Assembly: GCA_964579635.1 (NCBI GenBank)
Contig: CAZOFV010000003.1
Span: forward strand, 2,768-66,767
Reading direction: 5' to 3'
DNA: 64,000 bases
Source: an uncultured Candidatus Saccharibacteria bacterium
GTDB lineage: Bacteria > Patescibacteriota > Minisyncoccia > Phycocordibacterales > VMEP01
Shown here: one piece after another, positions 1-64,000 of the stretch
Layout of the letters: the number at the start of each line of letters is the position of its first letter
How positions within the stretch are numbered: position 1 is the stretch's first letter
The notes under the pieces: model-generated
What the model saw: the letters and a program-made list of their open reading frames with translations, nothing else
What the model was told of the DNA's origin: nothing
The model's database searches: none
Translations under genes and position numbers: made by a program

Positions 1-826
1 TGTAAATTTCGTTTTCGATTTCTGAGACCTTGCCATCTTCGTGATCAAGTCTGATATCTCCAGTGTGGACGATATCGCCATAAGGAGTTTCTATTATTAT
101 TCCCATTGAGTCGGGGATAGCGTGAGTAACAGCAAAGAATGAGATATTTGTATTCCCAATTTTTGTTCTTTCTCCACTTTCAACTATGCGAAAATCAATA
201 GCAGGAGCATGAGGAAATTCCTCCTGTCGTTTCTTAATCATAAGAGAGGTAAAGCTTCTTGTGTAAAGAGGGGGATTACCAATTTTTTCCATGATATAAG
301 GAATAGCCCCAATGTGGTCTAGGTGTCCATGTGTAATCAAAACTGCACGAATTTTACCTTTGTTTTCTTCAAGGTATTTAGTGTTTGGAAGAATATAATC
401 AATACCAGGAGTGTCATCTTCGCTAAACTGGAACCCCATATCAACAACGAAAATATCATCGCCGATTTCAAAGGCTGTCATGTTTTTACCAATTTCTTCA
501 ACTCCACCAAGTGGAATTATTCGGATGTTTTCAATACCAAGTTCTGGAATTTTGTGAACAGTAGTATCTCTTGGTGGATAAGAGGTTGCCCTTGGTGGTC
601 GCCCTCCTCCGTGTTGACGGCGGTGTGTGCTTGTACTGCCATGTCCACTACGTGTTGGCGTGCGTCCTCCTTGTGCGCTAGTGAAGCGTGGCTTACTAAC
701 TGCTGGGCGAGCAGATATATTTCCAGTACTTGTCCCGCTCTGTAGGTTTGGGAAAGTTCTGGTAACACGTCGAGCCGGTGCTTTAATAGGTCCTTTTCCT
801 TCTGGTTTGTCTGTTTTTTCAGTCAT
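1..826 (-). CDS. rnj: Ribonuclease J (beta-CASP metallo-beta-lactamase RNase), N-terminal part; C-terminus lies beyond the window start
   Basis: Reverse-strand translation from the ATG at about 826 gives MTEKTDKPEG..., then IPLGGVEEIGKNMTAFEIGDDIFVVDMGF, then LITHGHLDHIGAIPYIM (HxHxDH MBL motif). There are no in-frame stops down to position 1. The ORF track omits it because it is partial. A roughly 75 aa Arg/Gly/Ser/Thr-rich N-terminal extension precedes the catalytic domain. Confidence 0.85.
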   Translation of the reverse strand, partial: MTEKTDKPEGKGPIKAPARRVTRTFPNLQSGTSTGNISARPAVSKPRFTSAQGGRTPTRSGHGSTSTHRRQHGGGRPPRATSYPPRDTTVHKIPELGIENIRIIPLGGVEEIGKNMTAFEIGDDIFVVDMGFQFSEDDTPGIDYILPNTKYLEENKGKIRAVLITHGHLDHIGAIPYIMEKIGNPPLYTRSFTSLMIKKRQEEFPHAPAIDFRIVESGERTKIGNTNISFFAVTHAIPDSMGIIIETPYGDIVHTGDIRLDHEDGKVSEIENEIY

Positions 827-848
827 TTTTTTAATTAATTATTTTTTA

Positions 849-2645
849 TTAGATAATGTTTTCTTCGTCGGCAAAAATTTTCCAAACGTTTTCTGTTTTT
901 AAATACCATTTGTAAACTAATACAAATCTTTCAGATGTTATTGTTGTTTCTCCGAAATCAACTCCTTTTAAATTCTTACCTAGGACGTATATAAAATCTG
1001 GTGAATAAAGGAACGTCGCTGGGACATCATCTGATATTTCACTTTCAAACAAACGGTAATTTTCTTGTCGCTTTTTTTCGTCAACAATTGTTCTCGCTGA
1101 TTCAAGTAATTTGTCTACAGTTGAGTTTGCATACATCGCTATATTCAATCCAGGGTCGTTTCTTTGAGATGAATGCCAGAACGCGTATGGGTCTGAATTC
1201 TGTCTTATTATTTCTCCAAATAAAAGAGCATCATATTTTCTTGGGCGAATTATGTTTTGATTCAAGTCCCCGGATTCAAAGATTCTAATTTCAACATTTG
1301 CCCCAAGTTTTTCCCATTGTTTTTCAACCAATAACGCAGCGGCTTTTAGTTCTGGAGTATCTGCTGTTGTTATCGAAAAAGATAGGGGAGTAACAACTTT
1401 TTTAACGGTTTTCTCAAGAACTTTTTTCTCCTCGTTCCATTTCCACCCAGCTTTTTCGAGGGAAGCCCTTGCCTCTGCTACTTTTTTGTCTTGGTCGCCT
1501 GGTTCGTTGCTTTGGTAGACTGGCACATAATCTTTACCTGTTTTTGGTATCGGGCTATATGCTGGTACCCCATATCCATAAAGAACCGAATCAATAATTT
1601 CTTTTCGGTCTATTGCGTTGTTTAAGGCTCGTCTTACAACTATGTCGGAAAGTGCTGGTGATTGGTTTTGGTTGAAAAAGACACCAAAAATTCTGGGAAG
1701 GGGAGTTGTGATTATTTGGAAATCTTTGGAAATATCTTTAGCGTATTCTGGCGCTATCGCATTTATATTATCAACATCTTTGTTTTTTAAAGCCTGAACC
1801 AATTCTTTTTCGTTGGCATAAAAACGAACCACGATTGTGTCTATATATGGTTTACCAAGGGCAAACTTTTTAAAAGAATTTAGTTTGTAGTAAACAGGTA
1901 TTCCAGAAGAATCTTTTTTTATTGATTCAACTTTATATGGGCCAGAACCAACTCCGTTTGTATTGAAGTCGCTTAGCCCCATTTGTTCAGAACTTATATT
2001 TTTCCAAATATGTTTCGGCAATATTCCTATTGTGGCGTTTTCAAGAAACGGTGCGTATGGTTGTTTTAAAATAAAACGTATTTTCTTGTCGTCTATTTTT
2101 TGTATAGTGACACCTTCCCAGTTTAAGCGTTTTGGGCTTTTTAATATTTGGTCTTGTGCTTTTTCGATTGTGAATAGGACATCGTCTGTTGTTAATGGCT
2201 TACCATCGTGAAAAACTAAATTGTCTTTTAGTGTGAACGTGTAAGAAAGTCCATCGTTTGATACTTCGTAATTTGACGCAAGGTCGGGCGTAATCTCTCC
2301 GTCTGGTAATTTACGAAGAAGTCCTGAATAAACTAATTCCGTTATATCTCTGTCGGCGTCTGATATTGCAAGAACTGGGTTGATTAGTCTTGGTGTGCCA
2401 ATGATTCCTTCTGTTAGTGTTCCACCATAAGTAGGTACTTTTACTTTAAAATTTTGATTAACTGATTGGATAAACCAAAGAAAACTAATAACAAATAGCC
2501 CAGTGAGTATTAGTAGAACCCTCTTTTTTTTATACGAAAAAGAGCCGATTGCTCGGATTACTTCTTTTTTTGAAGGGATATTGCTTCCCTTTATACTATT
2601 CTCTTCGTTCACTAGAGTTATTTTTTTGTTTAATTTAATAGCCAA
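849..2645 (-). CDS. ABC transporter substrate-binding protein, family 5 (OppA/DppA-like), N-terminally membrane-anchored
   Basis: 598 aa ORF with an N-terminal TM helix (LLILTGLFVISFLWF). Overall architecture resembles solute-binding protein family 5 (peptide/nickel). Confidence 0.65.
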   Translation of the reverse strand: MAIKLNKKITLVNEENSIKGSNIPSKKEVIRAIGSFSYKKKRVLLILTGLFVISFLWFIQSVNQNFKVKVPTYGGTLTEGIIGTPRLINPVLAISDADRDITELVYSGLLRKLPDGEITPDLASNYEVSNDGLSYTFTLKDNLVFHDGKPLTTDDVLFTIEKAQDQILKSPKRLNWEGVTIQKIDDKKIRFILKQPYAPFLENATIGILPKHIWKNISSEQMGLSDFNTNGVGSGPYKVESIKKDSSGIPVYYKLNSFKKFALGKPYIDTIVVRFYANEKELVQALKNKDVDNINAIAPEYAKDISKDFQIITTPLPRIFGVFFNQNQSPALSDIVVRRALNNAIDRKEIIDSVLYGYGVPAYSPIPKTGKDYVPVYQSNEPGDQDKKVAEARASLEKAGWKWNEEKKVLEKTVKKVVTPLSFSITTADTPELKAAALLVEKQWEKLGANVEIRIFESGDLNQNIIRPRKYDALLFGEIIRQNSDPYAFWHSSQRNDPGLNIAMYANSTVDKLLESARTIVDEKKRQENYRLFESEISDDVPATFLYSPDFIYVLGKNLKGVDFGETTITSERFVLVYKWYLKTENVWKIFADEENII

Positions 2646-2687
2646 TCGGCCTGTATGTAGAATTAATACAGTTTGGCTTTTGGAGCT

Positions 2688-2939
2688 TTATCGGACGACG
2701 AGAGCAAGAAAAGAAGAGACAGCAAACAAAAGGGCGATTATTATCGTTGCATTAAAGAGTATTTTTTCTACTCCTCTTTTGCTGTTTTGCCAGCTTGATC
2801 CTTCTCCTCCACCTAAGGCCCCGCCTGTGTCAGTACCGGACTGCTGAAGCAGTATTGCGGTAATGAGTAGAGCGGAAAGCGCAACTTGGACCCACGGTAG
2901 GGTAGTAGCGATAAGTTCCATATGTGAAAACTCTACCAA
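2688..2939 (-). CDS. secG: Preprotein translocase subunit SecG (true start possibly the internal Met at about 2921)
   Basis: Small two-TM protein with an LLQQ...GGALGGGEGS glycine-rich loop typical of SecG. Confidence 0.75.
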   Translation of the reverse strand: MVEFSHMELIATTLPWVQVALSALLITAILLQQSGTDTGGALGGGEGSSWQNSKRGVEKILFNATIIIALLFAVSSFLALVVR

Positions 2940-2993
2940 AGGGTGGTAAAAAATGCAAATGTTTCTTTTTGTATACGGGGATGAGAATCAGTT

Positions 2994-3022
2994 TTGACAG
3001 CTATATACAAATGAAATATTAT
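2994..3022 (+). promoter_or_regulatory. Sigma70-like promoter for groES-groEL (TTGACA, 17 nt spacer, TATTAT)
   Basis: Near-consensus -35 and -10 hexamers with a 17 nt spacer, about 90 nt upstream of groES. No CIRCE (TTAGCACTC-N9-GAGTGCTAA) element is present. Confidence 0.5.
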
Positions 3023-3110
3023 ATTGCCGTATTTGTTATAAAGTAGTGTATGATTGTTGTTTCAAGGGCTTCTATTAATTAATTCATTTTATTAATAACT
3101 AAACAAAAAT

Positions 3111-3419
3111 ATGAAAAAAGAAACAAAAATTATTCCACTCGGAGACAGAGTTTTAGTTAAACCATTCACTAAAGAAGACGCCAAAAAAACTAAAAGCGGA
3201 ATTATTATTCCGGAAACAGTTGATCAAGAAAGACCAGAGCAGGGGAAAGTTATAGCTGTTGGTGAGGGTCGTATGAATAATGAAGGAAAAATTTTACCAA
3301 TGAAGGTTAAGGTTGGAGATATGGTTATCTTTTCTAAATACGGACCAGATGAAGTAAAGGTTGAGGGAGATGAATACTTCATGTTAAAAGAAGAAAATAT
3401 TTTAGCGATTATCAAATAA
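3111..3419 (+). CDS. groES: Co-chaperonin GroES
   Basis: 102 aa, IIPLGDRVLVKP...GKVIAVGEG..., the classic Cpn10 fold signature. Sits immediately upstream of groEL. Confidence 0.95.
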   Translation: MKKETKIIPLGDRVLVKPFTKEDAKKTKSGIIIPETVDQERPEQGKVIAVGEGRMNNEGKILPMKVKVGDMVIFSKYGPDEVKVEGDEYFMLKEENILAIIK

Positions 3420-3431
3420 TTTTTTTAAAAT

Positions 3432-5075
3432 ATGGCAAAACAAATAATTTTCAATGAGAATGCTCGTCAACTTTTAAAAAATGGAGTTGATAAGGTTGCA
3501 AACGCAGTAAAGATAACAATTGGTCCTCGTGGGCGAAATGTTGTTTTCGATAAGGGCTATGGCGCTCCAACAATCACAAACGATGGAGTTTCAATCGCAA
3601 AAGAAATTACTCTTTCTGATAAATTTGAAAACATGGGTGCGGAGATTGTGAAAGAGGTTGCAACTAAAACAAACGAAAACGCAGGGGATGGCACAACGAC
3701 AGCTGTCATTTTGACTCAAGCCATTGTTTCTGAAGGTATTAAACAAACAACCATGGGTGTGAACGCTATGGGAATTCGTTTGGGGATTGAAAGCGCGGCT
3801 GGGGAAGTAGTGCTTGCTTTGAAGAAGATTGGTAAGGAAATAAAAAGCAAAGAAGAAATAATGCAGGTGGCCTCTATATCTGCTGAATCTAAAGAGATTG
3901 GGAAAATCATTGCAGACACAATTGGTAAGGTTGGTAAAGACGGAGTTGTGACCGTTGAAGAATCACAGTCGTTTGGTATTGAGTCTGAAATAGTTGAAGG
4001 GATGCAATTTGATAAGGGATACGTCTCTCCTTATATGATAACCAACGGCGATAGAATGGAGGCAGAATATAGAGATGCACCTATTTTTATTACCGACAAA
4101 AAGATTTCAAGCATAAAGGAAATTTTACCGTTGCTTGAAAAACTCGCTCAAACCGGCAAGAAGGAAATCGTTATTATTGCTGATGATGTAGACGGTGAAG
4201 CTTTGGCCACTTTTGTGGTTAATAAAATCCGCGGGGCTTTTTCAGTGCTTGCTATTAAGGCACCGGGATTTGGAGATAGAAAAAAAGAGCTACTTCAAGA
4301 TATTGCTGTTTTGACCGGAGCAAAAGTTGTTTCCGACGAGCTTGGTATTAAACTTGAAAATGTTGATGTTTCTGTTTTGGGTCATGCTAATAAAATAATT
4401 TCCACAAAAGACAGCACAACTATTGTTGGTGGAAAGGGGAAGAAAGCAGATATTGATGCGAGAGTATCTCAATTGAAAAAAATTCGCGAAAAAACAGAAT
4501 CTAAGTTTGATGTTGAGAAAATTGAAGAACGACTCGCAAAATTAACTGGCGGAGTTGCTGTTATAAAAGTTGGAGCAGCGACAGAGACAGAGATGAAATA
4601 TTTAAAACTTAAAATAGAAGACGCGGTTAATGCGACAAAGGCTGCTGTTGAGGAGGGAATTGTCCCTGGTGGCGGAGTTGCTCTAATTAAGGCTGCAAAG
4701 TCTGTTGAAGCAACGTTAAAACATGCACCGGCATTTGCGAAAAGTTTTGAGTCTGAATTTATGGTTGGTGTTAGTATTCTTTTGAAAGCGCTTGAAGCGC
4801 CACTTCGTCAGATTGCAATAAACGCCGGGAAGGATGACGGTTCAGTTATTGTTGATAGAGTCAAAAACGCAAAAGGTTTTTCGGGGTATGACGCAGCAAA
4901 CGATGAAATAGTCCCCGACATGATTTTGGCTGGAATTATTGACCCACTAAAGGTGACAAGAAGTGGTGTGCAAAATGCTGCTTCAGCCGCCGCTGTTTTA
5001 CTTACGACCGAAGTCGCAATCGCTGATGAGCCAAAGGAGGAAAAAGAAACCCCTGCGCCAAGTGTGGGCTATTAA
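3432..5075 (+). CDS. groL: Chaperonin GroEL (Cpn60)
   Basis: 547 aa with AGDGTTTA, GVAVIKVGAATE and VPGGGVALI motifs. Confidence 0.97.
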   Translation: MAKQIIFNENARQLLKNGVDKVANAVKITIGPRGRNVVFDKGYGAPTITNDGVSIAKEITLSDKFENMGAEIVKEVATKTNENAGDGTTTAVILTQAIVSEGIKQTTMGVNAMGIRLGIESAAGEVVLALKKIGKEIKSKEEIMQVASISAESKEIGKIIADTIGKVGKDGVVTVEESQSFGIESEIVEGMQFDKGYVSPYMITNGDRMEAEYRDAPIFITDKKISSIKEILPLLEKLAQTGKKEIVIIADDVDGEALATFVVNKIRGAFSVLAIKAPGFGDRKKELLQDIAVLTGAKVVSDELGIKLENVDVSVLGHANKIISTKDSTTIVGGKGKKADIDARVSQLKKIREKTESKFDVEKIEERLAKLTGGVAVIKVGAATETEMKYLKLKIEDAVNATKAAVEEGIVPGGGVALIKAAKSVEATLKHAPAFAKSFESEFMVGVSILLKALEAPLRQIAINAGKDDGSVIVDRVKNAKGFSGYDAANDEIVPDMILAGIIDPLKVTRSGVQNAASAAAVLLTTEVAIADEPKEEKETPAPSVGY

Positions 5076-5110
5076 ACAACAGCTAGCTTTTAGGTAAATA
5101 AAAAACAAAA

Positions 5111-5140
5111 AAACTCCAAATAAAACGGAGTTTTTTGTTG
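5111..5140 (+). terminator. Rho-independent terminator after groEL
   Basis: Hairpin AAAACTCC-loop-GGAGTTTT followed by a T-run. Confidence 0.5.
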
Positions 5141-5206
5141 CTTGATTTTGGGTGTGGTCCTGTCATAATTCTTTCATTATAGTTTAATTTTTTTCACACT
5201 AAATTT

Positions 5207-5758
5207 ATGGAAATATTTTTAATAGCTGTTGCAGTTGTTGTCGCTTGGGGGATATTCGCTTATAACGGTTTTGTTGCTTTGGTTAACCGCACAAAAGAAG
5301 CATGGTCTGATATTGATGTTCAATTGAAACGTCGCTATGACCTTATTCCTAATTTAGTAAACACTGTTAAAGGTTATGCTACTCATGAAAGTTCTGCCTT
5401 TGAAAAAGTATCTGATGCCCGCGCGAAAGCTATGGGTGCAGGTGGTGTTGCCGATAAGGCGGCAGCAGAAAATATGCTTTCCGGTGCATTGAAATCAATT
5501 TTCGCAATAGCGGAAGCGTATCCAGAACTTAAAGCAAATCAGAATTTTCTTGCTCTTCAGAATGAATTAGCAGACACAGAAAACAAAATTCAAGCAGCAC
5601 GAAGGTTCTATAATATGAATGCTCGTGACTTATCAATCGGAATTGAATCATTTCCGGGAAATCTTATTGCTTCAATTTTTCATTTCGGAAAAATGGAATT
5701 CTTTGAACTAGATGAGGCTGAGGCTAGTGCCCGCAATCCAGTTGAAGTAAAGTTCTAG
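5207..5758 (+). CDS. LemA family membrane protein
   Basis: N-terminal TM helix plus RRYDLIPNLVNTVKGYATHE, typical of LemA. Confidence 0.8.
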   Translation: MEIFLIAVAVVVAWGIFAYNGFVALVNRTKEAWSDIDVQLKRRYDLIPNLVNTVKGYATHESSAFEKVSDARAKAMGAGGVADKAAAENMLSGALKSIFAIAEAYPELKANQNFLALQNELADTENKIQAARRFYNMNARDLSIGIESFPGNLIASIFHFGKMEFFELDEAEASARNPVEVKF

Positions 5759-5816
5759 ATTTTTTGTTTTTCTTTTGTAAAAATATTTTAACCTAATTTA
5801 CTAACCTATTATTTTA

Positions 5817-6716
5817 ATGACCAATCCATATACTCATCAAACTCAAAATATATTGAAGACTTGGTTTATCATGACCGTGTTTTTTGCTGTGGTGATTGGT
5901 GTGGGGTGGTTTGCTAGTTTGTATTTTGGAAATCAAAGTATTTTGTATATCGCTATTGCTTTCAGTATTGGAATGAATATCACAAGCTATTGGTTTTCAG
6001 ATAAGATAGTTCTTTCGATGACGGGAGCAAGAGAGGCAACGAGGGCTGAATTTTTCAACCTTTATACAACAGTAGAAAATCTCTCAATTACAGCAGGTCT
6101 CCCGATGCCAAAACTTTACGTGATTGACGATCAGGCGCCGAATGCTTTTGCGACAGGAAGGAATAAAGAACATTCAGTTGTTGCAGTGACAACGGGTCTT
6201 TTGCAGATTCTTGATAAAAATGAACTTGAGGGCGTGATAGCTCATGAACTCTCACATATTGGTAACAAGGATATGTTGGTCTCCACTGTTGCTGTTGTGC
6301 TTGTTGGTTTCGTCACTATTATTTCCGATATGGCGATACGAGCATCTTTTTTTGGTGGCAACAATGACCGTGATAATAAAACAAGCGCAGTGATTATGGC
6401 CATAGGGATTGTTTTAATGATCCTTGCTCCAATTGCCGCAACACTTCTTCAGCTTGCTATTTCTCGCAAACGGGAGTTTTTAGCAGATGCTTCAGGAGTG
6501 CTTTTAACTAGATACCCAGAGGGCCTTGCAAATGCGCTTAAGAAAATTGGGGGATATAGCCGTCCAATGATTAAGGCTAATAACGCGACCGCCCATCTTT
6601 TTATTTCAAACCCATTTGGTTCCAGTGAGGTATCTAATGACAAGATTCCTTTCTTAGTAAAAATTTTTTCAACACATCCACCAATAAATGAACGTGTTAA
6701 GTCTTTGGTAGGGTAG
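5817..6716 (+). CDS. htpX: Zinc metalloprotease HtpX (peptidase M48)
   Basis: Multi-TM protein with an HELSH zinc-binding motif (HEXXH) and M48 architecture. Confidence 0.85.
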   Translation: MTNPYTHQTQNILKTWFIMTVFFAVVIGVGWFASLYFGNQSILYIAIAFSIGMNITSYWFSDKIVLSMTGAREATRAEFFNLYTTVENLSITAGLPMPKLYVIDDQAPNAFATGRNKEHSVVAVTTGLLQILDKNELEGVIAHELSHIGNKDMLVSTVAVVLVGFVTIISDMAIRASFFGGNNDRDNKTSAVIMAIGIVLMILAPIAATLLQLAISRKREFLADASGVLLTRYPEGLANALKKIGGYSRPMIKANNATAHLFISNPFGSSEVSNDKIPFLVKIFSTHPPINERVKSLVG

Positions 6717-6728
6717 AATGACTATTAC

Positions 6729-7349
6729 ATGTTTATTTTTAAAATAAAAAGTTCTCTCTGGAGTGAAATAACAGAAACAAAAGTAAAGGTTGGTATCAAA
6801 GATAGAGCGATAAGTTTTATTTTTGAACCACTCCTTCCTTCTTTTGTTGTTCCAAATCATATTACCGTTTTTCGTTTTATTTCCATTCCATTTGTTACTT
6901 TTCTTTTGTTTTTCGAGTATTACGCAACAGGCTTCGCCTTGTTTGCTGTATCGGCTTTTAGTGATGCTCTTGATGGCGCTATTGCGCGTACTCGCGGGCA
7001 AGTTACAGATTGGGGAAAATTGTTTGACCCACTCGCCGATAAACTTTTAATCGGTATTTCTGGTTTTATTTTGGTCTCGCGTTTTTTGTCGCCAATTATT
7101 ATTACTACGGTGATCTTAATTGAAGTACTTCTTATTTTAAATGCTTACTACCGCAAAAAATTTCGAGGGGAAGTTGTTGAGGCACGTGGGGTAGGAAAAA
7201 TAAAAATGGTTTGTCAGTCTTTTGGAGTAGGTCTATTGGGGATTTACGCTATCTCTCAAATACCAATTCTTCTTTTTGTTTCGTTGTTATTTTTCTATAT
7301 CGGTATAGTTCTCGCGCTTATAAGTCTTTTTGTTTATCGGTCAATTTAG
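6729..7349 (+). CDS. CDP-alcohol phosphatidyltransferase family protein (PgsA-like)
   Basis: DALDGAIAR...G...DPLADKL matches the D-x2-DG-x2-AR...G-x3-D-x3-D signature. Multiple TM helices. Confidence 0.75.
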   Translation: MFIFKIKSSLWSEITETKVKVGIKDRAISFIFEPLLPSFVVPNHITVFRFISIPFVTFLLFFEYYATGFALFAVSAFSDALDGAIARTRGQVTDWGKLFDPLADKLLIGISGFILVSRFLSPIIITTVILIEVLLILNAYYRKKFRGEVVEARGVGKIKMVCQSFGVGLLGIYAISQIPILLFVSLLFFYIGIVLALISLFVYRSI

Positions 7350-7390
7350 TTTTGCGTTATTAGTTTTTTTCTGCAACAATGCTTTTTCAC

Positions 7391-7470
7391 GGAGGTGTCG
7401 CATAGCTAGGTCCCCGCCCGTACCGAACGGTACGTTCGGGCGGGTAGTGCGCAGACCTGGAAAGCCCGCT
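7391..7470 (+). pseudogene. Degenerate 5' fragment of tRNA-Ser with a 33 nt hairpin insertion in the D-loop region
   Basis: GGAGGTGTCGCATAGCTAGG then a CCCGCCCG...CGGGCGGG hairpin, then TAGTGCGCAGACCTGGAAAG identical to the downstream tRNA-Ser. No T-arm or 3' acceptor. Confidence 0.5.
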
Positions 7471-7505
7471 TTCTTTTAGTAGTTGTTTGTAGATTAATTA
7501 AATAT

Positions 7506-7590
7506 GGAGGCGTCGCATAGCGGTCTAGTGCGCAGACCTGGAAAGTCTGTGTGGGGCAACCCACCGAGAGTTCGAATCTCTCCGCCTCCG
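7506..7590 (+). tRNA. tRNA-Ser (anticodon GGA), type II with a long variable arm
   Basis: GGAGGCG...CGCCTCCG acceptor stem, anticodon loop CUGGAAA, variable arm GTGGGGCAACCCACC, T-arm GAGAGTTCGAATCTCTC. Discriminator is G and there is no encoded CCA. Confidence 0.85.
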
Positions 7591-7810
7591 CAGTTTTGAA
7601 ACGCAGTGAAAAACTGCGGAGGCGAGCAATGTGTCTGCACACATTGCGTGAGAGATTCGAACGCCGGAGCGATATTTTTGTAGCAACAAAAATCGCGAGG
7701 CGCGGCTAGCAAAAATTTTGTGACGACAAAATTTTATGCGGAGCCGAATCTCTCCGCCGAATCAGAGTGTTCGGCGAATAAAATATTCGTAACCGAATCT
7801 CTCCGCGCCA
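7587..7810. repeat. Cluster of short hairpins and three extra copies of the tRNA-Ser 3'-end motif CGAATCTCTCCGC
   Basis: A perfect 10 bp inverted repeat CCGCAGTTTT/AAAACTGCGG lies directly after the tRNA. A second GGAGGCG follows, then palindromes CAATGTGT..ACACATTG and ATTTTTGT..ACAAAAAT. CCGAATCTCTCCGC recurs at about 7744-7757 and 7793-7806. Confidence 0.5.
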
Positions 7811-7887
7811 AAAATCTAATATAAATAAGGCTAAATATACATAAAAACACGTGAATTTGTTATAATTCACGTTAATATATAAGTCTT

Positions 7888-8391
7888 ATGATTTCTGAGA
7901 ATTTAATTAAAGACAAAAAAGGTTTTACCCTCATCGAGCTTCTTGTTGTTATTTCTATCATCGGCATTTTGTCTTCCATTGTAATTTCAACGTTGAACAC
8001 AGCGAGAGTGAAGGCTCGTGACACAAGAAGATTAGCGGACATGAATCAACTAGTTAAGGCAATAGAGATGTATCATACTGATAACGGATTTTATCCTGCG
8101 TGCGGTGTTGCAGATTATTGTAACTCTACTGCTTCCGGAGGTTATGTGAATTTAAATACTTTAGACGTAAAACCAAATTATCTTAGCGCTACACCAGTTG
8201 ATCCAACAAACATCGCTGCTCAATATGGTTATTATTATGCGAGAAGATATAAACCAACTGGAAGTACTCCACCATACATATATACTGGTAGTGATCAAAA
8301 TTATATAGTTGGAACTAGGTTAGAAAATAGTTCCAACCCTGTATACTCAGGTTGGGATAATCCAAATATTAATCTTTACAAAGGTCAGTAA
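7888..8391 (+). CDS. Type IV pilin / pseudopilin-like protein with prepilin-type N-terminal cleavage/methylation domain
   Basis: KGFTLIELLVVISIIGILSSIV is a class III signal / N-methylation motif. Confidence 0.75.
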   Translation: MISENLIKDKKGFTLIELLVVISIIGILSSIVISTLNTARVKARDTRRLADMNQLVKAIEMYHTDNGFYPACGVADYCNSTASGGYVNLNTLDVKPNYLSATPVDPTNIAAQYGYYYARRYKPTGSTPPYIYTGSDQNYIVGTRLENSSNPVYSGWDNPNINLYKGQ

Positions 8392-8415
8392 CATTTAAAA
8401 TTAAAAAATAATAAA

Positions 8416-8970
8416 ATGAATTTCAAAAAAATAAATTGCTCAATCTGTGGTTTGATTCCAAAATGGTTACGCTTTGTTGTCGCTTTCGTTGGTTTGCTTT
8501 TAATACTTTCTTATCTGGGAAATTCCACAAGAACAGAAAAGTTTTTTTCAGAAGATAAAGATAGTAAGTCTTTAAATCAAGCACCAACTTCCTTGGTGGG
8601 AGAAAATAAAAAAAATACCCAAGTTTCTATTGGTGACGCAACAATAAACGTTATTGTCGCTAGTACAGAAGAAGAGAGAACCATTGGTCTTTCTGGTCGT
8701 GATTCACTTTTACCAAACGAAGGTATGCTTTTTGTTTTTGAAGAACCAGATATCTACGGTTTTTGGATGGAAGGTATGAAATTCGCATTAGATATCATTT
8801 GGATTAACGAAAATAAAGAAATTATTTATGCAGAGGAAAATGTTTTACCAGAAACATACCCTGGTATTTTTCAACCAGCTTCTAATGCGACCTACGTATT
8901 AGAGGTTTCATCTGGATTTTTTTCAAAAAACAAACTTAAAGTTGCTGACAAAGTTAATTTCTCCATCTAA
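8416..8970 (+). CDS. DUF192 family protein (secreted or membrane-anchored)
   Basis: N-terminal TM helix. C-terminal region (GMLFVFE...GFWMEGMKFALDIIW...) resembles the DUF192/COG1430 family. Confidence 0.5.
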   Translation: MNFKKINCSICGLIPKWLRFVVAFVGLLLILSYLGNSTRTEKFFSEDKDSKSLNQAPTSLVGENKKNTQVSIGDATINVIVASTEEERTIGLSGRDSLLPNEGMLFVFEEPDIYGFWMEGMKFALDIIWINENKEIIYAEENVLPETYPGIFQPASNATYVLEVSSGFFSKNKLKVADKVNFSI

Positions 8971-9259
8971 TAGGTAGTTAATTTTCTGACTCTTTGGAAG
9001 AGATAGTAAAGGGCAGTTTTCTTTGAAAAGTTTGATATTTTTTTTGGGAAATTGTTTGTCATAAATAGAAAAGGGTATCTATTTAGCCTTAGTTTGAAGC
9101 GGTAAATTTGACGCGGGGTTTACAAGAAAGATTTTATGTTTTTGTTTATTAATTTTATGGCAATCCACAGTGCCGGTGGGATGAATTTACTGTAAAATGA
9201 ACTTTACAAGCTCGTGATGAGCTAATTTTTACCAGTTTTTTTAATTTTTTAATAAAAAT

Positions 9260-11557
9260 ATGTCGAAAGTCGCAAAAGTTGCACAGAAATTACCATTACT
9301 AATCAAAAAAATTCAAAAACGTGATGGTACGATAGTTGATTTTGATATTGACAGAGTTACGAGTGCAGTAAACAAGGCGATGGTTGCGACAGGAGAGGGA
9401 AGCGAGAAGGAAGCGGAATATATTTCTCGCAAAGTTTATTCTGAGCTTTTGCGAGTGAACAAACTTGTAAAGAATTTTGTTCCAACAGTGGAAGGAATTC
9501 AAGATTTCGTTGAAGCACAGCTCATCACAGAAGACTACGCCAAAACAGCGAAGGCATACATCCTCTATAGAGAGGAGCGTTCTCGTTTACGTCGTGAAGT
9601 TGGAGAGGTTCCAGAGAAGGTACGAAAGCTTTCAGAGGAAAGTAAAAAATATTTTAGAAATGTATTAGGAGAATTTATTTATTACCGCACATATTCAAGA
9701 TGGATTGATGGTGAAGGACGACGAGAGACTTGGGTTGAAACAGTCGATCGTTATGTTGATTTCATGCGCGAGAATCTTGGTAAGAAATTAAAAGAGGAAG
9801 AGTATAAAGAAATAAGAGAAGCAATTCTAAAACAAGAAGCAATGCCATCAATGCGACTCTTTCAGTTTGCTGGTCTTGCTGCACGTAAAACAAATATTTG
9901 TGCATACAATTGTTCGTTCATTGCTCCAACCGCATGGCAAGATTTTGGAGAGGTCATGTATATATTAATGTGCGGTACCGGTGTTGGTTATGCTGTAGAA
10001 AATCAAAATATCGATAAGCTTCCTTCAATCAAATATCAAACAGGTAAAAAAGAACCAAAACATATTATTGCCGACAGTAAGGAGGGGTGGGCAGATGCGA
10101 TTGTTTTAGGAATGAAGACTTGGTCTGAAGGAAAAGATATTGAGTTTGATTATTCCGCACTTCGCCCAGCTGGCGCTCGTTTAAAAACAATGGGCGGAAA
10201 ATCGTCTGGTCCTGATCCAATTCGTTCTGTTATTAATTTCACTCGCGAGAGAATGTTAAAGAAACAAGGACGCAAGCTATCTCCCTTAGATGCACATGAT
10301 ATTTTATGTAAAATCGGTGAGTGTGTAGTTGCTGGTGGGGTAAGAAGAAGTGCCATGATTTCACTCTCAGATTTGGGTGATGTTGAGATGAGAGACTCTA
10401 AAAAGGGTCCATTTTATTACACAGACCCACAGCGTGCTCTTGCTAACAACTCTGCTGTTTATGTTGATAAACCAACAACTGAAGAGTTTTTAGATGAGTG
10501 GGTTGCTTTAATGAAGTCAAAATCAGGGGAGCGTGGAATATTTAACCGTGGTTCTTTGGCAACAACTCTCCCAGAGAGACGCATTAAGTTTTTGGATGAA
10601 TATATAACAAACGGACGCATGACTGGTCCTGTTGGAACAAACCCATGCGGAGAAATAATCTTACAATCAAAACAGTTTTGTAACCTTTCAGAGGTTATTG
10701 CCCGCCCAGGGGATACCGTTGAAAAACTTCTTAAGAAGATTAGAATCGCGACAATCATCGGAACATATCAATCAACACTCACAAACTTCCCATATCTATC
10801 AAAAGAATGGAAAGAAAATTGTGAAAAAGAAAGATTGCTCGGAGTCTCTGTTACGGGGCAGTGGGATTGTCCAACTGCACGCAAGGCAGATGTTTTGGAT
10901 AAACTTCGTAATGAAACGATAAAAATTAACCAACAGTACGCTAAGAGGTTTGGAGTAAATCCTTCAACGGCGATTACAGCAGTTAAGCCATCTGGAAATC
11001 TTTCTCAGACAGTTGATTCTTCTTCTGGGATGCATCCACGTTTTGCACCATTTTATATTCGTCGCGTACGTATCGCTTCGACAGATTCTCTTTTCAAAAT
11101 GTTGAAAGACCAAGGAGTGCCATATCATCCTGAAGTTGGACAAACCGCTGATTCAGCAACAACTTTTGTTATTGATTTTCCAGTACGTGCTCCAAAGGGT
11201 TCAATTTTCAAGAACGATTTAACAGCGATTGATCAATTGGAATATTGGAAGATGTATAAAACGCACTATACAGAACATAATCCATCAACGACAATTTCTG
11301 TCGGCGATACAGAGTGGATTGATGTTGGACATTGGGTATATAAAAATTGGGATATAGTTGGTGGACTTTCTTTCTTGCCACGAGATAATCACGTCTATCA
11401 ACTTGCACCTTACGAAGAAATAGATGAAAAGAAATATATTGAGTTAGCAAAACGATGGGAACATATTGATTTCTCAAAGATTGTAACTTATGAGAAGGTT
11501 GATGAAACAGAAAACAAAGCAGAACTCGCATGTGTGGCAGGAATTTGTGAGATATAG
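9260..11557 (+). CDS. nrdJ: Adenosylcobalamin-dependent (class II) ribonucleotide reductase with N-terminal ATP-cone
   Basis: ATP-cone (KIQKRDGTIVDFDIDRVTSAVNKA). TNPCGEI active-site motif characteristic of class II RNR. 765 aa. Confidence 0.88.
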   Translation: MSKVAKVAQKLPLLIKKIQKRDGTIVDFDIDRVTSAVNKAMVATGEGSEKEAEYISRKVYSELLRVNKLVKNFVPTVEGIQDFVEAQLITEDYAKTAKAYILYREERSRLRREVGEVPEKVRKLSEESKKYFRNVLGEFIYYRTYSRWIDGEGRRETWVETVDRYVDFMRENLGKKLKEEEYKEIREAILKQEAMPSMRLFQFAGLAARKTNICAYNCSFIAPTAWQDFGEVMYILMCGTGVGYAVENQNIDKLPSIKYQTGKKEPKHIIADSKEGWADAIVLGMKTWSEGKDIEFDYSALRPAGARLKTMGGKSSGPDPIRSVINFTRERMLKKQGRKLSPLDAHDILCKIGECVVAGGVRRSAMISLSDLGDVEMRDSKKGPFYYTDPQRALANNSAVYVDKPTTEEFLDEWVALMKSKSGERGIFNRGSLATTLPERRIKFLDEYITNGRMTGPVGTNPCGEIILQSKQFCNLSEVIARPGDTVEKLLKKIRIATIIGTYQSTLTNFPYLSKEWKENCEKERLLGVSVTGQWDCPTARKADVLDKLRNETIKINQQYAKRFGVNPSTAITAVKPSGNLSQTVDSSSGMHPRFAPFYIRRVRIASTDSLFKMLKDQGVPYHPEVGQTADSATTFVIDFPVRAPKGSIFKNDLTAIDQLEYWKMYKTHYTEHNPSTTISVGDTEWIDVGHWVYKNWDIVGGLSFLPRDNHVYQLAPYEEIDEKKYIELAKRWEHIDFSKIVTYEKVDETENKAELACVAGICEI

Positions 11558-11586
11558 AAACAGAAAATTAGGCAATTAGTAAAAAA

Positions 11587-11615
11587 GAAAACACCAGAAA
11601 GGTGTTTTCTTTTTG
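11587..11615 (+). terminator. Rho-independent terminator after nrdJ
   Basis: GAAAACACC-agaaa-GGTGTTTTC plus a T-run. Confidence 0.55.
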
Positions 11616-11670
11616 TTCTAGGGCAATTAGTGTTCAAAATATAGCCCTAAAATCAAAGAGATTTTAAGTA

Positions 11671-11699
11671 TTGACTTTTTGTTTATTATCTGCTTTAAT
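11671..11699 (+). promoter_or_regulatory. Near-consensus sigma70 promoter (TTGACT, 17 nt spacer, TTTAAT) driving the small GC-rich ORF
   Basis: Hexamers with a 17 nt spacer. An AAGGAG RBS sits 8 nt before the ATG at 11732. Confidence 0.45.
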
Positions 11700-11731
11700 G
11701 AAAAGAGTAATAACAACCTAAGGAGAGGGTT

Positions 11732-11986
11732 ATGCACCACGTTATTTACAAGGGTGGCAGTTTGCCTCCCGTCGAACAAGAATGGCGCTTCATGATGACG
11801 ACGACTATCGTGGCCATCGTCATCATGTTGGCGATTACACTTGGTGGCGTGGCAGATTACCTGAACTCGCCACAGGTTTACGTCTCGAATTCGACGGGAA
11901 AATGCGTTAAGGTCGTTTCGCCGAAAGGTGAACACCCGTGCGCCCCTGGCGATGAAAAGAAATACGAGCGTGTGTGGGTGAAGTAA
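11732..11986 (+). CDS. Small single-TM membrane protein (84 aa), hypothetical, compositionally foreign
   Basis: Strong RBS, TM helix TTTIVAIVIMLAITLGGV, Cys-containing C-terminal domain. Local GC is markedly higher than the flanks. Has its own promoter and terminator. Confidence 0.5.
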   Translation: MHHVIYKGGSLPPVEQEWRFMMTTTIVAIVIMLAITLGGVADYLNSPQVYVSNSTGKCVKVVSPKGEHPCAPGDEKKYERVWVK

Positions 11987-12002
11987 ATCTCCATGCTCAA
12001 AA

Positions 12003-12045
12003 AAGGCCGAAACGCTTCATGCGCTTCGGCCTTTCGTCTTTTGTT
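12003..12045 (+). terminator. Rho-independent terminator
   Basis: GGCCGAAACGC-ttcat-GCGCTTCGGCC hairpin followed by a T-rich tract. Confidence 0.6.
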
Positions 12046-12092
12046 GCCCATAACCGTGCTTTTTGTTATAGTTTCGTCGTTACTTTTCCCTT

Positions 12093-12164
12093 GCGAGTGT
12101 AGTTCAGTGGTAGAACGCTGTCCTGATAAGACAGAGGTCGAAGGTCCGATTCCTTCCACTCGCA
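12093..12164 (+). tRNA. tRNA-Ile (anticodon GAU)
   Basis: GCGAGTG/CACTCGC acceptor, D-arm GTAGTTCAGTGGTAGAAC, anticodon loop CUGAUAA, T-arm GGTCCGATTCC. Confidence 0.8.
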
Positions 12165-12187
12165 CATAGTTTTTTGTTGGCCGTTTT

Positions 12188-12841
12188 TTGCGTATAATTA
12201 AGCACATGACAACATTTCATATTGATATAGAAAAAGCATTTAGATTTGGATGGGAGAAAACAAAAAAACATTTTTGGTTAATTTTTTCTGTAATGATTTT
12301 TTCTTTTGTGGTGTCATCAATATTTGAAGCCCTTTCTTTTTCTTATAAGAATAGTGGTTATTATTTTGGGCGTTTTATTTTTTCTTTCTTTGGTTGGGTT
12401 TTTAACGCACTGGTAAATATTGGAATCATTCACATGAGTTTGATGCTTATTAATGACAGGGCAATTAAGTTCAATAATTTTTTTGATAAATCATATCTCT
12501 TTTTGAATTATATTATTGGTACGTTACTTTATTTTGCCGCAATTGTTGTTGGTTTGATTTTGCTTATTGTTCCCGGGATTATTCTTATGATAAGACTTCA
12601 GTTTTACAGATTCTTGATTGTTGAAAAAGAAATGAACCCCCTCGAAGCTTTTTCAAAAAGCTGGAATATGACAAAAGGACAAAGTCTTGGTTTGGTTAAG
12701 ATTTTTCTCGCAATTATCGGACTTAATATTTTAGGGGCGCTTGCTTTGGGTGTTGGTTTGTTCGTAACTGTTCCCGTGAGTTTAATCGCCTATGCTTTTG
12801 TGTATAACAAACTTGCTCACGCCGATTCTCAGGTAAAATAA
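12188..12841 (+). CDS. Polytopic membrane protein (DUF975-like), hypothetical
   Basis: Four to five predicted TM helices. No catalytic motif recognised. Confidence 0.45.
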   Translation: MRIIKHMTTFHIDIEKAFRFGWEKTKKHFWLIFSVMIFSFVVSSIFEALSFSYKNSGYYFGRFIFSFFGWVFNALVNIGIIHMSLMLINDRAIKFNNFFDKSYLFLNYIIGTLLYFAAIVVGLILLIVPGIILMIRLQFYRFLIVEKEMNPLEAFSKSWNMTKGQSLGLVKIFLAIIGLNILGALALGVGLFVTVPVSLIAYAFVYNKLAHADSQVK

Positions 12842-12845
12842 ATAA

Positions 12846-13601
12846 ATGATTGGTATTTTTGATTCTGGGTCTGGCGGTCTTACCGTCTTTAAGGAAATTA
12901 TTGCCCGCTTACCAAAGGCCGATTTTGTTTATTTTGGTGATTTAAGGAACGCTCCATATGGAGAAAAAACTCCAGAAGAGCTTGGAGCTCTTACTGTTTT
13001 AGGAATGGAGAGATTGCTCAATGAGGGGGCAACACAAATCGTTAGCGCGTGTAATAGCGTCTCTTCTAATATCGTCATGCCAATGTTTGATATTTTAGAC
13101 ATTAAGCCGATTGATATTATTGAAATGGTTGGGCCGACAGTACGTGCTTTTAGGGAAAAGAGAGACAAAAAAGTTTTAATTGTTGGGACGACAGCAACGC
13201 TTCGTTCTGGAATTTATCAAAACGGATTTCTTGCTCTTGGTATGGACGTTATTGCAGTGCCAATCCCATATCTTGCTGGCGCAATAGAAGAGGGAACAAC
13301 AGAGGCTGGAATGAAGGGAATGGTCAGTAATGTTTTAGAAAAACATAAAGGGGAGTTTGATACAATTGTCCTTGCTTGCACACATTATCCGCTTATTTGG
13401 AATATTTTTAGTGATGTTGTTGGTGGTGATATTGAAATATTTAATCCAGCTGTAGTCGTTGCGGAAGAAGTGTCTAAACGTTTTGAGGGAAACGGAGAAT
13501 CTAAGGTGAGGTTTGTTATTTCAAAAGATTCGCAATTTTTCCGACAAAAAGTAATGGAGATTTTTGGTTCCGAAGGCTATGTAATCGACGTGTTAAAATA
13601 A
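12846..13601 (+). CDS. murI: Glutamate racemase
   Basis: IGIFDSGSGGLTV N-terminus and the conserved VLACTHYPL region. Confidence 0.9.
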   Translation: MIGIFDSGSGGLTVFKEIIARLPKADFVYFGDLRNAPYGEKTPEELGALTVLGMERLLNEGATQIVSACNSVSSNIVMPMFDILDIKPIDIIEMVGPTVRAFREKRDKKVLIVGTTATLRSGIYQNGFLALGMDVIAVPIPYLAGAIEEGTTEAGMKGMVSNVLEKHKGEFDTIVLACTHYPLIWNIFSDVVGGDIEIFNPAVVVAEEVSKRFEGNGESKVRFVISKDSQFFRQKVMEIFGSEGYVIDVLK

Positions 13602-13609
13602 TCCCGTAT

Positions 13610-14935
13610 ATGAATACCGCTAAATTAGTTTTAGAAAATAATATAGATTTAAAAAAATATCAAAATGTACATTTTGTTGGTATTGGTGGAATAGGGGTTT
13701 CTGCTATCGCAAGAATGATGCTTTTGGAGGGGAGAAATGTTTCTGGTTCAGATTCGAAAGATTCTGAAATTACAAATGAGCTCAGTGTTTTAGGGGCGAC
13801 TATTTTTAATGAGCATAATAAGGAGAACGTAAAAGGAAATATCGATTTGGTTGTTTACACAGTGGCTGTTTTGGAAGATAATCCAGAGCTTGTTTCGGCA
13901 AAAGAACAGGGGATTAAGTGCCTATCATACCCAGAAATATTGGGTTTAATTTCAAAAAACAAAAAAACAATTGCTGTTTCTGGTACTCACGGCAAGACCA
14001 CAACTACCGCAATGATTGCGAGAATTTTTATCGATAGCGGGAAAGAGCCGACGGTCGTTGTTGGGAGCAAGTTATTAGAAGGAGCTGATAATTTAAAAAG
14101 TAATTTCATTGCAGGGAAGGGAGATTATTTCATAGTGGAGGCGTGTGAATATCGTCGCTCGTTTTTAAATATTCATCCAACGATAGGGGTCATAACAAAT
14201 ATTGATAATGATCATCTTGATTACTACAAAGACTTAGAAGATATACAAAGTGCGTTTAAGTCTTTCGCAGAATTAATCCCAAAAGAGGGGGTATTGATTT
14301 GTGATCGTAGTGATGAAAGATTAAAAAGTGTAATAGAAGGGCTTACTTGTACGATTGTTGATTACATGGATTTTTATGAGGAGAATATGGAAATTTCTGT
14401 TTCGGGGGAACATAACAGAAAAAATGCCGCTGTTGCTATTGCCGTCGGAAATGTTTGTGGAATTGATGTTTCTCTATCAAAAAAAGCGTTAAAAGAGTTT
14501 AAGGGAACATGGCGTAGGTTTGAATATAAAGGAAAAACAACCAACGGTGTTTTTGTTTACGATGATTACGGACATCATCCAACTGAAGTTAAAGCAACAC
14601 TTGCGGGTGCTCGCGAAAAATTTCCAGATAAAAAAATCACGGTAGTTTTTCAACCACATCTTTATTCACGAACTAAACTTCTTTTAGATGATTTTGCAAA
14701 ATCTTTTGATGACGCTGATAAAGCTTTGCTTTTACCGATTTATGCTGCTCGTGAGTCATTTGATGAGAGTATTAAGAGCGAGATGCTTGCAGAAAAAATC
14801 GGCGATAAAGCTAAGTCATTTTTAAATTTTTCTGATGTTGAAAATTATTTAAAGGAGGTGCAAAAAGAAGGAGATATTTTGATTACAATGGGGGCGGGAG
14901 ATGTTTATAAAGTGGGGGAGAATTTACTTAAATAG
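13610..14935 (+). CDS. murC: UDP-N-acetylmuramate--L-alanine ligase
   Basis: VHFVGIGGIGVSAIA, GTHGKTTTT P-loop and Mur ligase domain order. Confidence 0.92.
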   Translation: MNTAKLVLENNIDLKKYQNVHFVGIGGIGVSAIARMMLLEGRNVSGSDSKDSEITNELSVLGATIFNEHNKENVKGNIDLVVYTVAVLEDNPELVSAKEQGIKCLSYPEILGLISKNKKTIAVSGTHGKTTTTAMIARIFIDSGKEPTVVVGSKLLEGADNLKSNFIAGKGDYFIVEACEYRRSFLNIHPTIGVITNIDNDHLDYYKDLEDIQSAFKSFAELIPKEGVLICDRSDERLKSVIEGLTCTIVDYMDFYEENMEISVSGEHNRKNAAVAIAVGNVCGIDVSLSKKALKEFKGTWRRFEYKGKTTNGVFVYDDYGHHPTEVKATLAGAREKFPDKKITVVFQPHLYSRTKLLLDDFAKSFDDADKALLLPIYAARESFDESIKSEMLAEKIGDKAKSFLNFSDVENYLKEVQKEGDILITMGAGDVYKVGENLLK

Positions 14936-15011
14936 TCTGCTATAATGGCCCTTTAGGAACTCTTGATTTTTAACATTGCCGAGGTTTGTGGCTATTTCGT
15001 GGGGGTGAAAA

Positions 15012-15563
15012 ATGAAAGCAATAACATGCTTGTTTTGTGAGCGCATGCGTAAAAATTTTTCGTTTTGTCAGGTTATCGCACTTGCGATACTGATGAATAC
15101 GATACATAAAAGCGCCGTTTTCGTTGGCCGAGGAATGAGGTCTATTGGAAAGGTGCTTGTTAATTGGGGGTCGGTTGAGACACCCCGATGGACGACGGAG
15201 CTTTTCCGCAGGGCTTACATGGTCGATGCGGAAATACATATCAATGGTTTTGTGTACCGCGGGCCACTTTATGCAATGTATCGTGAGTTCGTGAATGGGG
15301 AGAAACTTATCCTCAGCATGAACTGGGTTGCAAGAAGAAGTGAGGTAGGAAAATATTCACCGTATTCTGGGTCGTGCAGTTTCTGCCTTCCTGGTTTCGG
15401 TGAACCACACTTCATCAAGGGTGATAGCGAAGATAATCGCGCTGTCGGCAATGTTTGGTTCTTCTTCGAGGGTGGGTGGGCTGTTCTTTATTTCGGCAAT
15501 CCAAAAGAGCGTTTGTTGTTTCAGGGGGAAAAAGACACTCTTCGGGTTTATTCCCACTACTGA
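15012..15563 (+). CDS. Hypothetical protein (183 aa) in a GC-rich island; coding status uncertain
   Basis: GGGGGTGA RBS-like sequence upstream. ORF ends 3 nt before a strong terminator. Cys pairs at both ends (CLFCERM...FC and CSFCLPGF). No family recognised. Confidence 0.35.
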   Translation: MKAITCLFCERMRKNFSFCQVIALAILMNTIHKSAVFVGRGMRSIGKVLVNWGSVETPRWTTELFRRAYMVDAEIHINGFVYRGPLYAMYREFVNGEKLILSMNWVARRSEVGKYSPYSGSCSFCLPGFGEPHFIKGDSEDNRAVGNVWFFFEGGWAVLYFGNPKERLLFQGEKDTLRVYSHY

Positions 15564-15566
15564 CAT

Positions 15567-15605
15567 GAGAACCGGGTTGCGAAAGCACCCGGTTCACTTT
15601 TTTAT
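15567..15605 (+). terminator. Rho-independent terminator
   Basis: GAACCGGGTT-gcgaaagca-CCCGGTTC hairpin plus TTTTTT. Confidence 0.6.
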
Positions 15606-15627
15606 ATATTTCGTTTAGGATTCAAAT

Positions 15628-16305
15628 ATGACCACACTTTATGTTGTTGCGACACCAATTGGAAACCTCGAAGATATAACCCTTCGGGCTATTCGCATTC
15701 TTAATGAGGTCGACGCGATTCTTTGTGAAGATACAAGAGTAACAGCGAAACTACTTTCTAAGTATGAAATAAAAAAATCACTCATCCGCTATGATGCGCA
15801 TTCGACCGACACAACATTAAAAAGGATTTTCACTTTGATCGAAGATGGTAAATCATTAGCCCTTGTTTCAGACGCTGGAACACCATCTATCTCTGACCCT
15901 GGTTCACATTTAGTACAAAAACTTCGTGAACATTTTTCCGAAGAAGATCTTTCAATCGTCGCTATCCCAGGAGCATCAGCCTTAACTTCTGCCTTATCAA
16001 TTTCGGGGATTCCTTCTTCAGAGTTTTTATTTTTGGGATTTTTACCACATAAAAAGGGGAGAGAAACAATATTTAAAGAAATCGTTGAAACAAAAAGACC
16101 GGTAGTTTTTTACGAGTCACCGCATCGAATTTTGAAAGCGCTTCAAAGTTTAAATAAATTTTGCCCAGAAAGAAGAATTGTGATTGGTAGGGAATTAACA
16201 AAAATCCACGAGGAAATGCTTTCTGGGACAGCCGAAGAGTTGATGATATTTTTTGATAAGAACAAAGATAAGGTTCGGGGAGAGTTTGTTGTAATTGTTA
16301 GCTAG
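15628..16305 (+). CDS. rsmI: 16S rRNA (cytidine1402-2'-O)-methyltransferase RsmI (tetrapyrrole-methylase fold)
   Basis: LYVVATPIGNLEDITLRAIRIL...ILCEDTR signature. Confidence 0.88.
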   Translation: MTTLYVVATPIGNLEDITLRAIRILNEVDAILCEDTRVTAKLLSKYEIKKSLIRYDAHSTDTTLKRIFTLIEDGKSLALVSDAGTPSISDPGSHLVQKLREHFSEEDLSIVAIPGASALTSALSISGIPSSEFLFLGFLPHKKGRETIFKEIVETKRPVVFYESPHRILKALQSLNKFCPERRIVIGRELTKIHEEMLSGTAEELMIFFDKNKDKVRGEFVVIVS

Positions 16306-16356
16306 CTTAAAGATTTTTAGCTTTGTCGGGAGAAAACATTACGCTATAATGGCCCT

Positions 16357-16647
16357 ATGTCAAAAAAGAGGATAATCATATTACTTGGTGTTTTAACAAC
16401 CCTTTTGCCATTATCTGGTTTTCCTGGAGCATGGCGTTCATTTTTCACTTTTGTTTTTGGTGTAGCAATTACCGGTTTAGCCTTTGTTGCGTTCAAGAGT
16501 AAAGACACTGATGGTTTAATAGAAAAAAGAGAAGACTCTTTTACTGAAAATACAATTCCACTGTCCTCTGCGGATAATTCTTCCACGGTTAGTAACACCG
16601 AGACTGTTTCTCACGAAAAAACACAAGAAGTCATAAGTTCTATATAA
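16357..16647 (+). CDS. Small membrane protein, hypothetical; probably leaderless mRNA
   Basis: TATAAT at 16345-16350 ends 6 nt before the ATG. Two TM helices. Confidence 0.45.
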   Translation: MSKKRIIILLGVLTTLLPLSGFPGAWRSFFTFVFGVAITGLAFVAFKSKDTDGLIEKREDSFTENTIPLSSADNSSTVSNTETVSHEKTQEVISSI

Positions 16648-16650
16648 ATA

Positions 16651-17904
16651 ATGTTAAAAAGTAAAAATAAGAAGCCGTTTTTAATTGGAAGCTTGTCGGC
16701 TTTATTTTTTACTGCTTCTTATTTTGGAGTTTCTCATATAACACAGAATGTTTACTCTGACGTTTCTCAGAGTACTAAGGTAGAAGAAAAATCAAAAATA
16801 GAGTCTGTTCTTGATAAAAACAACCAGGGAAAAATAGATTCATCTGTTGTTCACCTTAAAACACCAGAACCATTGAAAGGTATTTACATGACAGCTTGCG
16901 CTGGGAGCATGCCATCTTTTCGTGACCGATTAGCAAAAATTGCAGACGATACAGAGATAAATTCCATTATTATCGACGTTAAGGATTACAGTGGAACGAT
17001 TTCTTTTAAATCAGACAACCCTCTTTTTAAAGATAATGTTGGCGCAGGCTGTAAAATATCAGACCTTAAAGAATTCGTAAAAGTTCTTCACGAAAAAAAT
17101 ATTTACACAATTGCCCGCATAACGGTTTTTCAGGATCCATATTATTCTAAAATTCACCCAGAGCTTGCTGTTAAGCGTTTAAGTGATGGTGCTGTTTGGA
17201 AAGACAGAAAAGGACTTTCGTTTATAGATGTTGGAGCTAAACCATATTGGGATTATATTGTCGCGTTAGGGGAGGAATCTTATAAACTTGGGTTTGATGA
17301 ATTAAATTTTGATTATATTAGGTTCCCTTCAGACGGCGACATGAAGGATATTGATTTCACTTGGAGTAGAGGGAAAAATAAAGCTGTAGCGCTAGAGGAA
17401 TTTTTTACCTATTTGCATGAAAAACTTTCACCAACAGGAGCTAAGCTTTCCGCCGATCTTTTTGGGATGACGACAACAAACACCGATGATTTAAATATCG
17501 GGCAGGTTCTTGAGCGAACTCTTCCATATTTTGATTACGTGATGCCGATGGTTTATCCATCTCATTATCCACCGTATTTTAATGGCTGGAAAAACCCTAA
17601 TTTACAGGTTTATGGAGTTGTTAATTTTTCAATGTCTCACGCTGTCTCGCGTGCGGAAGCAACAACCACACCGATATATTTAATGGGCGAAACTAGAATT
17701 GGCACAACGACGCCACCAAGGTATACAAAAAAACCCGAAAATCGTTTGAAATTGAGGCCATGGCTACAGGATTTTCAGTATGGAGGGACATACGGCGCAA
17801 CGGAGGTTCGCGCGCAAATTAGGGCAACATATGACGCTGGTCTTACCTCATGGATTTTGTGGGATCCAGCCAATAAATACACGTTAGGAGCCCTAGAGAA
17901 ATAG
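16651..17904 (+). CDS. Putative glycoside-hydrolase-like TIM-barrel protein (DUF4015/GHL family), membrane-anchored
   Basis: N-terminal signal anchor. The region around GIYMTACAG...IIIDVKDYSGTISFK and its length resemble DUF4015. Confidence 0.45.
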   Translation: MLKSKNKKPFLIGSLSALFFTASYFGVSHITQNVYSDVSQSTKVEEKSKIESVLDKNNQGKIDSSVVHLKTPEPLKGIYMTACAGSMPSFRDRLAKIADDTEINSIIIDVKDYSGTISFKSDNPLFKDNVGAGCKISDLKEFVKVLHEKNIYTIARITVFQDPYYSKIHPELAVKRLSDGAVWKDRKGLSFIDVGAKPYWDYIVALGEESYKLGFDELNFDYIRFPSDGDMKDIDFTWSRGKNKAVALEEFFTYLHEKLSPTGAKLSADLFGMTTTNTDDLNIGQVLERTLPYFDYVMPMVYPSHYPPYFNGWKNPNLQVYGVVNFSMSHAVSRAEATTTPIYLMGETRIGTTTPPRYTKKPENRLKLRPWLQDFQYGGTYGATEVRAQIRATYDAGLTSWILWDPANKYTLGALEK

Positions 17905-18011
17905 TGGTTTTATATACTTGCTTTTTCAGTAAGATGTGTTAATATAAACAAGTCGCGATATTTCTACGCGATGTTTTTGTTTCCATAACCTAAAAGACAG
18001 GAGAAATAGCC

Positions 18012-18185
18012 TTGAAGTGTAAAAAAGATTGTGCTGGTGAATGCGACAGCAACACCCCATGGGAGGAGCGTTCGCTTTGCCGGATGAAACAAGGCGCCGA
18101 CCTTATGGCGCAAAAAAACGGCGGGGGTGCCAACAAGAAGATGGTTCAAGATGGCATCCCCAAAAAAAAGACGGGGGACGAATAG
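18012..18185 (+). other. Candidate 57 aa Cys-rich small ORF (TTG start) or structured RNA in a GC-rich island
   Basis: AGGAGA is 8 nt upstream of the TTG. Translation is LKCKKDCAGECDSNTPWEERSLCRM.... Overlapping alternative ORFs exist on both strands, so the call is weak. Confidence 0.2.
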
Positions 18186-18206
18186 CAAATAGCGTCGTCC
18201 TAACGA

Positions 18207-18245
18207 CCCTGGGCCACTGTGATAGTGGTTCAGGGTTTTTTATTT
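18207..18245 (+). terminator. Rho-independent terminator closing the GC-rich island
   Basis: CCCTGGGCCACT-gtgat-AGTGGTTCAGGG hairpin plus TTTTTT. Confidence 0.5.
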
Positions 18246-18277
18246 GGTGCATATTTTAGTATAATCTAAAGAAAGCT

Positions 18278-20164
18278 GTGGATGACAACAAAAAAATAAA
18301 TTATCTTGCTGAAACCAACGCCCGCAATCGTCGGCTTAAGTTTGGTATTCAGGCAATAGATCGCACTCGCCACGTTTATGTAATCGGAAAGACGGGTATG
18401 GGTAAATCGACCCTTCTTGAGAATATGGCGGTGCAGGATATTGAAAACGGAGAAGGTCTTGCTTTTATTGATCCACATGGAGGTACTGCAGAAAAACTTT
18501 TAAATTACATTCCAGAACATCGGATTAAGGATGTTATTTATTTTGCGCCGTTTGATACTGATTATCCTGTGTCGTTTAATGTGATGGAAGATGTTGACCC
18601 TAGTAAGCGCTACTTAGTTGCTAACGGCCTAATGAACGCTTTTAAAAAGATTTGGGTTGATGCTTGGTCGGCAAGAATGGAATATATTTTGAACAACATT
18701 CTTTTGGCTCTTTTGGAATATCCAGACTCAACACTTCTTGGTGTTAACAGAATGCTTTCGGATAAGGATTATCGTGACCTTGTTGTTGCGAATGTTAAAG
18801 ATGCTTCTGTGCGAGCTTTTTGGGTTGATGAGTTTGCTAAATACGGAGATAGGTATATGCAGGAAGCTGGAGCTGCTATTCAAAATAAAATTGGTCAGTT
18901 CGTTTCCAATCCTTTAATTAGAAATATTATTGGGCAACCAAAATCATCTTTTGATATCCGAAAAGTAATGGATGAAAAAAAGATAATGATTTTGAACCTT
19001 TCGAAAGGAAGAATGGGTATTGAAAACTCAGCCCTTTTGGGTAATATGCTTGTTACTAAAATTTATCTTGCTGCTATGTCGCGCGCCGACGCTTCGGCAG
19101 GAGAACTCGCCCGTCTTCCCAATTTTTATTTTTATGTTGACGAATTTCAATCATTTGCGAACGAATCTTTTGCAGAGATTCTTTCAGAGGCTCGTAAGTA
19201 TAAGTTGAACTTAACGATTGCCCATCAATATATAGAACAGATGCCAGAAGAAGTGCAGGCTGCCGTGTTTGGTAACGTTGGTACAATGATTGTTTTTAGA
19301 GTTGGCTCAACTGACGCCGAAGTTTTTGAGAAGGAATTTGCTCCAGAATTTACTGCTGAAGACATTGTTAATTTAGGTTTTGCTGAAATATATCTAAGAC
19401 TCATGATTAACGGCATTGGTTCTAAGCCTTTTTCCGCGATAACTTTGCCACCAATTGCAGAACCGAGTATTTCTTTCGCCAAACAAGTTGTTGAAGAAAC
19501 AAGGAAAACATACGCATCACCACGAGCTTTAGTTGAAAGCGCAACCGCTAAATGGTACGAACCTGTTCCATCTATACCGAAAGATAAGAAGCCAAAATCA
19601 TCATCAATCACGTCTTCAGCTTCAAGTGGGCACAGTGATAATAAAAATATCGAAAAACCATCATTTCTATCTCGTGTAGGTGTAAATAAGCCACAAGAAA
19701 ATATTAGCAAAGCAAAAGAAGTTGCTAGTGTTGTTGTTGATAAAAAACAAGAAGAGAATAAGGCTTTTGCAAAAGCTTTTGCGGATATTAAATTAACCCC
19801 AATTGAAACAGAAAACAAAAAACAAGATAATCACGTTGAGCGTTCGCATAAATTTAATGACGTAGATAATCGTGAAGCAAAAAATGGAACAGAGCGGGTT
19901 TCCCTTAGTGATCTTAAGAAAAAAGATATTGATAATGTTTCTCGTAATGTTTCTGACTTGAAAAATATGCTTGATAAGGCGATGACAGAAGGGAAGATAG
20001 CCGGTAAGGTTGTTGTTCCGGAGAGTCATAAACAAAGCAATAAAACAGAAGATAAATTACCAGAAAAAAAAGAAGTTTTTGTAAAAAGAGAAGAGATAAC
20101 CCCTCGCCCTAAAGAAATACCAGAGGAGGTTTTACGAAAACTTTTTGGTCACGATGAGAAGTAG
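18278..20164 (+). CDS. VirD4/TraD-like P-loop ATPase (type IV secretion coupling-protein-like, TraG-D_C/DUF87 architecture) with Lys/Glu-rich C-terminal tail
   Basis: Walker A VIGKTGMGKST, IDPHG, Walker B FYFYVDEFQ and LTIAHQ sensor. Low-complexity C-terminal 200 aa. Confidence 0.7.
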   Translation: MDDNKKINYLAETNARNRRLKFGIQAIDRTRHVYVIGKTGMGKSTLLENMAVQDIENGEGLAFIDPHGGTAEKLLNYIPEHRIKDVIYFAPFDTDYPVSFNVMEDVDPSKRYLVANGLMNAFKKIWVDAWSARMEYILNNILLALLEYPDSTLLGVNRMLSDKDYRDLVVANVKDASVRAFWVDEFAKYGDRYMQEAGAAIQNKIGQFVSNPLIRNIIGQPKSSFDIRKVMDEKKIMILNLSKGRMGIENSALLGNMLVTKIYLAAMSRADASAGELARLPNFYFYVDEFQSFANESFAEILSEARKYKLNLTIAHQYIEQMPEEVQAAVFGNVGTMIVFRVGSTDAEVFEKEFAPEFTAEDIVNLGFAEIYLRLMINGIGSKPFSAITLPPIAEPSISFAKQVVEETRKTYASPRALVESATAKWYEPVPSIPKDKKPKSSSITSSASSGHSDNKNIEKPSFLSRVGVNKPQENISKAKEVASVVVDKKQEENKAFAKAFADIKLTPIETENKKQDNHVERSHKFNDVDNREAKNGTERVSLSDLKKKDIDNVSRNVSDLKNMLDKAMTEGKIAGKVVVPESHKQSNKTEDKLPEKKEVFVKREEITPRPKEIPEEVLRKLFGHDEK

Positions 20165-21578
20165 TTTAAAATTTTTAACAATTTTATTTTTTATACCGCT
20201 TTTCACCAGCGCGCAGGTTTATTTTTCAGAAATAATGTATGACCCGAAAGATTCTGATGCAAGTTCTGGTGGGGAATGGTTTGAAGTTCAAAACACTAGC
20301 TCTGTTTCGGTTGATTTTACCAAGTTGTTTTTCTTTGAAAATGACACTAATCACGGTATTACTGCTATTTCAGACTCTTTAATTCCGCCAGGTGGATACG
20401 CGGTAGTTTCAAAAGATTCAACTGTTTTTAAAAATTATTTTACAAATTTTTCAGGGTTACTTTTTAAATCATCTTTTTCTTTAAACGACGGCGAAAAGTT
20501 GGCCATAAAAAACAATAAAGAAGATGTTGCTACAAGTGATAATTCTGTAGAGTACACATCAAGCCAAGGGGCAAAAAATGATGGAAACTCACTCCAAAAA
20601 GATTCATCTGGTACTTGGGGTCCTGCCACCCCAACACCAGGCGTTGGTTTGACTTCGGTAGGTGGCGGTTCTTCCGTGAGTACGAACAATGAATCTTTAG
20701 AACAACCTCCTGTTTTTTCGACAAGCAATATCGTTTCAAATTTTCCAGTTGAACCACAAATGATCGTTGAAGCTGGAAGTAACAAAATAACAGTTGCTGG
20801 TGCACTAATCACTTTTGATGGCATAGCTCTTGGTTTGAAAAAAGAACCACTAGAAAACGCTCGATATATGTGGAGTTTTGGCGACGGTATTTTAAAAGAA
20901 GGTAAAAAGGTAACACATACTTATCTTTACCCAGGAGAATATATCGCAGTGCTTGAGGTTTCTTCCGGTTATTTTTCAGGATCAGATCGTCTTAAGGTTT
21001 TAGTAGTAAAACCCGAAATTGTTGTTTCAAAAATTGGTGATGTTACCGATTATTTTATTGAGATTACAAATAACTCAAAACACGAACTTGATTTGTCTGG
21101 TTGGATATTGAAATCTCAAAATGAACAATTTTTTATTCCCAAAAATACAATAATTACACCACAGGGTAAAATAACTTTTTCTTCACTTACAACGAGGTTG
21201 TCATTTAAACAAAACGATAAACCATCTCTTTTGTATCCAAGTGGTGCAACAGCGGCGACTTTTGGGGACCCGGTGGCTGCTGAGATTATAAAAGAAGAAT
21301 TAATTGAGACATCTAACACAAGTGCTTTTGTGGAAGTTAAAGAAGGAGAAGAGAAAGGTTTTTCTGGTAAAAACATGGCAGCATCTGTTGCCTTAGCTTC
21401 TAGTGGGGATGAAAATGCACCAATAAAACAAAACCAAACATTTCCCATAAAATGGCTCCTTTCTGTTGGGGTCTTGTCGGCTTTGGCGATTTTTGGTGTT
21501 ATGTTTAATGCTCGGGGGATTAGCGGGGAAAAATCCGAACTTTCCGCTGATGATTTTGAGATTGAGGAAGTAGAGTAA
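20145..21578 (+). CDS. Surface protein with two lamin-tail domains, a PKD domain and a C-terminal TM anchor
   Basis: Signal peptide. SEIMYDPKDSDASSGGEWFEVQN and DYFIEITNNSKHELDLSGWIL are LTD motifs. WSFGDG...HTYLYPGEYIAVLEV is PKD. C-terminal hydrophobic helix. Start may be the second ATG at 20154. Confidence 0.75.
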   Translation: MVTMRSSLKFLTILFFIPLFTSAQVYFSEIMYDPKDSDASSGGEWFEVQNTSSVSVDFTKLFFFENDTNHGITAISDSLIPPGGYAVVSKDSTVFKNYFTNFSGLLFKSSFSLNDGEKLAIKNNKEDVATSDNSVEYTSSQGAKNDGNSLQKDSSGTWGPATPTPGVGLTSVGGGSSVSTNNESLEQPPVFSTSNIVSNFPVEPQMIVEAGSNKITVAGALITFDGIALGLKKEPLENARYMWSFGDGILKEGKKVTHTYLYPGEYIAVLEVSSGYFSGSDRLKVLVVKPEIVVSKIGDVTDYFIEITNNSKHELDLSGWILKSQNEQFFIPKNTIITPQGKITFSSLTTRLSFKQNDKPSLLYPSGATAATFGDPVAAEIIKEELIETSNTSAFVEVKEGEEKGFSGKNMAASVALASSGDENAPIKQNQTFPIKWLLSVGVLSALAIFGVMFNARGISGEKSELSADDFEIEEVE

Positions 21579-21588
21579 GTTTACCTTT

Positions 21589-22482
21589 TTGGCTAATAGT
21601 TATATAGTTTTCAGACTTATGGATAGTAATAAAAAAACAATTTTAGTAACTGGTGGGGCCGGCTTTATTGGGTCTCATTTGTGTGAGCAGTTGGTTAAGA
21701 ATGGGCATAAGGTAATTTCTTTGGATAATTATTTTACCGGGACAAAAGATAATCACGTATCTGGTGTTGATTATAGGGAAGGCCATACAAAAGATATAGA
21801 TAAACATATTACCGAAAAACCAGATATGATTTACCATTTGGGCGAATATTCTCGAGTGGAGCAGAGTTTTAACGATGTTCCCGTTGTTTGGGACTTTAAT
21901 ATTGTAGGCACATTTGCGGTGCTTGAATTTGCTAAAAAAAATAAATCAAAAATTATTTATGCTGGCTCAAGTACTAAGTTTGCCGATAATGGTTTAGGAA
22001 GATATCAAAGTCCGTATGCGTGGACCAAGGCGGCAAACACAGATCTTGTTGTTAATTATGGGGAATGGTTTGGTGTTTCTTATGCGATTACTTATTTTTA
22101 TAATGTTTATGGTCCAAGAGAGATATCTAATGGTTCCTATGCAACGGTAATCGGTATTTTTGCAGAAAAATTTAAGAAGAATGAACCGCTCTCCGTTGTT
22201 TCCCCTGGAACACAAGTGCGTAATTTTACACACGTTAAAGACATTGTTCGTGGGCTTGTTTTGGTTGGAGATAAAGGAGAGGGTGATGAATATGGACTTG
22301 GCGATGAGCGATCATATAGTATTTTAGAAATAGCGGACATGTTTGGGTCAGAAATAAAAATGCTTCCAGAAAGAAAGGGTAACAGAATGGGAGCAACTTT
22401 AAATATTTCAAAATCAAAATTACTTGGGTGGAGCGCAGAAGAAGATATAAAAAATTATATTAAAGAGATTGTTAAAGACTAG
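21589..22482 (+). CDS. NAD-dependent epimerase/dehydratase (UDP-glucuronate decarboxylase / UXS-like SDR); start probably the Met at about 21619
   Basis: ILVTGGAGFIGSHL Rossmann motif, YxxxK region and DNYFTG. Confidence 0.75.
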   Translation: MANSYIVFRLMDSNKKTILVTGGAGFIGSHLCEQLVKNGHKVISLDNYFTGTKDNHVSGVDYREGHTKDIDKHITEKPDMIYHLGEYSRVEQSFNDVPVVWDFNIVGTFAVLEFAKKNKSKIIYAGSSTKFADNGLGRYQSPYAWTKAANTDLVVNYGEWFGVSYAITYFYNVYGPREISNGSYATVIGIFAEKFKKNEPLSVVSPGTQVRNFTHVKDIVRGLVLVGDKGEGDEYGLGDERSYSILEIADMFGSEIKMLPERKGNRMGATLNISKSKLLGWSAEEDIKNYIKEIVKD

Positions 22483-22490
22483 ACGTAAAG

Positions 22491-23708
22491 ATGAAAAAAA
22501 TTCTTATATTTTCTCTCTCATATCACCCACGGTTTATTGGTGGGGCAGAGGTGGCTATTAAAGAAATTACAGATAGAATTAATAGTGAAGATATTTCCTT
22601 TGATATGGTGACATTGCGTTTTGACAGCAATCTACCGACTATCGAAAAAATAGGAAATGTAACAGTTTATCGCATTGGTTTTTCAAAAATTAACCCCACA
22701 ATCGCTGATTTAGGTAAATTCCCATTACACTTAAATAAGTTTCTGTTCCAATTTATTGCCGTGTGGAAAGCACACACACTTCATCAGAAAAATAATTATG
22801 ATGGAGTATGGGCGATGATGGCTCATTCGTGTGCTGTCCCAGCTGGACTGTTTAGCCTGTTGTACCCAAGTGTGCCTTACGTTCTGACACTTCAAGAAGG
22901 AGACCCACCCGAATACATTAAAAAGAAAATGTTGCCAATTTACCCGCTTTTTGTTTTGGGTTTTAGGCGCGCCAAGGTTTTACAAACAATTTCTACCTTT
23001 CTTTTAAAGTGGGGTCGTGATATGGGGTTTACTGGTTTTGGCCTAGTCGTTCCTAATGCGGTGGACGTAAAATATTTTTCACAAACACTTTCTCCTGAAG
23101 AACAGCTTGAGTTTAAAAATAAGGTTGGTAAAAAAGAGAGTGACATTTTCATGATCACTACCTCAAGGTTGGTTAAGAAAAATGCTGTTGATGATGTTAT
23201 TAAGTCACTAACTTATCTCCCGGAGGAATATAAATTTCTTGTTATTGGTATTGGTTCCGACAAAGAAATGCTTAAAAAACTCGCGCAAGATATTGGCGTT
23301 TCTGAAAGAGTTATTTTTTTAGGGGAGATTGAAAATAAAGAAATACCAATGTATTTAAAGATATCTGATATTTTTATTAGACCATCTCTTTCTGAGGGGT
23401 TTGGCATTTCGTTTGTTGAGGCAATGGCTTCTGGTTTGCCGGTTATTGCTACTCAAGAAGGAGGTATTTCAGATTTTCTTTTTGATCCAGAAATTAATAA
23501 AGATAAAGAGCCAACTGGGCTTGCTGTAAAAGTGCGTGATCCGAAAGGGATAGCAAAGCAAGCCATTCGATTAATGAGTGATGGTGATTTGAGGTCAAGG
23601 TTGATTAAAAATGGATTAAGTTTGGTGCGAGAGAAATATGATTGGGATAATATAGCCAAAAGTATGAAAGAAAATGTTTTTGATAGGCTTTTTGCTGATA
23701 AAAAATAA
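22491..23708 (+). CDS. Glycosyltransferase family 4
   Basis: GT-B C-terminal EGFGISFVEAMASGLPVIAT motif. Confidence 0.8.
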   Translation: MKKILIFSLSYHPRFIGGAEVAIKEITDRINSEDISFDMVTLRFDSNLPTIEKIGNVTVYRIGFSKINPTIADLGKFPLHLNKFLFQFIAVWKAHTLHQKNNYDGVWAMMAHSCAVPAGLFSLLYPSVPYVLTLQEGDPPEYIKKKMLPIYPLFVLGFRRAKVLQTISTFLLKWGRDMGFTGFGLVVPNAVDVKYFSQTLSPEEQLEFKNKVGKKESDIFMITTSRLVKKNAVDDVIKSLTYLPEEYKFLVIGIGSDKEMLKKLAQDIGVSERVIFLGEIENKEIPMYLKISDIFIRPSLSEGFGISFVEAMASGLPVIATQEGGISDFLFDPEINKDKEPTGLAVKVRDPKGIAKQAIRLMSDGDLRSRLIKNGLSLVREKYDWDNIAKSMKENVFDRLFADKK

Positions 23709-24812
23709 ATGAATACGAATAAAAAAATACTCATCGCTACAGGAATTTACCCGCCAGATATTGGGGGGCCAGCTTCGTATAGCAAAGCTCTTTTTGAAGA
23801 ATTTCCAAAGAAGGGGATTAATGTGGAGATTTTAAGTTTTGGTGAGGTTCGTTATCTACCAAAAATTATTCGACACGTTTTTTATTTTTTTAAAACAATT
23901 TTTCGCGCACGAGGGTGCGATGTTGTTTACGCTCAAGACCCAGTGTCAGTTGGTTTGCCGGCGATGATTGCTTCAAAAATATTACGCAAGAAATTTATTT
24001 TAAAAATTGTTGGTGATTATGCATGGGAGCAAGGCGTTTCCCGTTTTGGTGTGAAAGATTTATTGGATGAATTTTCAAAAAAAAGAAAAGGGTATTGTTT
24101 ATTGGTTTTATTTTTAAAACACATCGAAACCTGTGTTGCTAAAAAGGCGGATAAAATTATCGTGCCGAGTGAATATTTGAAAAGCATCGTTTCTAACTGG
24201 GGGATAGAAAAAAATAAAATAACAGTTATTTACAATTCTTTTGACGGGGAGGTTCAAAATTTACCCGAGGACAATAAAAGAGAAAGAATAATTTTATCGG
24301 CCGGCCGGCTTGTTCCATGGAAAGGTTTTTTAACGCTTGTGGCTCTTATGCCGAGACTTGTTAAACATTTTCCAGATATTAAGTTAATTATTGCAGGGGA
24401 GGGTAGTGAACGAAAGAAACTTGAAGTTGCTATTAAAGAACTTAGTTTAGAATCGAACGTTTTTTTAGCCGGAGCGCTTCCACAGGAGAAGCTTTTTAAA
24501 TATATTAAGAGTGCCTCAGTATTTGTTTTAAATACGGCCTATGAGGGTTTTTCGCATCAATTACTTGAGGTTATGGCCTTAGGGACACCAATAATAACAA
24601 CTAATATTGGTGGCAACCCAGAGGTTATAGAAAACGAGAAAAATGGCCTATTAGTAGAGCTTGATGATAGAGATGCGATTATACACTCTGTTGAGAGGGT
24701 TTTGTTAAATGAAGATTTTTCTAATAAGTTGGTACAAAACGCGAGAAAGACAGTAGAATTATTTAATCGCGAACGAATGATTAACGAGACAATCAAGGCA
24801 CTGTCTTTTTAG
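23709..24812 (+). CDS. Glycosyltransferase family 4
   Basis: EGFSHQLLEVMALGTPIITTNIGG motif. Confidence 0.8.
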   Translation: MNTNKKILIATGIYPPDIGGPASYSKALFEEFPKKGINVEILSFGEVRYLPKIIRHVFYFFKTIFRARGCDVVYAQDPVSVGLPAMIASKILRKKFILKIVGDYAWEQGVSRFGVKDLLDEFSKKRKGYCLLVLFLKHIETCVAKKADKIIVPSEYLKSIVSNWGIEKNKITVIYNSFDGEVQNLPEDNKRERIILSAGRLVPWKGFLTLVALMPRLVKHFPDIKLIIAGEGSERKKLEVAIKELSLESNVFLAGALPQEKLFKYIKSASVFVLNTAYEGFSHQLLEVMALGTPIITTNIGGNPEVIENEKNGLLVELDDRDAIIHSVERVLLNEDFSNKLVQNARKTVELFNRERMINETIKALSF

Positions 24813-24944
24813 ATACTTGTCCCGTTAGAAATTGCAAAATTAGATTTAGTGAGTTAATGGTAAAATTTATAATCAGATGAAAGATAGAGAATTTAAAATT
24901 AAAATAACAAATGGAAACGTCTTCGTTTCTTATTTTCTAATGGG

Positions 24945-26105
24945 ATGAAGGTTTTAATGATTTCAACTGATAAGAATATTTTGGAAGAGGGGAGCGTTGT
25001 TCGCGAGCGTATGGTTTCCTATGGGACTATTTGTGACGAGCTTCATATATTGGTAGTTGGAAAAGCAAATAGCGGGATAGTAAAATCGGGAGATGTTGTT
25101 GGGGTTAAGATTAGTTCTAGTGTTACGGCTTATTCAGTTTTATCTCATTTTAAAATCGATTCTTTTTTTAAGGCATATGGTATTGGGGTTAATATTTTAA
25201 ATAAAAACTATAAACAAAAAGTTACTCCATGGTTAATTACCGCTCAGGATCCTTTTGAGGCAGGTTTTGTTGCTTGGTGTATATCTAAAAAAACAAAATC
25301 AAAACTACAACTTCAAATTCACACTGATTTTTTAAGCCCGTATTTTTCCAGTGAATCTTTTTTAAATAAAATTCGGGTAGTAATCTCAAAGTTCTTACTC
25401 CCAAAAGCAGATGGGGTTCGTGTTGTTTCCGAGCGCATTGCTTCTTCTTTGAAAGCTAATAGCTATAAACTAAAAATTACTCCATTTGTTCTCCCTATTT
25501 TTGTTGATATAGAAAAAATAAGAAAAACTACCCCAACTGTCGATTTACATAAAAAATATTCTCAATTTGATTTTATCTTTCTCATGGCTTCACGTTTGAC
25601 TCGCGAAAAAAATATTGAAATGGCAATTGACGCAATGAAAGAGGTTAGTAAAAAATATCCAAAAGTCGGCCTCATTATTGTTGGTTCAGGATCAGAGGAA
25701 CAAAAACTTAAGCTAGAAGTTAAAAACCATGAACTAGGGGTTAGTGTGATTTTTGAATCATGGCAGAGTGATTTAACTTCTTATTACAAGACCGCCGATG
25801 CCTTTCTTTTAACTTCAAAATACGAAGGTTTTGGAATGACTCTCATTGAGGCAATAGCCTCCGATTGCCCAGTTATTTCTAGTGATGTTGGTATTGTTGG
25901 AAATATTTTAATAAAAAACGAAGACGTTTTAGTTTGCCAAAATGAAGACGTTAATTGTTTCGTCAGTAACATGAGCAGGTTTATTGAATATAAAGATGTT
26001 AGAAAAGAATTCGTGATGAGGGCACAAACTGCTCTCGGTGTTTTTCGCGGGAAAGACGAATATTTAAACAGAATGAAGGAATCATGGGTGGCGTGCTTTA
26101 TCTAA
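24945..26105 (+). CDS. Glycosyltransferase family 4
   Basis: EGFGMTLIEAIASDCPVISSDVG motif. Confidence 0.75.
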   Translation: MKVLMISTDKNILEEGSVVRERMVSYGTICDELHILVVGKANSGIVKSGDVVGVKISSSVTAYSVLSHFKIDSFFKAYGIGVNILNKNYKQKVTPWLITAQDPFEAGFVAWCISKKTKSKLQLQIHTDFLSPYFSSESFLNKIRVVISKFLLPKADGVRVVSERIASSLKANSYKLKITPFVLPIFVDIEKIRKTTPTVDLHKKYSQFDFIFLMASRLTREKNIEMAIDAMKEVSKKYPKVGLIIVGSGSEEQKLKLEVKNHELGVSVIFESWQSDLTSYYKTADAFLLTSKYEGFGMTLIEAIASDCPVISSDVGIVGNILIKNEDVLVCQNEDVNCFVSNMSRFIEYKDVRKEFVMRAQTALGVFRGKDEYLNRMKESWVACFI

Positions 26106-26572
26106 CTATTTTTATGAAAACACTTAAAAAAATATATTATAAATTTCACAGGAGTTCTCGTTCTTACGCTCCACGCTTATATGAAATTATTTACAAAAGA
26201 AAAGATGCAGTTAAATATATTTTTTCCGGCGGGATGGCAACGCTCACAAACCTTTCTGTTTTGTTTATATTGACTGAGGTTTTTGGTATTTATTATCTGG
26301 TATCATCTGTTTTTGCTTTTATTTTTTCAATTATAGTTAGTTTTAGTATGCAAAAATTTTGGACATTTGGAGACTCTTCAAAAGAAAATATTCACAAACA
26401 GTTTGCTTATTACCTATTTATTGTTCTTTTGAACTTAGTATTAAATACCTTTTCGGTTTATGTTTTTGTAGAATATTTACACCTTTGGTATTTTATTGCT
26501 CAGTTTTTTGCTGGTGTTATTATTGCGGTGGTTAGTTTTTTTGCTTATCGTAATCTAGTGTTTAAAAACTAA
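26084..26572 (+). CDS. GtrA family membrane protein (polyprenyl-phosphate-sugar flippase-like)
   Basis: Four TM helices and FSGGMATLTNLSVLFIL, typical of GtrA. Confidence 0.75.
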   Translation: MGGVLYLTIFMKTLKKIYYKFHRSSRSYAPRLYEIIYKRKDAVKYIFSGGMATLTNLSVLFILTEVFGIYYLVSSVFAFIFSIIVSFSMQKFWTFGDSSKENIHKQFAYYLFIVLLNLVLNTFSVYVFVEYLHLWYFIAQFFAGVIIAVVSFFAYRNLVFKN

Positions 26573-26636
26573 ATGTATTTTTGTAATCTATACTCTTCTT
26601 GTTTTTCCTTTTTCTCGCTATAGAATAACTATAAAT

Positions 26637-27743
26637 ATGAAGCCAAAACTCTGTTATGTCCTCCCTCGCTATGAGACCAAAGATGCGTCTCATTTTTCGC
26701 ATATACACGATTTTTTGGGCAAAATAGGGGGTATTTTTGACGTATACCTCATTATTGAAAAGGGAACAAAACCACCAGTTTCCTTTGGTTATACAAAGTC
26801 ATATATAGTTAAATCAAAGTTTATTTTTTTTAGGATTATTGAAACTAAAATAATTCTCTTAAGAGCACGCCTTTCTGGCTATAAAGATTTTTACGTTCAT
26901 TATTCTTTTCTCTCTGCATTTTTTTCTTCAATTATTGTTAGAGTTTTCGGGGGTCGTGTTTTTTATTGGAATTGTGGAGAACCATGGAAATATAAACGTA
27001 ATGTTTTTCGAGAAATTTTTGAAAGATTGGTCTATAAGATAATTACACATTTAGTAACCGGAGCGCCTTCTCTTGCGGATGAATATGCAAAGCGCTACGG
27101 AATAAAAAGAGATTTAGTTTTGGTGATGCCAAATTGGATAGATTTAGAACGCTTTAAAAACACACTTTCTCGCGAAGATTCTCGTAGTAATCTAAGTATT
27201 CCACAAGAATCGAAAGTAGTTTTATTTGTACACCATCTTTCTCCGAGAAAGGGTTCCCGTATGATTTTACCTGTGGCTAAAAAAGTTATTGATTCGTTTC
27301 CAGATACTATTTTTATTGTTGCGGGCTCCGGTCCCGATGAAAATTTTTTGCGTGATGAAGTAGTTCGTTTAGGTCTTAATAGAAATATTCGTTTAGTTGG
27401 CGCAGTAGCAAATCGAGAGCTTCCTGGTTATTTTATAGCTTCAGATGTATTTTTTATGCCTTCAGAAGAAGAGGGTTTCCCTCGAGTGCTTCTTGAGTCA
27501 ATGGCAATTGGTATTCCCTTTGTTGCAAGTGATGTTGGTGCCGTGCGCGATATTATTCCAAAGGGTATGATGGAGAATGTTGTATCCTCAAATAATGTAG
27601 ATAGTTTTGCTGATAGAATATGTTCATTCTTAAGACAGGATTCAATAAGTCTTAATTTGGTAGCAGAAAAACTAAAGACCCACGTAGCTAATTATGATGT
27701 GTCCTTAGTTTTTCAGATATTTGTTAAGTTGTTAAAAAAATAA
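26637..27743 (+). CDS. Glycosyltransferase family 4
   Basis: EGFPRVLLESMAIGIPFVASDVG motif. Confidence 0.8.
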   Translation: MKPKLCYVLPRYETKDASHFSHIHDFLGKIGGIFDVYLIIEKGTKPPVSFGYTKSYIVKSKFIFFRIIETKIILLRARLSGYKDFYVHYSFLSAFFSSIIVRVFGGRVFYWNCGEPWKYKRNVFREIFERLVYKIITHLVTGAPSLADEYAKRYGIKRDLVLVMPNWIDLERFKNTLSREDSRSNLSIPQESKVVLFVHHLSPRKGSRMILPVAKKVIDSFPDTIFIVAGSGPDENFLRDEVVRLGLNRNIRLVGAVANRELPGYFIASDVFFMPSEEEGFPRVLLESMAIGIPFVASDVGAVRDIIPKGMMENVVSSNNVDSFADRICSFLRQDSISLNLVAEKLKTHVANYDVSLVFQIFVKLLKK

Positions 27744-28384
27744 TGAGCGTAAAACAATTCGAAAATAATCGCTGGGCGAAAGATGAACAAGTTGTTTGCT
27801 TCCGACATGAAGCAGCTCTTTCGATGATTGATAAAGGAGCAGTCCTTGATCTTGGTTCTGGCGACGGCCTCTTCCTAGCACTTTTAAAGAAAAAAGGGAT
27901 AAAGGGGAATGGTTTAGACATTTCCGAAGAGGGTGTCTTTAGAACAAGGGAGAAGGGGATAGAAGCATCAGTTTTTGATTTTAACGATAAAGTTCCATTT
28001 GAAGACAACACTTTTGATTATGTTTCAATGCTCGATCTTTTAGAACATCTTTATACCCCGCAAGATCTTTTAATGGAAGCCACCCGTGTTTCTAAAAAAT
28101 TCGTAATAATAAGTGTGCCCAATTTTAGTTCTTTGCCAGCCAGGATTCAGACTCTTTTAGGGAAGGTTCCAGAAAACAACCAACCAAAAAAGGGGCACGT
28201 CTTTTGGTTTAATTATCTGGTTTTAAGAAAGATGGCCGATAGCGCAGGACTTCGTCTAGTTGAGATACGAATGAATACTTTTTGGCAGGATTATTTTTTG
28301 ATTGGATTAATTTCAAAATTTATGACAAAAATTTGGCCATCTTTATTTGCCTTATCTTTTGTTGTTAAGTTAGAAAAGAAATGA
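27743..28384 (+). CDS. Class I SAM-dependent methyltransferase (Methyltransf_11-like)
   Basis: VLDLGSGDGLF motif I and LLEHL. Confidence 0.75.
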   Translation: MSVKQFENNRWAKDEQVVCFRHEAALSMIDKGAVLDLGSGDGLFLALLKKKGIKGNGLDISEEGVFRTREKGIEASVFDFNDKVPFEDNTFDYVSMLDLLEHLYTPQDLLMEATRVSKKFVIISVPNFSSLPARIQTLLGKVPENNQPKKGHVFWFNYLVLRKMADSAGLRLVEIRMNTFWQDYFLIGLISKFMTKIWPSLFALSFVVKLEKK

Positions 28385-28668
28385 TCCCGTACAAAATAAT
28401 TTAAGCTATGTTTTATACATATGTACTAAAAAGTAAGAAAGATGGTAAGTTATATACGGGGTATACAAATAACTTACGGAAACGTTTTAAAGATCACAAT
28501 GATGGAAAATCAACGTATACTAAAGGAAGGGGTCCTTACGAACTAATTTATTATGAAGCATGTCTCGCGGAAGAAGATGCAAGGTCGAGAGAATTATATT
28601 TAAAAGCTGGGAGAGGTAAGCGTTTTATAAAGTCTCGTTTAAAACGTTTCCTATTTTGTACGGGATGA
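28382..28668 (+). mobile_element. About 287 bp element bounded by terminal inverted repeats TGATCCCGTACAAAATA / TATTTTGTACGGGATGA, carrying the GIY-YIG ORF
   Basis: Perfect 15 bp TIR (ATCCCGTACAAAATA) at about 28382-28398 and 28652-28668. Its only cargo is the 86 aa GIY-YIG gene. Related empty copies are at 30431-30557 and 24816-24947. Confidence 0.6.
28408..28668 (+). CDS. Stand-alone GIY-YIG nuclease domain protein (UPF0213-like)
   Basis: YTYVLKS...GKLYTGYTNNLRKRFKDHN...ELIYYE matches the GIY-(10-11)-YIG catalytic motif with R and E residues. The last codons are encoded by the right TIR. Confidence 0.75.
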   Translation: MFYTYVLKSKKDGKLYTGYTNNLRKRFKDHNDGKSTYTKGRGPYELIYYEACLAEEDARSRELYLKAGRGKRFIKSRLKRFLFCTG

Positions 28669-29285
28669 CTTATTCAATAATTAGAGATGGGGAGTATAAA
28701 AAGTTAAAAACTATTTCTGTAGATGGCTTGATTCTTGATTTAGGTGGAAATTTTAATTCTGAGTACCACGACATAATTAAGGGTAATCATACATTTACTT
28801 CGGTTAATATTAGTGCCCAGTACGGGTGCGACATGGTTTTTGATATACAGAAATCTTTTCCGGTTGAAGATGAAAAATTTGACGCAGTTATTTGTATGAA
28901 TGTTTTGGAGCATGTTTATAAATTTAATAATGTTATAGAAGAGACGTTTCGTGTCTTAAGGCACGGAGGATCTTTTATTTTTGCAGTTCCGTTCATGCAC
29001 CATATTCACGGTAGCCCCGATGATTATTTTAGATATACCCGTTCGGCAATAGAAGAAATGCTCAAAGAGAATAAGTTTGAAAATATAGAAATAGAGGAAA
29101 TAGGATTAGGTTTATTCTCTGTATTTTACCAATCTGCCTCCGGAATGTTCCCGAGCTTTCTTAAGGGCTTTTTTAAAAATCTCGCAGTTTTTATAGATTC
29201 AATATTCTTCAAAATATCAAAGAGATATCAAAATGTTAGCAAGAGAATACCTTTGGGGTATTTTGTTGTAGCGAGAAAGAGCTAA
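28656..29285 (+). CDS. Class I SAM-dependent methyltransferase (Methyltransf_11-like); likely true start the ATG at 28665 overlapping the GIY-YIG stop
   Basis: VICMNVLEHV...LRHGGSFIFAVPF. Confidence 0.7.
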   Translation: MYGMTYSIIRDGEYKKLKTISVDGLILDLGGNFNSEYHDIIKGNHTFTSVNISAQYGCDMVFDIQKSFPVEDEKFDAVICMNVLEHVYKFNNVIEETFRVLRHGGSFIFAVPFMHHIHGSPDDYFRYTRSAIEEMLKENKFENIEIEEIGLGLFSVFYQSASGMFPSFLKGFFKNLAVFIDSIFFKISKRYQNVSKRIPLGYFVVARKS

Positions 29286-30434
29286 TTAATTCTCCAGCAT
29301 GTTTTTGTATAAGGAAAGATACTCCTGGTACATTTTTTTACAAGAAAAATTGTTTAATATTCTTTCTCTTGCCTTTGAGCTCGTTAAAGCATAATCATCT
29401 TTTGAGAGGTTTAAAATATAATCAATACCAGCCCTTAGGTCTTTTATATCTTTATACCTTGCGATATATCCTGTTTCTTTGTGAAGTACTGTTTCTGGGA
29501 GAGCGTCAATATTGTACGTGACCACAGGAACGCCACAAGACATAGCTTCGGTACTTATGAGGCCAAAAGAGTCTTCTGGTGTTGGGTGTATAAAAATATC
29601 GGCAGAAGAAAGGTATTTTGCGAATAAGTTTCGATCGTGTGTTTTTGGAAGTGATTTATAATTTTTACTATCAGTTTTTATGTTTGAGTGTCCTATTGAT
29701 ACAAAAAATAGGTCGTTGTTATCTTTATATTCGTCAACAATTTTATTGGAATCTTCCCAGCCTTTTATTCCAAAGGCAATAATCTTCTTATCAAGAGGAA
29801 GGCCAAGTTCTTTCCTTATTACGATTTTTTCATGTGGTTTAAATATTTCCGTGTCTACTCCGTTATGAATACGAACGATTTTTTGATTACTAAGAATACT
29901 CTTCTCAAGCTCTTTTTTAATCCAATCAGATACCGCCACAACCAAAATCTTTGATTTTTTGTAAATCTCCCGCTTTTTGTTTAAAAGATTCGGCGTGTTG
30001 TCCCAAAGATAAAGTAAAAATCTTTTTTTGTTTGGATTTCTTAAAGTAGCGCTGTTGCTTGAAAATCCAGTAAATGCCCACATGTCATGCATTGTCCATA
30101 CAACTGGTTTTTTAAGAGACATTTTTTGTAGCGTAGAAAGGTTGAAAAAATTACTGTGGAGATTATGGCAATGAACAATATCCGCTTCTCGGAATTCTTT
30201 TGTTTCTAAAAGATAGTCGGTTTTAGCAAAAGCAAGATCGTTTGCAAAAAGCCTAACAAACCAATCCTGATAGCGCCTCCTTGGTATAACAAAAACGTCT
30301 GATTCACCTGAATATTTATAGCGCACAAAAGTTGAAACCGTGTGACCATCAGCTTTCAATCTCTTTCTGAGTTCCCAAGAAATATTTGCTGCACCACCTT
30401 TGTTATCTATTGTTCCTAAGACAAAAATTTTCAT
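29286..30434 (-). CDS. Glycosyltransferase family 4
   Basis: GT-B fold with EDSFGLISTEAMSCGVPVVTYNIDA. Confidence 0.8.
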   Translation of the reverse strand: MKIFVLGTIDNKGGAANISWELRKRLKADGHTVSTFVRYKYSGESDVFVIPRRRYQDWFVRLFANDLAFAKTDYLLETKEFREADIVHCHNLHSNFFNLSTLQKMSLKKPVVWTMHDMWAFTGFSSNSATLRNPNKKRFLLYLWDNTPNLLNKKREIYKKSKILVVAVSDWIKKELEKSILSNQKIVRIHNGVDTEIFKPHEKIVIRKELGLPLDKKIIAFGIKGWEDSNKIVDEYKDNNDLFFVSIGHSNIKTDSKNYKSLPKTHDRNLFAKYLSSADIFIHPTPEDSFGLISTEAMSCGVPVVTYNIDALPETVLHKETGYIARYKDIKDLRAGIDYILNLSKDDYALTSSKARERILNNFSCKKMYQEYLSLYKNMLEN

Positions 30435-30557
30435 CCCGTACGAAATAGGAAATGATTACATTTCCGTAAATTATTGATAAAGCTTATATAAAACTTAACA
30501 TCTTTCGGGTTATTTACCATATAAACACAACTAAGTGATTTCGTACGGGATCATTTA
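30431..30557. mobile_element. MITE-like about 125 bp element with the same TIR family (TCATCCCGTACGAAATAGG ... GATTTCGTACGGGATCA), no ORF
   Basis: Fills the gap exactly between the start codon of the upstream GT gene and the stop codon of the next. Contains an internal palindrome GGAAATGattacATTTCC. Orientation is inverted relative to the GIY-YIG copy. Confidence 0.55.
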
Positions 30558-31604
30558 TTTATTTTCAAAGCAATCGCGAATAAAATCTCTTGCTAGTTTT
30601 TTTGAAGTGAATTCTTTTAGGTAAAGGTTACAACCATTTTCACCGATTTTGTTAAGTATTTCCGGGTTGTCTCGTAAATAAGTTATTTTTTCTGCTAGTT
30701 CTAGAGAGTTACCAGGCTCTACGGCAACACAATTATTATCCTCTGTTAAAACTTCAAGTACACCAGCGTTTCTTCCGGTAAGGTAGGGGAGACCAAGAGC
30801 TAGGCTCTCATACAGTTTAGCTGGAAGTGTGCGAGTAAGGCGAGGGTGGTCCGCGAGTTGCCCCAAGCTTATATGACAAGAGAGCATCATTTTTCGAAGT
30901 TCATCTTCTGATAATCTTTCCGATAATATTTTTAAATTAGTTGGTTTAAGTTTTGCCATTAACGCATTAACTTCTCTATACATAAATCCATGACCTATAA
31001 CAAGGAATTGAATTTTTTTATTCTCCAGTTTTTTTGCTGTTTCTATTACGGTAAGTATTCCAGATTCTGGTAAAAATCTTCCCCTGAATAAAACAGTGAA
31101 GTCTTTGTTTTTTTGTATAGATTGGTCTCGAAAAAAAATTTCTTCATCAACCCCCATTCTTCCAAGGATAAGTTTGTTTTTTGGGACAAAGAATTTTTTA
31201 TTTACAAAACTAATTTGAGCGGTGCTTTCAAGTAAGACTTTTGAAGAAAGATGAAAAGAAATTAAATCTACAAGGAACCATCTTACCCCTGTCAAAGAAA
31301 AATTTTTAGCAATATTTCTTGATATTATATTTGCTTCATATTGGGAAGAAATAGCATTGAAAATTAACTTTTTGATTGATAGAAGGCGGATTACTGGTAT
31401 TAAAAACGGCAAACCATAGCCAACAATAATTACATCAAATTGATTTTTGTTTTTTAAGAAGCGGTTAATAAAATAAACATATTTACTAATACCATGCCCG
31501 TTTTCAATTAATTCAAAAACCTCATGACTATTTTCCCTTAGCCCATCAATTAAGTGTTTATCTGGGGCATATTTATTGCCGGTATTTATGTATAAAAACT
31601 TCAT
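30555..31604 (-). CDS. Glycosyltransferase family 4 (GT-B)
   Basis: C-terminal GT-B Rossmann half with an E-x7-E region (ESLALGLPYLTG). Confidence 0.65.
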   Translation of the reverse strand: MKFLYINTGNKYAPDKHLIDGLRENSHEVFELIENGHGISKYVYFINRFLKNKNQFDVIIVGYGLPFLIPVIRLLSIKKLIFNAISSQYEANIISRNIAKNFSLTGVRWFLVDLISFHLSSKVLLESTAQISFVNKKFFVPKNKLILGRMGVDEEIFFRDQSIQKNKDFTVLFRGRFLPESGILTVIETAKKLENKKIQFLVIGHGFMYREVNALMAKLKPTNLKILSERLSEDELRKMMLSCHISLGQLADHPRLTRTLPAKLYESLALGLPYLTGRNAGVLEVLTEDNNCVAVEPGNSLELAEKITYLRDNPEILNKIGENGCNLYLKEFTSKKLARDFIRDCFENK

Positions 31605-31652
31605 TATTTTGGCTTCAAGTATATCATCTAATTTGCTACAATCAGACTCTAT

Positions 31653-32798
31653 ATGAAAAGGCTATTCTTAATCTTCCACGGCCGTTTTCCGAGCGAAAAA
31701 GCGGCTTCTCTTTTTGCGGCTAAGGAATGTGAGGCATTTGGGAAAATGGGCTTTTTGACGACTATTCTTGTTCCACGTCGCCTAGGGAGGTTCAAAGCAG
31801 ATCCACACAATTACTATAAGTTGGAAAATAACTTTGAGGTAAGGTATTTGCCAACCATAGATATATTAAATATCGGTTTCCTGAAAGGTTTTTCTTTTAA
31901 ATTAAGTTTCCTCTCGTTTTCGCTGGTAAGTTTTATTTACCTTATTTTTAAAGCTAGCAAGCAAGATTTAATTTATTCAAATGAGTCTCTCCCCACGTTT
32001 TTCTCAACTTTTTATTTTCCAAATACTTTGTATGAATTACACGATTTTCCAGAAGGAAAAAAGTTTTTTTATAAATTACTTTTTAAGAGAGTGAAATATC
32101 TTTTAGTAACAAACATCTGGAAAACAGAAGAGGTGATTCGTTTATTTGGTGTAAATAGAGAAAAAATTATATGCGAACGTAATGCCGTCGAGGTGAAAGA
32201 TTTTGATATTCCAATAGAAAGAGAAGAGGCTAGAAATAAATTAAATTTGCCGGGAGACAAAAAAATAATTGTATATACCGGACATCTGTATTCTTGGAAG
32301 GGAACAGATGTTTTAGCGGAAGCCACAAAAATACTCCCAAAAGATTATTTAACAGTTTTTGTTGGTGGCACGAATGAGGATGTTAGTATTTTTAAGGATA
32401 AGTATGGTGGTATTGAGAATATATTGGTTGTAGGACACAAGGAACGTGGAGAGATTCCATTATGGCAAAAATCTGCTGATGTTTTAGTTTTACCAAACAC
32501 CGCAAAAGAGGATATTTCAAAATATTACACTTCCCCAATGAAACTTTTTGAATATATGGCAAGTAGGCGCCCAATCGTGGCGACAGATATTCCATCCGTG
32601 AGAGAAATAGCAAATAATGAGAATGCCATTATTGTTTTGCCAGATAATCCAAATGATTTGGCAGAGGGGATTAAGAAAGCTATTAGCGACAAAAATCTTG
32701 TAGGGGAAATAACAGAGAAGGCTTATTCTGATGTTTTGTTCCACACCTGGGAAAGAAGAGCCAAGAGGATATTAGATTTTGTTTGTGGAAATACATGA
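31653..32798 (+). CDS. Glycosyltransferase family 4
   Basis: KLFEYMASRRPIVATDIPSVREI. Confidence 0.75.
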   Translation: MKRLFLIFHGRFPSEKAASLFAAKECEAFGKMGFLTTILVPRRLGRFKADPHNYYKLENNFEVRYLPTIDILNIGFLKGFSFKLSFLSFSLVSFIYLIFKASKQDLIYSNESLPTFFSTFYFPNTLYELHDFPEGKKFFYKLLFKRVKYLLVTNIWKTEEVIRLFGVNREKIICERNAVEVKDFDIPIEREEARNKLNLPGDKKIIVYTGHLYSWKGTDVLAEATKILPKDYLTVFVGGTNEDVSIFKDKYGGIENILVVGHKERGEIPLWQKSADVLVLPNTAKEDISKYYTSPMKLFEYMASRRPIVATDIPSVREIANNENAIIVLPDNPNDLAEGIKKAISDKNLVGEITEKAYSDVLFHTWERRAKRILDFVCGNT

Positions 32799-34165
32799 TT
32801 AATTTTTTTAAAAGATATCGTTTTGATTTGATTATTTTTGCTATAGCTTTAATAGTTAGAATTTTTTTGTTTAGCATTAATTTATCTGTTGAAAATGGTA
32901 ATTTAGATAAAACTATTCACGGCGATGATGGTTATTATGAAATAAGCAGGTCGTTAGTTGCCGGGCACGGCTTTACAGGGGAAACCAATCCTCCTTTTAA
33001 TCCTAATCCACTTAGGACGCCGTTGTACCCATATTTTATTGCCATTATTCTATTTTTAACCAATAGTTATTGGTTCGTAATTATTACCCAAATTATTATA
33101 GGGGCACTTATCCCAGTATTAGGAAGAAGATTATCTTTAAAGATTGTTGATTCTGAAAAAATAAGTTTCATTGTTGGTTTGATTCTAGCTCTTGAGCCAT
33201 ATCTTGTTCTTTTTTCTTCTGTTTTTTACACAGAGACTATTTTTATCTTTTTGTTTATTCTTTTTTCTATAATTTTTATTTCATACCTTAATAGCGACAA
33301 TAAAAAAACACTTGCATGGAGTGCTTTTGTTTTAGGTTTAGCTACGCTAACTAAAACCACCCCACAGTTTTTGCCGCTTTTTATACTTCCAGTTATTTAT
33401 TTGCAGTTTTGTAAAATTTTAACAAAAAAACAAATAGCGATTAGGTTTATATTATTTTTATTAATTTTTTTAGCAACATTATCTCCTTGGATTTATCGTA
33501 ATTACAATGAGTTTGGTAAGGTTGGTATGACAGCTCAACCAGCTTATAACGTTTACGTGTACTTAGTCCCGTCTGTTTTGTCGATTGAAAACAATACAGG
33601 TTTTTCAGAAGAATTAAACAAGTGGGCAACTCCAGCGGAAACATCGACCGATAAAATTACACTTGCAAACGGTGCTTTTTACATAAAAAAATCACTTCCT
33701 GTAATATTTGATCATCCTCAGGCTTTACTGAGCCTTGTTGGAATAAGTTTTGTGACATTTTTTACTCATGATGGAATGCTCACAGTCTTACAGCACGCCG
33801 GTATAACCCCAGATATTTATCCAAAAAGATCAGCTATTTCTCTTTTGTTTACATCGCCTGTAGAGTTTTTTCTACTTTTGAAAGAATTTGCAGCAAGCCC
33901 ATTAATTACCATCCTGTTTTTTAGGGTTTTTTGGATGGTCGTGACAATTGCTTTTTTTGTCGGTAGTATTGTTTTCATCCGAAAGAAAAAATATCACGCT
34001 AAAGGATTGTTTGCCTTGATTTTGGTTTTATATTTTTTAATAACAACTCCTATAAATGGATTAGGAGTGAACGCTCGCTTTCGAATGCCCGTTAATGCAA
34101 TTATCTTAACTTTCGCTGTTTACGGGATACTAAGACCAGATTTTAAAGAAAGATTAATTAAATGA
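32783..34165 (+). CDS. GT-C fold membrane glycosyltransferase (ArnT/PMT, GT39/83-like)
   Basis: About 11 TM helices. Extracytoplasmic loop GDDGYYEISRSLVAGHGF near the N-terminus resembles ArnT/PMT DE/DD motifs. Confidence 0.6.
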   Translation: MWKYMINFFKRYRFDLIIFAIALIVRIFLFSINLSVENGNLDKTIHGDDGYYEISRSLVAGHGFTGETNPPFNPNPLRTPLYPYFIAIILFLTNSYWFVIITQIIIGALIPVLGRRLSLKIVDSEKISFIVGLILALEPYLVLFSSVFYTETIFIFLFILFSIIFISYLNSDNKKTLAWSAFVLGLATLTKTTPQFLPLFILPVIYLQFCKILTKKQIAIRFILFLLIFLATLSPWIYRNYNEFGKVGMTAQPAYNVYVYLVPSVLSIENNTGFSEELNKWATPAETSTDKITLANGAFYIKKSLPVIFDHPQALLSLVGISFVTFFTHDGMLTVLQHAGITPDIYPKRSAISLLFTSPVEFFLLLKEFAASPLITILFFRVFWMVVTIAFFVGSIVFIRKKKYHAKGLFALILVLYFLITTPINGLGVNARFRMPVNAIILTFAVYGILRPDFKERLIK

Positions 34166-35724
34166 ATAAGTTATCTATAATAATTCCGTGTTATAACGAA
34201 TCTAAAACTATCCGTGAAATTTTACGGCGAGTTGAAGGTGCTCCAATGCCAGGATGGGAAAAAGAAATAATTGTTGTTGACGATGGTTCTTTTGATGGGA
34301 CAAGAGATATTCTTAAGGAATATAGTTCGCGAATGAAGATATTTTTTCAAGAGAAAAACGGCGGTAAAGGTACTGCTGTAAGGCGAGGTCTTAAAGAGGC
34401 AACAGGGGAATACTCAATCATACAGGATGCTGATTTGGAATATGATCCAAATGATATAAAGGGGCTACTTGGAGTAATTGATACTAATAAAGCAGACGTT
34501 GTTTATGGTTCTCGTAATTTACATCACGAAAAAAGAGAGGGGTTTATTGTTCAACGTCTTGGCGTTTGGTTTATAACAAAATTAATGAATGTTATTTACG
34601 GTTTTAAGTTAACCGATGTCTGGACTTGTTATAAGCTTTTTCCAACTGAAGCTGGGGTAGATTTTTTGACTGGACATTTTGAGTCGGAGCTTCTTTTTAC
34701 GGCGTCACTTGTTAGGCGTGGATATCGTTTTTCTGAGGTTGCTATTTCACATAATCCGCGTCCGGTTAGCGATGGTAAAAAGATTCGTTATAGGGATGGT
34801 GTACAAGCTATTATAGTTATAATCCTAGATTTCTTAGTACATCTTAAAAAAGCCGATAGTTATGTTGCAAAAAAAGTAAATGATATTATCGTATGTCCAT
34901 TTTGTAAAAATAATTTTTCTTTAAATAAAGAAGGTTACACTTGTAGCCTTCACGGCAATTTTACTGTTGATAAAAATGGGCGACCTCTCCTTATTGACAA
35001 GGGGATGTTACAACAAGAAGCAGAAGAGCACACCTCCGGAATTAATTGGTTGAAATCTTTCTTAAAACAATTTCCGACTATTTATTATGGAATTTGGCAT
35101 CTTTTTTGCCCAGTCCTTATGTTGGCTAATGGTCCACGCAAGATAAAAAAATTTATTTCAGATGGTACTTTAATTTTCGATATTGGTTCTGGACCAGAAA
35201 GGCTAGGGGAAGAATTTGTTAATGTCGATGTGTTTCCTTTTCATGGTGTAGATGTAGTTGCTGATGCAACAAATTTGCCATTTAAAAATAATTCTATTTC
35301 AGCGGCTGTTACAGAATCAATGTTAGAACACGTAGATGACCCTGTTGCTGTTGCAAAGGAGTTAGTACGTGTCTTAAAAAAAGATGGGGTGATTTATGTT
35401 AGTGCTCCGTTTATCCATCCATATCACGCTTCTCCTGATGATTTTGGTCGTTGGACAATAAGTGGCTTGAAAGACTTGTTTTCGGAATTGGAAATTATAG
35501 AAACAGGTGTTCGTTCAGGACCGTGGAGTGCTTTTCTCATGTTTTTTGCTTATTGGCTTGGTGTTATTTTTTCTTTTGGTTATAAAAAAGCTGCGCCATT
35601 TCTTGCGCATTTATTTATGCTTTTATTGGGGCCACTTAAGATTTTTGATTTAATTTTTATGTGGTTACCGGGTTCAGAGGCGGTTTCCGCTCATCTTTAC
35701 ATAATAGGTAAAAAGAGGGGTTAG
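34162..35724 (+). CDS. Fusion protein: GT2 polyprenyl-phosphate sugar synthase-like (DPM1/GtrB-like) N-terminus, Zn-ribbon, and class I SAM methyltransferase C-terminus
   Basis: SIIIPCYNE...VVDDGSFDGT...IQDADLEYDP (GT2). CPFCKNNF...CSLHG (Cys4-like ribbon). VESMLEHVDDP...LKKDGVIYVSAPF (Methyltransf_11). Confidence 0.7.
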   Translation: MNKLSIIIPCYNESKTIREILRRVEGAPMPGWEKEIIVVDDGSFDGTRDILKEYSSRMKIFFQEKNGGKGTAVRRGLKEATGEYSIIQDADLEYDPNDIKGLLGVIDTNKADVVYGSRNLHHEKREGFIVQRLGVWFITKLMNVIYGFKLTDVWTCYKLFPTEAGVDFLTGHFESELLFTASLVRRGYRFSEVAISHNPRPVSDGKKIRYRDGVQAIIVIILDFLVHLKKADSYVAKKVNDIIVCPFCKNNFSLNKEGYTCSLHGNFTVDKNGRPLLIDKGMLQQEAEEHTSGINWLKSFLKQFPTIYYGIWHLFCPVLMLANGPRKIKKFISDGTLIFDIGSGPERLGEEFVNVDVFPFHGVDVVADATNLPFKNNSISAAVTESMLEHVDDPVAVAKELVRVLKKDGVIYVSAPFIHPYHASPDDFGRWTISGLKDLFSELEIIETGVRSGPWSAFLMFFAYWLGVIFSFGYKKAAPFLAHLFMLLLGPLKIFDLIFMWLPGSEAVSAHLYIIGKKRG

Positions 35725-36653
35725 TAGTGTACAAATGTTGAGTACTTATTTTCAAAATATGATTTTTTGTCTGAATAGTAGCTCCAGTCTATTTGTTCTT
35801 TCTGCATAACAATAAAAGGGATATCCCCATAGTAGGACGCAAAAGCTCCAAACGTGCTATTTGCCCCTAAAATGAGGTCAGTTGATGAAAGTAGGAATAA
35901 GTCGTGAACTGCGTTTTCTTTGCTTAAATGGAGATTTAAATCGCTAAATAGTGGTGTTTCAATTGGTCCATCAGAGGTAATGATAAAACAAGTTTCCGAA
36001 GTATTAAGTCCCGATTTCTTTAAGTATTCATCAATAATTTCACGCACCCTTGTTTGTGGAATGAAATAAGCACCGTTTCGCCACTCCTTATAATCGCCTT
36101 GGCGAATATGTATTCCTATAAGATTCTTGAACTTACTCCTTAAGGTTTTTATCTGCGTAGCTACTTTTTTCTCAATATCTTGTCGTGGTTTAAAATATTC
36201 AATTATTTCTTTTCTATATTTTTTTATTCCTATGGGGTTACGGAAAAGCCATCCATCGAAATAAATAGTTTTACTTAATTTCTCAAACTCTGAGAGTTTC
36301 AAGTTCTCATTTGTTGGTGGAAGATAAAACGGTTTATTCTCACTATTATCGGATGTAATTACAGACTGTTTGTTTATTGAAATAATTATTTTTGTATAGT
36401 GTTCGTATAATTTTCTCCACAATCTGCGCTTGAGAGAAGTTTTCCTTTTCGTGTAATTGGTAAATGGAAGAAAGAAAAATAATCTAAAAAAAAGATTTGG
36501 TGCAGATATTGTGAAATAATTACCATACTCAAAAAAAGAATAATTTTGAAGTGTAAATTTTCTCTCAAGAGTATAGGCGTAAATGCTTATATAGTTCCAG
36601 AGTTGGTTTGAGAGCTCGTTTCCCGCCGTTTTAATAATTTTTATTTTTACCAT
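35721..36653 (-). CDS. Glycosyltransferase family 11 (alpha-1,2-fucosyltransferase-like)
   Basis: IGIHIRQGDY (GT11 motif I HxRRGDY) and a C-terminal ANSTFGAFASYYG motif. Confidence 0.6.
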   Translation of the reverse strand: MVKIKIIKTAGNELSNQLWNYISIYAYTLERKFTLQNYSFFEYGNYFTISAPNLFFRLFFFLPFTNYTKRKTSLKRRLWRKLYEHYTKIIISINKQSVITSDNSENKPFYLPPTNENLKLSEFEKLSKTIYFDGWLFRNPIGIKKYRKEIIEYFKPRQDIEKKVATQIKTLRSKFKNLIGIHIRQGDYKEWRNGAYFIPQTRVREIIDEYLKKSGLNTSETCFIITSDGPIETPLFSDLNLHLSKENAVHDLFLLSSTDLILGANSTFGAFASYYGDIPFIVMQKEQIDWSYYSDKKSYFENKYSTFVHY

Positions 36654-37478
36654 TTATTTTTTAGGACGGGCTTCTATAAAACACCTGCCGTCACTTTCTT
36701 CTTTTATAATTTTCATTTCATAGGAAATAGAAGAAAGGAAAGACACAACATTAAACATATTAAGCATTGAGTGTATCTCCATAAGTATAATAGGTTTTTT
36801 GTTCAAAATAGTGTTTTTTGCGCCAGCGAGGACAAGAGACTCAGCCCCTTCAACGTCTATTTTTATTATGTCTGGCAAATCTTTTATCCCGAGCTCTTTT
36901 TCGAATAGGTCTAATGGAACAGTTTTTACTTTTATTTCAGTAAAGCCACGTTGTTTAAAAGCAGCTCTTTCCCAGATAGTATCAGCGGTGTCTATAAAAC
37001 CACCAGAACTTCTCCCACTTTCAATATCATCACTCATGCTGAATTCTTCGGTTCCTAAAACATTTGATACGGCGATATCGAAAACAGAAATTATATTTTT
37101 TATATCATTATTTTTTTCACGTATTAGTTTCAATCGTTCAACATTTTTAGGATTTGGCTCAAAGGAATAGACCTTACCGTGAGGCCCAACAAGTTTTGCA
37201 AAATAAAAAGAATGAAATCCTATGTGTGCGCCAATATCAAAAATAATTTTACCTTCAAGTTTTTCTGACTCCAGGCGTTTAAAGAGAAAGGTGTCGTAAT
37301 TATTTTCAATAATATTTTTTTGCCACGGACCGTTTGGATCAAAAAATATTTGTAACCCGTTTAATGGTCTATAGGTGAGTGTCGTCCATTTTGGATGAAA
37401 TATTTTATTTTTTACAAATATTTTTTTTAAAAAATAAAATATTATTGGTGGAATTATATTTTTTATAATTTTTTTCAT
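36654..37478 (-). CDS. FkbM family methyltransferase
   Basis: IIFDIGAHIGFHSFYFA...VYSFEPNPKNVERL. Confidence 0.75.
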   Translation of the reverse strand: MKKIIKNIIPPIIFYFLKKIFVKNKIFHPKWTTLTYRPLNGLQIFFDPNGPWQKNIIENNYDTFLFKRLESEKLEGKIIFDIGAHIGFHSFYFAKLVGPHGKVYSFEPNPKNVERLKLIREKNNDIKNIISVFDIAVSNVLGTEEFSMSDDIESGRSSGGFIDTADTIWERAAFKQRGFTEIKVKTVPLDLFEKELGIKDLPDIIKIDVEGAESLVLAGAKNTILNKKPIILMEIHSMLNMFNVVSFLSSISYEMKIIKEESDGRCFIEARPKK

Positions 37479-37490
37479 GTTTGTTGAGAA

Positions 37491-38120
37491 TTATTTTTTT
37501 AAAATGAAATATCTAGTCCAGGCACTTTCGTTTGGGATATAACTTTCTATTACCCTGAGACCGCTTTTTTCAATCTCCTTAACAACCTTGCGGTACGGGT
37601 AATCAATGTTACCCATTTCCCAGTGGTGTCCACATGGAGCCCAGTATTTTTTGTTATTAATAGAAGGAATTCTTAATTGTATATTTTTTTCTTTCAGGAA
37701 TGGTAATTTAACCGTAAGCCTAAGTAGAGACTTTCCGTGATCTGGAAGAGAAATAATAATATTGCTTCTCGACACTCTACCCAGTTCTTTTAAGGCTGTA
37801 GAAAAAGAAGAAAAAGGTAGGTGTTCTAATATTTCAAATGCTACCGCTACATCAAAAGAATTATCTTTAAAGGGAAGATTAAGCACGTCACCGACTATAT
37901 CAGGGGTGGTTGTCGGGTCGTTATCAACCGTGACAACCTTAACATCATTTTCTCGTAAAATCTTTGCTGTAATACCACTACCAGTACCTATCTCAAGAAC
38001 ACTTTTTGGGTTTTGGTTAAAAATATTTTGATATTGGTGGTAGTAGCTATACCACCTTGGTTTGTGGTTGTACTCCTTTTTTAGGTAAATATTTGTGTTG
38101 GTTGTATCTGTTTTGTTCAT
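37491..38120 (-). CDS. Class I SAM-dependent methyltransferase
   Basis: VLEIGTGSGITAKIL motif I and FEILEHL. Confidence 0.7.
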   Translation of the reverse strand: MNKTDTTNTNIYLKKEYNHKPRWYSYYHQYQNIFNQNPKSVLEIGTGSGITAKILRENDVKVVTVDNDPTTTPDIVGDVLNLPFKDNSFDVAVAFEILEHLPFSSFSTALKELGRVSRSNIIISLPDHGKSLLRLTVKLPFLKEKNIQLRIPSINNKKYWAPCGHHWEMGNIDYPYRKVVKEIEKSGLRVIESYIPNESAWTRYFILKK

Positions 38121-38881
38121 TTTTTAAAATTATATAGACCAGTTCCAAACCCACTATTAGGAGAGTATTCATTGGTCAAATTATTTCCATAAATATATTT
38201 TTCCTCTATTAGTTTTAGTGGCTTAAATAATTCTAAAACATAATCACGCGTGAAAGCCCGATGAGCATTGAAATAAACATTATTCTCTTTGTCTATTGGA
38301 ACAGAAATATACAGATTACCACCAGGGGACAAAACACGAGTTAGCTCTTTTGCTGCCTTTTCAGAGCCAAATTGGTCTAATTGGTCGCCATATCTACCAA
38401 GTCCAATATGTTCGATGACACATATTGAGCTAAGAGAGGAAATTTCATTATCTTTAAAAGGGAGATCTGTAACACTCCCTTTTATAAAAGACAGTTCTGG
38501 TAAAGATATGGATAAAGGCCTAATGTCTATCATTGTTGTTGGTACGAATTTGGATATTATTCCTACCATGATTGCTTGTGACCCTACATCATAGTGTTTT
38601 GTTGGTTTTTGTTTAAAAATTTTTTCTGCACACCATGTACCTTGAAGGAAATATATTGGATCGACGTTTGTCGAGGTGGTCTTGTCGTATATTCTAGGAA
38701 AAAGATTCTCCGTTTTTACTCGATATGTTTTATTAGTTTCTTTTTTTTTGAAGTAATAGTAATCAGATAAAAAATACACAAACATCCTTAGTCGTTTTAA
38801 AAAGTTTGGTTTTATTGAAAAAATGCGAAAAAAAATTACAAGATACTTGAAAATGGGTATTTTTTTTAATAGCGATTTCAT
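38117..38881 (-). CDS. DUF268-type putative SAM-dependent methyltransferase
   Basis: Resembles the DUF268 methyltransferase-like family (YDVGSQAIMVG...VIEHIGLGRYGD). Confidence 0.5.
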   Translation of the reverse strand: MKSLLKKIPIFKYLVIFFRIFSIKPNFLKRLRMFVYFLSDYYYFKKKETNKTYRVKTENLFPRIYDKTTSTNVDPIYFLQGTWCAEKIFKQKPTKHYDVGSQAIMVGIISKFVPTTMIDIRPLSISLPELSFIKGSVTDLPFKDNEISSLSSICVIEHIGLGRYGDQLDQFGSEKAAKELTRVLSPGGNLYISVPIDKENNVYFNAHRAFTRDYVLELFKPLKLIEEKYIYGNNLTNEYSPNSGFGTGLYNFKK

Positions 38882-38884
38882 TTT

Positions 38885-39319
38885 TTATTCCTTGTCACTC
38901 GATTTTAATAAAAGCTCACTCGAGGAATATATTTTTGGTAAATCAAGGATTTGGAATTTTATATTATTATCTTTACACGTTGATAGCTCGCTAATTTCTA
39001 AGTTACCATCTTTTCGATCTCCGCTGTTAAAGAAAAATAAATCGTCGTTTTGATACTTACTTCTAAGGTATTTTAATGATTCGCACTGTGTCTTGTCTTT
39101 ATCTATTGAAATAAATACCTCATCAACAGATTTAAGGTTGCTCATTATTTTTGCCCTGTGTTCTTCGTCCATAAATGGCTGTGAGCCCTTAAGGGATACT
39201 TGATGGTCACTGTTTATTATGCAGATAAGCTTATCAGATAGCTTTTTTGCCTCATTTATATATTCAAGGTGTCCATAATGTAGTGGGTTAAAGTACCCAG
39301 AAACTATTCCTATTATCAT
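38885..39319 (-). CDS. Cytidylyltransferase-like nucleotidyltransferase (HldE domain II / glycerol-3-phosphate cytidylyltransferase family)
   Basis: GYFNPLHYGHLEY (HxGH motif). 144 aa. Confidence 0.7.
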   Translation of the reverse strand: MIIGIVSGYFNPLHYGHLEYINEAKKLSDKLICIINSDHQVSLKGSQPFMDEEHRAKIMSNLKSVDEVFISIDKDKTQCESLKYLRSKYQNDDLFFFNSGDRKDGNLEISELSTCKDNNIKFQILDLPKIYSSSELLLKSSDKE

Positions 39320-39361
39320 GTTCTGTTAACAAAGTACTTTTTAATCACGTGTGACTTTTGT

Positions 39362-40336
39362 TTATACATTAGAGAATTGGTTTTTTCGCACAATTTGATA
39401 CCCCTTTATCAATTCATTGATAGCATCTTCTATTGGCATTTGTGTAACGAACCCTGTTTTTTCTATTTTTTCATTACTTATTATGTAATTTCTTTTATCT
39501 GGATCTTCGCCGATAGGGGATTCTATAAACACAAACTTAGGTAGTTGTTCTTTTATTTTTTCGCATAACTCAGATTTGCTTAAATTGGTATTTGAAAGGC
39601 CCACATTATATGATTGGTTTTTCATACTTTCAAAATTTTCCATTGCGTGTATAAAAGCAAAAGCAACATCTCTTACGTGTATATAATTTCTTTTGAAATG
39701 TGGCTCAAACAATACAACAGCTCTGTCTGTAACTGCACGATAAACAAAATCGTTTACGAGTAAATCCATGCGCATACGCGGACTAATTCCGCAGACTGTT
39801 GCTAGTCTGAATGTTATGGCATTTCCAGCCTCAAGAAGGGCTTTTTCGGTTTCGACTTTTAGTCTGCCGTAAAGAGAGACCGGCTCAAGTGGACTATTTT
39901 CATCACAATATGCGACACCTTCTTCCATTCGACCATAACCACTATTTGTATTCGGAAAGATTATTTTTTGTTCTGGTGTGCGAAGCTTAAGAAGCATCAA
40001 GATTGCGTCGCGGTTTATGCTGGTAGCACCCAACGGGTCTTGATCACACAAAGGGGCGCCAACTAAACAGGCAAGTGGAATTATGAAATCCTTATCAATA
40101 ATATGTTTTTTAATTAAAGATTCATTCCTCGCATCTCCGCGAATGATTGTGAGTGTTTTATAGTGGCAAACATCAAGAAGGGGTGATTGATTAAAGAGAA
40201 AATTATCTATTACAGTAACTTCATGTCCTGCCTTGAGTAATTCTGGCACTAAAACCGCTCCGATGTATCCCGCCCCTCCTGTTATAAGAATTTTTTTCAT
40301 GTTGTTTATTATATATTCAAATTTATAAGGTTTCAA
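39362..40336 (-). CDS. NAD-dependent epimerase/dehydratase (SDR, GalE-like)
   Basis: ILITGGAGYIGAVL Rossmann motif and YxxxK. Confidence 0.75.
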   Translation of the reverse strand: MKPYKFEYIINNMKKILITGGAGYIGAVLVPELLKAGHEVTVIDNFLFNQSPLLDVCHYKTLTIIRGDARNESLIKKHIIDKDFIIPLACLVGAPLCDQDPLGATSINRDAILMLLKLRTPEQKIIFPNTNSGYGRMEEGVAYCDENSPLEPVSLYGRLKVETEKALLEAGNAITFRLATVCGISPRMRMDLLVNDFVYRAVTDRAVVLFEPHFKRNYIHVRDVAFAFIHAMENFESMKNQSYNVGLSNTNLSKSELCEKIKEQLPKFVFIESPIGEDPDKRNYIISNEKIEKTGFVTQMPIEDAINELIKGYQIVRKNQFSNV

Positions 40337-40349
40337 TTTATGTGTTTAC

Positions 40350-41312
40350 TCATAATATTTCTGGGTAAACAAGCGATGTCCCGCGATCTTCAAATTTAAA
40401 ATCAAGAACATTTTCTTTAAACTCTTCTATAATATTTTTTTTAGTATTACTGTCGCATATTACCATTAAAAATCCGCAACCCCCGCTTCCAAGTAGCTTT
40501 ATTCCGTACGCACCCATACCCATAACTTGTTCTACCATTTTATCTATTTTTTCTGTTGAGATAAGCGGTGATATTTTACGTTTTTCGTTCCATGACTCTA
40601 GTAATAATTCTCCAATTCCCTTGATATCTTCTTTTAAAAAATAATCGTAAGCTTTTAGAGATAGTTCGAGTATCTTTTTTTTATCTTTGTTTTCGTGTGA
40701 TTGTGCTATCTCATTTTGGTTTCTTTGGTCGTTTGTGTAAATCAAAACAATAGAGTCTTCAAACTCACTTTTAAATTTATCTGAAACCGGTAGCGGTTTA
40801 ACAGAAAAATTTCCATTTTTTTCAATTGTTATCGTATTAAAACCACCGTATGCCGCCCATATTTGGTCTTGGATGCCGCCACTTTCTTTTAATATATTTC
40901 TTTCAATATGGATGGCGGTTTTGGCTATATCTTCCTTACTCACGGTTTCTCCCTTCAGATTTTTCATAAGATGTATCATTCCTGCACAAAAAGAAGAAGA
41001 ACCACCAAGACCTGTTCTTGCTGGTACGTCAGCAGAGGAGTTAAAATCTATGTGATTTTGGATATCTTGGTGTTTTAAAACTTCTCTAATAAGTGGATTT
41101 TGAATATCATTAAAAGAAGATACCACTTCGTGTTTAGAGTAGACTATGGAGTGTTCTTTCGGGAGAATTTTTGGTCTATATCTAGCTGATAGCCATATAT
41201 ATTTATCAATTGTGGTTCCTATAATAAACGAACCGTGTTCTTTGTAGAAAGATTCATAGTCAGTTGACCCGCCAAAAAATGATATTCTTAGTGGTGCTTT
41301 TACTATTATCAT
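40350..41312 (-). CDS. GHMP kinase (sugar-phosphate kinase; heptose-7-phosphate kinase HddA-like)
   Basis: PARTGLGGSSSF matches the GHMP ATP-binding motif PxGSGLGSSAA. Confidence 0.7.
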   Translation of the reverse strand: MIIVKAPLRISFFGGSTDYESFYKEHGSFIIGTTIDKYIWLSARYRPKILPKEHSIVYSKHEVVSSFNDIQNPLIREVLKHQDIQNHIDFNSSADVPARTGLGGSSSFCAGMIHLMKNLKGETVSKEDIAKTAIHIERNILKESGGIQDQIWAAYGGFNTITIEKNGNFSVKPLPVSDKFKSEFEDSIVLIYTNDQRNQNEIAQSHENKDKKKILELSLKAYDYFLKEDIKGIGELLLESWNEKRKISPLISTEKIDKMVEQVMGMGAYGIKLLGSGGCGFLMVICDSNTKKNIIEEFKENVLDFKFEDRGTSLVYPEIL

Positions 41313-42496
41313 ATAGAGTTTAACAGCTTACATAGTCTAGGAATATTGCTTTTTTCAAGCCCTGGATAGTTTCCTATATACCACCCGAAATGATGCACGT
41401 GGTTGGTATTGGGGTAATTTAAATATTCATTACCAAAGAGACGTCTTAGATATGGTTGCATAAGCTGGTTTCCTCCACCAGACATTCCTCTTCTGAATTC
41501 AATCATGTTTTCTTTGAGGATTTTTTCTACACTATCTCTCATCTTAAAATCAGCTTTTTTTAAGAGTAGGGTAAAGGCGTAGTTAGAATTTCCTGTTTGA
41601 TTAAAATCAGTAAAGTATTTTTCATTATCGAGATTTTTTAGAAAGATTTTTAAGTTGTCTTTTCTTATTTTGTTGTTTTTATCCAACCTCTTTAGTTGAT
41701 TTATCGCCATTACAGCATTAATTTCACTATTTCTCATGTTGTATGCAGGAGAAGAAAAAATGAAATCAGTATTTAAATCACTATATTTTTTAGCGTAATC
41801 ATTTTTTATTTTTTCGTTAGTACATTCTCTTACCATGCCGTGAGATCTAAACATTCTTGCGTGCTGATATATTTTTTCGTCGTCAGTGCAAATCATGCCA
41901 CCCTCAACCGAAGAAAGGTGGTGGGCATAATAAAATGAAAAATTAGAAACTAAACCAAATGAGCCACATTTCTTCCCTTTGAATGTTGCTCCATGTGATT
42001 CACACACATCTTCAATAAGTATAATTTTTTTCTTTTTACAGATATCGAGTAGCTCTTCTGTAAGGCCATTGTATCCAAGAATGTGGGTTAAAAATATCGC
42101 ACGAGTTTTTGGTGATATTTTCTTTTTTAATTCCTCAACATCTATGGCTAAAGTAGAAAGGTTAATATCACAAAATACCGGGGTAAATCCATTTTGTAAA
42201 ACGGAAGCGATATCAGAAACCCAGGTTAATGGAGGTACTATTATTTCCCCAGTTCCATAGATCTCTTTTAAAGCCAACATCGTAATTTGGTTAGCTGAGC
42301 TACCAGAGTTTACAAAAACACAGTATTTAACACCAAGCCATTTTGCCCATTTTTCCTCAAATTCCCTTACTTTTTTTGATTGCGTAAGAATAGGGACTTC
42401 TTTTTGAGACAGAAAAGAAACAACCTTGTTAACGTCTTCCCGGGAAATGTTGTTAGACATTAATGGCCAATTAGTAATTTTTTTGTGTTTATTCAT
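41309..42496 (-). CDS. DegT/DnrJ/EryC1 family PLP/PMP enzyme with His replacing the catalytic Lys: sugar 3-dehydratase (ColD/E1-like)
   Basis: The DegT fold motif reads SFYYAHHLSSVEGG, where true aminotransferases have SF...K....GEGG. Lys-to-His is the hallmark of ColD and CDP-6-deoxy-4-hexulose-3-dehydrase E1. Confidence 0.7.
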   Translation of the reverse strand: MNKHKKITNWPLMSNNISREDVNKVVSFLSQKEVPILTQSKKVREFEEKWAKWLGVKYCVFVNSGSSANQITMLALKEIYGTGEIIVPPLTWVSDIASVLQNGFTPVFCDINLSTLAIDVEELKKKISPKTRAIFLTHILGYNGLTEELLDICKKKKIILIEDVCESHGATFKGKKCGSFGLVSNFSFYYAHHLSSVEGGMICTDDEKIYQHARMFRSHGMVRECTNEKIKNDYAKKYSDLNTDFIFSSPAYNMRNSEINAVMAINQLKRLDKNNKIRKDNLKIFLKNLDNEKYFTDFNQTGNSNYAFTLLLKKADFKMRDSVEKILKENMIEFRRGMSGGGNQLMQPYLRRLFGNEYLNYPNTNHVHHFGWYIGNYPGLEKSNIPRLCKLLNSI

Positions 42497-42675
42497 TTTA
42501 ATAGTTTTGTGTTTTTAGCGTTAGATTCTATAGGATATCATAATTATACTACTTCTGAGAAGGAGCTTTTTGGACCTTTGGTTGCGATGATATTTACGTT
42601 TATTTTTGAGCAAAATTGACAGAGGTATTTTTTTTACATAACATTACTTAATCATTTATCCTCTTAATTAAAAAT

Positions 42676-43704
42676 ATGGAAAAAATAAAAAATAAGAAAG
42701 CGGAAGCAAAATTAAAAAAAATAAAAAGAGTGTTAATTACTGGTATTTCTGGTTCAGGTGGAAGTTATTTAGCCGAATATATAGTTAAAAATCATCCAAA
42801 AATTGAGGTTCATGGTATGGGTCGTTGGCACAGCACTACCGTTACAGATAATCTTCATGAGATTAGAGATAAGGTTATTTTACATGAATGTGATCTTATG
42901 GATTTTAGTTCTGTTTTGTCAGCATTAGAGAAAAGTAAACCAGACGCAATTTTCCATTTGGCGGCTCATGCTAACGTGCGGGCGTCGTTTCAAACACCGC
43001 TATCTGTTTTGAATAATAATATTATGAGTACAGCAAATCTTTTTGAGGCTATTCGTGCCGCAAAAATTAACCCACTTATTCAGCTTTGTAGCAGTTCAGA
43101 AGTTTACGGCATAGTAGATCCTAAATATGTTCCAATTAACGAAAGTACACCAATGTGTCCAACGAGCCCGTACGCTGTTTCAAAGGTTGCACAAGACATG
43201 CTTGGTTATAGTTATTTTAAATCATACAAAATGCCAATAATAAGGACGAGAATGTTTACCTACCTAAATCCTCGTCGAACTGACTTATTTGCAACTTCTT
43301 TTGCTAGGCAGGTAGTCAGGATAGAAATGGGATTACAGAAAGAGTTGGTACATGGGAACCTTGATTCAATAAGAACAATTATCGACGTAAGAGACGCCAT
43401 GCGGGCTTATTGGGACGCTCTTATATATTGTGAGCCAGGGGAGGCCTACAACATAGGAGGAACGACAACAATCTCGGTTGGTGATTTTTTAGACACATTA
43501 ATATCTCTTGCAAAAAAACCAATTCCAACGAGAGTGGACCCTGCTTTGTTACGTCCGTCAGATGTAACCCTTCAAATTCCTGATACAAGTAAATTTTGTA
43601 AAACGACAGGGTGGGAACCAGAATATACATTTAAGGAAAGTATGGCGCACCTTTTAGATCACTGGCGTAAAGAAGTAGCAAAAGAACTAACTGCCACCAA
43701 ATAA
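42676..43704 (+). CDS. NAD(P)-dependent sugar nucleotide dehydratase/reductase (Gmd/Rmd/ColC-like SDR)
   Basis: VLITGISGSGGSYLAEYIV resembles Gmd [14 protein letters not shown]. 342 aa. Confidence 0.65.
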   Translation: MEKIKNKKAEAKLKKIKRVLITGISGSGGSYLAEYIVKNHPKIEVHGMGRWHSTTVTDNLHEIRDKVILHECDLMDFSSVLSALEKSKPDAIFHLAAHANVRASFQTPLSVLNNNIMSTANLFEAIRAAKINPLIQLCSSSEVYGIVDPKYVPINESTPMCPTSPYAVSKVAQDMLGYSYFKSYKMPIIRTRMFTYLNPRRTDLFATSFARQVVRIEMGLQKELVHGNLDSIRTIIDVRDAMRAYWDALIYCEPGEAYNIGGTTTISVGDFLDTLISLAKKPIPTRVDPALLRPSDVTLQIPDTSKFCKTTGWEPEYTFKESMAHLLDHWRKEVAKELTATK

Positions 43705-43837
43705 ATAGCGTTTATGTTTACAAAAAAGCAATCACAGTATTGCTTTTTTTGTAATTTGTGATATAAAATTGAAAGAAAAAGTTCCTTAAATATGGGACTT
43801 TCCCAATTCAAATCAACTACTGATAGCGAGGTTTATC

Positions 43838-45379
43838 GTGGATAAAAAATTAGATGTTTTGTTTGTTAATCCCGATTCGTCCTTTCAGGCTTATCAGGGA
43901 TTGAGTGAAATCTACGCGGCCATTGAGCCACCCACTTGGGCGCTATTGTTGGCCCAGAGTTGTCGTGCAAAGGGGTTTGGAGTCGGCATCCTTGATTGTG
44001 GTGCAGAAAGGCTTAGCTTAGGCGATGCGGTGAAACGTATCGTAGAAGAAAAACCAAGACTCATTTGCTTTGTGATGTACGGGCAAAACCCAAACTCCGG
44101 TACGGCCAGTATGGCCGGCGCTGAACTTTTGGGCAAAGAGCTGAAAGAACTTTACCCCGAAGTTACGTTGTGTTTCGTCGGTTCCCATGTAAGTGCCTTA
44201 CCCAGAGAAGTTTTGGCAATTGATTGTGTAGACCTCGTGCTATTAAACGAAGGGGTTTATGCTTTGCACAACTTACTCCAGACTGACCTTAGCAATTCAT
44301 CGCTCGGGAAAGTAAAGGGTATTGGCTACAAGAAAGATGGGGTTTTGGTCTTGAACCAGCCAGAACGAGTGGTACCGCAAGAAAGAATGGATATTGATTT
44401 ACCGGGGTATGCCTGGGACCTTCTTCCTTGCCGCGAAAGGCCGCTTGATATGTATCGTGCTCATTTTTGGCATGCAGGTTTTGATCACGACAAGCGCACC
44501 CCATTTGCGGCGATTTACACCTCCCTTGGATGCACCTTCAAGTGTGATTTTTGCATGATTAACATCGTTAATCGTGTTGACAACACAGACGGTATATCCG
44601 CCGGCAATTCCCCAGGAATGCGTTTTTGGTCACCCGAGTTTATTCTCGGTGAATTTGAAAAGCTGGCAGCGATGGGTGTTGAGACAGTCAGAATCTCGGA
44701 CGAAATGTTTTTTCTCAACAAGCGTTTTTTTAACCCGCTTCTCGCTGGGGTTGTCGACAGGGATCTGAAGTTTCGCATGTGGGCATACTCAAGGGTGGAC
44801 ACGGTTCAACCTCAGTACTTAGAACTTTTTAGGCGCGCTGGTATTAATTGGCTCGCCTTAGGTGTTGAGGCTGGGAATCAGATCGTAAGACGGGATGCTT
44901 CCAAGGGTTCGTTCAAAGATGTGAACATTCGAGATGTGGTAAATACCGTGCGTTCTGGCGGTATAAACGTCATCGCGAATTACATTTTCGGACTTCCCGA
45001 GGATAGCACGGCAACGATGCAGGAAACACTAGATCTTGCCGTTGAGCTAAATACGGAAATGGTGAATATGTATCCGTGCCAAGCTCTCCCTGGAAGTACG
45101 CTTTATTTTGAGGCTAGGAAAAACGGGATTGCTTTACCGGATTCCTATTCTGGCTACGCGTTTCTTTCTTACGAAAGCCAGCCGTTACCAACCAAGTACT
45201 GCTCTTCGGCAGAAGTACTTCGCTTCCGTGATAATGCGTGGACAACGTATTTTTCCAACCAAGATTACCTCGCCCTTGTGGAGAGAAAATTTGGTGAGGA
45301 AGAACGCAGAAACGTTGAGGCGATGTCGAAGATAAGGTTGTTACGCAAGATTCTTGGGGATCCTGCTCCCGAGAAATGA
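43838..45379 (+). CDS. B12-binding (class B) radical SAM enzyme, GC-rich, probable sugar C-methyltransferase or rearrangement enzyme
   Basis: N-terminal B12-binding-like domain. CTFKCDFC (Cx3Cx2C) radical-SAM cluster motif. GC content is clearly above the flanks. Confidence 0.7.
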   Translation: MDKKLDVLFVNPDSSFQAYQGLSEIYAAIEPPTWALLLAQSCRAKGFGVGILDCGAERLSLGDAVKRIVEEKPRLICFVMYGQNPNSGTASMAGAELLGKELKELYPEVTLCFVGSHVSALPREVLAIDCVDLVLLNEGVYALHNLLQTDLSNSSLGKVKGIGYKKDGVLVLNQPERVVPQERMDIDLPGYAWDLLPCRERPLDMYRAHFWHAGFDHDKRTPFAAIYTSLGCTFKCDFCMINIVNRVDNTDGISAGNSPGMRFWSPEFILGEFEKLAAMGVETVRISDEMFFLNKRFFNPLLAGVVDRDLKFRMWAYSRVDTVQPQYLELFRRAGINWLALGVEAGNQIVRRDASKGSFKDVNIRDVVNTVRSGGINVIANYIFGLPEDSTATMQETLDLAVELNTEMVNMYPCQALPGSTLYFEARKNGIALPDSYSGYAFLSYESQPLPTKYCSSAEVLRFRDNAWTTYFSNQDYLALVERKFGEEERRNVEAMSKIRLLRKILGDPAPEK

Positions 45380-45396
45380 TGTTCCTAGTGATTTGA

Positions 45397-45432
45397 CCAC
45401 GCGTGGCAGTATGCCACGCGTGTTTTTTTTAT
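45397..45432 (+). terminator. Rho-independent terminator after the radical SAM gene
   Basis: CCACGCGTGGC-agtat-GCCACGCGTG hairpin plus T8. Confidence 0.6.
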
Positions 45433-45493
45433 TAATTTATATAAAAAGAACGTATTATTTTTAAATATATACATTATGATATAATCGTAAATT

Positions 45494-46132
45494 ATGGATA
45501 GTAATAAAATATCGTCTGGAAAGGGGAGAGACTTAACCCCAGAAGATTTAATTAACTTTGAGGAAGAAATTGCAGAATTATTTAATTCTGCAAAAATCCG
45601 ATCGCCGATACATCTTTATTATGGAAACGAAAAGGAGATAATAGAAGTATTCCGCGATGTTAAAGAAGACGACTGGGTAATGTGTTCTTGGAGAAGTCAT
45701 TACCAATGTCTTCTTAAAGGTGTTCCAGAAGATAAATTACGCGAAGAGATTCTTGCTAATAGGTCAATATCACTATGTTTCCCTGAACAGAGAATAGTTT
45801 CTTCCGCAATTGTGGGAGGGATTCTTCCGATTGCAGTCGGGGTTGCTATGGGTATCAAAAGAAGTGGTGGGAAAAATAAAGTCCACTGTTTTATGGGAGA
45901 TATGACATCAGAGACTGGTATAGCACACGAATGTATTAAATACGCGACAAATCACGATTTGCCAATACGTTTTATTATTGAAGATAATGGAAAGTCTGTG
46001 TGCACAGAAACACTTAATACATGGAAACAAGATAAACTTACATACGAAGACACTAAAAATCCCATGATAATTTATTATAAATACCAAACTAAATATCCTC
46101 ATGCCGGAGCGGGGGAGCGGGTTCAATTTTAA
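45494..46132 (+). CDS. Minimal TPP-dependent dehydrogenase E1 alpha-like subunit
   Basis: FMGDMTSETGIAHECIKYATNHDLPIRFIIEDNG matches the TPP-binding GDG...E..N...LP..F..ENN motif. Only 212 aa. Confidence 0.6.
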   Translation: MDSNKISSGKGRDLTPEDLINFEEEIAELFNSAKIRSPIHLYYGNEKEIIEVFRDVKEDDWVMCSWRSHYQCLLKGVPEDKLREEILANRSISLCFPEQRIVSSAIVGGILPIAVGVAMGIKRSGGKNKVHCFMGDMTSETGIAHECIKYATNHDLPIRFIIEDNGKSVCTETLNTWKQDKLTYEDTKNPMIIYYKYQTKYPHAGAGERVQF

Positions 46133-46135
46133 TTT

Positions 46136-46672
46136 ATGAAATATTTCGAAGAACTTAGTCGCGCAATGGAAATGATCGCACAAGATGAGAGGTCTTTTTT
46201 TATTGGACAAGCGGTGGCGTGTCCAGGGACTGCGATGACCACAACTCTTAAAAATGTCCCCCGAGAAAAACTTTTAGAACTTCCCGTTGCGGAAGAAATG
46301 CAGATGGGGATGTCTATAGGCCTTGCGTTAGCTGGTCATATCCCAGTTAGTATTTTCCCAAGGTGGAATTTTTTGCTTGTGGGAACAAGTCAGCTGGTTA
46401 ATCATTTGGATAAATTATCTATTATGTCAAACGGAGGTTATAAACCCAAAGTTATTATCCGTACGGGCATTGGGTCTGTTCGCCCGATGCATCCACAGTT
46501 TCAACATGTAGGTGATTACACAGAAGCGTTTAGGCTTATGTGCCCAAACGTTGAAATAATTCGTCTTGAAGAGCCGGAAGATATTTTTCCTGCATATAAA
46601 AAATCTCTTGAAAGAGAGGATGGTAAGAGTACTATTTTAGTTGAGTACGGAGATTACTATAACGAGAAATAG
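46136..46672 (+). CDS. Minimal E1 beta / transketolase pyrimidine-binding-domain-like subunit
   Basis: FIGQAVACPGT...LPVAEEMQMGMSIGLALAGHIPV resembles the transketolase Pyr domain. 178 aa, 4 nt downstream of the alpha-like gene. Confidence 0.55.
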   Translation: MKYFEELSRAMEMIAQDERSFFIGQAVACPGTAMTTTLKNVPREKLLELPVAEEMQMGMSIGLALAGHIPVSIFPRWNFLLVGTSQLVNHLDKLSIMSNGGYKPKVIIRTGIGSVRPMHPQFQHVGDYTEAFRLMCPNVEIIRLEEPEDIFPAYKKSLEREDGKSTILVEYGDYYNEK

Positions 46673-46729
46673 ACGAGCCCTGTTTTGAGAAAGACTATAC
46701 TTGAAAACATTAAGTTTGGTTTTTGGTTG

Positions 46730-47488
46730 CTAAGCACGTCCCTTTGGAAGGGTCCACTCCCCAGATGAAGCAGAAAGTTTTATTGGAGCGGTATTGCAAA
46801 CAAAGATCGAGTCAAAAGGAGCTATAAATTTTTCCTTTATTTCAAATCCAGCACATTTAAGCATTGATTCAATTGAGCTAGGCGTCATTCCCCAAAACCA
46901 GTTTGCATAACCTTCTTCTGGTTCATATGGTGTTGTGATTCCTATTTGGCTACTCATTTTTCTATTCCAAATTTTTCTTTGACTTTCATCTAAGAATGGA
47001 TAAAGCACTGCCATATTTTTCATTCCAGGAACTTCTGGTATGGATGCAGTATTTAAGATTAAGGTTTCTCCACAAATAGCGCGAAGTCTTGTGAGAAGGT
47101 GAATAGGATCTGGTGTGTGGTAAAGAACCCCAGAGCATAGTACGACATCACATACTCCAATAGCGTCAGTTGTTGAGGATTGATGGATGTCTCCTTGAAT
47201 AAATCCAATTTTAGAATTTCTTTTATTTTTTTCTTCTATAAACTTTGGGCTTTCTGGGTATATATCAATAGCTGTTACTTTTTTTGCACCGCTTTCTTCT
47301 GCAATAAATGAGTTTAGTCCATTTACTCCCCATAGTGCACCAACGTCGGCAAAAGATTTTCCCTTAACATATTTTCTAATCAAGTCAGCATTAGTAGTTT
47401 GTTTTATTCCAACAATTTTTTTTATTTTTCTTAAAGCTCTGTTGACTATTTGGTTGTGTCTAGTTAGCGTAGTAATTTTGTATAACAT
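46730..47488 (-). CDS. Class I SAM-dependent methyltransferase
   Basis: Rossmann-like VTAIDIYPES...CDVVLCSGVLYH region. Confidence 0.55.
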   Translation of the reverse strand: MLYKITTLTRHNQIVNRALRKIKKIVGIKQTTNADLIRKYVKGKSFADVGALWGVNGLNSFIAEESGAKKVTAIDIYPESPKFIEEKNKRNSKIGFIQGDIHQSSTTDAIGVCDVVLCSGVLYHTPDPIHLLTRLRAICGETLILNTASIPEVPGMKNMAVLYPFLDESQRKIWNRKMSSQIGITTPYEPEEGYANWFWGMTPSSIESMLKCAGFEIKEKFIAPFDSIFVCNTAPIKLSASSGEWTLPKGRA

Positions 47489-47505
47489 AATCGGTATTTA
47501 AAATA

Positions 47506-48438
47506 TTAATAAATAAATTCAGGTGTTATTTCTTTGTTCTTCATTTCCAGCCATTTTTCAGATGAAGATAGAAGTGACGACCAATCTGAGTATGGTTCTA
47601 CTAGCTCATCATTTTTACTATGCAAAATCATTCTAATTTTGTTTCGTAGTATTTTAAGCTTATTTATAATGAAATTGTCTGGATTTTTTCCTAAATAAAA
47701 CTTGTTTAACCTGTCAGTTTCAGTTTCTATCTCTTTTGAAAGAGTTTCGCTTACGCTTTGTGGGGTTAATATGTTTACATAAGAGTACCCAGTATACCAA
47801 GCAATTTTAACTTTTCCAGACGTAACTCGTAGAGACATTTCCATGTCTGCGCGTCTAAAGATAGGATCCCTTAAACCTATTAACGGAATAGAGTTACGAC
47901 GTAAAATCATACCAAGTTCACAGAAAGAAAATGGTACATGGTTTTTTTGGTATTTCTTAAAGTCGTCTACATAAACAAGAGCTTTTAGTTTTCCATGAGA
48001 ACCAAGAACTCCACCCTCGGTGTTTATTAGATCTATTTCGGGGTGTTTTATCATAAACTCTTTACAAGCTGTAATTGATGGATAATGAGATGCATCATCA
48101 TCTGCAATAAATTTTAAAAGAGTTCCTTTTGATGTAAGAGTTAACTTATTTATTGCATGGGCAACACTAACATCAGGTTCAGATATATAACAATCAATAG
48201 ACCCTAGTTTTTTTAATTCAGCGAGGTATTCCTTGGTGCCATCAGAGCTTTGCCCGTCTGCTACCAGGATATCCTCATCTTCTTTTTTTTGAGAAATTAA
48301 TTTTTCTAAGGTAACTTTTAGGTATGGAAGTTTGTTTTTTGTTACTACAAGGTAGGAGAGATTTATGTTTTTTTCCATAAAGTTTAGATTCGTTTTGGCT
48401 ATGATAAGGCCTCTATATCCTTTAGTCAAGAAATCCAA
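47506..48438 (-). CDS. Glycosyltransferase family 2
   Basis: LSYLVVTKN...VADGQSSDGT and a DDD region. Confidence 0.7.
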   Translation of the reverse strand: MDFLTKGYRGLIIAKTNLNFMEKNINLSYLVVTKNKLPYLKVTLEKLISQKKEDEDILVADGQSSDGTKEYLAELKKLGSIDCYISEPDVSVAHAINKLTLTSKGTLLKFIADDDASHYPSITACKEFMIKHPEIDLINTEGGVLGSHGKLKALVYVDDFKKYQKNHVPFSFCELGMILRRNSIPLIGLRDPIFRRADMEMSLRVTSGKVKIAWYTGYSYVNILTPQSVSETLSKEIETETDRLNKFYLGKNPDNFIINKLKILRNKIRMILHSKNDELVEPYSDWSSLLSSSEKWLEMKNKEITPEFIY

Positions 48439-48485
48439 ATTTATTAAAATTTACAAATATATGGTATTTATGAGATAGTAATTAT

Positions 48486-49058
48486 ATGTTTATTAAAGAC
48501 AGAATTCAAACATCTATTGATACAAAGAAGCGTCTATTGGATGACGTTTCTATTATTAGTATTGCAGAAGATATAACTAAAGCTATAACCGAAAGTTACG
48601 AAAAAGGGAATAAGACTCTTTGGTGTGGAAATGGGGGAAGTGCTGCCGATGCTCAACACCTGGCCGCTGAACTTTCTGGTAAATATTATTTTGATCGCGA
48701 ACCACTTTCTTCTGAGGCTCTTCATGTTAATACTTCTTATCTTACGGCTGTGGCAAACGATTACTCATACGATATTGTTTACGCAAGGCTAGTAAAAGCC
48801 ACTGGGAAAAAGGGAGATGTTTTAGTTGGGCTTTCTACTTCAGGAAATTCAAAAAATGTTGTTCTTGCGTTAGAAGAGGCTAAAAAAATAGGAATGATCA
48901 CAGTCGGGTTTACTGGAGAGAAACCATCTAAAATGGATTCACTTTGTGACTATTTAATAAAAATACCCTCAGTTGATACTCCACGCATACAGGAATGCCA
49001 CATGTTATTGGGACATTCAATTTGTGAAGGAGTTGAGCAAAATCTTTTTGGTGTGTAA
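48486..49058 (+). CDS. gmhA: D-sedoheptulose-7-phosphate isomerase (SIS domain)
   Basis: LWCGNGGSAADAQHLAAEL and GLSTSGNS, the GmhA signatures. Confidence 0.85.
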   Translation: MFIKDRIQTSIDTKKRLLDDVSIISIAEDITKAITESYEKGNKTLWCGNGGSAADAQHLAAELSGKYYFDREPLSSEALHVNTSYLTAVANDYSYDIVYARLVKATGKKGDVLVGLSTSGNSKNVVLALEEAKKIGMITVGFTGEKPSKMDSLCDYLIKIPSVDTPRIQECHMLLGHSICEGVEQNLFGV

Positions 49059-49062
49059 TTTT

Positions 49063-49938
49063 TTATTTTGTAAATATTTTCCCTTTATAGTTTTCGTTTT
49101 CTGTCTTTACTCTCCACATATAAAGAGGAATAAAACAGACGTGACTATTTTTGAATGTTTCAGCAACGTGGAAGTTAAAATCCTTATCGGCACCTCTTCC
49201 CATAAACGATGGCCAGACTCTATTTTCAAGATTTCTAAATTTCACTTTTTCAATAACTTCTCGTTTAAAAAGGGGAGAGTTCCCAGCTCCAGGATAGTTT
49301 TCATATGACCCAAAAAATAATCTATGAATAATCCTTTTTCTTTTTAGGTGAAACGGTATTATTTTGTTTAACTTAACTGAAATTTTCGCAATTAGACCTT
49401 TTGATCTTTGGGACATTAAGTATAAATCATTTGGATAAAGTATTTTTAGATTTTCTAAAAATACCTCTACTGATAACTCTTTGTTAAGATATTTTTCGTC
49501 AAACTGTATCCAATCAAGGGTTAAATGACTCGAATTATTTTTTTGAAGTAAATTGAGCTGAATCTCTATCCGGTTAAGAAAAGAAGCGTCGTCTGCATCT
49601 TGAAATGTTATCAATTCTCCTTTGGCGTGTTTAAAACCAGTATTTCTTGCTGAGTATCCAGCATTTATGTTTCGATTTAATTTTTTATCAAAGCGTAATG
49701 GATCAGTTTCGCTGTTAACTAATTTTATTCTATTATCTTTTTTTATTATGTCTTGAACTACTTTTTTTGTATTATCAGTGCTTGCATCATCAACTACTAT
49801 TATCTCTATATTTTTATAAGTTTGATTAATTATTGAATCAAGTGCAATAGCTATTGTTTTTTCACAATTATAAACAGGGATAATTACACTGATTAGTGGT
49901 TTTTCTTTTGTTGACTCTTTATTAAGATTGAAACTCAT
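49063..49938 (-). CDS. Glycosyltransferase family 2
   Basis: ISVIIPVYNCEKTIAIALDSIINQTYKNIEIIVVDDASTDNT. Confidence 0.8.
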   Translation of the reverse strand: MSFNLNKESTKEKPLISVIIPVYNCEKTIAIALDSIINQTYKNIEIIVVDDASTDNTKKVVQDIIKKDNRIKLVNSETDPLRFDKKLNRNINAGYSARNTGFKHAKGELITFQDADDASFLNRIEIQLNLLQKNNSSHLTLDWIQFDEKYLNKELSVEVFLENLKILYPNDLYLMSQRSKGLIAKISVKLNKIIPFHLKRKRIIHRLFFGSYENYPGAGNSPLFKREVIEKVKFRNLENRVWPSFMGRGADKDFNFHVAETFKNSHVCFIPLYMWRVKTENENYKGKIFTK

Positions 49939-51098
49939 GTATTTTTATCTAGTTTTAATACTTCATCAATAAATTTTGCATAAGCCTCGGAAAAAGTTTC
50001 CCTGGTATATGTTTTTCTGGCATATTTCCATACTGAAATAGATTTTTCAATAATTTCTTCTTGTGGGGTGTTTGAGAATTCTTTAACTATTTTTGAAATT
50101 GATAATGGTGTAGGGTTTTCTAATGGTACATATTCAGCATCTTCTTTTATCCCTGTTTCATGCGTAATTATTGGTATAAGTCCAGCATGCATAGCTTGAA
50201 CAACAGCACCAGAAGAACCTTCTCCTCCAGATGGGTAAATTAAGGCAGAACATTTTTCGACAATTTCCGCAAATTGTTTACCTCCAACGTCGATACGTCC
50301 GTAATAGTGTATATTCGGTGTTTCGTATAATTCCTTTTTGTAGATTTTAACGAAATCATCTTCTGCTGAAACTGGCCCACAAACATGAAGGTGTAAATCA
50401 GGCATCATTGTGAATGCTTCAAGTGTTAAGTCTAATCCCTTGAGGACTGCGCCACCGCCACCGACCCATAAATAATTTTTTCTAGCTTTGTCCCAGTCTT
50501 TTTTTTCAGGGAAATCAAATTTTACTACAGCTGAAATTGGTATAAAAAATATAGGTTTATTGAAACGCTCAAAGGTTGCAAATATTGTCTTATTTCCAAA
50601 CCCTTCAAGAAAATCGGCAGTTTCCGTGTTTTCCGTCGGAGACATTTTTCTTCTTGGGATAAGTTTAACACCGCGCCTTTTTTCTAGTTGATTAAGACGA
50701 TCTTGCTCGGCTTTGTTATAAGCTTCCCAGTGAGACATTAATATGTGAAATACTTTCTTGCATTTTTGTGGGAGGATTTCGGAAAGACGTTTTAAGTTTT
50801 TATCAGTGTCTATACATACTACGTATTTTTTTCGAGGCTTAAATGATGTATTTTTTGAATCAATTATGTCAACTTCGTAACCTCTTTCTGAAAAAAGTCT
50901 TGCAATTTCATAACACTCCCAGTACATGGTATGTATATTTGAAAAAGACTCCCAAGGGGTAAGGGTAAATGGTTCTGTAATATAAGAAATTAAAACATCG
51001 CCCCTCTTTTTACCAACCGGCTTCATAGTAACAACTCCAAAAAGTTTATTGGTTACCTTGTTTTTATATGCCCAATAAATAGCAGTTATCTTATTCAT
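49935..51098 (-). CDS. Glycosyltransferase (GT-B, GT4-like)
   Basis: LIYPSGGEGSSGAVVQAMHAGLIPIITHETG. Confidence 0.65.
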   Translation of the reverse strand: MNKITAIYWAYKNKVTNKLFGVVTMKPVGKKRGDVLISYITEPFTLTPWESFSNIHTMYWECYEIARLFSERGYEVDIIDSKNTSFKPRKKYVVCIDTDKNLKRLSEILPQKCKKVFHILMSHWEAYNKAEQDRLNQLEKRRGVKLIPRRKMSPTENTETADFLEGFGNKTIFATFERFNKPIFFIPISAVVKFDFPEKKDWDKARKNYLWVGGGGAVLKGLDLTLEAFTMMPDLHLHVCGPVSAEDDFVKIYKKELYETPNIHYYGRIDVGGKQFAEIVEKCSALIYPSGGEGSSGAVVQAMHAGLIPIITHETGIKEDAEYVPLENPTPLSISKIVKEFSNTPQEEIIEKSISVWKYARKTYTRETFSEAYAKFIDEVLKLDKNT

Positions 51099-52857
51099 GG
51101 TATTTTTGATGGTGTTTAAACCAAAGTGCTAAACAAAACAAAGACCATATTTTATAAGGATTACTACTCTCGTCTTTATTTGAGTTATTTAAAATATTCA
51201 GCAATTCTTTTTTATTAAAAAGTTCGTTTAACTGTTGGTTTTCGTTTATGGTGTTTTTGACTATTTGTTTAAAACTTTCTATCTGTAGCCACTCTTTTAC
51301 AGGAGCACCAAAACCCTGCTTTCTTCTGTAGACAAATTCTTTTGGCATGATTTCAGTTAATATGTCTTTTAGTATTATTTTCCCACCTTTTTTGTTTACT
51401 TTGTATTTTTCTGGAAGATTATATATGAATTCCGCCATTTTGTGGTCTAAGAAAGGGGATCGAACCTCAAGTCCATGCATCATGCTCATTCGATCTATTT
51501 TAACAAGAAGTTGTCCGGGTAGGTATGTTTCTATGTCAAAATTATTTATTGCTTTTATTTTATTTACATTTGTTTTTTCGTTATGTTTTTCAATATCCTC
51601 GTTTAAAAAAGAATGATTTTTCCATAGATTAATACGTTCTTTTTTTGAAAATATTGCTACATGTTTTAAGTATTCTTTAAATTGATTCGAAAAAAGTACG
51701 TTTTTTAAGTAAATAAGTTTGTTTGTATTCCAGTATTTCCAGTACCAGCCATATCCCATAAGTAATTCATCGGCACCATCGCCAGATATAGCCACTTTAA
51801 CATTTGAAGAGGTTAGTTCCGATATTAGATGTTGAGAAATGTTTGAAGAGTCAGCGTGTGGTTCATCTAGGTATTCCATCACTTTGTTAATCTCTTTAAG
51901 AATTAGTTCGCTTTTTGTTTGTAGTGTGTAATGTTTTGTTCCTATTTTTTCAGATGCTTGTTTTGCGAAAGGAAGTTCATTTATATACCCCTCATAACCA
52001 ACAGAGAATGTTTTTATTGGCGTACTGGTGTATTTTTGTGCATAAGCTGTTGCGATGGTTGAATCAACACCACCAGAAAGGAAACTGCCTATTTCAACAT
52101 CGGCTACCATCCTCTTCTTTACAGCATCATTAAATAATACTTTTAACTTTTCTTTTGCGTTTTCGTAAGTTATTTCGATTGGTTTATCTTCTAGTTTCCA
52201 ATATTGCCAAGTTTTTATTTCCCCATTTTTCACAACACCTGCATGTGCCGGAAGAAGAGTGTGTATGTTTGAATAGATTGTTTTCCACGGTGGTATATAT
52301 GAAAGTTGTAAATAATTATCAAGTGTTTTTTTATCAATTATTCCTTTTATTAGGTTGCTAGCAAAAATTGCTTTAATTTCTGAGGCACCCAAAAAGGTGT
52401 CATTAACCCATGCATAATAGAATGGTTTTTTGCCAAATCGGTCACGAGCTATAAACAACTCCTTTTTTTCATTATTCCAAATAGAAAAAGAAAACATACC
52501 ATCTAGGTGTTGTGGGCAATCATTGCCATATTCTACGTATGCTTTTAGGATTACCTCGGTATCTGAGTTTGTAGAAAAAACATGTCCAATTTTCTCCAAT
52601 TCTTTTTTTAATTCACGATAGTTATAAATCTCTCCGTTAAAAGTAATGGCGAGATCTTTTTCGTTGTCGCGCATTGGCTGGTGCCCCATATTAATGTCTA
52701 TAATCGAAAGGCGGGTTTGTCCTAAAATACACTCCGGAAATTTTAAAACACCGTTATCGTCTGGTCCGCGCTTAGACAACGACAAAATCATTCCCTTGAT
52801 ATTTTCATCAGAGAAATCATTTATGTTTTTTCCGGTAATGCTAATTATTCCACACAT
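51091..52857 (-). CDS. asnB: Asparagine synthase (glutamine-hydrolysing)-like amidotransferase
   Basis: MCGI N-terminal nucleophile Cys and SGGVDS PP-loop. 588 aa. Its location suggests a glycan amidotransferase role (WbpS-like) rather than housekeeping AsnB. Confidence 0.8.
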   Translation of the reverse strand: MCGIISITGKNINDFSDENIKGMILSLSKRGPDDNGVLKFPECILGQTRLSIIDINMGHQPMRDNEKDLAITFNGEIYNYRELKKELEKIGHVFSTNSDTEVILKAYVEYGNDCPQHLDGMFSFSIWNNEKKELFIARDRFGKKPFYYAWVNDTFLGASEIKAIFASNLIKGIIDKKTLDNYLQLSYIPPWKTIYSNIHTLLPAHAGVVKNGEIKTWQYWKLEDKPIEITYENAKEKLKVLFNDAVKKRMVADVEIGSFLSGGVDSTIATAYAQKYTSTPIKTFSVGYEGYINELPFAKQASEKIGTKHYTLQTKSELILKEINKVMEYLDEPHADSSNISQHLISELTSSNVKVAISGDGADELLMGYGWYWKYWNTNKLIYLKNVLFSNQFKEYLKHVAIFSKKERINLWKNHSFLNEDIEKHNEKTNVNKIKAINNFDIETYLPGQLLVKIDRMSMMHGLEVRSPFLDHKMAEFIYNLPEKYKVNKKGGKIILKDILTEIMPKEFVYRRKQGFGAPVKEWLQIESFKQIVKNTINENQQLNELFNKKELLNILNNSNKDESSNPYKIWSLFCLALWFKHHQKYHE

Positions 52858-52864
52858 ATAATAT

Positions 52865-53755
52865 TTAAATTTTTATCCAGCTGTTTGGTATTAAATCGAC
52901 AGTATTATTTTTAGGAGCATTTGCGAACCATTTTTGAGGGGCGATAACTATTTTTTCTTTACTAGGGTTTAACCAGGCACCCCACCAACTGAAACTACTA
53001 TTTGCAATAATATGGTGTTTACACTTGGACATCAATATTAAATCCTCGGCATTTTTATCATTATCGTTTTCCACTAATGTGAAATTGTATTCTAGCCCTT
53101 TAAGTTTCGGTAAAAAATTTTCTATAACCCAGGGATAATTATCTGAAAAAATAAAAAAATTAGGAGAAGGCACCTTGGATGCAATTTGGTTTATAGCTTC
53201 TATGTAATATTCTGCGGAACAGAATCCATGCCAAGGCCTAATGTGTTCCGATGCATATCTTCGCACGTGAATTGATACAGAATTTGTTTCTTCAATTTTT
53301 TTTAATAGCTCTAGGCTATGTGTTGAAAATGGTGCTTTTAGTGTTATTTCTTTTCGTATTTCATCTGCTATGTCTTTAAAATACTTTTCGCTTTGCCAAA
53401 AACCCTCAAAGTACAAAGCTTTTGATGAAAATACTTCTTGGTCGTATGTGAATGTTTTTTCTCCATAGTACCAAGGTTTTATTATTTTTTTTAACCTTAA
53501 TCGATGGTATAAAAAATTAAAAAACGCATTATGTTTACGTAACCAAACGAATCCACCCAAATCTGATTCTTTTGCGATATTTTCCTTTATATTGAATTTC
53601 GATAACCCATATGGATCGGCGGTGTAATAGGTATAAAATGGCGTTACATCCAAAGCAAAATCAATTTTCCTTTTTGACGATAGTGCTCGGGCGAAGGCGT
53701 ATTGGAATATTTGATTACATAAACCACCATTAAGTTTTACAATTAGTTTTTTCAC
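52865..53755 (-). CDS. Glycosyltransferase family 11 (alpha-1,2-fucosyltransferase, FutC/WbsJ-like)
   Basis: LNGGLCNQIFQYAF, SIHVRRYASEH (motif I) and ANSSFSWWGAWL (motif IV). Confidence 0.8.
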   Translation of the reverse strand: MKKLIVKLNGGLCNQIFQYAFARALSSKRKIDFALDVTPFYTYYTADPYGLSKFNIKENIAKESDLGGFVWLRKHNAFFNFLYHRLRLKKIIKPWYYGEKTFTYDQEVFSSKALYFEGFWQSEKYFKDIADEIRKEITLKAPFSTHSLELLKKIEETNSVSIHVRRYASEHIRPWHGFCSAEYYIEAINQIASKVPSPNFFIFSDNYPWVIENFLPKLKGLEYNFTLVENDNDKNAEDLILMSKCKHHIIANSSFSWWGAWLNPSKEKIVIAPQKWFANAPKNNTVDLIPNSWIKI

Positions 53756-54660
53756 GATAGTTTTTTTGTTAATTTTTTAATATATTTTCTAATATTTCTT
53801 TCTTTTGTGTGGATTATAAATGCTCTTGGTAGTCGTATTGTGAGTAATATAATAGCTAATATTTTATATTTAGTTCCATTGAGTGCCTCTATATGTCCTT
53901 TTAAATACGGCCAAAATCTACCAAAAGGGAACATGTGGTTTTTTGGGTTTTTAAATTGCATAGCCGTAACTATTTCATTTTCTTTATGTATTGATAGTTG
54001 GGGACTAGATGCGCCACCAAGCCTTTTTTTAAAGAGTGGTTTTTGGTCAACGACAACACTGAATCTGCTTATAGCCGCTAAACTAAACATATAGTCTTGC
54101 CCCCAAACGTTTCTTTGGGGGTATACTTCCCACACTTTTTTTAATACTTCAGTTTTGAAAAGCGAGTACATTAAATTACATTTGCCGAGGATTTCTGGTT
54201 GAAGAATATATTTTGCTACCTGTAGATATCCGGGTTTCCCGGAAAGGTTTGTCATCCAAATGGCTTCTATTAATGTGCGACCAAAAGAGTCGATTGCGGT
54301 TGTACAGGTTGTGGCTAATCCAAGGTCTTTGTCGTCTTTAAAGTGCCCCAGGCACGTTTCTAGATATTTTTCTTCCCATAAGTCGTCTTGAGCAGCCCAC
54401 ATAAAATACTCCGTGTTTGCCTTGTCGAGAACAAATTTAAAATTAGCAAACATCCCTATATTTTTTTCTTGCTTAAAATAGGTGATTCGTGAATCGTCTT
54501 TTACAAATTCTTTACATATCGTTTCCGTACTATCGGTAGATGAGTCGTCAGATATAAAAATTTTCCAGTCGGTAAAAGTTTGGGCGCGCAAAGAATTAAT
54601 CGCTTCTTTTAGAAATCGTTCACCGTTATATACAGGCATTCCAATAAATATTTTTGTCAT
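53752..54660 (-). CDS. Glycosyltransferase family 2
   Basis: IFIGMPVYNGERFLKEAINSLRAQTFTDWKIFISDDSSTDST. Confidence 0.8.
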   Translation of the reverse strand: MTKIFIGMPVYNGERFLKEAINSLRAQTFTDWKIFISDDSSTDSTETICKEFVKDDSRITYFKQEKNIGMFANFKFVLDKANTEYFMWAAQDDLWEEKYLETCLGHFKDDKDLGLATTCTTAIDSFGRTLIEAIWMTNLSGKPGYLQVAKYILQPEILGKCNLMYSLFKTEVLKKVWEVYPQRNVWGQDYMFSLAAISRFSVVVDQKPLFKKRLGGASSPQLSIHKENEIVTAMQFKNPKNHMFPFGRFWPYLKGHIEALNGTKYKILAIILLTIRLPRAFIIHTKERNIRKYIKKLTKKLS

Positions 54661-55326
54661 CTACTTTATTTTTTTAAGATATCCTCTCGTGTTGAATGTC
54701 GTATCTTTGCCAAACATGTCACATAATTTATTGTCTACTATAAAATCGTCATTTGTTTTCAAGAATTCGTTGATTGCTTTTAGCGGGCCACCGTTAAGTG
54801 GCTTATCTCTTTTAAGTCTAGTTACTATTCCGTCCTCTATTATTAAATATGACCCAACTGGAATTAATTTAGAAAAAGTTTTTATTGTTTCTAAGGTATC
54901 TTTATATAAATGAGAGGCATCATCAATAACAATTATTTTCTTAAATTTATTTACATTATTTAAATCATACTTTTTCCAGCCATCTGTAAAAAATTTTATA
55001 CGAGGGTGTTGTTTTGTTTTTTTATCCACGCGGTCTTCTATATCAATTGTGTGGATTTCACCATGACCAATTGCATCCATTAGGTCAGCAAGATAAAGAG
55101 ATGTTCCTCCAAAATTTGTTCCGATTTCAATAACCAGATCAGGCTTAATTTCAGATAACAGCATTTGGTATATTACATAATCAAAAGGGCACTTAAGGGC
55201 GGGAATTCCTCTGTAAGTTACATTAAAGTGTCCACTATAAATATCCCAAACGCTATATGAACCCATAAGGTATTTTAGGACAGCGTTTCTTTTTGCGTTA
55301 TAAAAATTTTTTATTTTATGTTCCAT
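54661..55326 (-). CDS. CmcI-family class I SAM-dependent methyltransferase (rhamnosyl O-methyltransferase / cephalosporin hydroxylase family)
   Basis: ALKCPFDYVIYQMLL...LVIEIGTNFGGTSLYLADL resembles Pfam CmcI. Adjacent to the wzt ABC ATPase. Confidence 0.65.
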   Translation of the reverse strand: MEHKIKNFYNAKRNAVLKYLMGSYSVWDIYSGHFNVTYRGIPALKCPFDYVIYQMLLSEIKPDLVIEIGTNFGGTSLYLADLMDAIGHGEIHTIDIEDRVDKKTKQHPRIKFFTDGWKKYDLNNVNKFKKIIVIDDASHLYKDTLETIKTFSKLIPVGSYLIIEDGIVTRLKRDKPLNGGPLKAINEFLKTNDDFIVDNKLCDMFGKDTTFNTRGYLKKIK

Positions 55327-56627
55327 TTTAATTTAGGCCTTACAACACCAGGGATGCGTTGGTTGAAATCATTCTTCTTTGCAGTTTCAAGGTTTGCCAT
55401 GACCTGGAAAACAAGCGCATCTTGTTTATAGAAATGTACTTTAAGCGGAAGCATTGTTGAAAGAGCAACCCCAGCTATGTAGGTACCCTCGTTCAATAGG
55501 TTTGCTGGTATCCATGCAATAGCCTTATGTCTTCCAGCAACATCTAATTTTTCATCTAAATCAGAATGGCTAATAAACGCATATTCACCAGCACTAGTGA
55601 ATATATGAATGTTTGGTACAAGATTTTGATTATTTTGCAAAACATCAAATTCCATTTCTATGCCAATTTCCTTGTCTGAAAGAACAAATGATATATCCTC
55701 TCCTTCATTATTTATTATTTTTGCTTTTATGAGTTTAGCGACATCATTGCCAATATTTTTATCAATTAAATCAATTGATGTTGCGTTACTGTTTTTGTCA
55801 TTTAGGTAATGTGCTACGACATCTTTCGTTTCCCCAATTATTTTTACTTTACCTTTTTCTAAAAGAATACATCTTTTGCACAGATTTTGTATTGCCGCCA
55901 TATTGTGGCTTACAAAAAGAATAGTACGTCCTGATTTTTTTGTAACCTCTTCCATTTTCCCTAAACATTTTTTCTGGAATTCAGCATCACCGACGGCGAG
56001 AACCTCATCAACTAAGAGAATATCTGGCTCCATGTGGGCAGCAACAGAGAAGGCGAGGCGAACATACATTCCACTCGAATAGTATTTAACAGGTGTATCA
56101 AGAAATTTATCAATGCCAGCAAAAGCAACTATTTCATCGAATTTTTTAACAATTTCTTTTTTTGTCATTCCCAAGATTGCTCCGTTGAGAAAAATATTTT
56201 CTCTCCCGGTAAGTTCTGGGTGAAAACCAGTACCAACTTCAAGTAGGGAAGCTACCTTACCTTTCATTTTAATTTCTCCTGTGGTTGGTGGAGTTATTCC
56301 TGTGAGAATTTTTAGAAGTGTTGATTTACCAGCACCGTTGTGTCCAATAATTCCAACCACTTCTCCTGGTTCAATATTAAAGCTGACGTCTTTAAGAGCC
56401 CAAAAATCTTCTTTTGTATCAATACCAGCAATTTCTTTTGCTTTCTTTTTTAAGAAAAATAAAGGACGTTTGATAATAGCGGTAAGCACATCCCGTAGCG
56501 CTACATAGTTACCACGGTGATGGTTTATTGTGTATTTTTTCCCTAAATTTTTTACTTCGATAATATTATTATTCATGTTTTTATGCGATATCAGCAAAAT
56601 ACCTTTCCACTTTTTTAAAATAAACAA
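55311..56627 (-). CDS. wzt: Polysaccharide ABC exporter ATP-binding protein (Wzt/TagH-like) with C-terminal carbohydrate-binding extension
   Basis: GIIGHNGAGKSTLLK Walker A, LSSGMYVRLAF signature, about 190 aa extra C-terminal domain. Confidence 0.85.
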   Translation of the reverse strand: MFILKKWKGILLISHKNMNNNIIEVKNLGKKYTINHHRGNYVALRDVLTAIIKRPLFFLKKKAKEIAGIDTKEDFWALKDVSFNIEPGEVVGIIGHNGAGKSTLLKILTGITPPTTGEIKMKGKVASLLEVGTGFHPELTGRENIFLNGAILGMTKKEIVKKFDEIVAFAGIDKFLDTPVKYYSSGMYVRLAFSVAAHMEPDILLVDEVLAVGDAEFQKKCLGKMEEVTKKSGRTILFVSHNMAAIQNLCKRCILLEKGKVKIIGETKDVVAHYLNDKNSNATSIDLIDKNIGNDVAKLIKAKIINNEGEDISFVLSDKEIGIEMEFDVLQNNQNLVPNIHIFTSAGEYAFISHSDLDEKLDVAGRHKAIAWIPANLLNEGTYIAGVALSTMLPLKVHFYKQDALVFQVMANLETAKKNDFNQRIPGVVRPKLKWNIK

Positions 56628-57402
56628 CTCCTATGGCAAGTAGCACTGCACACGCCGTGAATGAAATTCCAATAAGCGTCCAATTGATTGGCGCAGTTCC
56701 TAAAATTCCTGCACGTGCTGACTGAATGACACCCATCATAGGGTTGAAGGCAAGAATCCATGAATATTTTCCGGCGATACTTGCTGGATAAATTACTGGA
56801 GTTAAGAACATTAGTATTTGAATAAAGAACGGTAAAACATAGCGCACGTCGCGATATTTCACATTAATTGCGGCGAGAAATAATCCGCCACCAACCGAAG
56901 CCATAAAGGTTATTGCAAGTAGGAGAGGGAGAATAAATAAACCTGAAAGATGTGGTGTGTAGCCATAATAAATCATCATTCCTATCAGAATTACTGAAGC
57001 TATCGCAAAATCGACAAGTTTTGTTGCAACAGAAGCCAAAGGAAGAATTAGGCGTGGAAAATACACCTTGGTTATTATTGATTGATTACTAATAAGGACA
57101 CTACTTGTTTCTGAAAGTGCACTAGAAAAAAATTGCCAAAAAAGAAGTCCTGTGTACACAAAGATTGGATACGGCACATTATCAGATGGAATTTTTAACA
57201 GTGTCCCAAAGAAAACACTAAAAACAACCATTGTCATGAACGGCTGGAATACTGCCCAGCCAATACCTATGATGGTTTGTTTGTATCGTACTTTAAAATC
57301 ACGCCATACGAAAAAATAAAGAAGCTCCTTATAGTCCCAGAGTTCTTTGAAATCTCTTACGCTTAGAACTTTTTTCGGTTTTATAATTGTTGTAGTAGTC
57401 AT
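56581..57402 (-). CDS. wzm: ABC-2 type polysaccharide exporter permease (Wzm/KpsM-like)
   Basis: Six TM helices and ABC-2 family architecture. Overlaps wzt. Confidence 0.8.
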   Translation of the reverse strand: MTTTTIIKPKKVLSVRDFKELWDYKELLYFFVWRDFKVRYKQTIIGIGWAVFQPFMTMVVFSVFFGTLLKIPSDNVPYPIFVYTGLLFWQFFSSALSETSSVLISNQSIITKVYFPRLILPLASVATKLVDFAIASVILIGMMIYYGYTPHLSGLFILPLLLAITFMASVGGGLFLAAINVKYRDVRYVLPFFIQILMFLTPVIYPASIAGKYSWILAFNPMMGVIQSARAGILGTAPINWTLIGISFTACAVLLAIGVVYFKKVERYFADIA

Positions 57403-57410
57403 TTTTTACT

Positions 57411-58361
57411 TTATGAATTTTTAACTTTATCTAACTTTTGACTATCTTTATACCATTCGTATGTTTTTTTAATTCCATCGTCTATGTTTATTTTATGTTT
57501 CCAGCCAAGTTTATGTAATTTAGAAACGTCTAGGAGTTTTCTTGGTGTGCCATCTGGTTTTGATTTATCCCAAACAATTTTTCCGGAATAACCAGATACT
57601 TTTTTAATTTTTTCAACCAAAGATTTTATAGAAAGATCTGCCCCAGTACCAATATTTACTATCTCCGATTCATTGTAGTTTTGCATAAGGAATAAACAAG
57701 CATCGGCCAGATCGTCTACGTGTAAGAATTCTCTTTTTGGAGATCCTGTTCCCCAAATAACAATTTCTTTATTATTTTTTTCCCGTGCTTCATGAAATCT
57801 TTGAATGAGAGCTGGAAAAACATGGGATGTTACAGGGTCAAAATTATCATTTGGGCCGTAAAGATTTGTTGGCATTACGGAAATAAAGTTTGTGCCGTAT
57901 TGTTTGTTGTATGATTGGCACATAGTTATCCCCGCAATCTTTGCTATAACGTATGCTTTATTTGTTGGTTCTGGTTCGCTGGTTAAGAGGTATTTTTCCT
58001 TGATTGGTTGTGGTGCCATTCTTGGATAAATACAAGAACTTCCTAGAAAAAGTAGTTTTTTTACCTGAGAAATATATGCAGAGTGTATTATATTGTTTTG
58101 TATTATCAAATTTTCATAAATAAAAGATGCTGGATAGGTATTGTTCGCAAGTATTCCGCCAACTTTTGCTGCCGCCAAAAATACATATTCTGGATTTTCT
58201 TTTTTAAAGAATTCAGCAACCTTTTTTTGATCCATTAAATCTAATTCTTTTCGTGTTTTGAGAACTAGGTTTTTGTAACCTTTTTTGTTTAGTAGTCTTA
58301 CGATAGCTGAGCCAACAAGCCCATTGTGTCCAGCTACATAAATTTTTGATGTTTTCTTCAT
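57411..58361 (-). CDS. fcl: GDP-L-fucose synthase (GDP-4-keto-6-deoxy-D-mannose 3,5-epimerase/4-reductase)
   Basis: [15 protein letters not shown], YxxxK region and 316 aa. Confidence 0.85.
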
Positions 58362-58378
58362 GTCCTATAAGTTATAGT

Positions 58379-59482
58379 CTACATTACCATACGTTCTTTT
58401 TCTAAATCCGATTCGGTCATTAATTTAACAAGCTCTTTGAATTTTATCTTTGGTTTCCACCCGAGTTTATTTTTTGCTTTTGAATAATCTCCCTTGAGGA
58501 CATCCACCTCTGCTGGGCGGAAGTATCTTGGGTCGATTTCGATTATTGTTTTTCCAGTTTTTTTATCAATACCTTTTTCGTTTGATCCTTTCCCCTTCCA
58601 TACAATATCCATTCCAAGTATTTTTCCAGCTTCTTCAACAAACTCTCTAACACTGTGTGATTCGTTGGTAGCTAAAATAAAATCATCTGGTTCCTTGTGT
58701 TGCAACATAAGCCACATTCCGTAAACATAATCTTTTGCGTGGCCCCAGTCGCGCATAGCATCAAGGTTTCCAAGATATAATTTTTGTTCTTTGCCGAGCT
58801 TGATACGGGAAAGACCTTGGGTGATTTTTCTTGTAACAAAAGTTTCTCCACGTCTTTCACTTTCGTGGTTAAACAGAATTCCGTTTGAGGCAAACATTCC
58901 GTAGCTCTCACGATAGTTTTTTGTTATCCAATATGCATAAACTTTTGCCACACCGTATGGTGAGCGTGGATGGAAAGGAGTCGTTTCTTTAAGTGGTATT
59001 TCTTTCGCCTTACCAAACATTTCACTTGAAGATGCTTGGTAAAATTTTGTTTTACTTAAACCAGCTTCTCTCATTGCATCAAGAAGACGGATTGTTCCAA
59101 GGCCCGTGACGTCGCCCGTGTATTCTGGAATATCAAAACTAACGCGTACGTGACTCTGTGCTCCAAGGTGATAAATTTCATCTGGTTTTATTTTGTTTAA
59201 AACTCGGTTTAAGTTGCTTGAGTCTGAGAGGTCTCCAAAGTGCAGAAAAAATTTATTATTTGATTTATGTGGGTCGTTATAAATATGATCTATTTTTTGT
59301 GTATTGAAGTTGCTAGCGCGACGAATAAGCCCGTGCACTTCATATCCTTTTTCTAAAAGTAATTCAGCTAAATACGAACCATCTTGTCCGGTGATACCAG
59401 TGATAAGAGCTACTTTATTTTTTGTTGACACTTTATTGCTATTTTTTTTATTTGTTATTTTTTTCATTTTTTTGCCTACCAC
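58379..59482 (-). CDS. gmd: GDP-mannose 4,6-dehydratase
   Basis: [37 protein letters not shown] is the canonical Gmd N-terminus. Confidence 0.92.
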
Positions 59483-59724
59483 TTATTTATTTTATTAACC
59501 ACTTTCTTTTTAATTTTTAAATAAGATTGAGTTGCTTCTTTTTCCAGGTCAGGGGAGAGGATACGGAGGAGTTCTTTTCCCATAATTCTGTATTGCCCGC
59601 CGACTTTGTTGGCACGAATGAGGCCGTTTTTAAGCATGCGTTTTACAGTGCTATCGCTTATTTTAAGAATTGTTTGTGTTTCCGCTGTGGTATATACAGC
59701 ATTTGGGTGTATCTCCTGATTCAT
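59476..59724 (-). CDS. Small helix-turn-helix DNA-binding protein (HTH_17/excisionase-type)
   Basis: [38 protein letters not shown]. Overlaps the gmd start by 7 nt. Confidence 0.65.
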
Positions 59725-59754
59725 AATTTATTAAGTATTAGTAAAAAGGGTAGA

Positions 59755-59781
59755 AGTGTCAATAAGTGTCAAAAAGTGTCA
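59755..59781. promoter_or_regulatory. Three AGTGTCA direct repeats with exact 10 bp periodicity in the divergent promoter region
   Basis: AGTGTCAATA AGTGTCAAAA AGTGTCATTT, lying between the HTH gene start (59724, minus strand) and the plus-strand gene at 59845. Confidence 0.5.
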
Positions 59782-59844
59782 TTTTCTCGACTCTACTATA
59801 TAACAACTCTTAGGAATAAAAAGTTACCTTAAGTAAGGTGCTAT

Positions 59845-60786
59845 TTGGTTTATTGGGTATTTAATGATAGAAATAACTTAAATTTAAATTATACTGCAAA
59901 AGATAAAATGGCTTTTTATATGAGGCGACCATGGGGGAGAATGTGGAAACTTGTTAACCATAAAAATTTTTGGGTTAAATTTCTTGTGGTCGGTGGGCAG
60001 ACAAGCCTGCAGAGTCATAATCATCGTACTGAATGGCAACTTGGGGTTTTTAAGGTTACCCCTAAAAATAAACACTACGTGCTTCCGGGCGCATATTTTA
60101 GAATAGTTCGTGGCAAGGGGGTTCAAGGAACCGAGGAAGACGACAAGCATCACGAATGGCATGTTGGTTTTTATAGAGTGAAACCAAAAGAGAAACACCG
60201 CTTGCTTCGTGGTGTCTATCTTGAATTTGTACACGGTAGCGCTGCCGACGAAGGAGATATTGTTCGATATGAAGATGATTACAGTAGAACAGGGGAAGAC
60301 AGCGAACAAATAAACGAGAAAGAAAAAATAGTTGTGGTGAGCGGGGGATTTGACCCTATACACGTAGGTCACTTGGAAATGTTTGAAGAAGCTAAAGCTT
60401 TAGGAGATAAGCTCGTTGTAGTGATTAATTGTGATGCATGGCTCATTCGCAAAAAAGGAAAATATTTCATGAATCAAAATGATCGCGCAACACTTATAAA
60501 AGGAATTAAGCATGTAGACGATGTTTTTATTTTGGAAACTGACCGTGATGATGTTGGTGAGGCAATTGAAAAAATACGCCCACACATTTTTGCTAACGGA
60601 GGTGACAGAAAAGATGAGAACGCAATACCAGAAGCGAAGATTTGTAAAGAACTAGGGGTGGAAATGGTTTTTAATATTGGGAAAAGCGGAAAGGTCCGTT
60701 CAAGCTCAGAACTTTTGGAAGATTATATAAAAAAGGACGGTAAAAAAACTGCACGCGGAGATTTTTCTTGGCAAAAAAACGTATAG
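59845..60786 (+). CDS. Bifunctional cupin (mannose-6-phosphate isomerase type II-like) / cytidylyltransferase-like nucleotidyltransferase; start codon uncertain
   Basis: N-terminal half has VVGGQTSLQSHNHRTEWQ (PMI-type cupin motif) and an internal duplicated motif W-x-[LV]G-[VF]-[FY]-[KR]V-x-PK-x-KH. C-terminal half has VVSGGFDPIHVGHLEMF (HxGH nucleotidyltransferase). Confidence 0.6.
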   Translation: MVYWVFNDRNNLNLNYTAKDKMAFYMRRPWGRMWKLVNHKNFWVKFLVVGGQTSLQSHNHRTEWQLGVFKVTPKNKHYVLPGAYFRIVRGKGVQGTEEDDKHHEWHVGFYRVKPKEKHRLLRGVYLEFVHGSAADEGDIVRYEDDYSRTGEDSEQINEKEKIVVVSGGFDPIHVGHLEMFEEAKALGDKLVVVINCDAWLIRKKGKYFMNQNDRATLIKGIKHVDDVFILETDRDDVGEAIEKIRPHIFANGGDRKDENAIPEAKICKELGVEMVFNIGKSGKVRSSSELLEDYIKKDGKKTARGDFSWQKNV

Positions 60787-60828
60787 AAAAGTATAATCCC
60801 TTGAGTATTAAGTGTTTTTGGTAAAATT

Positions 60829-60874
60829 CCCCACCCCCAATCCATGTGCTATAGCATATGGATTGGGGGTGGGG
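60829..60874. repeat. 46 bp near-perfect palindrome CCCCACCCCCAATCCATGTGCTATAGCATATGGATTGGGGGTGGGG
   Basis: Self-complementary sequence. A near-identical copy lies downstream of the PaaX-like gene. Confidence 0.6.
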
Positions 60875-60903
60875 TAAAATTAGTATAAATTTAATAAAGG
60901 CAC

Positions 60904-61473
60904 ATGGGAGTACTTGAAAAAGAATCAAAAAAGAGGGCACAAAAAGAAAATGTACAAAAAATTATTTTGTCTGTTATTAAGGGGGCTGGGATATTAAGTG
61001 TTGCGTTAATTTCACCGAGTGTTGTTGGCGCATTTAATAAATTAGGAATTATTAGAAGAGACAATTATTGGGTAAAACGTTCTATCGATCGGCTTGTTGA
61101 AAAAGGATTAATAAAGTTTGAAAAAACAGAAAAGGGAAATTTTTTTCGCCTTACCACTGAGGGCGAAAGACGTTTATATCAAATGTATGACAAAGGAGAG
61201 TTACCAAGGCCAAGAAAATGGGATGGTAAATGGAGAATTATTATTTACGACCTTAAGGAAGAACGGAAAGCACTTAGGGAAAAATTAAGGAGAACAATAG
61301 AAAGTTTTGGTTTTTTGAAACTACAGGATAGTGTCTGGGTATATCCATATGATTGCGAGGATTTAATTACTCTAATGAAGGCTGATTTTAAAATAGGGAA
61401 GGACGTACTTTATATAATTGCCGATAAAGTAGAAAATGATAAATTTCTCAAAAAAGAATTCGGTATTTTGTGA
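60904..61473 (+). CDS. PaaX-like transcriptional regulator (winged-helix plus PaaX_C-like domain)
   Basis: KWDGKWRIIIYDLKEERKALREKLRRTIESFGFLKLQDSVWVYPYD matches the PaaX C-terminal W.G.W..V.YD.PE..R.....L...GF..LQ.SVW..P pattern. Confidence 0.55.
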   Translation: MGVLEKESKKRAQKENVQKIILSVIKGAGILSVALISPSVVGAFNKLGIIRRDNYWVKRSIDRLVEKGLIKFEKTEKGNFFRLTTEGERRLYQMYDKGELPRPRKWDGKWRIIIYDLKEERKALREKLRRTIESFGFLKLQDSVWVYPYDCEDLITLMKADFKIGKDVLYIIADKVENDKFLKKEFGIL

Positions 61474-61502
61474 TTGTATTCGAGTTTAGATTGTAAAAGT
61501 AA

Positions 61503-61542
61503 CACCTCCAATCCACGTGCTATAGCACGTGGATTGGAGGTG
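61503..61542. repeat. 40 bp perfect palindrome CACCTCCAATCCACGTGCTATAGCACGTGGATTGGAGGTG
   Basis: Shares the core CCAATCCA-yr-TGCTATAGCA-yr-TGGATTGG with the palindrome at 60829-60874. Confidence 0.6.
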
Positions 61543-61642
61543 TGGAGAGGCGAATATTGGAATCTGACAAAGAATCGAAAAATGAGTTATCCACAGAAGT
61601 GGTAGTGAGGGAAGGGAAATGAGGTGGGTTGTTTGGTAAAAT

Positions 61643-62290
61643 TTGGGGAATATGTCCATTTTAAACTGGGGGTGGAGAAAAATTTTGTTACGAGCGCTCG
61701 CCGTTATTTTTATTATTTATGTTGTGTTGGTAATTTATCGAGCTTTTCATTTTTGGAATTTAGAGAAAACAAATAAACAGGTTGAAAAAATACATTCAAC
61801 TAAACTCACATTAGATGATGTGTTTGGTAGAAATTTACCACCAGACCCTGGGGCGGAAGCTGATAAGACAGTTGCGGGAATTGATGCTAACACGAACGGA
61901 ATTCGTGATGATGTAGAAATCGCAATTTTTAAAGAATATCCAAACTCGGCCAAGACGAGGGCGGTGTTGCTTCAATATGCGCTGGCCCTACAGATGGAAG
62001 TAACTCAGCCGATGGTGAATACGGAAACAGTGACAGAAGTGGCAACAGAAAGTAGTCGAGCAGATACATGCCTTGCTGATACTCTTGTGCCAAGAAAAAG
62101 TCCCGAATCATCAAGAGATAATGTTGCTATAGAAGAGATAGATAAATATATCAACTTTGTGAAAAACAAGCAGTTGAATACTGAAACAAGAGAAAATGCC
62201 CACAGGGATTTTTATCGAGGAAATCTTGGGAGTTATGGTGAATCAACAAACATGGTGTGTGACATAGATCCTTCTACTCTGCCAAATTAG
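61643..62290 (+). CDS. Hypothetical membrane-anchored protein
   Basis: N-terminal TM helix LLRALAVIFIIYVVLVIY. No recognised domain. Confidence 0.4.
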   Translation: MGNMSILNWGWRKILLRALAVIFIIYVVLVIYRAFHFWNLEKTNKQVEKIHSTKLTLDDVFGRNLPPDPGAEADKTVAGIDANTNGIRDDVEIAIFKEYPNSAKTRAVLLQYALALQMEVTQPMVNTETVTEVATESSRADTCLADTLVPRKSPESSRDNVAIEEIDKYINFVKNKQLNTETRENAHRDFYRGNLGSYGESTNMVCDIDPSTLPN

Positions 62291-62305
62291 ATTTATCAGA
62301 ATTTT

Positions 62306-64000
62306 ATGAATTATTTTTCATTAAAATTTAAAATAATTACAATTATTGTTTTTGTTGCGATACCACAGCTTTTCGTTTTTGCGCAGACTCGAGGTCAAAC
62401 TTGTTCCCCAAATGGGTATACCATCGAAGCAATTAATGGGGTCTTTACCGATGACTCTGAGGCTAAGGAAAATAAAGATAGTTTAAAAAAACATTTGCCA
62501 AGTATTTATAATAATGAACCGCTAATCGTAGATTATCTTCACAATCCATCCCACCTCGCTGGCATTGGCGATGGGTTAAAAGCTCTATATCAAAAAGTTT
62601 TTGATGACGAAACAATAGAAGATTACGACTTGGTTGAAATGCTTCAATCAGCTAGTGAAAAAGTTAAAACTAAAAAAGTGCTCCTCGTTGCCCATTCACA
62701 GGGTAATTTTTATGCCAATAGTTTTCATGACAAAGTTTATGGAAATCAAGAAAATGCTTCCGCAAACTCTATTGCTGTTTATGCTGTTGCTACTCCGGCT
62801 AGTCGCGTTGCGGGTGGTGGAAAGTGGCTTACTTCAAGTACCGATAAAGTTATTTCTGATTTTGTTGCAAGTGTGCCGTTTAAGAAAATCATGCCCGCAA
62901 ACACAAAAATTATTTTAAAAGAAGGTGATGATAGTCGTGGGCATAGTTTTTCAGATGTTTATATAAAATATCGCGCTGATCAAATTGTTTCCGATATCAA
63001 GGGGTCACTCGATAATTTGAAGGCCAATAATAGTGAAAATTTACCTTGTATTGCGCCACCAAAACGCACTACTGCGCATAAGGTCGAGGGTGCGATTTTT
63101 GCCGTCGTTGATCCTGTTGCGGAAACTACATTAGACGGGACACTTGCAGTTGCGAGTGGTGTTTATGGTGCGACAAAAAATATCGCTTCGGCTATTGGGT
63201 CCGGCGTACGAGTTGTTACTAATTTTGCTTTTAGTAATTCAAATAGTGGTGCGGCGGTAGTTCTCGCCACAGAAACTAGTAACACAAATGAGCAAAAACA
63301 AACAGAAACCGTCACTCAAGACGCTTCCGTTGTGATTGTTGAACCAAACCAAATTGCCCAACAATCTGAAGTGGTGCCTCAAAATGAAGTACAAGATGAG
63401 AGTAATCAAGCTGAATCAGTAGCAACTACAATAATTGTTAAAGAAACGACCGCACCAGAATCAACTATAAATAATATTCCTGAACCAAAGATTAACTTTG
63501 GTAGTGGTTTTTCCCCAGGATTTGGTGGTGGTAGCGCGCCTGCGGTAACACAAACACAAACATCTTCCGCTGATGAGACACTTAGTGTAACTAATGTCGC
63601 AAGTGAACCAGAACAGGTTTTAATTTCTGTAACATCACCAGCTGATTTTTCTCAAACGTTTGCAACGACAACGATAATATTTTCTGGCACTTCGACTCCT
63701 GGTGCGGTTATCTCGAATTCTTTTTCAGAAGCGACCACGACCTCGTCAGGAGAGGGTAATTGGTCACTTTCTGTATCTCTCTTTCCACAAGGAGCAAGCA
63801 CGATACAATTTTTTGCGAGAGTTTCTGGTAATGAAAATGTTGGACAACAAGAAATTACACTGACAGTTGATGTTCCTGTCGTTCCGTCACCAACAATTAC
63901 TTCACACACTTTTCCATTACAGCTTCGCGCGAAGTCAGTTACTTTTTCTGGGACTGGGACACCAGGATTTACGATAACAAATAATTTTAATAGCATGACC
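62306..64000 (+). CDS. Large secreted surface protein (partial, continues past the window end): signal peptide, alpha/beta-hydrolase-like N-terminal domain, Ser/Thr-rich repeat region
   Basis: ATG at 62306 with no in-frame stop to position 64000. MNYFSLKFKIITIIVFVAIPQLFVFAQT signal peptide. VLLVAHSQGNFYANSF nucleophile-elbow-like motif. Later repeated FSGT[SG]TPG[AF][VT]I[ST]N units. Confidence 0.6.
   Translation, partial: MNYFSLKFKIITIIVFVAIPQLFVFAQTRGQTCSPNGYTIEAINGVFTDDSEAKENKDSLKKHLPSIYNNEPLIVDYLHNPSHLAGIGDGLKALYQKVFDDETIEDYDLVEMLQSASEKVKTKKVLLVAHSQGNFYANSFHDKVYGNQENASANSIAVYAVATPASRVAGGGKWLTSSTDKVISDFVASVPFKKIMPANTKIILKEGDDSRGHSFSDVYIKYRADQIVSDIKGSLDNLKANNSENLPCIAPPKRTTAHKVEGAIFAVVDPVAETTLDGTLAVASGVYGATKNIASAIGSGVRVVTNFAFSNSNSGAAVVLATETSNTNEQKQTETVTQDASVVIVEPNQIAQQSEVVPQNEVQDESNQAESVATTIIVKETTAPESTINNIPEPKINFGSGFSPGFGGGSAPAVTQTQTSSADETLSVTNVASEPEQVLISVTSPADFSQTFATTTIIFSGTSTPGAVISNSFSEATTTSSGEGNWSLSVSLFPQGASTIQFFARVSGNENVGQQEITLTVDVPVVPSPTITSHTFPLQLRAKSVTFSGTGTPGFTITNNFNSMT

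Follow-up and report, generated by a model that had tools for sequence, protein, structure and literature searches.

A tRNA-Ser(GGA) gene of Patescibacteria with probable relics of nuclease cassettes and a structured tRNA-end-mimicking element on its flanks

In the 64-kb stretch of DNA analysed here (the window), a live tRNA-Ser(GGA) gene is probably flanked by relics of tRNA-targeting nuclease cassettes and by a still-constrained RNA element that mimics the end of the tRNA. The probability of this reading is estimated at roughly 0.55. Integrase-driven islands classically land in tRNA genes. This locus and its relatives point to a second route, by nuclease cassettes, in the very small genomes of Patescibacteria. 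The comparison set comprised ~120 related tRNA-Ser loci, which are not independent samples, a limit that applies to all locus counts and p values below. Many of them are short metagenomic contigs, whose repeats can yield chimeric assemblies; L125 and L006 are suspect in this respect. The four compared segments of the window are 100% identical in two independent assemblies, L001 and L002 (blastn-short). Thus, the region is not an assembly artefact.

Anatomy of the tRNA-Ser locus

The features of the locus are as follows.

7350..7390, + strand: intergenic leader that separates the first tRNA fragment from the gene for CDP-alcohol phosphatidyltransferase
7391..7404, + strand: orphan tRNA-Ser 5' fragment, positions 1-14 (GGAGGTGTCGCATA); direct repeat D3, alignment A3
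7405..7444, + strand: GC-rich palindromic insert in the D-loop of the apparently dead tRNA copy; inverted repeats I4 and I6
7445..7464, + strand: orphan segment from the D-stem 3' strand to the anticodon loop (~position 38); direct repeat D2, alignment A3
7465..7505, + strand: 41-nt spacer and leader of the live tRNA; 31/31 nt common to L004
7506..7590, + strand: intact class II tRNA-Ser(GGA); ARAGORN, and Rfam RF00005 at 55.6 bits
7583..7624, + strand: hairpin hp1, in which the tRNA acceptor 3' strand and the trailer CAGTTTT pair with AAAACTGCGGAGGCG; inverted repeat I1
7626..7647, + strand: hairpin hp2 with the loop CTGC; inverted repeat I11
7650..7762, + strand: core of the F element, with two hairpin arms enclosed by a closing helix (GAGAGAUUCG / CGAAUCUCUC); covariance model R1
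7745..7758, + strand: direct copy no. 1 of the tRNA 3' end; exact 13-mer, repeat family D1
7755..7789, + strand: two small hairpins in a 49-bp extra unit, read from the sequence
7794..7806, + strand: direct copy no. 2 of the tRNA 3' end, the outer 3' orphan; exact 13-mer

ARAGORN and Rfam both call tRNA-Ser(GGA) at 7506-7590/91 as the sole tRNA in the region, in agreement with the first-pass annotation, which had placed an intact tRNA-Ser there. It is 85/85 nt identical to the tRNA of L003 and L004. Judged from the sequence, it is the only functional-looking tRNA-Ser copy at the locus. Genes for GroES/EL, LemA, an M48 peptidase, CDP-alcohol phosphatidyltransferase, a pilin and a DUF192 protein, and a 765-aa ORF read as ribonucleotide reductase, lie within ~5 kb. 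No integrase is present in this range, as had been noted. The pilin and DUF192 genes, which had been called cargo-like, are syntenic host genes in relatives. The leader at 7350-7390 shows 41/41 identity with L003 and L004, against 57-76% at third codon positions of neighbouring genes; it is possibly the promoter region of the tRNA. The scan for promoters and terminators on the + strand of 7200-8000 found none, and no sigma-70-like site.

Upstream of the tRNA, 7391-7470 corresponds in a MAFFT alignment to positions 1-14 and about 17-38 of the tRNA. The fragment does align to the tRNA, as the claim of an upstream pseudo-5'-half with a GC hairpin required. The orphan 5' fragment (7391-7404) differs from the live tRNA by one acceptor-strand substitution, and 7391-7406 matches tRNA positions 1-16 at 94%. 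The palindrome proper of the D-loop insert is 7413-7444. Its insertion point, after A14, is common to the window, L004 and both copies in L003 (alignment A3), and in L004 a further insert is nested within the loop of the hairpin. The following segment, 7445-7464, is a 20/20 copy of TAGTGCGCAGACCTGGAAAG, and the tRNA homology stops past CTGGAAAG. Equivalent orphan 5' fragments were found by motif scan at 12 of 101 related loci; the one-substitution variant of the window is the thirteenth, added by eye. The spacer at 7465-7505 sits where relatives carry a GIY-YIG ORF, and its last ~27 nt resemble the tRNA leader of L125. Among related loci, the GC hairpin and spacer are seen in the window and L004 only, and are thus lineage-specific.

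A split, permuted or intron-bearing tRNA assembled from the upstream half and the downstream ends was rejected: a CACCTCC acceptor 3' strand that would match is lacking, the fragment has a broken anticodon stem, and the locus already holds an intact tRNA. A tRNA intron (group I or bulge-helix-bulge) is not supported: the tRNA is uninterrupted and there is no group I/II match in Rfam; the insert size, far below that of a group I core, also argues against a group I intron.

Downstream of the tRNA, its 3' end recurs twice as an exact direct copy and once inverted. The 64-kb window contains CGAATCTCTCCGC at exactly three sites (7573, 7745, and 7794), where 0.06 would be expected. The two direct copies substantiate the extra 3' ends reported earlier, while the inverted copy, a perfect 13-nt match to the T-loop and T-stem (7570-7582 / 7650-7662), had been missed. 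Hairpin hp1 is a perfect 15-bp inverted repeat (7583-7597 / 7610-7624). The second GGAGGCG, reported before as an acceptor start, is located at 7618-7624; it is acceptor-5'-like and forms one arm of this inverted repeat. hp1 is also present in L003, L004, L151 and L179, and analogous long hairpins of a different sequence occur in L174 and L133. hp2, described before as a perfect 10-bp hairpin, has a stem of 9 bp (7626-7634 / 7639-7647). It branches off exactly between the acceptor-like and the T-stem-like strands. Its stem covaries and the CTGC loop is retained in L005, L089, L174, L146 (tRNA-Cys) and L115.

Direct copy no. 1 comprises the 3' part of the T-loop, the T-stem 3' strand and the first 4 nt of the acceptor 3' strand, and doubles as the 3' strand of the F closing helix. 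At the same site, relatives have the full CGAATCTCTC followed by the acceptor strand and G. L004 has the 49-bp unit (7758-7806), and L003 lacks it. Its small hairpins are CGCCGAA...TTCGGCG at 7755-7776 and CGAATA...TATTCG at 7775-7789. In L004, direct copy no. 2 appears in degenerate form (CCGAACCATCCGCC); L003 does not have it. Among 97 loci, direct copies are seen downstream of the tRNA at 19 and inverted copies at 12, and neither is seen upstream. A retroviral-type primer-binding site was considered for the antisense segment and rejected; the segment is complementary to the trailer and contains no complement of CCA.

GIY-YIG cassettes at tRNA genes of relatives

Close relatives, 87-90% identical to the window in the neighbouring protein, differ in the state of this site. 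In L003 and the suspect assembly L125, a GIY-YIG ORF (PF01541, E = 3e-17) lies between the orphan 5' fragment and the tRNA. Here, the dead copy has the D-loop hairpin insert, and the ORF is located just 3' of the insert, at the D-stem 3' strand. Only the hairpin-bearing orphan is found in the window and in L004, and no GIY-YIG ORF is present at 7384-7830 of the window. The same contrast at one conserved target is seen between L071, with the ORF, and L078, without it. L078 corresponds to the L071 element minus its ORF and parallels the ORF-less state of the window.

At least 8 metagenomic loci have GIY-YIG ORFs of two subfamilies immediately 5' of tRNA-Ser. These ORFs come after an orphan 5' tRNA fragment and conserved hairpins, and they run into the tRNA, ending at the TAG of the D-loop. 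In an unbiased homologue search, the C-terminal motif G-x-[FVIL]-[AGT], which is the translated 5' end of tRNA-Ser, was found in 81 of 104 cluster representatives. The fusion of ORF and tRNA was confirmed at L185 (tRNA-Ser TGA) and L187 (Daviesbacteria), both of which also have the conserved hairpins hpA and hpB plus a 13-nt orphan. The same GIY-YIG layout is observed at tRNA-Met(CAT) in L102.

The GIY-YIG proteins are 79-86 aa long and consist of the catalytic domain only, with no sequence-specific DNA-binding domain. Their best relatives in PDB are UPF0213 proteins, which are functionally uncharacterized, so that sequence-specific homing by the GIY-YIG proteins is putative.

In L139, tRNA fragments are nested in the order type 1 5', type 2 5', intact type 3, type 2 3' and type 1 3'. 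L189 likewise contains nested fragments of different tRNA types. The presence of GIY-YIG cassettes and nested tRNA fragments in relatives suggests that the tRNA-Ser site is a recurrent target of nuclease-type mobile elements and not of integrases. Among 79 unique but related loci, GIY-YIG ORFs are associated with the 5' orphan (6/6 vs. 2/73, p = 1e-7), the 5' orphan with the 3' orphan (p = 0.005), and the 3' orphan with the inverted copy (p = 2e-6). No GIY-YIG relative was found in viral contigs, and all 15 matches of the hpB 18-mer in these contigs are chance matches in GC-rich phage coding sequence; a phage vector was thus rejected. The literature, as far as it was covered, which was incompletely, contains no account of GIY-YIG cassettes or such elements at tRNA genes of CPR.

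The F element downstream of the tRNA

The name F element is given here to 7618-7762 of the window; it is a structured element of ~110-145 nt. The F core ends in the first 3' tRNA copy. Covariance model R1 scores the F core of the window at 120.6 bits on the + strand and 29.8 bits on the - strand. In alignment A2, which was fitted to the model, compensatory changes on both sides are observed in 27 of 33 pairs, and paired cells amount to 94.4%; the corresponding values are 72% for shuffles and 42-57% for slid controls. RNAalifold gives 19 of 33. On the tRNA-sense strand, G.U outnumbers A.C by 25 to 9. The unit folds alone into the family shape, as do units from four lineages, and the folding of the region is far more stable than that of shuffles (z = -9.7).

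In full F copies, the terminal helix is acceptor-like, 7 bp long and followed by an unpaired G on the 3' side; in the window, this helix is shortened to 4 bp. Because the element is bracketed by complementary and direct copies of the tRNA 3' end, its transcript can close into an acceptor-stem-like helix with an unpaired G. The identity of F between the window and L003 or L004 is 98.2%, against 57-77% at neutral sites and 57-76% at flanking third codon positions. F is thus, as read from alignment and folding, a constrained structured element and not a set of decayed scars. It is probably co-transcribed with the tRNA, as the G.U excess and its constant orientation indirectly suggest, and kept by selection on RNA structure. 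F may be a non-autonomous companion of the GIY-YIG cassettes; its high conservation could equally reflect a host function.

In Rfam 15, only tRNA and chance-level matches, and no intron, ribozyme, tmRNA or Y RNA, were obtained for the whole window at the gathering threshold, for 7300-7900 at E up to 10, and for eight related loci at E up to 1. Hammerhead-like CUGAUGA motifs in some hairpin loops have no Rfam match backing them.

F units are present at 18 of 115 unique tRNA-Ser loci, after 5 of 23 motif matches were dropped as unrelated or duplicate. They are always in the orientation of the tRNA and directly follow it. The first-pass annotation had proposed a search in relatives for indels bounded by the tRNA 3' repeat. 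Two such indels exist: the 49-bp unit absent from L003, and a clean 162-bp F indel between L071 and L172. Copies of the F core are also found beside tRNA-Asp (L007) and tRNA-Leu (L115), in a D-loop insert (L006, a suspect assembly), and away from tRNAs (L177 and L156). The F flanks at tRNA-Asp match the local tRNA. L102 (tRNA-Asp) and L146 (tRNA-Cys) show an F-like flank layout without a core detectable by the model. Tandem F units are present in L179, and the covariance model finds one F copy in the 64-kb window. The association of F with GIY-YIG is weak (3/6 vs. 12/73 among the 79 unique but related loci, p = 0.08); L172 has GIY-YIG only and the window has F only. A MITE or another small transposon was rejected, since the terminal repeats are derived from tRNA (Ser, Asp and Cys) and are not intrinsic to the element. 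Variable duplications of 14-49 nt and the single copy in the window are also against a MITE.

Origin of the locus and comparison with known systems

It is proposed that small selfish elements lacking an integrase repeatedly invade the conserved loops of tRNA genes in Patescibacteria, and that each invasion leaves or brings one intact tRNA. The upstream part of the locus (7391-7505) would be a dead earlier tRNA copy, positions 1-38, from which the GIY-YIG ORF has been lost. The downstream part would be an ORF-less F element (7618-7762) plus a truncated second unit extending to 7806. A GIY-YIG nuclease may break an uninvaded tRNA gene, and repair may copy the cassette, with the tRNA-derived fragments serving as portable homology arms. 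The resident tRNA gene would be split into orphan ends, a complete tRNA in or beside the cassette would preserve viability, and successive rounds would produce nested fragments. Within this course of events, the anatomy, recurrence in relatives, fusion of ORF and tRNA, nesting, presence/absence differences, covariation and conservation are observed; we infer that the GIY-YIG protein cleaves tRNA genes, that repair copies the cassette, and that F is transcribed and processed.

Several points stand against the cassette explanation. The link to GIY-YIG at the window locus comes from relatives. An element that carries its target in intact form is not obviously protected from its own nuclease. The lengths of the duplications vary (10-14 nt at the 5' end and 14-49 nt at the 3' end), a variation that is not predicted by any one known mechanism. 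Nor does the explanation account for the inverted copy that is found systematically at the left end of F.

It is possible, though doubtful, that F is a host-beneficial ncRNA, tRNA-like, ancestral, co-transcribed with tRNA-Ser and cut free by tRNA-processing enzymes, with losses mediated by repeats and with the upstream fragment as an unrelated pseudogene. The strong covariation, the sense-strand G.U excess, the 98% conservation against 57-77% at neutral sites, the constant orientation and position directly after the tRNA, and the acceptor-like terminal helix of full copies, 7 bp and an unpaired 3' G, would all be expected under it, and the repeats permit clean loss. However, F is present in only about one-fifth of related tRNA-Ser loci and co-occurs with orphan fragments, the terminal helix of the window is only 4 bp, and tandem copies exist in L179. 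The F cores beside other tRNAs, in D-loop inserts and away from tRNAs argue for mobility. Tandem units in L179 are also compatible with purely local rearrangement without any mobile element, by slippage, fold-back synthesis or tandem duplication at a palindromic tRNA gene. The tRNA arms are palindromes, and the perfect 15+13 nt inverted copy by the tRNA end resembles a fold-back product. Such rearrangement is nevertheless very unlikely as the source of the locus, given that a conserved non-tRNA core is common to distant lineages and different tRNAs, that GIY-YIG ORFs with hpA and hpB recur at the same junction, and that nested fragments come from foreign tRNA types.

The first-pass annotation regarded the locus as a decayed integration hot spot. 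The related loci do show a hot spot at tRNA-Ser, with partial tRNA duplications on the flanks of inserted DNA, while an integrase as the agent is not supported. Under this interpretation, tyrosine or serine integrase elements entered the 3' end of tRNA-Ser repeatedly and were later deleted, leaving attL and attR. Direct repeats from the T-loop to the 3' end flank the inserts and bound the indels, as att sites do, and a large serine recombinase gene lies right beyond tRNA-Ser in L185, at this one locus only. Yet integrase scars remain quite unlikely. No integrase is found within ~5 kb in the window, nor next to any of the loci with F, and host genes follow directly. The DNA between the repeats is not random remnants; it is a conserved structured unit of 110-170 nt that recurs in relatives, covaries and, in the case of F, is 98% conserved. 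For the downstream part, this is the outcome that the first-pass annotation had itself named as speaking for a structured RNA and against att scars. The 5'-end duplications and the inverted copy are not integrase products, the inserts are only 110-350 bp, and the intact elements at this site in relatives encode small GIY-YIG nucleases, not integrases.

A bolder but unlikely possibility is that the F core, hpA and hpB are guide-like RNA scaffolds that steer a minimal GIY-YIG nuclease to tRNA genes, that is, RNA-programmed homing. The nuclease has no DNA-binding domain of its own, and the adjoining tRNA-derived segments always match the local tRNA. In a weaker version, F may be a novel RNA that mimics tRNA ends, is set free by RNase P and 3' processing, and spreads between tRNA genes.

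If the cassette reading is true, minimal GIY-YIG cassettes borrow the TAG of a tRNA as their stop codon, leave orphan ends, and can swap in a foreign tRNA. This would account for pseudo-tRNA fragments and odd "introns" in tRNA regions of CPR, and would provide a mechanism for horizontal replacement of tRNA genes. F, an unannotated structured element that copies the acceptor and T-stem of the adjoining tRNA, would be a new RNA family, possibly with a new target-finding mode for a domain-only nuclease. Hairpin-rich GC islands beside CPR tRNAs should not be annotated as terminators or att scars by default.

The closest known system with a GIY-YIG gene at tRNA genes is seen in T4-like phages. The Seg family consists of free-standing GIY-YIG homing endonuclease genes, and SegB, in the tRNA cluster of T4, drives preferential inheritance and segmental amplification of tRNA regions (PMC2330249, PMC13096335). 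Amplification of this type would yield repeated partial tRNA copies. As with Seg, the GIY-YIG gene here lies among or beside tRNA genes and its presence differs between close relatives. Unlike Seg proteins, which have DNA-binding domains, the proteins here have the catalytic domain only, and their nuclease activity is predicted. The ORF extends into the tRNA and takes its stop codon from the TAG there, the cassette lies between orphan tRNA ends, and the host is a cellular Patescibacteria lineage, with nothing related in viral contigs.

Insertions in rRNA genes of CPR also carry GIY-YIG ORFs and resemble neither group I nor group II introns, so that they represent non-intron insertions in structural RNA genes (PMC11270868). 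They lie within the rRNA genes, which they interrupt, and are presumably excised from the transcript; tRNA genes are mentioned 0 times in that paper (PMC11270868). The host group is the same, whereas the functional tRNA here is uninterrupted and the interrupted copies look dead.

The att sites of tyrosine integrases are reportedly located in the T-loop or anticodon loop of tRNA genes (Williams 2002 NAR). As in tRNA-targeting integrative elements, a duplicated tRNA segment flanks the insert, the tRNA is regenerated, and the repeat extends from the T-loop to the 3' end. The absence of an integrase, the small inserts, the 5' duplication, the inverted copy and the variable repeat are differences.

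The omega RNAs of TnpB and IscB are guide-plus-scaffold RNAs of transposon-encoded nucleases. In resemblance only, the elements here have a structured core followed, and also preceded, by a segment matching the flanking tRNA ends (Ser, Asp and Cys). No TnpB or IscB gene is present here; the nearby nuclease type is GIY-YIG, and GIY-YIG nucleases are, to our knowledge, not known to be RNA-guided.

The tRNA-like domain of tmRNA and the bacterial Y RNA YrlA are tRNA-like RNAs with a mimic of the acceptor/T-arm. Similarly, the terminal helix of F is identical to a tRNA acceptor stem, stacked on a T-stem-like helix, with a discriminator-like unpaired base. Unlike these RNAs, F has no Rfam match, its T-loop is replaced by a two-armed core of ~90 nt, and its acceptor sequence follows that of the neighbouring tRNA.

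The tRNA-Ser locus and its close relatives

The window belongs to a low-GC, Parcubacteria-like genome of Patescibacteria. The local gene order is GroES/GroEL, LemA, M48 peptidase, CDP-alcohol phosphatidyltransferase, the region 7384-7830, type IV pilin and a DUF192 protein. ARAGORN and Rfam found a single tRNA in the region, and the anatomy described in the first-pass annotation (a tRNA, an upstream copy, a GC palindrome and 3'-end repeats) was borne out. Isolated 5' or 3' tRNA fragments are called orphans below.

Features of the region (window positions)
6729-7349: CDP-alcohol phosphatidyltransferase gene, upstream neighbour
7391-7406: copy of tRNA positions 1-16 (94%)
7413-7444: GC palindrome separating the two upstream tRNA-copy segments
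7445-7464: copy of tRNA positions about 20a-38 (20/20)
7506-7590: tRNA-Ser(GGA)
7618-7762: F element, a hairpin-rich structured unit
7618-7624 (GGAGGCG) and 7650-7662 (GAGAGATTCGAAC): perfect 15+13 nt complement of the tRNA
7626-7647: 9-bp hairpin interrupting that complement
7745-7758 and 7794-7806: 3' orphans, both starting in the T-loop
7888-8391: type IV pilin gene, downstream neighbour

The sequence CGAATCTCTCCGC occurs exactly three times in the 64 kb, every time in the region (0.06 expected). The GC content of the region is 45-56% against a background of roughly 30-40%, its folding z is -9.7, and the four compared segments match at 100% in two independent assemblies. The complement, which was overlooked in the first pass, covers the T-loop, the 3' strand of the T-stem, the 3' strand of the acceptor and the trailer of tRNA-Ser. 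The single 5' orphan covers positions 1-38; positions 39-55 of the old tRNA copy are absent from the window.

Genome matches were closest for L003, 'Parcubacteria group bacterium LiPW_30', with 90% protein identity, and L004, an uncultured MAG, with 87%. In more distant relatives (L005, L008, L010, L013-L015), the tRNA lies only 10-125 bp after the transferase gene, without fragments, which is taken as the ancestral state. The site is a hot spot: no two of the four closest genomes agree in the transferase-tRNA interval, and all of them share the D-loop insertion point, which lies after A14. L003 shows a 5' orphan with a D-loop insert, a 79-aa ORF for a GIY-YIG protein (PF01541, E = 3e-17), the intact tRNA between the arms of a 12-nt inverted repeat, another tRNA copy without its first 7 nt but with a D-loop insert, and the downstream element seen in the window. 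L125 has the GIY-YIG ORF and a different downstream sequence. L004 is similar to the window, but its GC hairpin holds a further, nested insert and its outer 3' repeat is degenerate. The 41 nt before the first tRNA fragment (7350-7390) are 100% identical with L003 and L004, against 57-76% at neighbouring third codon positions, and no promoter-like site was detected in this stretch.

GIY-YIG ORFs fused to tRNA genes

A metagenome scan with the variable-arm/T-arm sequence yielded about 120 tRNA-Ser loci. Two GIY-YIG subfamilies, ~33% identical to each other, are encoded directly upstream of the tRNA on the same strand (L003, L125, L076, L071, L107, L118, L124 and L172). In the L071 type, the orphan TGGAGGGTTCGCAT is followed by a pair of conserved GC hairpins, named hpA and hpB, then by the ORF and the intact tRNA. 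The last codons of this ORF, GGA GGG TTC GCA, coincide with tRNA positions 1-12, and the ORF stops at the TAG of the D-loop. Among 104 clusters of GIY-YIG homologues collected without reference to tRNAs, 81 carry the tRNA-like C-terminal ending G-x-[FVIL]-[AGT], such as GGFA, GGVA and GRVA. The ORF-tRNA fusion is characteristic of this protein family and no sampling accident. The GGVA ending corresponds to the 5' end of the window's own tRNA, GGAGGCGTCGCA.

The L071 layout is repeated at L185, a tRNA-Ser(TGA) locus, and at L187 from Daviesbacteria, and L189 has a degenerate variant. An equivalent design is seen at tRNA-Met(CAT) in L102, where a 10-nt duplication ends in the TAG of U8-A9-G10. 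L078 is the L071 element without the ORF (orphan, two hairpins, 21 nt, tRNA), which is the state upstream of the window's tRNA. Of 79 unique loci with enough flank, the 5' orphan is present in 6/6 with GIY-YIG versus 2/73 without it. In L187 (1746-2990), two hairpins come after the fused tRNA-Ser, and beyond them lie another GIY-YIG ORF, this one free-standing, and an ORF for an HNH endonuclease; three nuclease genes are thus clustered around one tRNA.

The F element

An F unit directly follows the tRNA in about one fifth of the tRNA-Ser loci.

Parts of the F element, 5' to 3'
Part 1: hairpin, often the acceptor 3' strand and trailer paired with their own complement
Part 2: another hairpin, its stem covarying and its loop CUGC
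Part 3: GAGAGATTCGAA
Part 4: core made up of two hairpin arms and conserved single-stranded stretches (GRCGGAGCG ... CGCGAGNCGG)
Part 5: direct tRNA copy from T-loop to discriminator, sometimes 5-30 nt further into the trailer

Exactly one F unit (162 bp) distinguishes L071 from L172, by insertion or loss. In L179, two F units stand in tandem after one tRNA-Ser (5937-6260, reverse strand); the second stops after the core, without the terminal tRNA copy.

Ten F cores align well, and RNAalifold predicted a closing helix and two arms; compensatory changes are seen at 19 of the 33 pairs. In 19 covariance-model matches, 94.4% of cells are paired versus 72% in shuffles (0/500 as high as observed) and 42-57% when the controls were slid, with both-side changes in 27/33 base pairs; these pairing figures are somewhat generous, because the model guided the alignment of sequences that are themselves related. 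On the tRNA-sense strand, G.U (25) exceeds A.C (9), and the few arm substitutions in the window, L003, L004 and L179 all yield G.U pairs. This points to F acting as an RNA and not as a DNA hairpin. Isolated F units (L179, L174, L151 and the window) fold alone, with the MFE structure equal or nearly equal to the centroid (z -5.7 to -7.0). In the predicted shape, the terminal helix reproduces the tRNA acceptor stem exactly, over 7 bp (4 bp in the window), and leaves a 3' G unpaired; a CUGC hairpin branches at the position of the tRNA body, and a T-stem-like helix of 9-10 bp and two arms complete the fold. F has no match in Rfam. The core (for example at 7662-7710 in the window, and at the equivalent places in L071, L007 and L115) contains an invariant internal loop, a bulged G and tandem GA opposite GA (..C-G-GA-N...N-GA-G..). 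Covarying helices lie on both sides of this loop, which looks similar to a protein-binding motif of the kink-turn kind.

The covariance model also detected F cores at tRNA-Asp (L007), at tRNA-Leu (L115), within L006's D-loop insert, and at sites not next to a tRNA (L177, L156). The bracket architecture without a model-detected core is found at tRNA-Asp in L102 and tRNA-Cys in L146. The bracketing complement and direct copy always come from the local tRNA (GACGGGACTCGAA / CGAGTC..GTCACTTGC for tRNA-Asp; GCGGGAATTGAA / AATTCCCGCCCAGGCCT for tRNA-Cys). Judged from sequence, F appears to be mobile or modular, and constrained. The first-pass annotation took the region for a likely decayed integration hot spot, but F is no decaying scar: the window F is 165/168 identical to that of L003 and to that of L004, far above flanking third codon positions (57-76%) and the next intergenic stretch (73-77%). 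Such identity would therefore reflect either purifying selection as strong as that on the tRNA or recent exchange.

Nested fragments and a proposed origin of the cassettes

L139 (reverse strand, oriented coordinates 108-476) contains three layers of class II tRNA sequence with different acceptors: a GGAGGCG-type tRNA-Ser 5' part whose D-loop bears a hairpin, a GGAGGAG-type class II 5' part, an intact GGAGGGT-type tRNA-Ser, the GGAGGAG 3' end and the GGAGGCG 3' end. Acceptor-stem extensions, ATGGC...GCCAT, bracket each inner unit. In L189, an intact GGAGGGT-type tRNA has a 5' orphan of the GGAGAGA type before it and a 3' orphan, TCTCTCC, after it. Cassettes carrying a tRNA and inserted one after another into whichever gene was resident at the time would produce this mirrored order, which shows that whole tRNA genes are imported. 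The 5' and 3' orphans are found together (p = 0.005, 79 unique loci), and the window, with one 5' and two 3' orphans, fits the nesting pattern. In L006 (3401-3487), a seemingly intact tRNA-Ser has the 5' acceptor GGAGGCG and the 3' strand ACCCTCC, resulting in two mismatches; it is either a recombinant of two tRNA types or a chimeric assembly at the contig end.

The simplest account is a homing-endonuclease logic. The GIY-YIG nuclease would cut tRNA genes at their most conserved loops, and repair would copy the cassette with the tRNA fragments as homology arms. The cell would survive because the intact tRNA is regenerated or imported. Loss of the ORF would leave dead tRNA copies bearing hairpins, and repeated rounds of insertion would lead to nesting. 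T4 SegB is a precedent both for a GIY-YIG gene at work among clustered tRNA genes and for amplification of tRNA regions driven by a nuclease (PMC2330249, PMC13096335). The inverted tRNA copy may be a product of fold-back repair, retained because its pairing with the orphan 3' end may close the RNA and prevent the orphan from disturbing tRNA folding. The homing account has weak points. The GIY-YIG proteins contain nothing beyond the catalytic domain, and the structures nearest to them are those of UPF0213 proteins. The tRNA duplications vary in length, the association of F with GIY-YIG is weak (p = 0.08, 79 unique loci), and neither the self-immunity of the cassette nor the inverted copy follows from the account. 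A bolder reading, with only a slim chance of being right, is that conserved hairpin scaffolds and locally matching tRNA segments act as guides for this domain-only nuclease.

The integrase scars proposed in the first pass do not fit the locus, since no integrase is present within ~5 kb of the locus, 5' duplications are present and the core is constrained. Elements of the integrase type may use the same tRNA in some genomes: in L185 (1820-3261), the GIY-YIG-fused tRNA-Ser(TGA) faces a convergent gene for a large serine recombinase (Resolvase + Recombinase + Zn_ribbon_recom). The tRNA-intron and MITE categories do not fit the locus either, and it belongs to no Rfam family beyond tRNA. In its working it is most like free-standing homing-endonuclease cassettes. 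Within its own host group, the closest counterpart is a set of GIY-YIG insertions in CPR rRNA genes, which are not introns; the study describing them makes no mention of tRNAs (PMC11270868). No description of tRNA-fused GIY-YIG cassettes or of the F element was found in the literature searched. The wider pattern exposed by the window is the valuable part; the window alone is of moderate value, because it holds only an ORF-less relic and one F copy.

Elsewhere in the window, an 86-aa GIY-YIG ORF (28408-28668), 47-49% identical to the tRNA-fused proteins, lies between two methyltransferase-like genes. The edges of the insert (28385-28664) carry a perfect 14-bp inverted repeat, TCCCGTACAAAATA / TATTTTGTACGGGA, with ATGA on each side. 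It looks like an insertion of roughly 280 bp into an overlapping stop/start ATGA, with both genes preserved.

Follow-up and report, generated by a model that had tools for sequence, protein, structure and literature searches.

A probable ABC-transporter-dependent surface-glycan assembly locus in a Paceibacterota bacterium

What kind of glycan might be made by the unusually large cluster (~38 kb, 39 genes) found in the window (the whole 64,000-nucleotide stretch analysed here), and how would it reach the surface of its host? Pfam and NCBIfam searches uphold the glycan-assembly content of the cluster, with a Pfam match for every one of the 38 ORFs of 100 aa or more in positions 21589–59482, in agreement with a preliminary description of the region as a surface-glycan supercluster. 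We consider it rather likely that the host, a Paceibacterota (Parcubacteria, CPR) bacterium, uses this locus to assemble a surface glycan and to export it through an ABC transporter. The product is probably a methylated sugar polymer of the cell surface that contains fucose and heptose. The possibility that the locus is split over unrelated contigs in other assemblies is not borne out. Three Logan contigs cover window positions 22925–35116 (L155; 99.99% identity), 31707–52495 (L153, from another sequencing run; 98.4% identity) and 47106–57507 (L001; 99.99% identity). These contigs overlap one another and run collinear with the window, so that three independent assemblies tile 22.9–57.5 kb and the locus is therefore neither a chimera nor an assembly artefact. 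Its genes are densely packed, with stop/start overlaps between a GT4 gene and a methyltransferase gene (27743), between the DUF268 gene and a methyltransferase gene (38117), and between wzt and cmcI (16 nt).

Both the GroEL neighbours and the homologues of the cluster place the host in the Paceibacterota, within the Patescibacteria. Cryo-TEM images of groundwater members of this group show cells with an S-layer and lacking an outer membrane (bioRxiv 10.1101/2020.05.14.094862). The host is taken to be a tiny bacterium of groundwater type; that it lacks an outer membrane had been proposed previously.

The exporter is a Wzm/Wzt pair. Wzm (56581–57402, reverse strand; PF01061, 63.7 bits) is an ABC-2 permease that shares 82% identity with a homologue in Parcubacteria GW2011_GWA1_47_8. 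Wzt (55311–56576, reverse strand) joins an ABC ATPase (PF00005) to the C-terminal carbohydrate-binding domain (CBD) already recognised in the preliminary description, at approximately residues 269–421 (PF14524, Wzt_C; 36.1 bits against a cut-off of 30.4). Its top PDB match is the full-length Aquifex Wzt with its CBD (8dku/7k2t, 240 bits), and the alignment reaches into the CBD. Since Pfam found no other polysaccharide exporter, Wzx and Wzy included, among the locus ORFs, the locus offers no route for polymer export besides Wzm/Wzt.

Immediately after wzt lies a gene for a 221-aa RMNT_CmcI-family SAM methyltransferase (54661–55326, reverse strand; PF04989, 113 bits), a candidate chain-terminating enzyme. 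The gene also directly follows wzt in L004, L006 and L007, and is separated from it by one ORF in L008. Of the 8 loci with a CBD like that of Wzt here, 6 carry a CmcI-family gene, vs. 3 of the 72 remaining loci (Fisher test: p = 7e-6 for all loci, 0.016 for Patescibacteria alone), a count drawn from few, phylogenetically non-independent loci and from 10-kb flanks only. The six CmcI-bearing loci include three from Bacteroidota, in which the NBD is less similar than in CmcI-less Patescibacteria and the CmcI gene lies 3–8 kb from wzt rather than adjacent to it. Exceptions are L008, which has CmcI with a diverged CBD, and L026, which has a similar CBD and no CmcI match. More generally, a methyltransferase (MT11, FkbM, CmcI or TylF) is the next gene after wzt in up to ~20 of 67 loci, provided that the family counts do not overlap.

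The earlier proposal that CmcI adds a cap read by the Wzt C-terminal domain, in line with the methyl-cap/CBM paradigm (PMC11231755, PMC7820976, PMC2943079), thus gains gene linkage and co-occurrence in its favour and loses its mechanistic model: WbdD combines a kinase with a coiled-coil ruler, whereas CmcI here is a single domain with neither, and the way in which WbdD sets chain length is therefore not applicable as such. The terminator could instead be any of the seven other methyltransferases of the locus. The co-occurrence of CBD subtype and CmcI across phyla supports a methyl-cap/export checkpoint, short of proof. In such a checkpoint CmcI, translationally coupled to wzt, would methylate the non-reducing end, and the Wzt C-terminal domain would recognise the cap so that Wzm/Wzt export finished chains only.

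Two precursors can be proposed for the polymer. GDP-L-fucose would be supplied by fcl (57411–58361; NF047922, 502.2 bits vs. 500) and gmd (58379–59482; TIGR01472, 584 bits vs. 415), both on the reverse strand and both above their NCBIfam equivalog cut-offs, which upholds their earlier assignment. The second precursor is suggested by a conserved cassette missing from the preliminary description, with genes for GmhA, a heptose kinase, a heptose 4,6-dehydratase, a ColD-type 3-dehydratase, an E1α/β pair and a B12-radical-SAM protein. GmhA (48486–49058, forward strand; PF13580) is a sedoheptulose-7-phosphate isomerase-like protein (TIGR00441, 188.5 bits with a cut-off of 209). The GHMP kinase (40350–41312, reverse strand) is of the heptose-7-phosphate-kinase-like HddA/WcbL type; NF049969 is its best family (141.6 bits, below cut-off), and its top PDB matches are the heptose-7-phosphate kinases 4n3o, WcbL and 3k85. 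A candidate sugar-1-phosphate activating enzyme is the small cytidylyl/adenylyl-transferase-like nucleotidyltransferase at 38885–39319 (reverse strand; PF01467, 56 bits; rfaE domain II, 57 bits, below cut-off), which is not of the HddC type. Judging from these families, the three enzymes would yield an NDP-heptose; no GmhB phosphatase was found in the locus.

Further conversion to an NDP-3,6-dideoxy-4-keto-heptose would require the next two enzymes. The SDR at 42676–43704 (forward strand) best matches the C. jejuni GDP-D-glycero-D-manno-heptose 4,6-dehydratase (PDB 7us5, 201 bits), vs. at most 136 bits for GDP-mannose dehydratases. The DegT-family protein at 41309–42496 (reverse strand; PF01041, 252 bits) has PMP-dependent ColD as its top PDB match (2gms, 194 bits), and its active-site His aligns with ColD His188, a position changed to Asn in 3b8x. 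An aminotransferase was rejected in favour of a ColD-type sugar 3-dehydratase with a conserved catalytic His.

Three further components may then elaborate the sugar. The short E1-alpha-like and E1-beta-like TPP pair (45494–46132 and 46136–46672, forward strand; PF00676, PF02779) invariably adjoins radical-SAM and ColD-like genes in L084, L087–L089, L149–L152, L158 and L159. The class B B12-binding radical SAM protein (43838–45379, forward strand; PF04055, PF02310) reached no NCBIfam equivalog, has an atypically high GC content (0.473 vs. 0.347 for the cluster) and shares ~70% identity with Verrucomicrobia homologues. The SDR epimerase/reductase (39362–40336, reverse strand; PF01370, 93 bits) is kept beside the cassette in three loci (L084, L149 and L151) and, at ~50%, in L088/L089. 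Matching chemistry is established for the 3,6-dideoxyheptoses of C. jejuni (PMC10440746), and PDH-E1-like pairs put two-carbon branches on 4-keto deoxysugars (PMC4802897). From the enzyme families encoded, the product is probably a C-branched and/or C-methylated 3,6-dideoxyheptose. Two other genes lie at the ends of the locus: an SDR epimerase/dehydratase gene that opens the left arm (21589–22482, forward strand; PF01370, 145 bits; no NCBIfam equivalog reached), and a possible accessory gene divergent from gmd (59845–60786, forward strand) for a cytidylyltransferase-like domain (PF01467, 53 bits; rfaE domain II, 80 bits, below cut-off) with a weak cupin/PMI-like N-terminus (PF01050, E 7e-4, below cut-off).

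Chain extension would draw on up to 14 cytoplasmic glycosyltransferases (8 GT4, 4 GT2 and 2 GT11-like), a number that exceeds the need of one single repeat-unit polymer. The eight GT4 enzymes (PF00534/PF13692), where at least seven had been claimed, are encoded at 22491–23708, 23709–24812 and 24945–26105 (forward strand; PF00534, 121–146 bits; order kept in L155), 26637–27743 (forward strand; PF00534, 113.7 bits), 29286–30434 and 30555–31604 (reverse strand; PF13439, PF00534), 31653–32798 (forward strand; PF00534, 86.2 bits) and 49935–51098. PF00535 identifies four GT2 domains (34162, 47506, 49063 and 53752), one fewer than previously counted. Of two proposed GT11 enzymes, that at 52865 is clear (98.5 bits; cut-off 23.9). 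The other, at 35721–36653 (reverse strand), is a divergent GT11-like member of the fucosyltransferase superfamily that scores below the cut-off (PF01531, 19.2 bits), bears an HIRQGDY motif and belongs to a family matched to GT11 by hhalign (97.6% probability, E 2.8e-12).

A polymer-assembly block on the reverse strand (49063–54660; Pfam/NCBIfam) comprises GT2 (49063–49938), GT4 (49935–51098), AsnB (51091–52857), GT11 (52865–53755) and GT2 (53752–54660). Its order is kept at 52–71% identity in L006, L008 and L012, and in part in L007, L016, L020, L034 and L151. The longer order gmd-fcl-wzm-wzt-cmcI-GT2-GT11-asnB-GT4-GT2 is syntenic in the Patescibacteria MAG loci L006 and L008, is matched in L012 but with a distant CmcI-family gene (30%), and is partly retained in L004, L007, L016, L020 and L034. 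Paceibacterota MAG GCA_041661305.1 shares the gene order from FkbM through GT11, with identities of 61–96%. The proposed AsnB-like amidotransferase is confirmed (488 vs. 267 bits, NCBIfam) and may amidate a carboxylate. No obvious uronic-acid-forming partner of AsnB is seen in the locus.

Domain searches did not reassign the putative methyltransferases to unrelated folds: eight SAM-methyltransferase domains exceed their Pfam gathering scores, and the B12-radical-SAM protein cannot confidently be counted towards the nine or more once proposed. These are a MetW/Methyltransf_11-type class I enzyme (27743–28384, forward strand; PF07021, 72.6 bits; PF08241, 50.3 bits) whose start overlaps the stop of the GT4 gene just before it; a 206-aa class I Methyltransf_11 enzyme with an ILDLGG motif (28665–29285, forward strand; PF08241, 42.1 bits), earlier placed at 28656, the true ATG start being 28665; the C-terminus of 34162; FkbM (36654–37478), Methyltransf_11 (37491–38120) and DUF268/MT11 (38117–38881), a reverse-strand trio (Pfam) with its order kept at 77–84% identity in the Paceibacterota MAG locus L151; a Methyltransf_11/FtsJ-like enzyme (46730–47488), which with the neighbouring GT2 (47506–48438; both reverse strand, Pfam) is 91% and 82% identical, respectively, in L151; and RMNT_CmcI (54661). 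Several of them may O-methylate residues. The locus combines an exceptional methyltransferase density with a GDP-fucose supply, fucosyltransferase-like enzymes and heptose genes, and the heavily methylated glycan proposed earlier is plausible. Between two methyltransferase genes lies a previously unlisted stand-alone GIY-YIG ORF of 86 aa (28408–28668, forward strand; read from the sequence, with PF01541 found on the L155 counterpart, whose DNA is 99.99% identical), probably a passenger rather than a pathway enzyme.

A trio overlooked earlier points to extracytoplasmic glycosylation. It consists of a GtrA-like small membrane protein with four TM-like segments (26084–26572, forward strand; PF04138, 77 bits), a candidate polyprenyl-phosphate-sugar flippase; a PMT_2/ArnT-like GT-C membrane glycosyltransferase with ~10 TM-like segments (32783–34165, forward strand; PF13231, 28.7 bits vs. 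26.1); and a fusion of a DPMS/ArnC/GtrB-like GT2 (PF00535, 118 bits) with a SAM methyltransferase (PF08241, 43.3 bits) and a C-terminal TM segment (34162–35724, forward strand). The top PDB matches of its GT2 domain are DPMS (5mlz), ArnC and GtrB. Homologues of GtrA and GT-C (the latter at 41%) lie beside wzm in L004. Following three-component glycosylation logic (PMC11127046), the trio might add a side-chain sugar outside the cell from a polyprenyl-phosphate donor.

Searches of the window ORFs of 100 aa or more turned up no initiating phosphoglycosyltransferase, O-antigen-ligase/OTase (Wzy_C) or LCP transferase, which leaves both ends of the pathway unseen. The chain would be primed on polyprenyl-diphosphate by an initiating transferase encoded outside the window, and attached to S-layer protein, peptidoglycan or lipid by an enzyme encoded elsewhere. 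Every part of the locus is of a known kind, and close copies are present in related public genomes; its newest part is the modified-heptose sugar cassette.

The cluster between positions 21589 and 59482 is very probably a Wzm/Wzt-dependent surface-glycan locus of a Paceibacterota bacterium, and its product probably uses GDP-fucose and a modified heptose. ORF listing and domain scans resolve 38 substantial genes and one 86-aa gene in this interval. Nearly every item in the gene inventory of the preliminary description was borne out; it had overlooked the 86-aa gene and had counted five GT2 glycosyltransferases (GTs) where there are four, and the eight GT4 enzymes agree with its estimate of at least seven. 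It had also proposed at least nine methyltransferases, of which eight are class I SAM domains that pass the Pfam cut-offs and the ninth is a B12-binding radical SAM (rSAM) enzyme whose chemistry is not assignable. The methyltransferases are thus not reassigned to unrelated folds, nor is the locus split across contigs: between 22,925 and 57,507 the window is matched in collinear order by mutually overlapping Logan contigs of independent assemblies.

The right arm of the cluster (49063-59482, minus strand) comprises gmd, fcl, wzm, wzt, cmcI, GT2, GT11, asnB, GT4 and GT2, and its genes overlap or almost abut. This order is kept at 52-82% identity in two homologous loci (L006 and L008), is kept with a distant CmcI-family gene (30%) in L012, and is partially kept in L004, L007, L016, L020 and L034. 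Wzm (PF01061, 63.7 bits) and Wzt (PF00005, 87.1 bits) find the Wzm-Wzt structure 8dku in the PDB with 240 bits. The C-terminus of Wzt matches Wzt_C (PF14524, 36.1 bits against a gathering score of 30.4), and its alignment with Aquifex Wzt reaches residue 373, inside the putative carbohydrate-binding domain (CBD). Gmd (TIGR01472, 584 against 415) and Fcl (NF047922, 502.2 against 500) place a GDP-L-fucose pathway at NCBIfam equivalog level. The assignment of AsnB in the domain scan is clear, and none of the window ORFs scanned encodes a uronic-acid dehydrogenase as a source for its substrate. The two GT11 enzymes proposed earlier differ in standing. Gene 52865 is a clear member (PF01531, 98.5 against 23.9 bits), with a fucosyltransferase linkage specificity that is predicted only, and gene 35721 falls under the same cut-off at 19.2 bits. 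A family-level comparison (hhalign 97.6%, E 2.8e-12) and the motifs HIRQGDY (H-x-R-x-G-D-Y type) and GNxLxNQLWNY nevertheless mark the product of gene 35721, as far as sequence goes, as a divergent GT11 relative and not a filed member.

Among the ORFs of 100 aa or more between 21589 and 60786, none has a Pfam family of a Wzx flippase or Wzy polymerase, and no initiating phosphoglycosyltransferase of the WecA or WbaP type was found among the scanned window ORFs of that size. The initiating transferase may be encoded outside the window, as is wecA in E. coli. A search for a ligase, OTase or LCP protein returned no Wzy_C or LytR_cpsA_psr domain in the window; the acceptor of the polymer could be an S-layer protein, peptidoglycan or a lipid.

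In the studied systems of this kind, a terminator adds a terminal methyl or methylphosphate group, the Wzt carbohydrate-binding domain reads this cap, and capped chains alone are exported (PMC11231755, PMC3482155, PMC7820976, PMC2943079). The earlier suggestion that the CmcI-family methyltransferase beside wzt provides such a cap gains from gene linkage and from the co-occurrence described below, and loses the kinase and ruler of WbdD. The gene cmcI (54661-55326, minus strand) overlaps wzt by 16 nt and directly follows it in L004, L006 and L007, with an ORF in between in L008. Its 221-aa product is a member of PF04989 (113.3 against 23.2 bits), in which the RMNT_CmcI domain spans residues 35-220 with no further domain. 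A kinase domain and a coiled-coil ruler, as in O9a WbdD, are absent across the 221 aa, and therefore just the simple methyl-cap variant of the WbdD paradigm can apply. The match to the CmcI structure 2br3 is weak (E 4e-4).

Co-variation was examined in 80 genome loci by dividing Wzt into its nucleotide-binding domain (NBD) and CBD, with a CBD called similar at 100 bits or more and a CmcI gene sought within 10 kb. A CBD similar to that of the window occurs in eight of the 80 loci, and a CmcI-family gene accompanies six of these eight against three of the remaining 72 (Fisher p = 7e-6, or 0.016 within Patescibacteria, both values being without phylogenetic correction for loci that are not independent). 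The contig of one of the two similar-CBD loci without CmcI stops ~0.5 kb past wzt. Three of the six loci with both features are from Bacteroidota, and their NBD is less similar to that of the window than is the NBD of ~19 Patescibacteria loci without CmcI; the CBD type and the methyltransferase hence seem to move as a pair that is independent of the transporter core. Among 67 genes directly downstream of wzt, seven are Methyltransf_11, seven FkbM, four CmcI and two TylF, giving up to ~20 methyltransferases in this position if the family counts do not overlap. The wzt gene has ~350-460 codons, mostly 400-450, in the 77 loci (L004-L083) readable to a stop codon, and thus has room for some 150 aa of additional C-terminal sequence. 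In Patescibacteria this extension is often different beyond recognition next to an ATPase core that is still 72-78% identical, a pattern that suggests frequent swapping of the putative substrate-recognition domain.

Linkage, co-variation and generality together give the cap-and-checkpoint reading comparative support, and the chances that CmcI itself makes the cap that Wzt reads are evenly balanced. Any of the eight methyltransferases could be the terminator, with CmcI as the candidate. The alternative is that CmcI is an ordinary internal sugar O-methyltransferase, that the Wzt C-terminal domain reads another feature, and that chain length depends on the stoichiometry of transporter and GTs or on another terminator (DUF268, FkbM or a terminal GT). 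This is a serious contender, if on the low side of even. To judge from Pfam and NCBIfam family names, the sole named characterised sugar-modifying RMNT_CmcI member methylates a glycolipid rhamnose and no polymer cap, and CmcI is not an equivalog even of that rhamnosyl O-methyltransferase (NF045824, 78.1 bits against a cut-off of 400). The missing coiled-coil ruler also suits an internal role, as do the DUF268 and FkbM genes that follow wzt in other Patescibacteria (e.g., L015) and the two exceptions to the association of CBD and CmcI, L008 and L026. Against an internal role stand the overlap of cmcI with wzt and its kept position in the closest relatives, the better tracking of CmcI presence by CBD similarity than by NBD similarity, and the placing of a methyltransferase right after wzt in the P. 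syringae TET operon and in G. stearothermophilus wzm-wzt-wsaE. A literature search for a methyl-fucose cap in Rhizobium etli found nothing.

The proposed cap read by Wzt has counterparts in E. coli O8/O9a and K. pneumoniae O3/O5/O7, in which the polymer is made in the cytoplasm and receives a methyl-containing cap, and the Wzt carbohydrate-binding module admits capped chains to export through Wzm/Wzt (PMC11231755, PMC3482155). The window shares with them a Wzm/Wzt pair with a C-terminal carbohydrate-binding domain and a candidate methyl-cap terminator. Unlike the terminators of WbdD systems, this candidate is a 221-aa RMNT_CmcI enzyme without kinase, coiled-coil ruler or GT fusion, and the host is without an outer membrane and a lipid A-core acceptor. 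The local gene order is nearly the same as in the 'TET operon' of the P. syringae CPA locus (gmd-rmd/wzm-wzt-methyltransferase-GT), whose variable wzt-to-GT part has been swapped between lineages (PMC7820976): both have GDP-sugar genes, wzm, wzt with a C-terminal domain, a stand-alone methyltransferase and GTs. The P. syringae product is a D-rhamnan made with a bifunctional GT4, whereas the window has fcl rather than rmd, GT2, GT11 and GT4 enzymes with AsnB, and a monoderm CPR host. The slg clusters of Geobacillus stearothermophilus NRS 2004/3a and Paenibacillus alvei are likewise from monoderms with Wzm/Wzt; their Wzt is proposed to recognise a 2-O-methyl cap, and wzm, wzt and a methyltransferase-bearing gene overlap (PMC2943079). 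The P. alvei cluster also has an asparagine-synthase homologue, a cytidylyltransferase and a lipid-linked route for side-chain glucose (PMC2943079). The slg clusters differ in carrying the initiating WsaP/WsfP and the oligosaccharyl:protein transferase WsaB, neither of which is in the window, in having their methyltransferase as a domain of the GT WsaE, and in their rhamnose-based sugars.

The left arm (21589-35724) contains seven GT4 genes, two methyltransferases, GtrA (PF04138, 77 bits), a GT-C gene and a GT2-methyltransferase fusion. The GT-C gene (32783, PMT_2) scores 28.7 against 26.1 bits for PF13231 and encodes ~10 TM segments; PDB sequence searches with its product and with the divergent GT11-like protein (35721) gave nothing useful. 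Directly downstream of it lies gene 34162-35724 (plus strand), which combines a GT2 domain, a Methyltransf_11 domain and a C-terminal TM segment. The best PDB matches of the GT2 domain are dolichol-P-mannose synthase (DPMS), ArnC and GtrB, and the fusion might make a methylated polyprenyl-phosphate sugar donor. GT2 gene 53752 of the right arm was also considered as a GtrB-like polyprenyl-phosphate transferase for its C-terminal hydrophobic segment and was rejected, as its PDB matches are soluble GT2 enzymes (chondroitin synthase, GalT1); the GT2 domain of 34162 fits this role better. An exact-sequence look-up of the 34162 product had no match, though the gene is present on two of the Logan contigs that match the window (L153 and L155). 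In L151, a locus of a Paceibacterota MAG, a GT2-GtrA fusion seems to fill the role of 34162. Three-component extracytoplasmic glycosylation is typified by GtrA with a polyprenyl-phosphate GT2 and a GT-C enzyme (PMC11127046), and the left arm has this predicted (Gtr-like) make-up. The GtrA/GtrB/Gtr* systems of Klebsiella and Citrobacter combine a GtrA-type protein, a DPMS/GtrB-like GT2 and a GT-C enzyme in one ABC-transporter glycan locus (PMC11127046). The same component set is present here, with the differences that the GT2 is fused to a methyltransferase domain and that gtrA lies 6 kb from the other two genes.

A stand-alone GIY-YIG gene, the 86-aa gene at 28408-28668 (plus strand), sits between two methyltransferase genes and its stop codon overlaps the ATG of the downstream one; it is found at the same site in three independent Logan contigs. 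To the right of the left arm, a run of FkbM, MT11 and DUF268 methyltransferases with the divergent GT11-like gene (35721-38881) has its order conserved in L151.

This composition raises the less likely possibility that the 38 kb form an island of two or more products, with an ABC-exported fucose/heptose polymer (~35.7-59.5 kb) beside a separate GT4-rich pathway with GtrA, GT-C and a DPMS-like GT2 (21.6-35.7 kb), e.g., for S-layer or pilin O-glycosylation or a glycolipid. The number of GTs, 15, is high for a single polymer, and synteny in other MAGs is shown just for the right and middle parts. Strand switches of its own and the GIY-YIG insertion are found in the left arm, PMT_2-type GT-C enzymes include protein O-mannosyltransferases (Pfam family description), and three homologous loci (L097-L099) have the GT4a/b/c homologues and gmd/fcl in a different arrangement. 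The left arm, however, is without a second polymer exporter or a Wzx-type flippase, and GtrA and GT-C homologues lie directly beside wzm in L004. The conserved part of L151 contains the GT2-GtrA fusion and a large membrane protein, and contiguity of the whole stretch is seen in independent assemblies and in a strain of 98.4% identity, represented by one of the tiling Logan contigs that derives from a different run.

The flanks (GC 36-38%) carry GroES/GroEL, MurC, glutamate racemase, a pilin-like protein, LemA and a TrwB-like ATPase. Parcubacteria/Paceibacterota MAGs supply the nearest Wzm (up to 82% identity) and Wzt (up to 70%) proteins as well as the syntenic clusters, and relatives are also present in Hainich groundwater assemblies. 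The read sets SRR13723392-97 and SRR16110226 contain sequence that matches the locus. Two other origins, an assembly chimera or the recent transfer of a Gram-negative O-antigen cluster binned with CPR sequence, are very improbable. In their favour, the pathway type is classically Gram-negative, ~48%-identical Wzt homologues occur in Bacteroidota and Verrucomicrobiota and the GC of the rSAM gene looks foreign. Against them, three independent contigs tile 22.9-57.5 kb and rule out a chimera, the cluster GC (0.347) is near that of flanks with CPR-type housekeeping genes (0.380), the GroEL homologues with an organism name are nearly all Patescibacteria/Parcubacteria (a few being labelled just 'bacterium'), and the closest Wzm/Wzt proteins and syntenic clusters are found in many Patescibacteria MAGs, one of them on a 476-kb contig of GCA_041661305.1. 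Groundwater CPR cells seen by cryo-TEM have an S-layer and no outer membrane (bioRxiv 10.1101/2020.05.14.094862). Because the host belongs to this group, the premise of the preliminary description that it is without an outer membrane is reasonable, as a property of the group rather than of this cell.

The middle of the cluster (38885-49058) is occupied by a sugar cassette. Its GHMP kinase has heptose-7-phosphate kinases as closest PDB matches (141.6 against 600 bits for the HddA-like family), and its companions are a GmhA-like isomerase (188.5 against 209 bits), a small cytidylyltransferase-like nucleotidyltransferase (of the PF01467 type, not PF00483) and an SDR. No GmhB phosphatase was found in the window ORFs scanned. 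The product of gene 42676 has the C. jejuni GDP-heptose 4,6-dehydratase 7us5 as its best PDB match (201 bits), ahead of GDP-mannose dehydratases, and is predicted to be a heptose dehydratase rather than a second Gmd. The DegT-family protein has ColD as its best PDB match (194 bits) and a His where ColD has its catalytic His188, in place of the catalytic Lys of aminotransferases; these two features argue for a 3-dehydratase and against an aminotransferase. The cassette also holds a short E1alpha/E1beta TPP pair (212 and 178 aa) and a B12-rSAM enzyme. In the pathways to paulomycose and its like, 4-keto deoxysugars receive a two-carbon branch from such E1-like pairs (PMC4802897).

The rSAM gene (43838-45379, plus strand) has the domain make-up of class B (PF02310, 41.7 bits; PF04055, 58 bits), and its best NCBIfam matches, HpnJ, BchE, PhpK and AprD4, are all far under cut-offs and differ in chemistry. 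It is a putative methyltransferase, in a class with other members that perform ring contraction or dehydration. With a GC of 0.47 (GC3 0.48) it stands out in a cluster of 0.35, and the same is seen in relatives (0.49 against 0.36). The gene is 73% identical to its copy in L151 (10001-11542), where flanking genes are 91-96% identical, and the family is ~70% identical between Patescibacteria and Verrucomicrobiota. This pattern looks like repeated xenologous replacement or unusual constraint.

The ColD-like, E1alpha, E1beta and rSAM genes are grouped in every homologous locus examined, Verrucomicrobiota included. In the Verrucomicrobiota-type locus L158 (1694-6491) they form one operon, in the order E1alpha-E1beta-ColD-like-rSAM and with full-length E1 subunits, within an exosortase (EpsH/EpsI) EPS locus. 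A second Verrucomicrobiota-type locus, L159 (2846-10114), has the operon together with a GHMP kinase, an NTP_transferase and a NUDIX gene. In L149 of Patescibacteria (16839-21256), the cassette adjoins two NeuB-like genes, a UDP-GlcNAc 2-epimerase-like gene and a CMP-transferase gene, and a nonulosonic-acid pathway is thus placed in the same glycan locus.

The nearest described pathway is that of GDP-3,6-dideoxy-heptose in C. jejuni HS:5/HS:11, which employs a heptose 4,6-dehydratase, a PLP/PMP C3-dehydratase and SDR epimerase/reductase steps (PMC10440746). Enzymes of the window best match the same families, whereas the nucleotidyltransferase is cytidylyltransferase-like and not HddC-like, GmhB is missing, and the E1alpha/beta TPP pair and B12-rSAM enzyme are absent in C. 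jejuni. E1alpha/E1beta-like genes are known from 4-keto deoxysugar pathways as Plm8/Plm9 for paulomycose and AviB1/AviB2 for eurekanate, beside YerE for yersiniose (PMC4802897). Those enzymes act on hexoses of Streptomyces antibiotics and the Yersinia O-antigen; here the substrate is probably a heptose, the subunits are short and a B12-rSAM gene is always alongside. A branched or C-methylated 3,6-dideoxyheptose is tentatively proposed as the product. On the boldest reading, which is less likely than not, the whole set (heptose kinase, nucleotidyltransferase, heptose 4,6-dehydratase, ColD-type 3-dehydratase, short E1alpha/E1beta pair, highly conserved B12-rSAM enzyme and SDR) would be an undescribed route to a 3,6-dideoxy higher sugar that has eight to ten carbons, is branched, C-methylated or both, and is widespread in surface glycans of uncultivated Patescibacteria and Verrucomicrobiota. 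As a separate part of this reading, interchangeable methyltransferase/Wzt-CBD pairs would serve Patescibacteria as a cap-and-export checkpoint for an S-layer or cell-wall glycan. If the sugar reading is true, the surface glycan of a CPR bacterium would depend on cobalamin. A second possible cobalamin-dependent enzyme in the window is a 765-aa ribonucleotide reductase-like protein (9260-11557, plus strand) with an ATP-cone and a B12-type insertion domain.

Several further genes, all on the plus strand, lie around the cluster. Divergent from gmd, a 313-aa protein (59845-60786) has a C-terminal half like cytidylyltransferases and RfaE domain II, and its N-terminal 160 aa match cupin/mannose-6-P-isomerase at a sub-threshold level only (E 7e-4); it may be an unusual sugar-activating fusion. 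Just beyond the cluster is a 189-aa protein (60904-61473) whose PaaX central Cas2-like domain scores 71 bits and whose N-terminus has a hydrophobic segment; L085 has a 47% homologue near its sugar cassette. The positions immediately before the cluster (18278-21578) hold a TrwB/VirD4-like coupling ATPase and a 477-aa protein with two lamin-tail domains, a PKD domain and N- and C-terminal hydrophobic segments. The latter is a candidate surface protein that could be a glycan acceptor, and a 26% homologue is found near the cluster in L018. The same flank holds a DUF4015 putative glycoside hydrolase (16651-17904).

Every component of the locus is of a known family, its architecture parallels those of P. 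syringae, the Geobacillus/Paenibacillus slg clusters and Gtr-type systems, and similar clusters are present in public Patescibacteria MAGs. The locus reveals no new kind of machinery, and new chemistry is most likely to lie in its conserved heptose/E1/B12-rSAM cassette. Literature searches, leaving aside a survey of Wzt-CBM/terminator diversity, found no described Wzm/Wzt or O-antigen-like cluster of Patescibacteria.

To our knowledge, almost nothing is known of the surface chemistry of CPR/Patescibacteria, which are mostly uncultivated epibionts whose surface is the interface with hosts and phages. Two concrete targets are provided by the locus: the Wzt binding domain with its candidate CmcI cap, and the eight-gene sugar cassette that is shared with Verrucomicrobiota. 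The size of the cluster and its density of methyltransferases are noteworthy in a reduced genome. Genomes of the CPR group are typically ~1 Mb, from which the locus may amount to a few per cent of the genome. This share, together with the syntenic relatives in other MAGs, suggests a heavy investment of these organisms in a fucosylated, heptose-containing, O-antigen-like glycan, probably with many (hydrophobic) methyl groups, that leaves by the classical Wzm/Wzt route without an outer membrane.

Follow-up and report, generated by a model that had tools for sequence, protein, structure and literature searches.

The histidine-type sugar 3-dehydratases known so far fall into three narrow groups, ColD, E1 and SpnQ, found mostly in pathogens and antibiotic producers. 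Their mechanistic background has been described (PMC8987622), and characterised ColD-family members, including a heptose enzyme from C. jejuni, share 62-67% identity (PMC10440746). Cj1427 is a GDP-heptose C4-dehydrogenase that works by a ping-pong reaction in which alpha-ketoglutarate becomes L-2-hydroxyglutarate, and a ColD-family enzyme converts its product in vitro to GDP-D-glycero-3-deoxy-4-keto-heptose (PMC10680097). Sugars of the 3-deoxy-4-keto type are also the acceptors in thiamine-dependent C4 branching (PMC9306805), and pyruvate-dehydrogenase-like heterodimers have been proposed to branch NDP-4-keto sugars at C4 (PMC4753412, PMC10338323). Here we compare these systems with a dehydratase gene and its neighbours in a 64-kb stretch of DNA, called the window throughout (Table 1).

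Table 1. Features of the window, in order of position.
Feature	Position	Strand	Basis or remark
Last operon gene, weak GT11-like	35721-36653	-	Pfam Glyco_transf_11 19 bits, below cutoff
Methyltransf_21 SAM methyltransferase	36654-37478	-	Same operon
Methyltransf_11 SAM methyltransferase	37491-38120	-	Same operon
DUF268-type SAM methyltransferase	38117-38881	-	Same operon
Small cytidylyltransferase-fold nucleotidyltransferase	38885-39319	-	TIGR00125 61 bits; RfaE domain II 57 bits, below cutoff
Cj1427-like NDP-heptose C4-dehydrogenase (SDR)	39362-40336	-	372 bits, 55% identity to PDB 6VO6
HddA-like GHMP sugar kinase	40350-41312	-	NCBIfam HddA 142 bits (cutoff 600)
DegT-family sugar 3-dehydratase, 395 aa	41309-42496	-	ORF list; Pfam DegT_DnrJ_EryC1
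Active-site motif SFYYAHHLSSVEGG	41897-41938	-	Translation
Codon of His192	41921-41923	-	Within the active-site motif
DmhA/Rmd-like SDR	42676-43704	+	PF16363 236 bits; divergent from dehydratase
B12-binding radical SAM enzyme	43838-45379	+	Pfam B12-binding and Radical_SAM
Strong hairpin	45398-45422		3' of the radical SAM gene
Thiamine-diphosphate enzyme, E1-alpha-like subunit	45494-46132	+	Pfam E1_dh
Thiamine-diphosphate enzyme, transketolase-pyrimidine-domain beta subunit	46136-46672	+	Pfam Transket_pyr
GmhA-like sedoheptulose-7-phosphate isomerase	48486-49058	+	TIGR00441 188.5 bits (cutoff 209)
fcl	57411-58361	-	502 bits, NCBIfam cutoff 500
gmd	58379-59482	-	TIGR01472 584 bits, cutoff 415

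Enzyme class and active site

The dehydratase protein scored 252 bits against PF01041 (DegT_DnrJ_EryC1) in a Pfam search, over residues 36-390. Its top match in a phmmer search of the PDB was ColD (194 bits), followed by E1 (131 bits). ColD was also the top Foldseek match (TM 0.80-0.83), ahead of any aminotransferase, for an AF2 model with a pLDDT of 84 that superimposed on DegT family members with a TM of ~0.8; the catalytic loop of this model (residues 190-195) has a pLDDT below 50 and is poorly modelled.

The original prediction held that a histidine replaces the catalytic lysine, and the alignments bear this out. His192, within SFYYAHHLSSVEGG, occupies the position of the Schiff-base lysine and falls in the same column as ColD His188 and E1 His220 (in the E1 motif 'PAHH'), a column in which the Lys-bearing DegT paralogs of related loci have K. 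The phmmer alignment pairs A-H-H of the query with S-H-H of ColD. Because the ColD mutant entries 2r0t (H188K), 3b8x (H188N) and 3gr9 (S187N/H188K) vary at exactly the column aligned with His192, the first histidine of A-H-H can be equated with the ColD His188 position. The substitution is not a chance one, since A191, H192 and H193 each show a conservation of 98% or more across 310 sequences of the clade to which the protein belongs.

Alignment with E1 revealed no equivalent of its [2Fe-2S] Cys-rich insert, CYCAPGCDNTC: the E1 segment DCYCAPGCDNTC is without a counterpart, the protein lacks the C-X57-C-X1-C-X7-C iron-sulfur motif, and C165 is the only Cys conserved among the 310 clade sequences. 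The missing insert and the single conserved Cys argue for ColD-type rather than E1-type chemistry, predicted to run on PMP and glutamate with no E3 reductase, and so settle in favour of ColD a choice that the original prediction had left between the two. The cofactor-region motif EDxCES is common to ColD and the window protein. The C-terminal motifs NxxxQPY and IGxYPGL, together with A-H-H, are closer to E1, and the best NCBIfam match was RfbH, at 216 bits far under its cutoff of 423.

A separate clade in a conserved gene neighbourhood

In a neighbor-joining tree, a distance tree that carries no support values, the protein and its relatives formed a clade sister to the ColD group, with the E1 group next and Lys enzymes as the outgroup; the protein thus clusters with dehydratases and apart from the Lys aminotransferases. 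Pairwise identities to the window protein are 33% for ColD, 30% for the heptose C3-dehydratase of C. jejuni HS:5 and 28% for E1, and in our alignment ColD and the C. jejuni enzyme are 61% identical to each other. We rejected the protein as a ColD orthologue on the grounds of this separate clade and of 33% and 30% identity, compared with 61-67% among characterised members. Because identity to characterised 3-dehydratases is 28-33%, substrate specificity is not transferable to the window protein.

Members of the clade share 57-96% identity with the window protein and were matched in more than 586 GTDB species, from phyla that include CPR bacteria and DPANN archaea as well as Planctomycetes, Verrucomicrobia and Cyanobacteria. 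With the clade spread across many phyla, the earlier view that such a sugar would be out of the ordinary here does not apply to it. In public annotation pipelines its members are named CDP-6-deoxy-D-xylo-4-hexulose-3-dehydrase or aminotransferase, and both are mislabels; judged from its sequence, the gene represents a large, undescribed branch of the ColD-type family. One related locus (L076) has a ColD-like paralog beside gmd and a clade member elsewhere in the same locus, and in another (L008) a clade member coexists with a true RfbH/E1 (455 bits, cutoff 423), which argues that the clade is functionally distinct from both ColD and E1.

To describe the neighbourhood we counted genes in 82 loci of other species, 27 of which have flanks of 8 kb or more on each side. 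Among these 27, a thiamine enzyme of one of three lineages was present in 25, the HddA-like kinase in 24, the radical SAM enzyme in 21, and the Cj1427-like dehydrogenase and the nucleotidyltransferase in 20 each; none had a true gmd within 8 kb of the clade member. GmhA and GmhB occurred in 13-14 of the 82 loci. An L-2-hydroxyglutarate oxidase (614 bits) was found in 10 loci, which fits the L-2-hydroxyglutarate produced in the Cj1427 reaction (PMC10680097). Three unrelated lineages of thiamine enzyme substitute for each other beside the dehydratase, an interchange that we take as an argument for a required C2 transfer. Recurrent neighbours of clade members included no E3-like or ferredoxin-reductase gene, and no N-acyl or N-methyl transferase was conserved among them. 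Gene content across phyla places the clade in a conserved set predicted to serve heptose modification.

The window follows this pattern. The start of the kinase gene overlaps the dehydratase stop by 4 bases, and the best PDB matches of the kinase are heptose-7-P kinases (4N3O, 4USK and 3K85). The C4-dehydrogenase, whose true start is likely the ATG at 40300, is closest to an entry titled Cj1427 (6VO6) and has the motif TNSGYG without the dehydratase Glu. The nucleotidyltransferase (best PDB match 3GLV) occupies the position held by HddC in most related loci (a positional replacement of HddC in L003, L008 and L010) and is probably a heptose-1-P nucleotidyltransferase. No NTP_transferase was found in the 64-kb window, nor did tblastn find there a GmhB phosphatase or an HddC-type guanylyltransferase, both of which occur in related loci. 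The three methyltransferases are restricted to the loci of the closest relatives, and the last gene of the operon is possibly a glycosyltransferase for the pathway product.

On the plus strand, the SDR had been described as Gmd/Rmd/ColC-like. Its best PDB match is instead 7US5, the C. jejuni GDP-D-glycero-D-manno-heptose 4,6-dehydratase (201 bits), ahead of 2PK3 (Rmd, 187 bits) and Gmd (136 bits); it has the motif SSSEVYG and scored 149 bits against TIGR gmd (cutoff 415). At 201 against 187 bits, both functions, NDP-heptose 4,6-dehydratase and 4-reductase, are conceivable for it. The best NCBIfam matches of the radical SAM enzyme, HpnJ (101 bits) and BchE (80 bits), lie far under cutoff. The GmhA-like gene is 6 kb from the dehydratase gene and is syntenic in L001 and L003; its NCBIfam match, like those of the nucleotidyltransferase and the kinase, is below cutoff.

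Proposed pathway and alternative readings

We think it reasonably probable that the gene encodes an NDP-4-keto-heptose 3-dehydratase whose product goes into a higher sugar with a C4 branch and further modifications; the most likely substrate is an NDP-4-keto-heptose rather than GDP-4-keto-6-deoxymannose. We infer the substrate, the nucleotide, the order of steps and the final product as follows. Sedoheptulose-7-P would be converted to a heptose phosphate by GmhA and the HddA-like kinase, its 7-phosphate would be removed by a phosphatase encoded outside the window, and the small nucleotidyltransferase would form the NDP-heptose. A 4-keto (6-deoxy) heptose would then be produced by the Cj1427-like dehydrogenase, the DmhA-like SDR or the two together; since the window encodes both, the product may or may not retain its 6-OH. 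In the dehydratase, glutamate would convert PLP to PMP, which would condense with the C4 ketone of the sugar to a Schiff base; His192 would abstract the C4' proton, the 3-hydroxyl would depart, and hydrolysis would yield the 3-deoxy-4-keto sugar and ammonia without an iron-sulfur cluster or an E3 reductase. This 3-deoxy-4-ketone could accept a C2 acyl branch at C4 from the two-subunit thiamine enzyme, as in yersiniose and eurekanate, after which the B12-radical SAM enzyme might methylate or cyclise the branched product and the operon methyltransferases might O-methylate it. For the thiamine and radical SAM enzymes, these roles are proposed by analogy only.

A bolder extension, which we consider a long shot, is that the radical SAM enzyme closes the C4 acetyl branch of the heptose-derived 3-deoxy sugar onto C7 to give a caryose-type carbocyclic nonose or, alternatively, that the product is a C-methylated C10 relative. 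How caryose, a 4,8-cyclo-3,9-dideoxy-nonose, is synthesised is reportedly unknown (PMC9092360). If the bolder reading were true, hundreds of uncultured species, ranging from CPR bacteria through Planctomycetes, Verrucomicrobia and Cyanobacteria to DPANN archaea, would make such sugars. It is similarly speculative that the clade and its partners (the Cj1427-type oxidase, the thiamine enzyme and the HpnJ/BchE-like B12-radical SAM enzyme) make a sugar class so far without assigned genes.

The original prediction saw in the window a complete enzyme set for a GDP-linked, colitose-like 3,6-dideoxyhexose: as a true ColD, the protein would dehydrate the GDP-4-keto-6-deoxy-D-mannose made by Gmd, and the SDR would complete GDP-colitose or another 3,6-dideoxyhexose. 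The Gmd, Fcl and SDR genes that it cited do exist, and because a true gmd lies in the same 38-kb glycan locus, together with fcl, GDP-4-keto-6-deoxymannose should be available in the cell. ColD is also the best solved-structure match, the Fe-S motif is absent from both, and the family tolerates hexose and heptose substrates (PMC10440746, PMC10680097). However, gmd and fcl lie 15 kb away in another operon, adjoining wzm, wzt, an RMNT_CmcI methyltransferase and a GT11 fucosyltransferase, and are best assigned to a separate GDP-L-fucose module that accounts for GDP-fucose and stands outside the dehydratase module. The dehydratase itself has heptose genes as operon partners, gmd is near none of the 27 fully flanked relatives, L076 keeps its own ColD-like paralog at gmd, and 33% identity falls well outside the 61-67% range of characterised members (PMC10440746). 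The set claimed for a dideoxyhexose is therefore not supported, and we regard a true ColD as unlikely.

We give still less credence to a reading without deoxygenation, in which an unusual His-for-Lys aminotransferase or PLP enzyme gives a 4-amino sugar or serves some other thiamine/radical SAM step. SpnQ does act as an aminotransferase when its reductase is lacking (PMC8987622), and clade members are uncharacterised, with no more than ~30% identity to known dehydratases; but all characterised His-for-Lys DegT enzymes are C3-dehydratases (PMC8987622), the histidine is invariant in the clade, no N-acyl/N-methyl transferase is a conserved neighbour, and the tree puts the clade inside the dehydratases with Lys enzymes as outgroup. 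Finally, an E1/SpnQ-type 3-dehydratase acting on a CDP- or dTDP-4-keto-6-deoxyhexose, with a reductase partner needed to reduce the glucoseen intermediate, is very improbable: RfbH as top NCBIfam match, the E1-like motifs, the CDP-hexulose label on clade members and the cytidylyltransferase fold of the window nucleotidyltransferase would suit it, but the RfbH score is far too low, the Fe-S insert is missing and one Cys is conserved, no E3-like or ferredoxin-reductase gene recurs nearby, and L008 has a true RfbH as well as a clade member.

The gene represents a fourth His-type group, much larger than the others and environmentally widespread. The clade is tightly coupled to what appears to be a natural pairing of Cj1427-type C4-dehydrogenase and C3-dehydratase, described so far only in vitro, as a route to 'novel' 3-deoxy-heptoses (PMC10680097), and also to thiamine and B12-radical SAM enzymes. 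Elucidating the product would add a new higher sugar, probably branched or carbocyclic, to the bacterial glycan repertoire, and thousands of misannotated genes would gain a function. In CPR bacteria, the locus suggests a surface glycan of elaborate, heavily methylated structure that contains a heptose derivative and is exported by an ABC transporter.

Comparison with known systems

ColD/WbdK of E. coli O55 (PDB 2GMS, 3B8X) and the window protein have in common the DegT fold, the catalytic His, EDxCES, the lack of an Fe-S motif and, probably, glutamate-driven PMP chemistry. They differ in that ColD has S-H-H and the partners gmd and colC, whereas the window protein, 33% identical, has A-H-H and E1-like C-terminal motifs, belongs to a separate clade and is accompanied by heptose, thiamine and radical SAM genes.

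The GDP-6-deoxy-4-keto-heptose C3-dehydratase of C. jejuni HS:5/HS:11 is also of the His type and receives a GDP-heptose substrate made via GmhA/HddA/HddC, with the 4,6-dehydratase DmhA upstream (PMC10440746); it also takes the Cj1427 product in vitro (PMC10680097). It is a close ColD relative (61-67%), whereas it shares 30% identity with the window protein. From the C. jejuni GDP-heptose cassette the window has a Cj1427-type C4-dehydrogenase and below-cutoff GmhA- and HddA-like matches, with a cytidylyltransferase-fold enzyme at the place of HddC and neither GmhB nor HddC found. The published C. jejuni pathways include no thiamine or B12-radical SAM enzymes, whereas the window module has both.

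E1 (RfbH/DdhC/AscC, the CDP-6-deoxy-L-threo-D-glycero-4-hexulose 3-dehydrase; PDB 3BCX) has the His-for-Lys exchange, A-H-H and the C-terminal motifs in common with the window protein. With 437 aa, E1 has a [2Fe-2S] Cys motif and depends on E3; the window protein, of 395 aa and 28% identical, lacks that motif, and no E3-like gene recurs among the neighbours of its clade. In yersiniose, thiamine-dependent C4 branching takes place on the 3,6-dideoxy-4-keto product of E1 (PMC9306805), and a like logic may apply here. The yersiniose (YerE) and eurekanate/paulomycose (AviB1/B2, Pau11/12, EvdU5/EvdS3) systems likewise combine a 4-keto (3-deoxy) NDP-sugar with a thiamine enzyme; the substrates of these systems are hexoses or pentoses, and neither a heptose precursor nor a B12-radical SAM partner has been reported for any of them. 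In the actinomycete C4-acetyl branching systems, the heterodimeric, pyruvate-dehydrogenase-like form of the enzyme matches that of the window thiamine enzyme, a likeness of form (PMC4753412, PMC10338323).

Active site and relationships of the dehydratase

The Pfam DegT domain covers nearly the full length of the window protein. In a phmmer search of all PDB chains, its top match was ColD/WbdK, the GDP-4-keto-6-deoxymannose 3-dehydratase of E. coli O55 (2GMS, 194 bits, E 4e-56), followed by the Yersinia CDP-hexulose 3-dehydrase E1 (3BCX, 131 bits), with ordinary sugar aminotransferases lower still (partial alignments of ≤123 bits). The printed alignments place the A-H-H of the window protein on the S-H-H of ColD, and E1 has P-A-H-H at this position. 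Mutants H188K, H188N and S187N/H188K among the PDB chains vary at precisely the column of window His192, which identifies this residue with ColD His188. Lys-bearing DegT paralogs from related loci have K in this column, and A191, H192 and H193 are conserved at ≥98% among 310 members of the clade formed by the window dehydratase and its close relatives; the exchange of Lys for His is thus genuine and did not arise as a chance feature. The original prediction that a His replaces the catalytic Lys holds.

Of the proposed ColD/E1-type chemistry, only the ColD part was supported. E1 and SpnQ have a four-Cys [2Fe-2S] motif and require a reductase, whereas ColD is without this motif and its PMP is regenerated from glutamate (PMC8987622). 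The E1 segment DCYCAPGCDNTC had no counterpart in the aligned window protein, the sole Cys conserved across the clade is C165 (in EDVCES), and no E3-like gene was found among the recurrent neighbours of clade dehydratases in clustered ORFs of related loci. An E1-type enzyme with an Fe-S cluster was rejected for lack of the Cys motif, and the predicted chemistry is best described as ColD-type. An AlphaFold model of the protein (pLDDT 84.4, pTM 0.85; loop 190-195 poorly modelled) had ColD structures as its top Foldseek matches (TM 0.80-0.83).

We aligned the window protein with ColD and E1, both read from PDB alignments, and with the C. jejuni HS:5 heptose C3-dehydratase (PMC10440746 supplement). 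It is 33% identical to ColD, 30% to the HS:5 enzyme and 28% to E1, compared with 61% between ColD and the HS:5 enzyme and 62-67% within the ColD group (PMC10440746). In a simple distance tree, built without support values, the window protein and its relatives formed a branch of their own, sister to the ColD group and then to the E1 group, and the Lys enzymes were the outgroup, so that the clade lies beside ColD rather than among ordinary sugar aminotransferases. The NCBIfam RfbH model scored the window protein at 216 bits (cutoff 423). Two related loci indicate that the clade is distinct from both ColD and E1 and able to coexist with each: a true RfbH (455 bits) adjoins the clade member in L008, and L076 holds, besides its clade member, a separate ColD-like paralog (41% identical to ColD) that adjoins a true gmd. 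These comparisons support ColD-type chemistry in a new clade, with a window enzyme that is not a ColD orthologue. Loci with two His-type dehydratases, such as these, may make more than one deoxy sugar; L008 also has a second split transketolase pair.

A protein search listed 120 matches with 63-96% identity, the named ones being Patescibacteria, Parcubacteria or Paceibacteria MAGs. Scanning one genome per GTDB species yielded at least 586 confirmed relatives. The best 80 of these were 57-83% identical to the window protein and were labelled Saccharibacteria, Verrucomicrobia, Planctomycetes (including Kuenenia), Cyanobacteria, Deltaproteobacteria, Chloroflexi, Binatia, Nitrospirales, Elusimicrobia, Spirochaetales, Woesearchaeota and others. 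A betaproteobacterial member used as query matched 7948 clusters below E 1e-100; this search returned only metagenomic or MAG proteins and no cultured carrier with a known glycan. Public pipelines annotate clade proteins as 'CDP-6-deoxy-D-xylo-4-hexulose-3-dehydrase', 'E1' or 'aminotransferase'.

Features of the window and of related loci
Feature	Coordinates	Strand	Remarks
DegT-family His-type sugar 3-dehydratase	41309-42496	-	395 aa; Pfam DegT_DnrJ_EryC1, 252 bits
Active-site segment of the dehydratase	41897-41938	-	translation SFYYAHHLSSVEGG
Codon of His192	41921-41923	-	
Divergent SDR	42676-43704		
B12-radical SAM gene	43838-45379		47% GC; neighbours 32-41%
GC-rich hairpin with T-run	45398-45422		11 bp; 3' of the radical SAM gene
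Nucleotidyltransferase	38885-39319		
Second nucleotidyltransferase, cytidylyltransferase fold	60304-60786		inside ORF 59845-60786; divergent from gmd; RfaE domain II match, 80 bits
SAM methyltransferase genes	27743-29285, 34162-35724, 36654-38881, 46730-47488		
Asparagine-synthase-type amidotransferase	51091-52857		among glycosyltransferases
Glycan export and termination set	52865-59482		
Genes upstream of the glycan locus	18278-21578, 7888-8391		TrwB/TraG-like coupling ATPase, lamin-tail plus PKD domain protein, type IV pilin-like protein
ColD-like paralog in L076	9935-11134		locus labelled Woesearchaeota; beside gmd
True RfbH/E1 in L008	14012-15361		
L-2-hydroxyglutarate oxidase in L054	12943-14157		

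Gene neighbourhood in the window and in related loci

The window has a low GC content (36%) and housekeeping genes at both ends (GroEL, ribonucleotide reductase, Mur ligase), with a glycan locus from ~21.6 to 59.5 kb. The dehydratase gene is the first of a minus-strand operon and shares a 4-base overlap with a gene for an HddA-like GHMP kinase, after which come an SDR, a small nucleotidyltransferase of cytidylyltransferase fold, three methyltransferases and a weak GT11-like gene. Best PDB matches of the kinase are the heptose-7-phosphate kinases 4N3O, 4USK and 3K85. The operon SDR is 55% identical (372 bits) to 6VO6, an entry titled Cj1427, the C. jejuni GDP-heptose C4-dehydrogenase; its single-sequence AF2 model was poor (pLDDT 44). 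Genes transcribed divergently from the operon encode a DmhA/Rmd-like SDR, which may be either a dehydratase or a reductase, a two-subunit thiamine enzyme and a radical SAM enzyme with a B12-binding domain; a GmhA-like isomerase (188.5 bits, cutoff 209) is encoded 6 kb further on. All heptose-gene assignments in the window except the Cj1427-like SDR score below curated cutoffs. Neither GmhB nor HddC was found in the window by tblastn, and a promoter scan of the window stayed at chance level (49 matches, 44 expected).

ORFs were called in 83 loci, clustered, and labelled by window proteins and cluster representatives; partners were counted within 8 kb of the dehydratase in the 27 loci whose flanks on either side reach 8 kb or more. 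The most frequent was a thiamine enzyme (25 of 27 loci), then the HddA-like kinase (24), the B12-radical SAM enzyme (21), the Cj1427-like SDR and a nucleotidyltransferase, usually HddC-like (20 each), an Fcl-like SDR (16) and a DmhA/Rmd-like SDR (4). GmhA and GmhB occur in 13-14 of 82 loci. A minimal recurrent set of seven members (Cj1427-like SDR, HddC, HddA, thiamine alpha and beta subunits, dehydratase and radical SAM enzyme) is found in loci including L006, L012, L021, L029, L052 and L086. The thiamine enzyme next to the dehydratase comes from one of three unrelated lineages, which take one another's place; it is either a short E1-like pair, a longer pair resembling pyruvate-dehydrogenase E1, or a split transketolase. 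Ten related loci encode, inside the heptose/dehydratase locus, an L-2-hydroxyglutarate oxidase (e.g. in L054; 614 bits, cutoff 299), which is absent from the window. Since Cj1427 releases L-2-hydroxyglutarate as by-product of its ping-pong reaction (PMC10680097), this gene fits a role in recycling it and supports the Cj1427-type assignment of the SDR. A literature search for a module of heptose, radical SAM and thiamine genes found nothing relevant.

Several other features of the window were recorded. The B12-radical SAM gene is 74% identical to its syntenic counterpart in L003, compared with 87-97% for neighbouring genes, and it alone may have been replaced recently. At least eight SAM methyltransferase genes, an unusually large number, lie in the glycan locus, a GT2-methyltransferase fusion among them. 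A sugar acid may be the substrate of the amidotransferase, whose gene has syntenic counterparts in both L001 and L003. The two tabulated nucleotidyltransferases are 41% identical.

The gmd/fcl module and the originally proposed colitose-like pathway

Gmd and Fcl are encoded in the window, as originally predicted, and are true orthologues (584 and 502 bits). The further claim, that they complete a GDP-3,6-dideoxyhexose set with the dehydratase, is not supported: they belong to a separate group at a distance of 15 kb, which also has wzm, wzt (Wzt_C domain) and genes for an RMNT_CmcI methyltransferase and a GT11 fucosyltransferase, and none of the 27 related loci has a true Gmd within 8 kb of the dehydratase. 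The divergent SDR, originally described as a second Gmd/Rmd/ColC-like enzyme, has the C. jejuni GDP-heptose 4,6-dehydratase 7US5 as its best solved relative (201 bits, versus 187 for Rmd and 136 for Gmd). By itself the gmd/fcl set explains GDP-fucose. GDP-4-keto-6-deoxymannose supplied by the nearby Gmd may nevertheless be a substrate of the dehydratase; as the main reading, a colitose pathway through the window's gmd/fcl was rejected, because operon structure and comparative context stand against it.

The gmd/fcl group is part of a complete set for ABC-transporter-dependent glycan export and termination in this CPR-like genome (wzm, wzt with its carbohydrate-binding Wzt_C domain, RMNT_CmcI O-methyltransferase, GT2, GT11 fucosyltransferase, fcl and gmd), which points to a polymer whose end is methylated, as is the case in O-antigen systems.

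Proposed pathway and candidate products

In place of the colitose-like hexose pathway we propose a heptose-centred module that is conserved across phyla; taking the enzyme class as established here, we infer the steps as follows. GmhA and the HddA-like kinase would turn sedoheptulose-7-P into heptose phosphates. A phosphatase encoded outside the window would remove the 7-phosphate, and the small nucleotidyltransferase would then form an NDP-heptose. The Cj1427-like enzyme, the DmhA-like SDR or both would give a 4-keto or 6-deoxy-4-keto heptose, from which the His-type dehydratase would take off the 3-hydroxyl by PMP chemistry. As the dehydratase would yield alpha-ketoglutarate from glutamate and a Cj1427-type oxidase would use it, these two steps may be coupled.

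The best family matches of the radical SAM protein are HpnJ and BchE, with scores far below cutoffs; both are carbocycle-forming enzymes. Its PDB matches are weak (≤37 bits). We consider it improbable that the product is a higher sugar of a caryose-like, carbocyclic or C-branched type; caryose biosynthesis has been reported as unknown (PMC9092360). Erwiniose and caryophyllose were dropped as heptose-plus-methyl products, since the literature gives them another origin, with long acyl branches placed on a 3,6-dideoxy-4-keto-hexose via YerE-like enzymes (PMC9306805). The published description of the bradyrhizose locus goes no further than 11 sugar-modification genes, one of them for a dTDP-glucose 4,6-dehydratase, and shows no visible link to the module (PMC4743980). 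The unidentified 174.09-Da residue of the Kuenenia S-layer glycan (PMC5088730) does not match the masses of ~204-218 Da that we estimated for heptose-derived products.

Among known systems, precisely this pairing of dehydrogenase and dehydratase was used in vitro by Raushel's group to produce GDP-D-glycero-3-deoxy-4-keto-heptose; the group called 3-deoxy-heptoses novel (PMC10680097). A 3-deoxy-4-ketone is also the classic acceptor in thiamine-dependent C4 acyl branching, as in yersiniose and erwiniose (PMC9306805), a reaction for which pyruvate-dehydrogenase-like heterodimers have been proposed on NDP-4-keto sugars (PMC4753412, PMC10338323).
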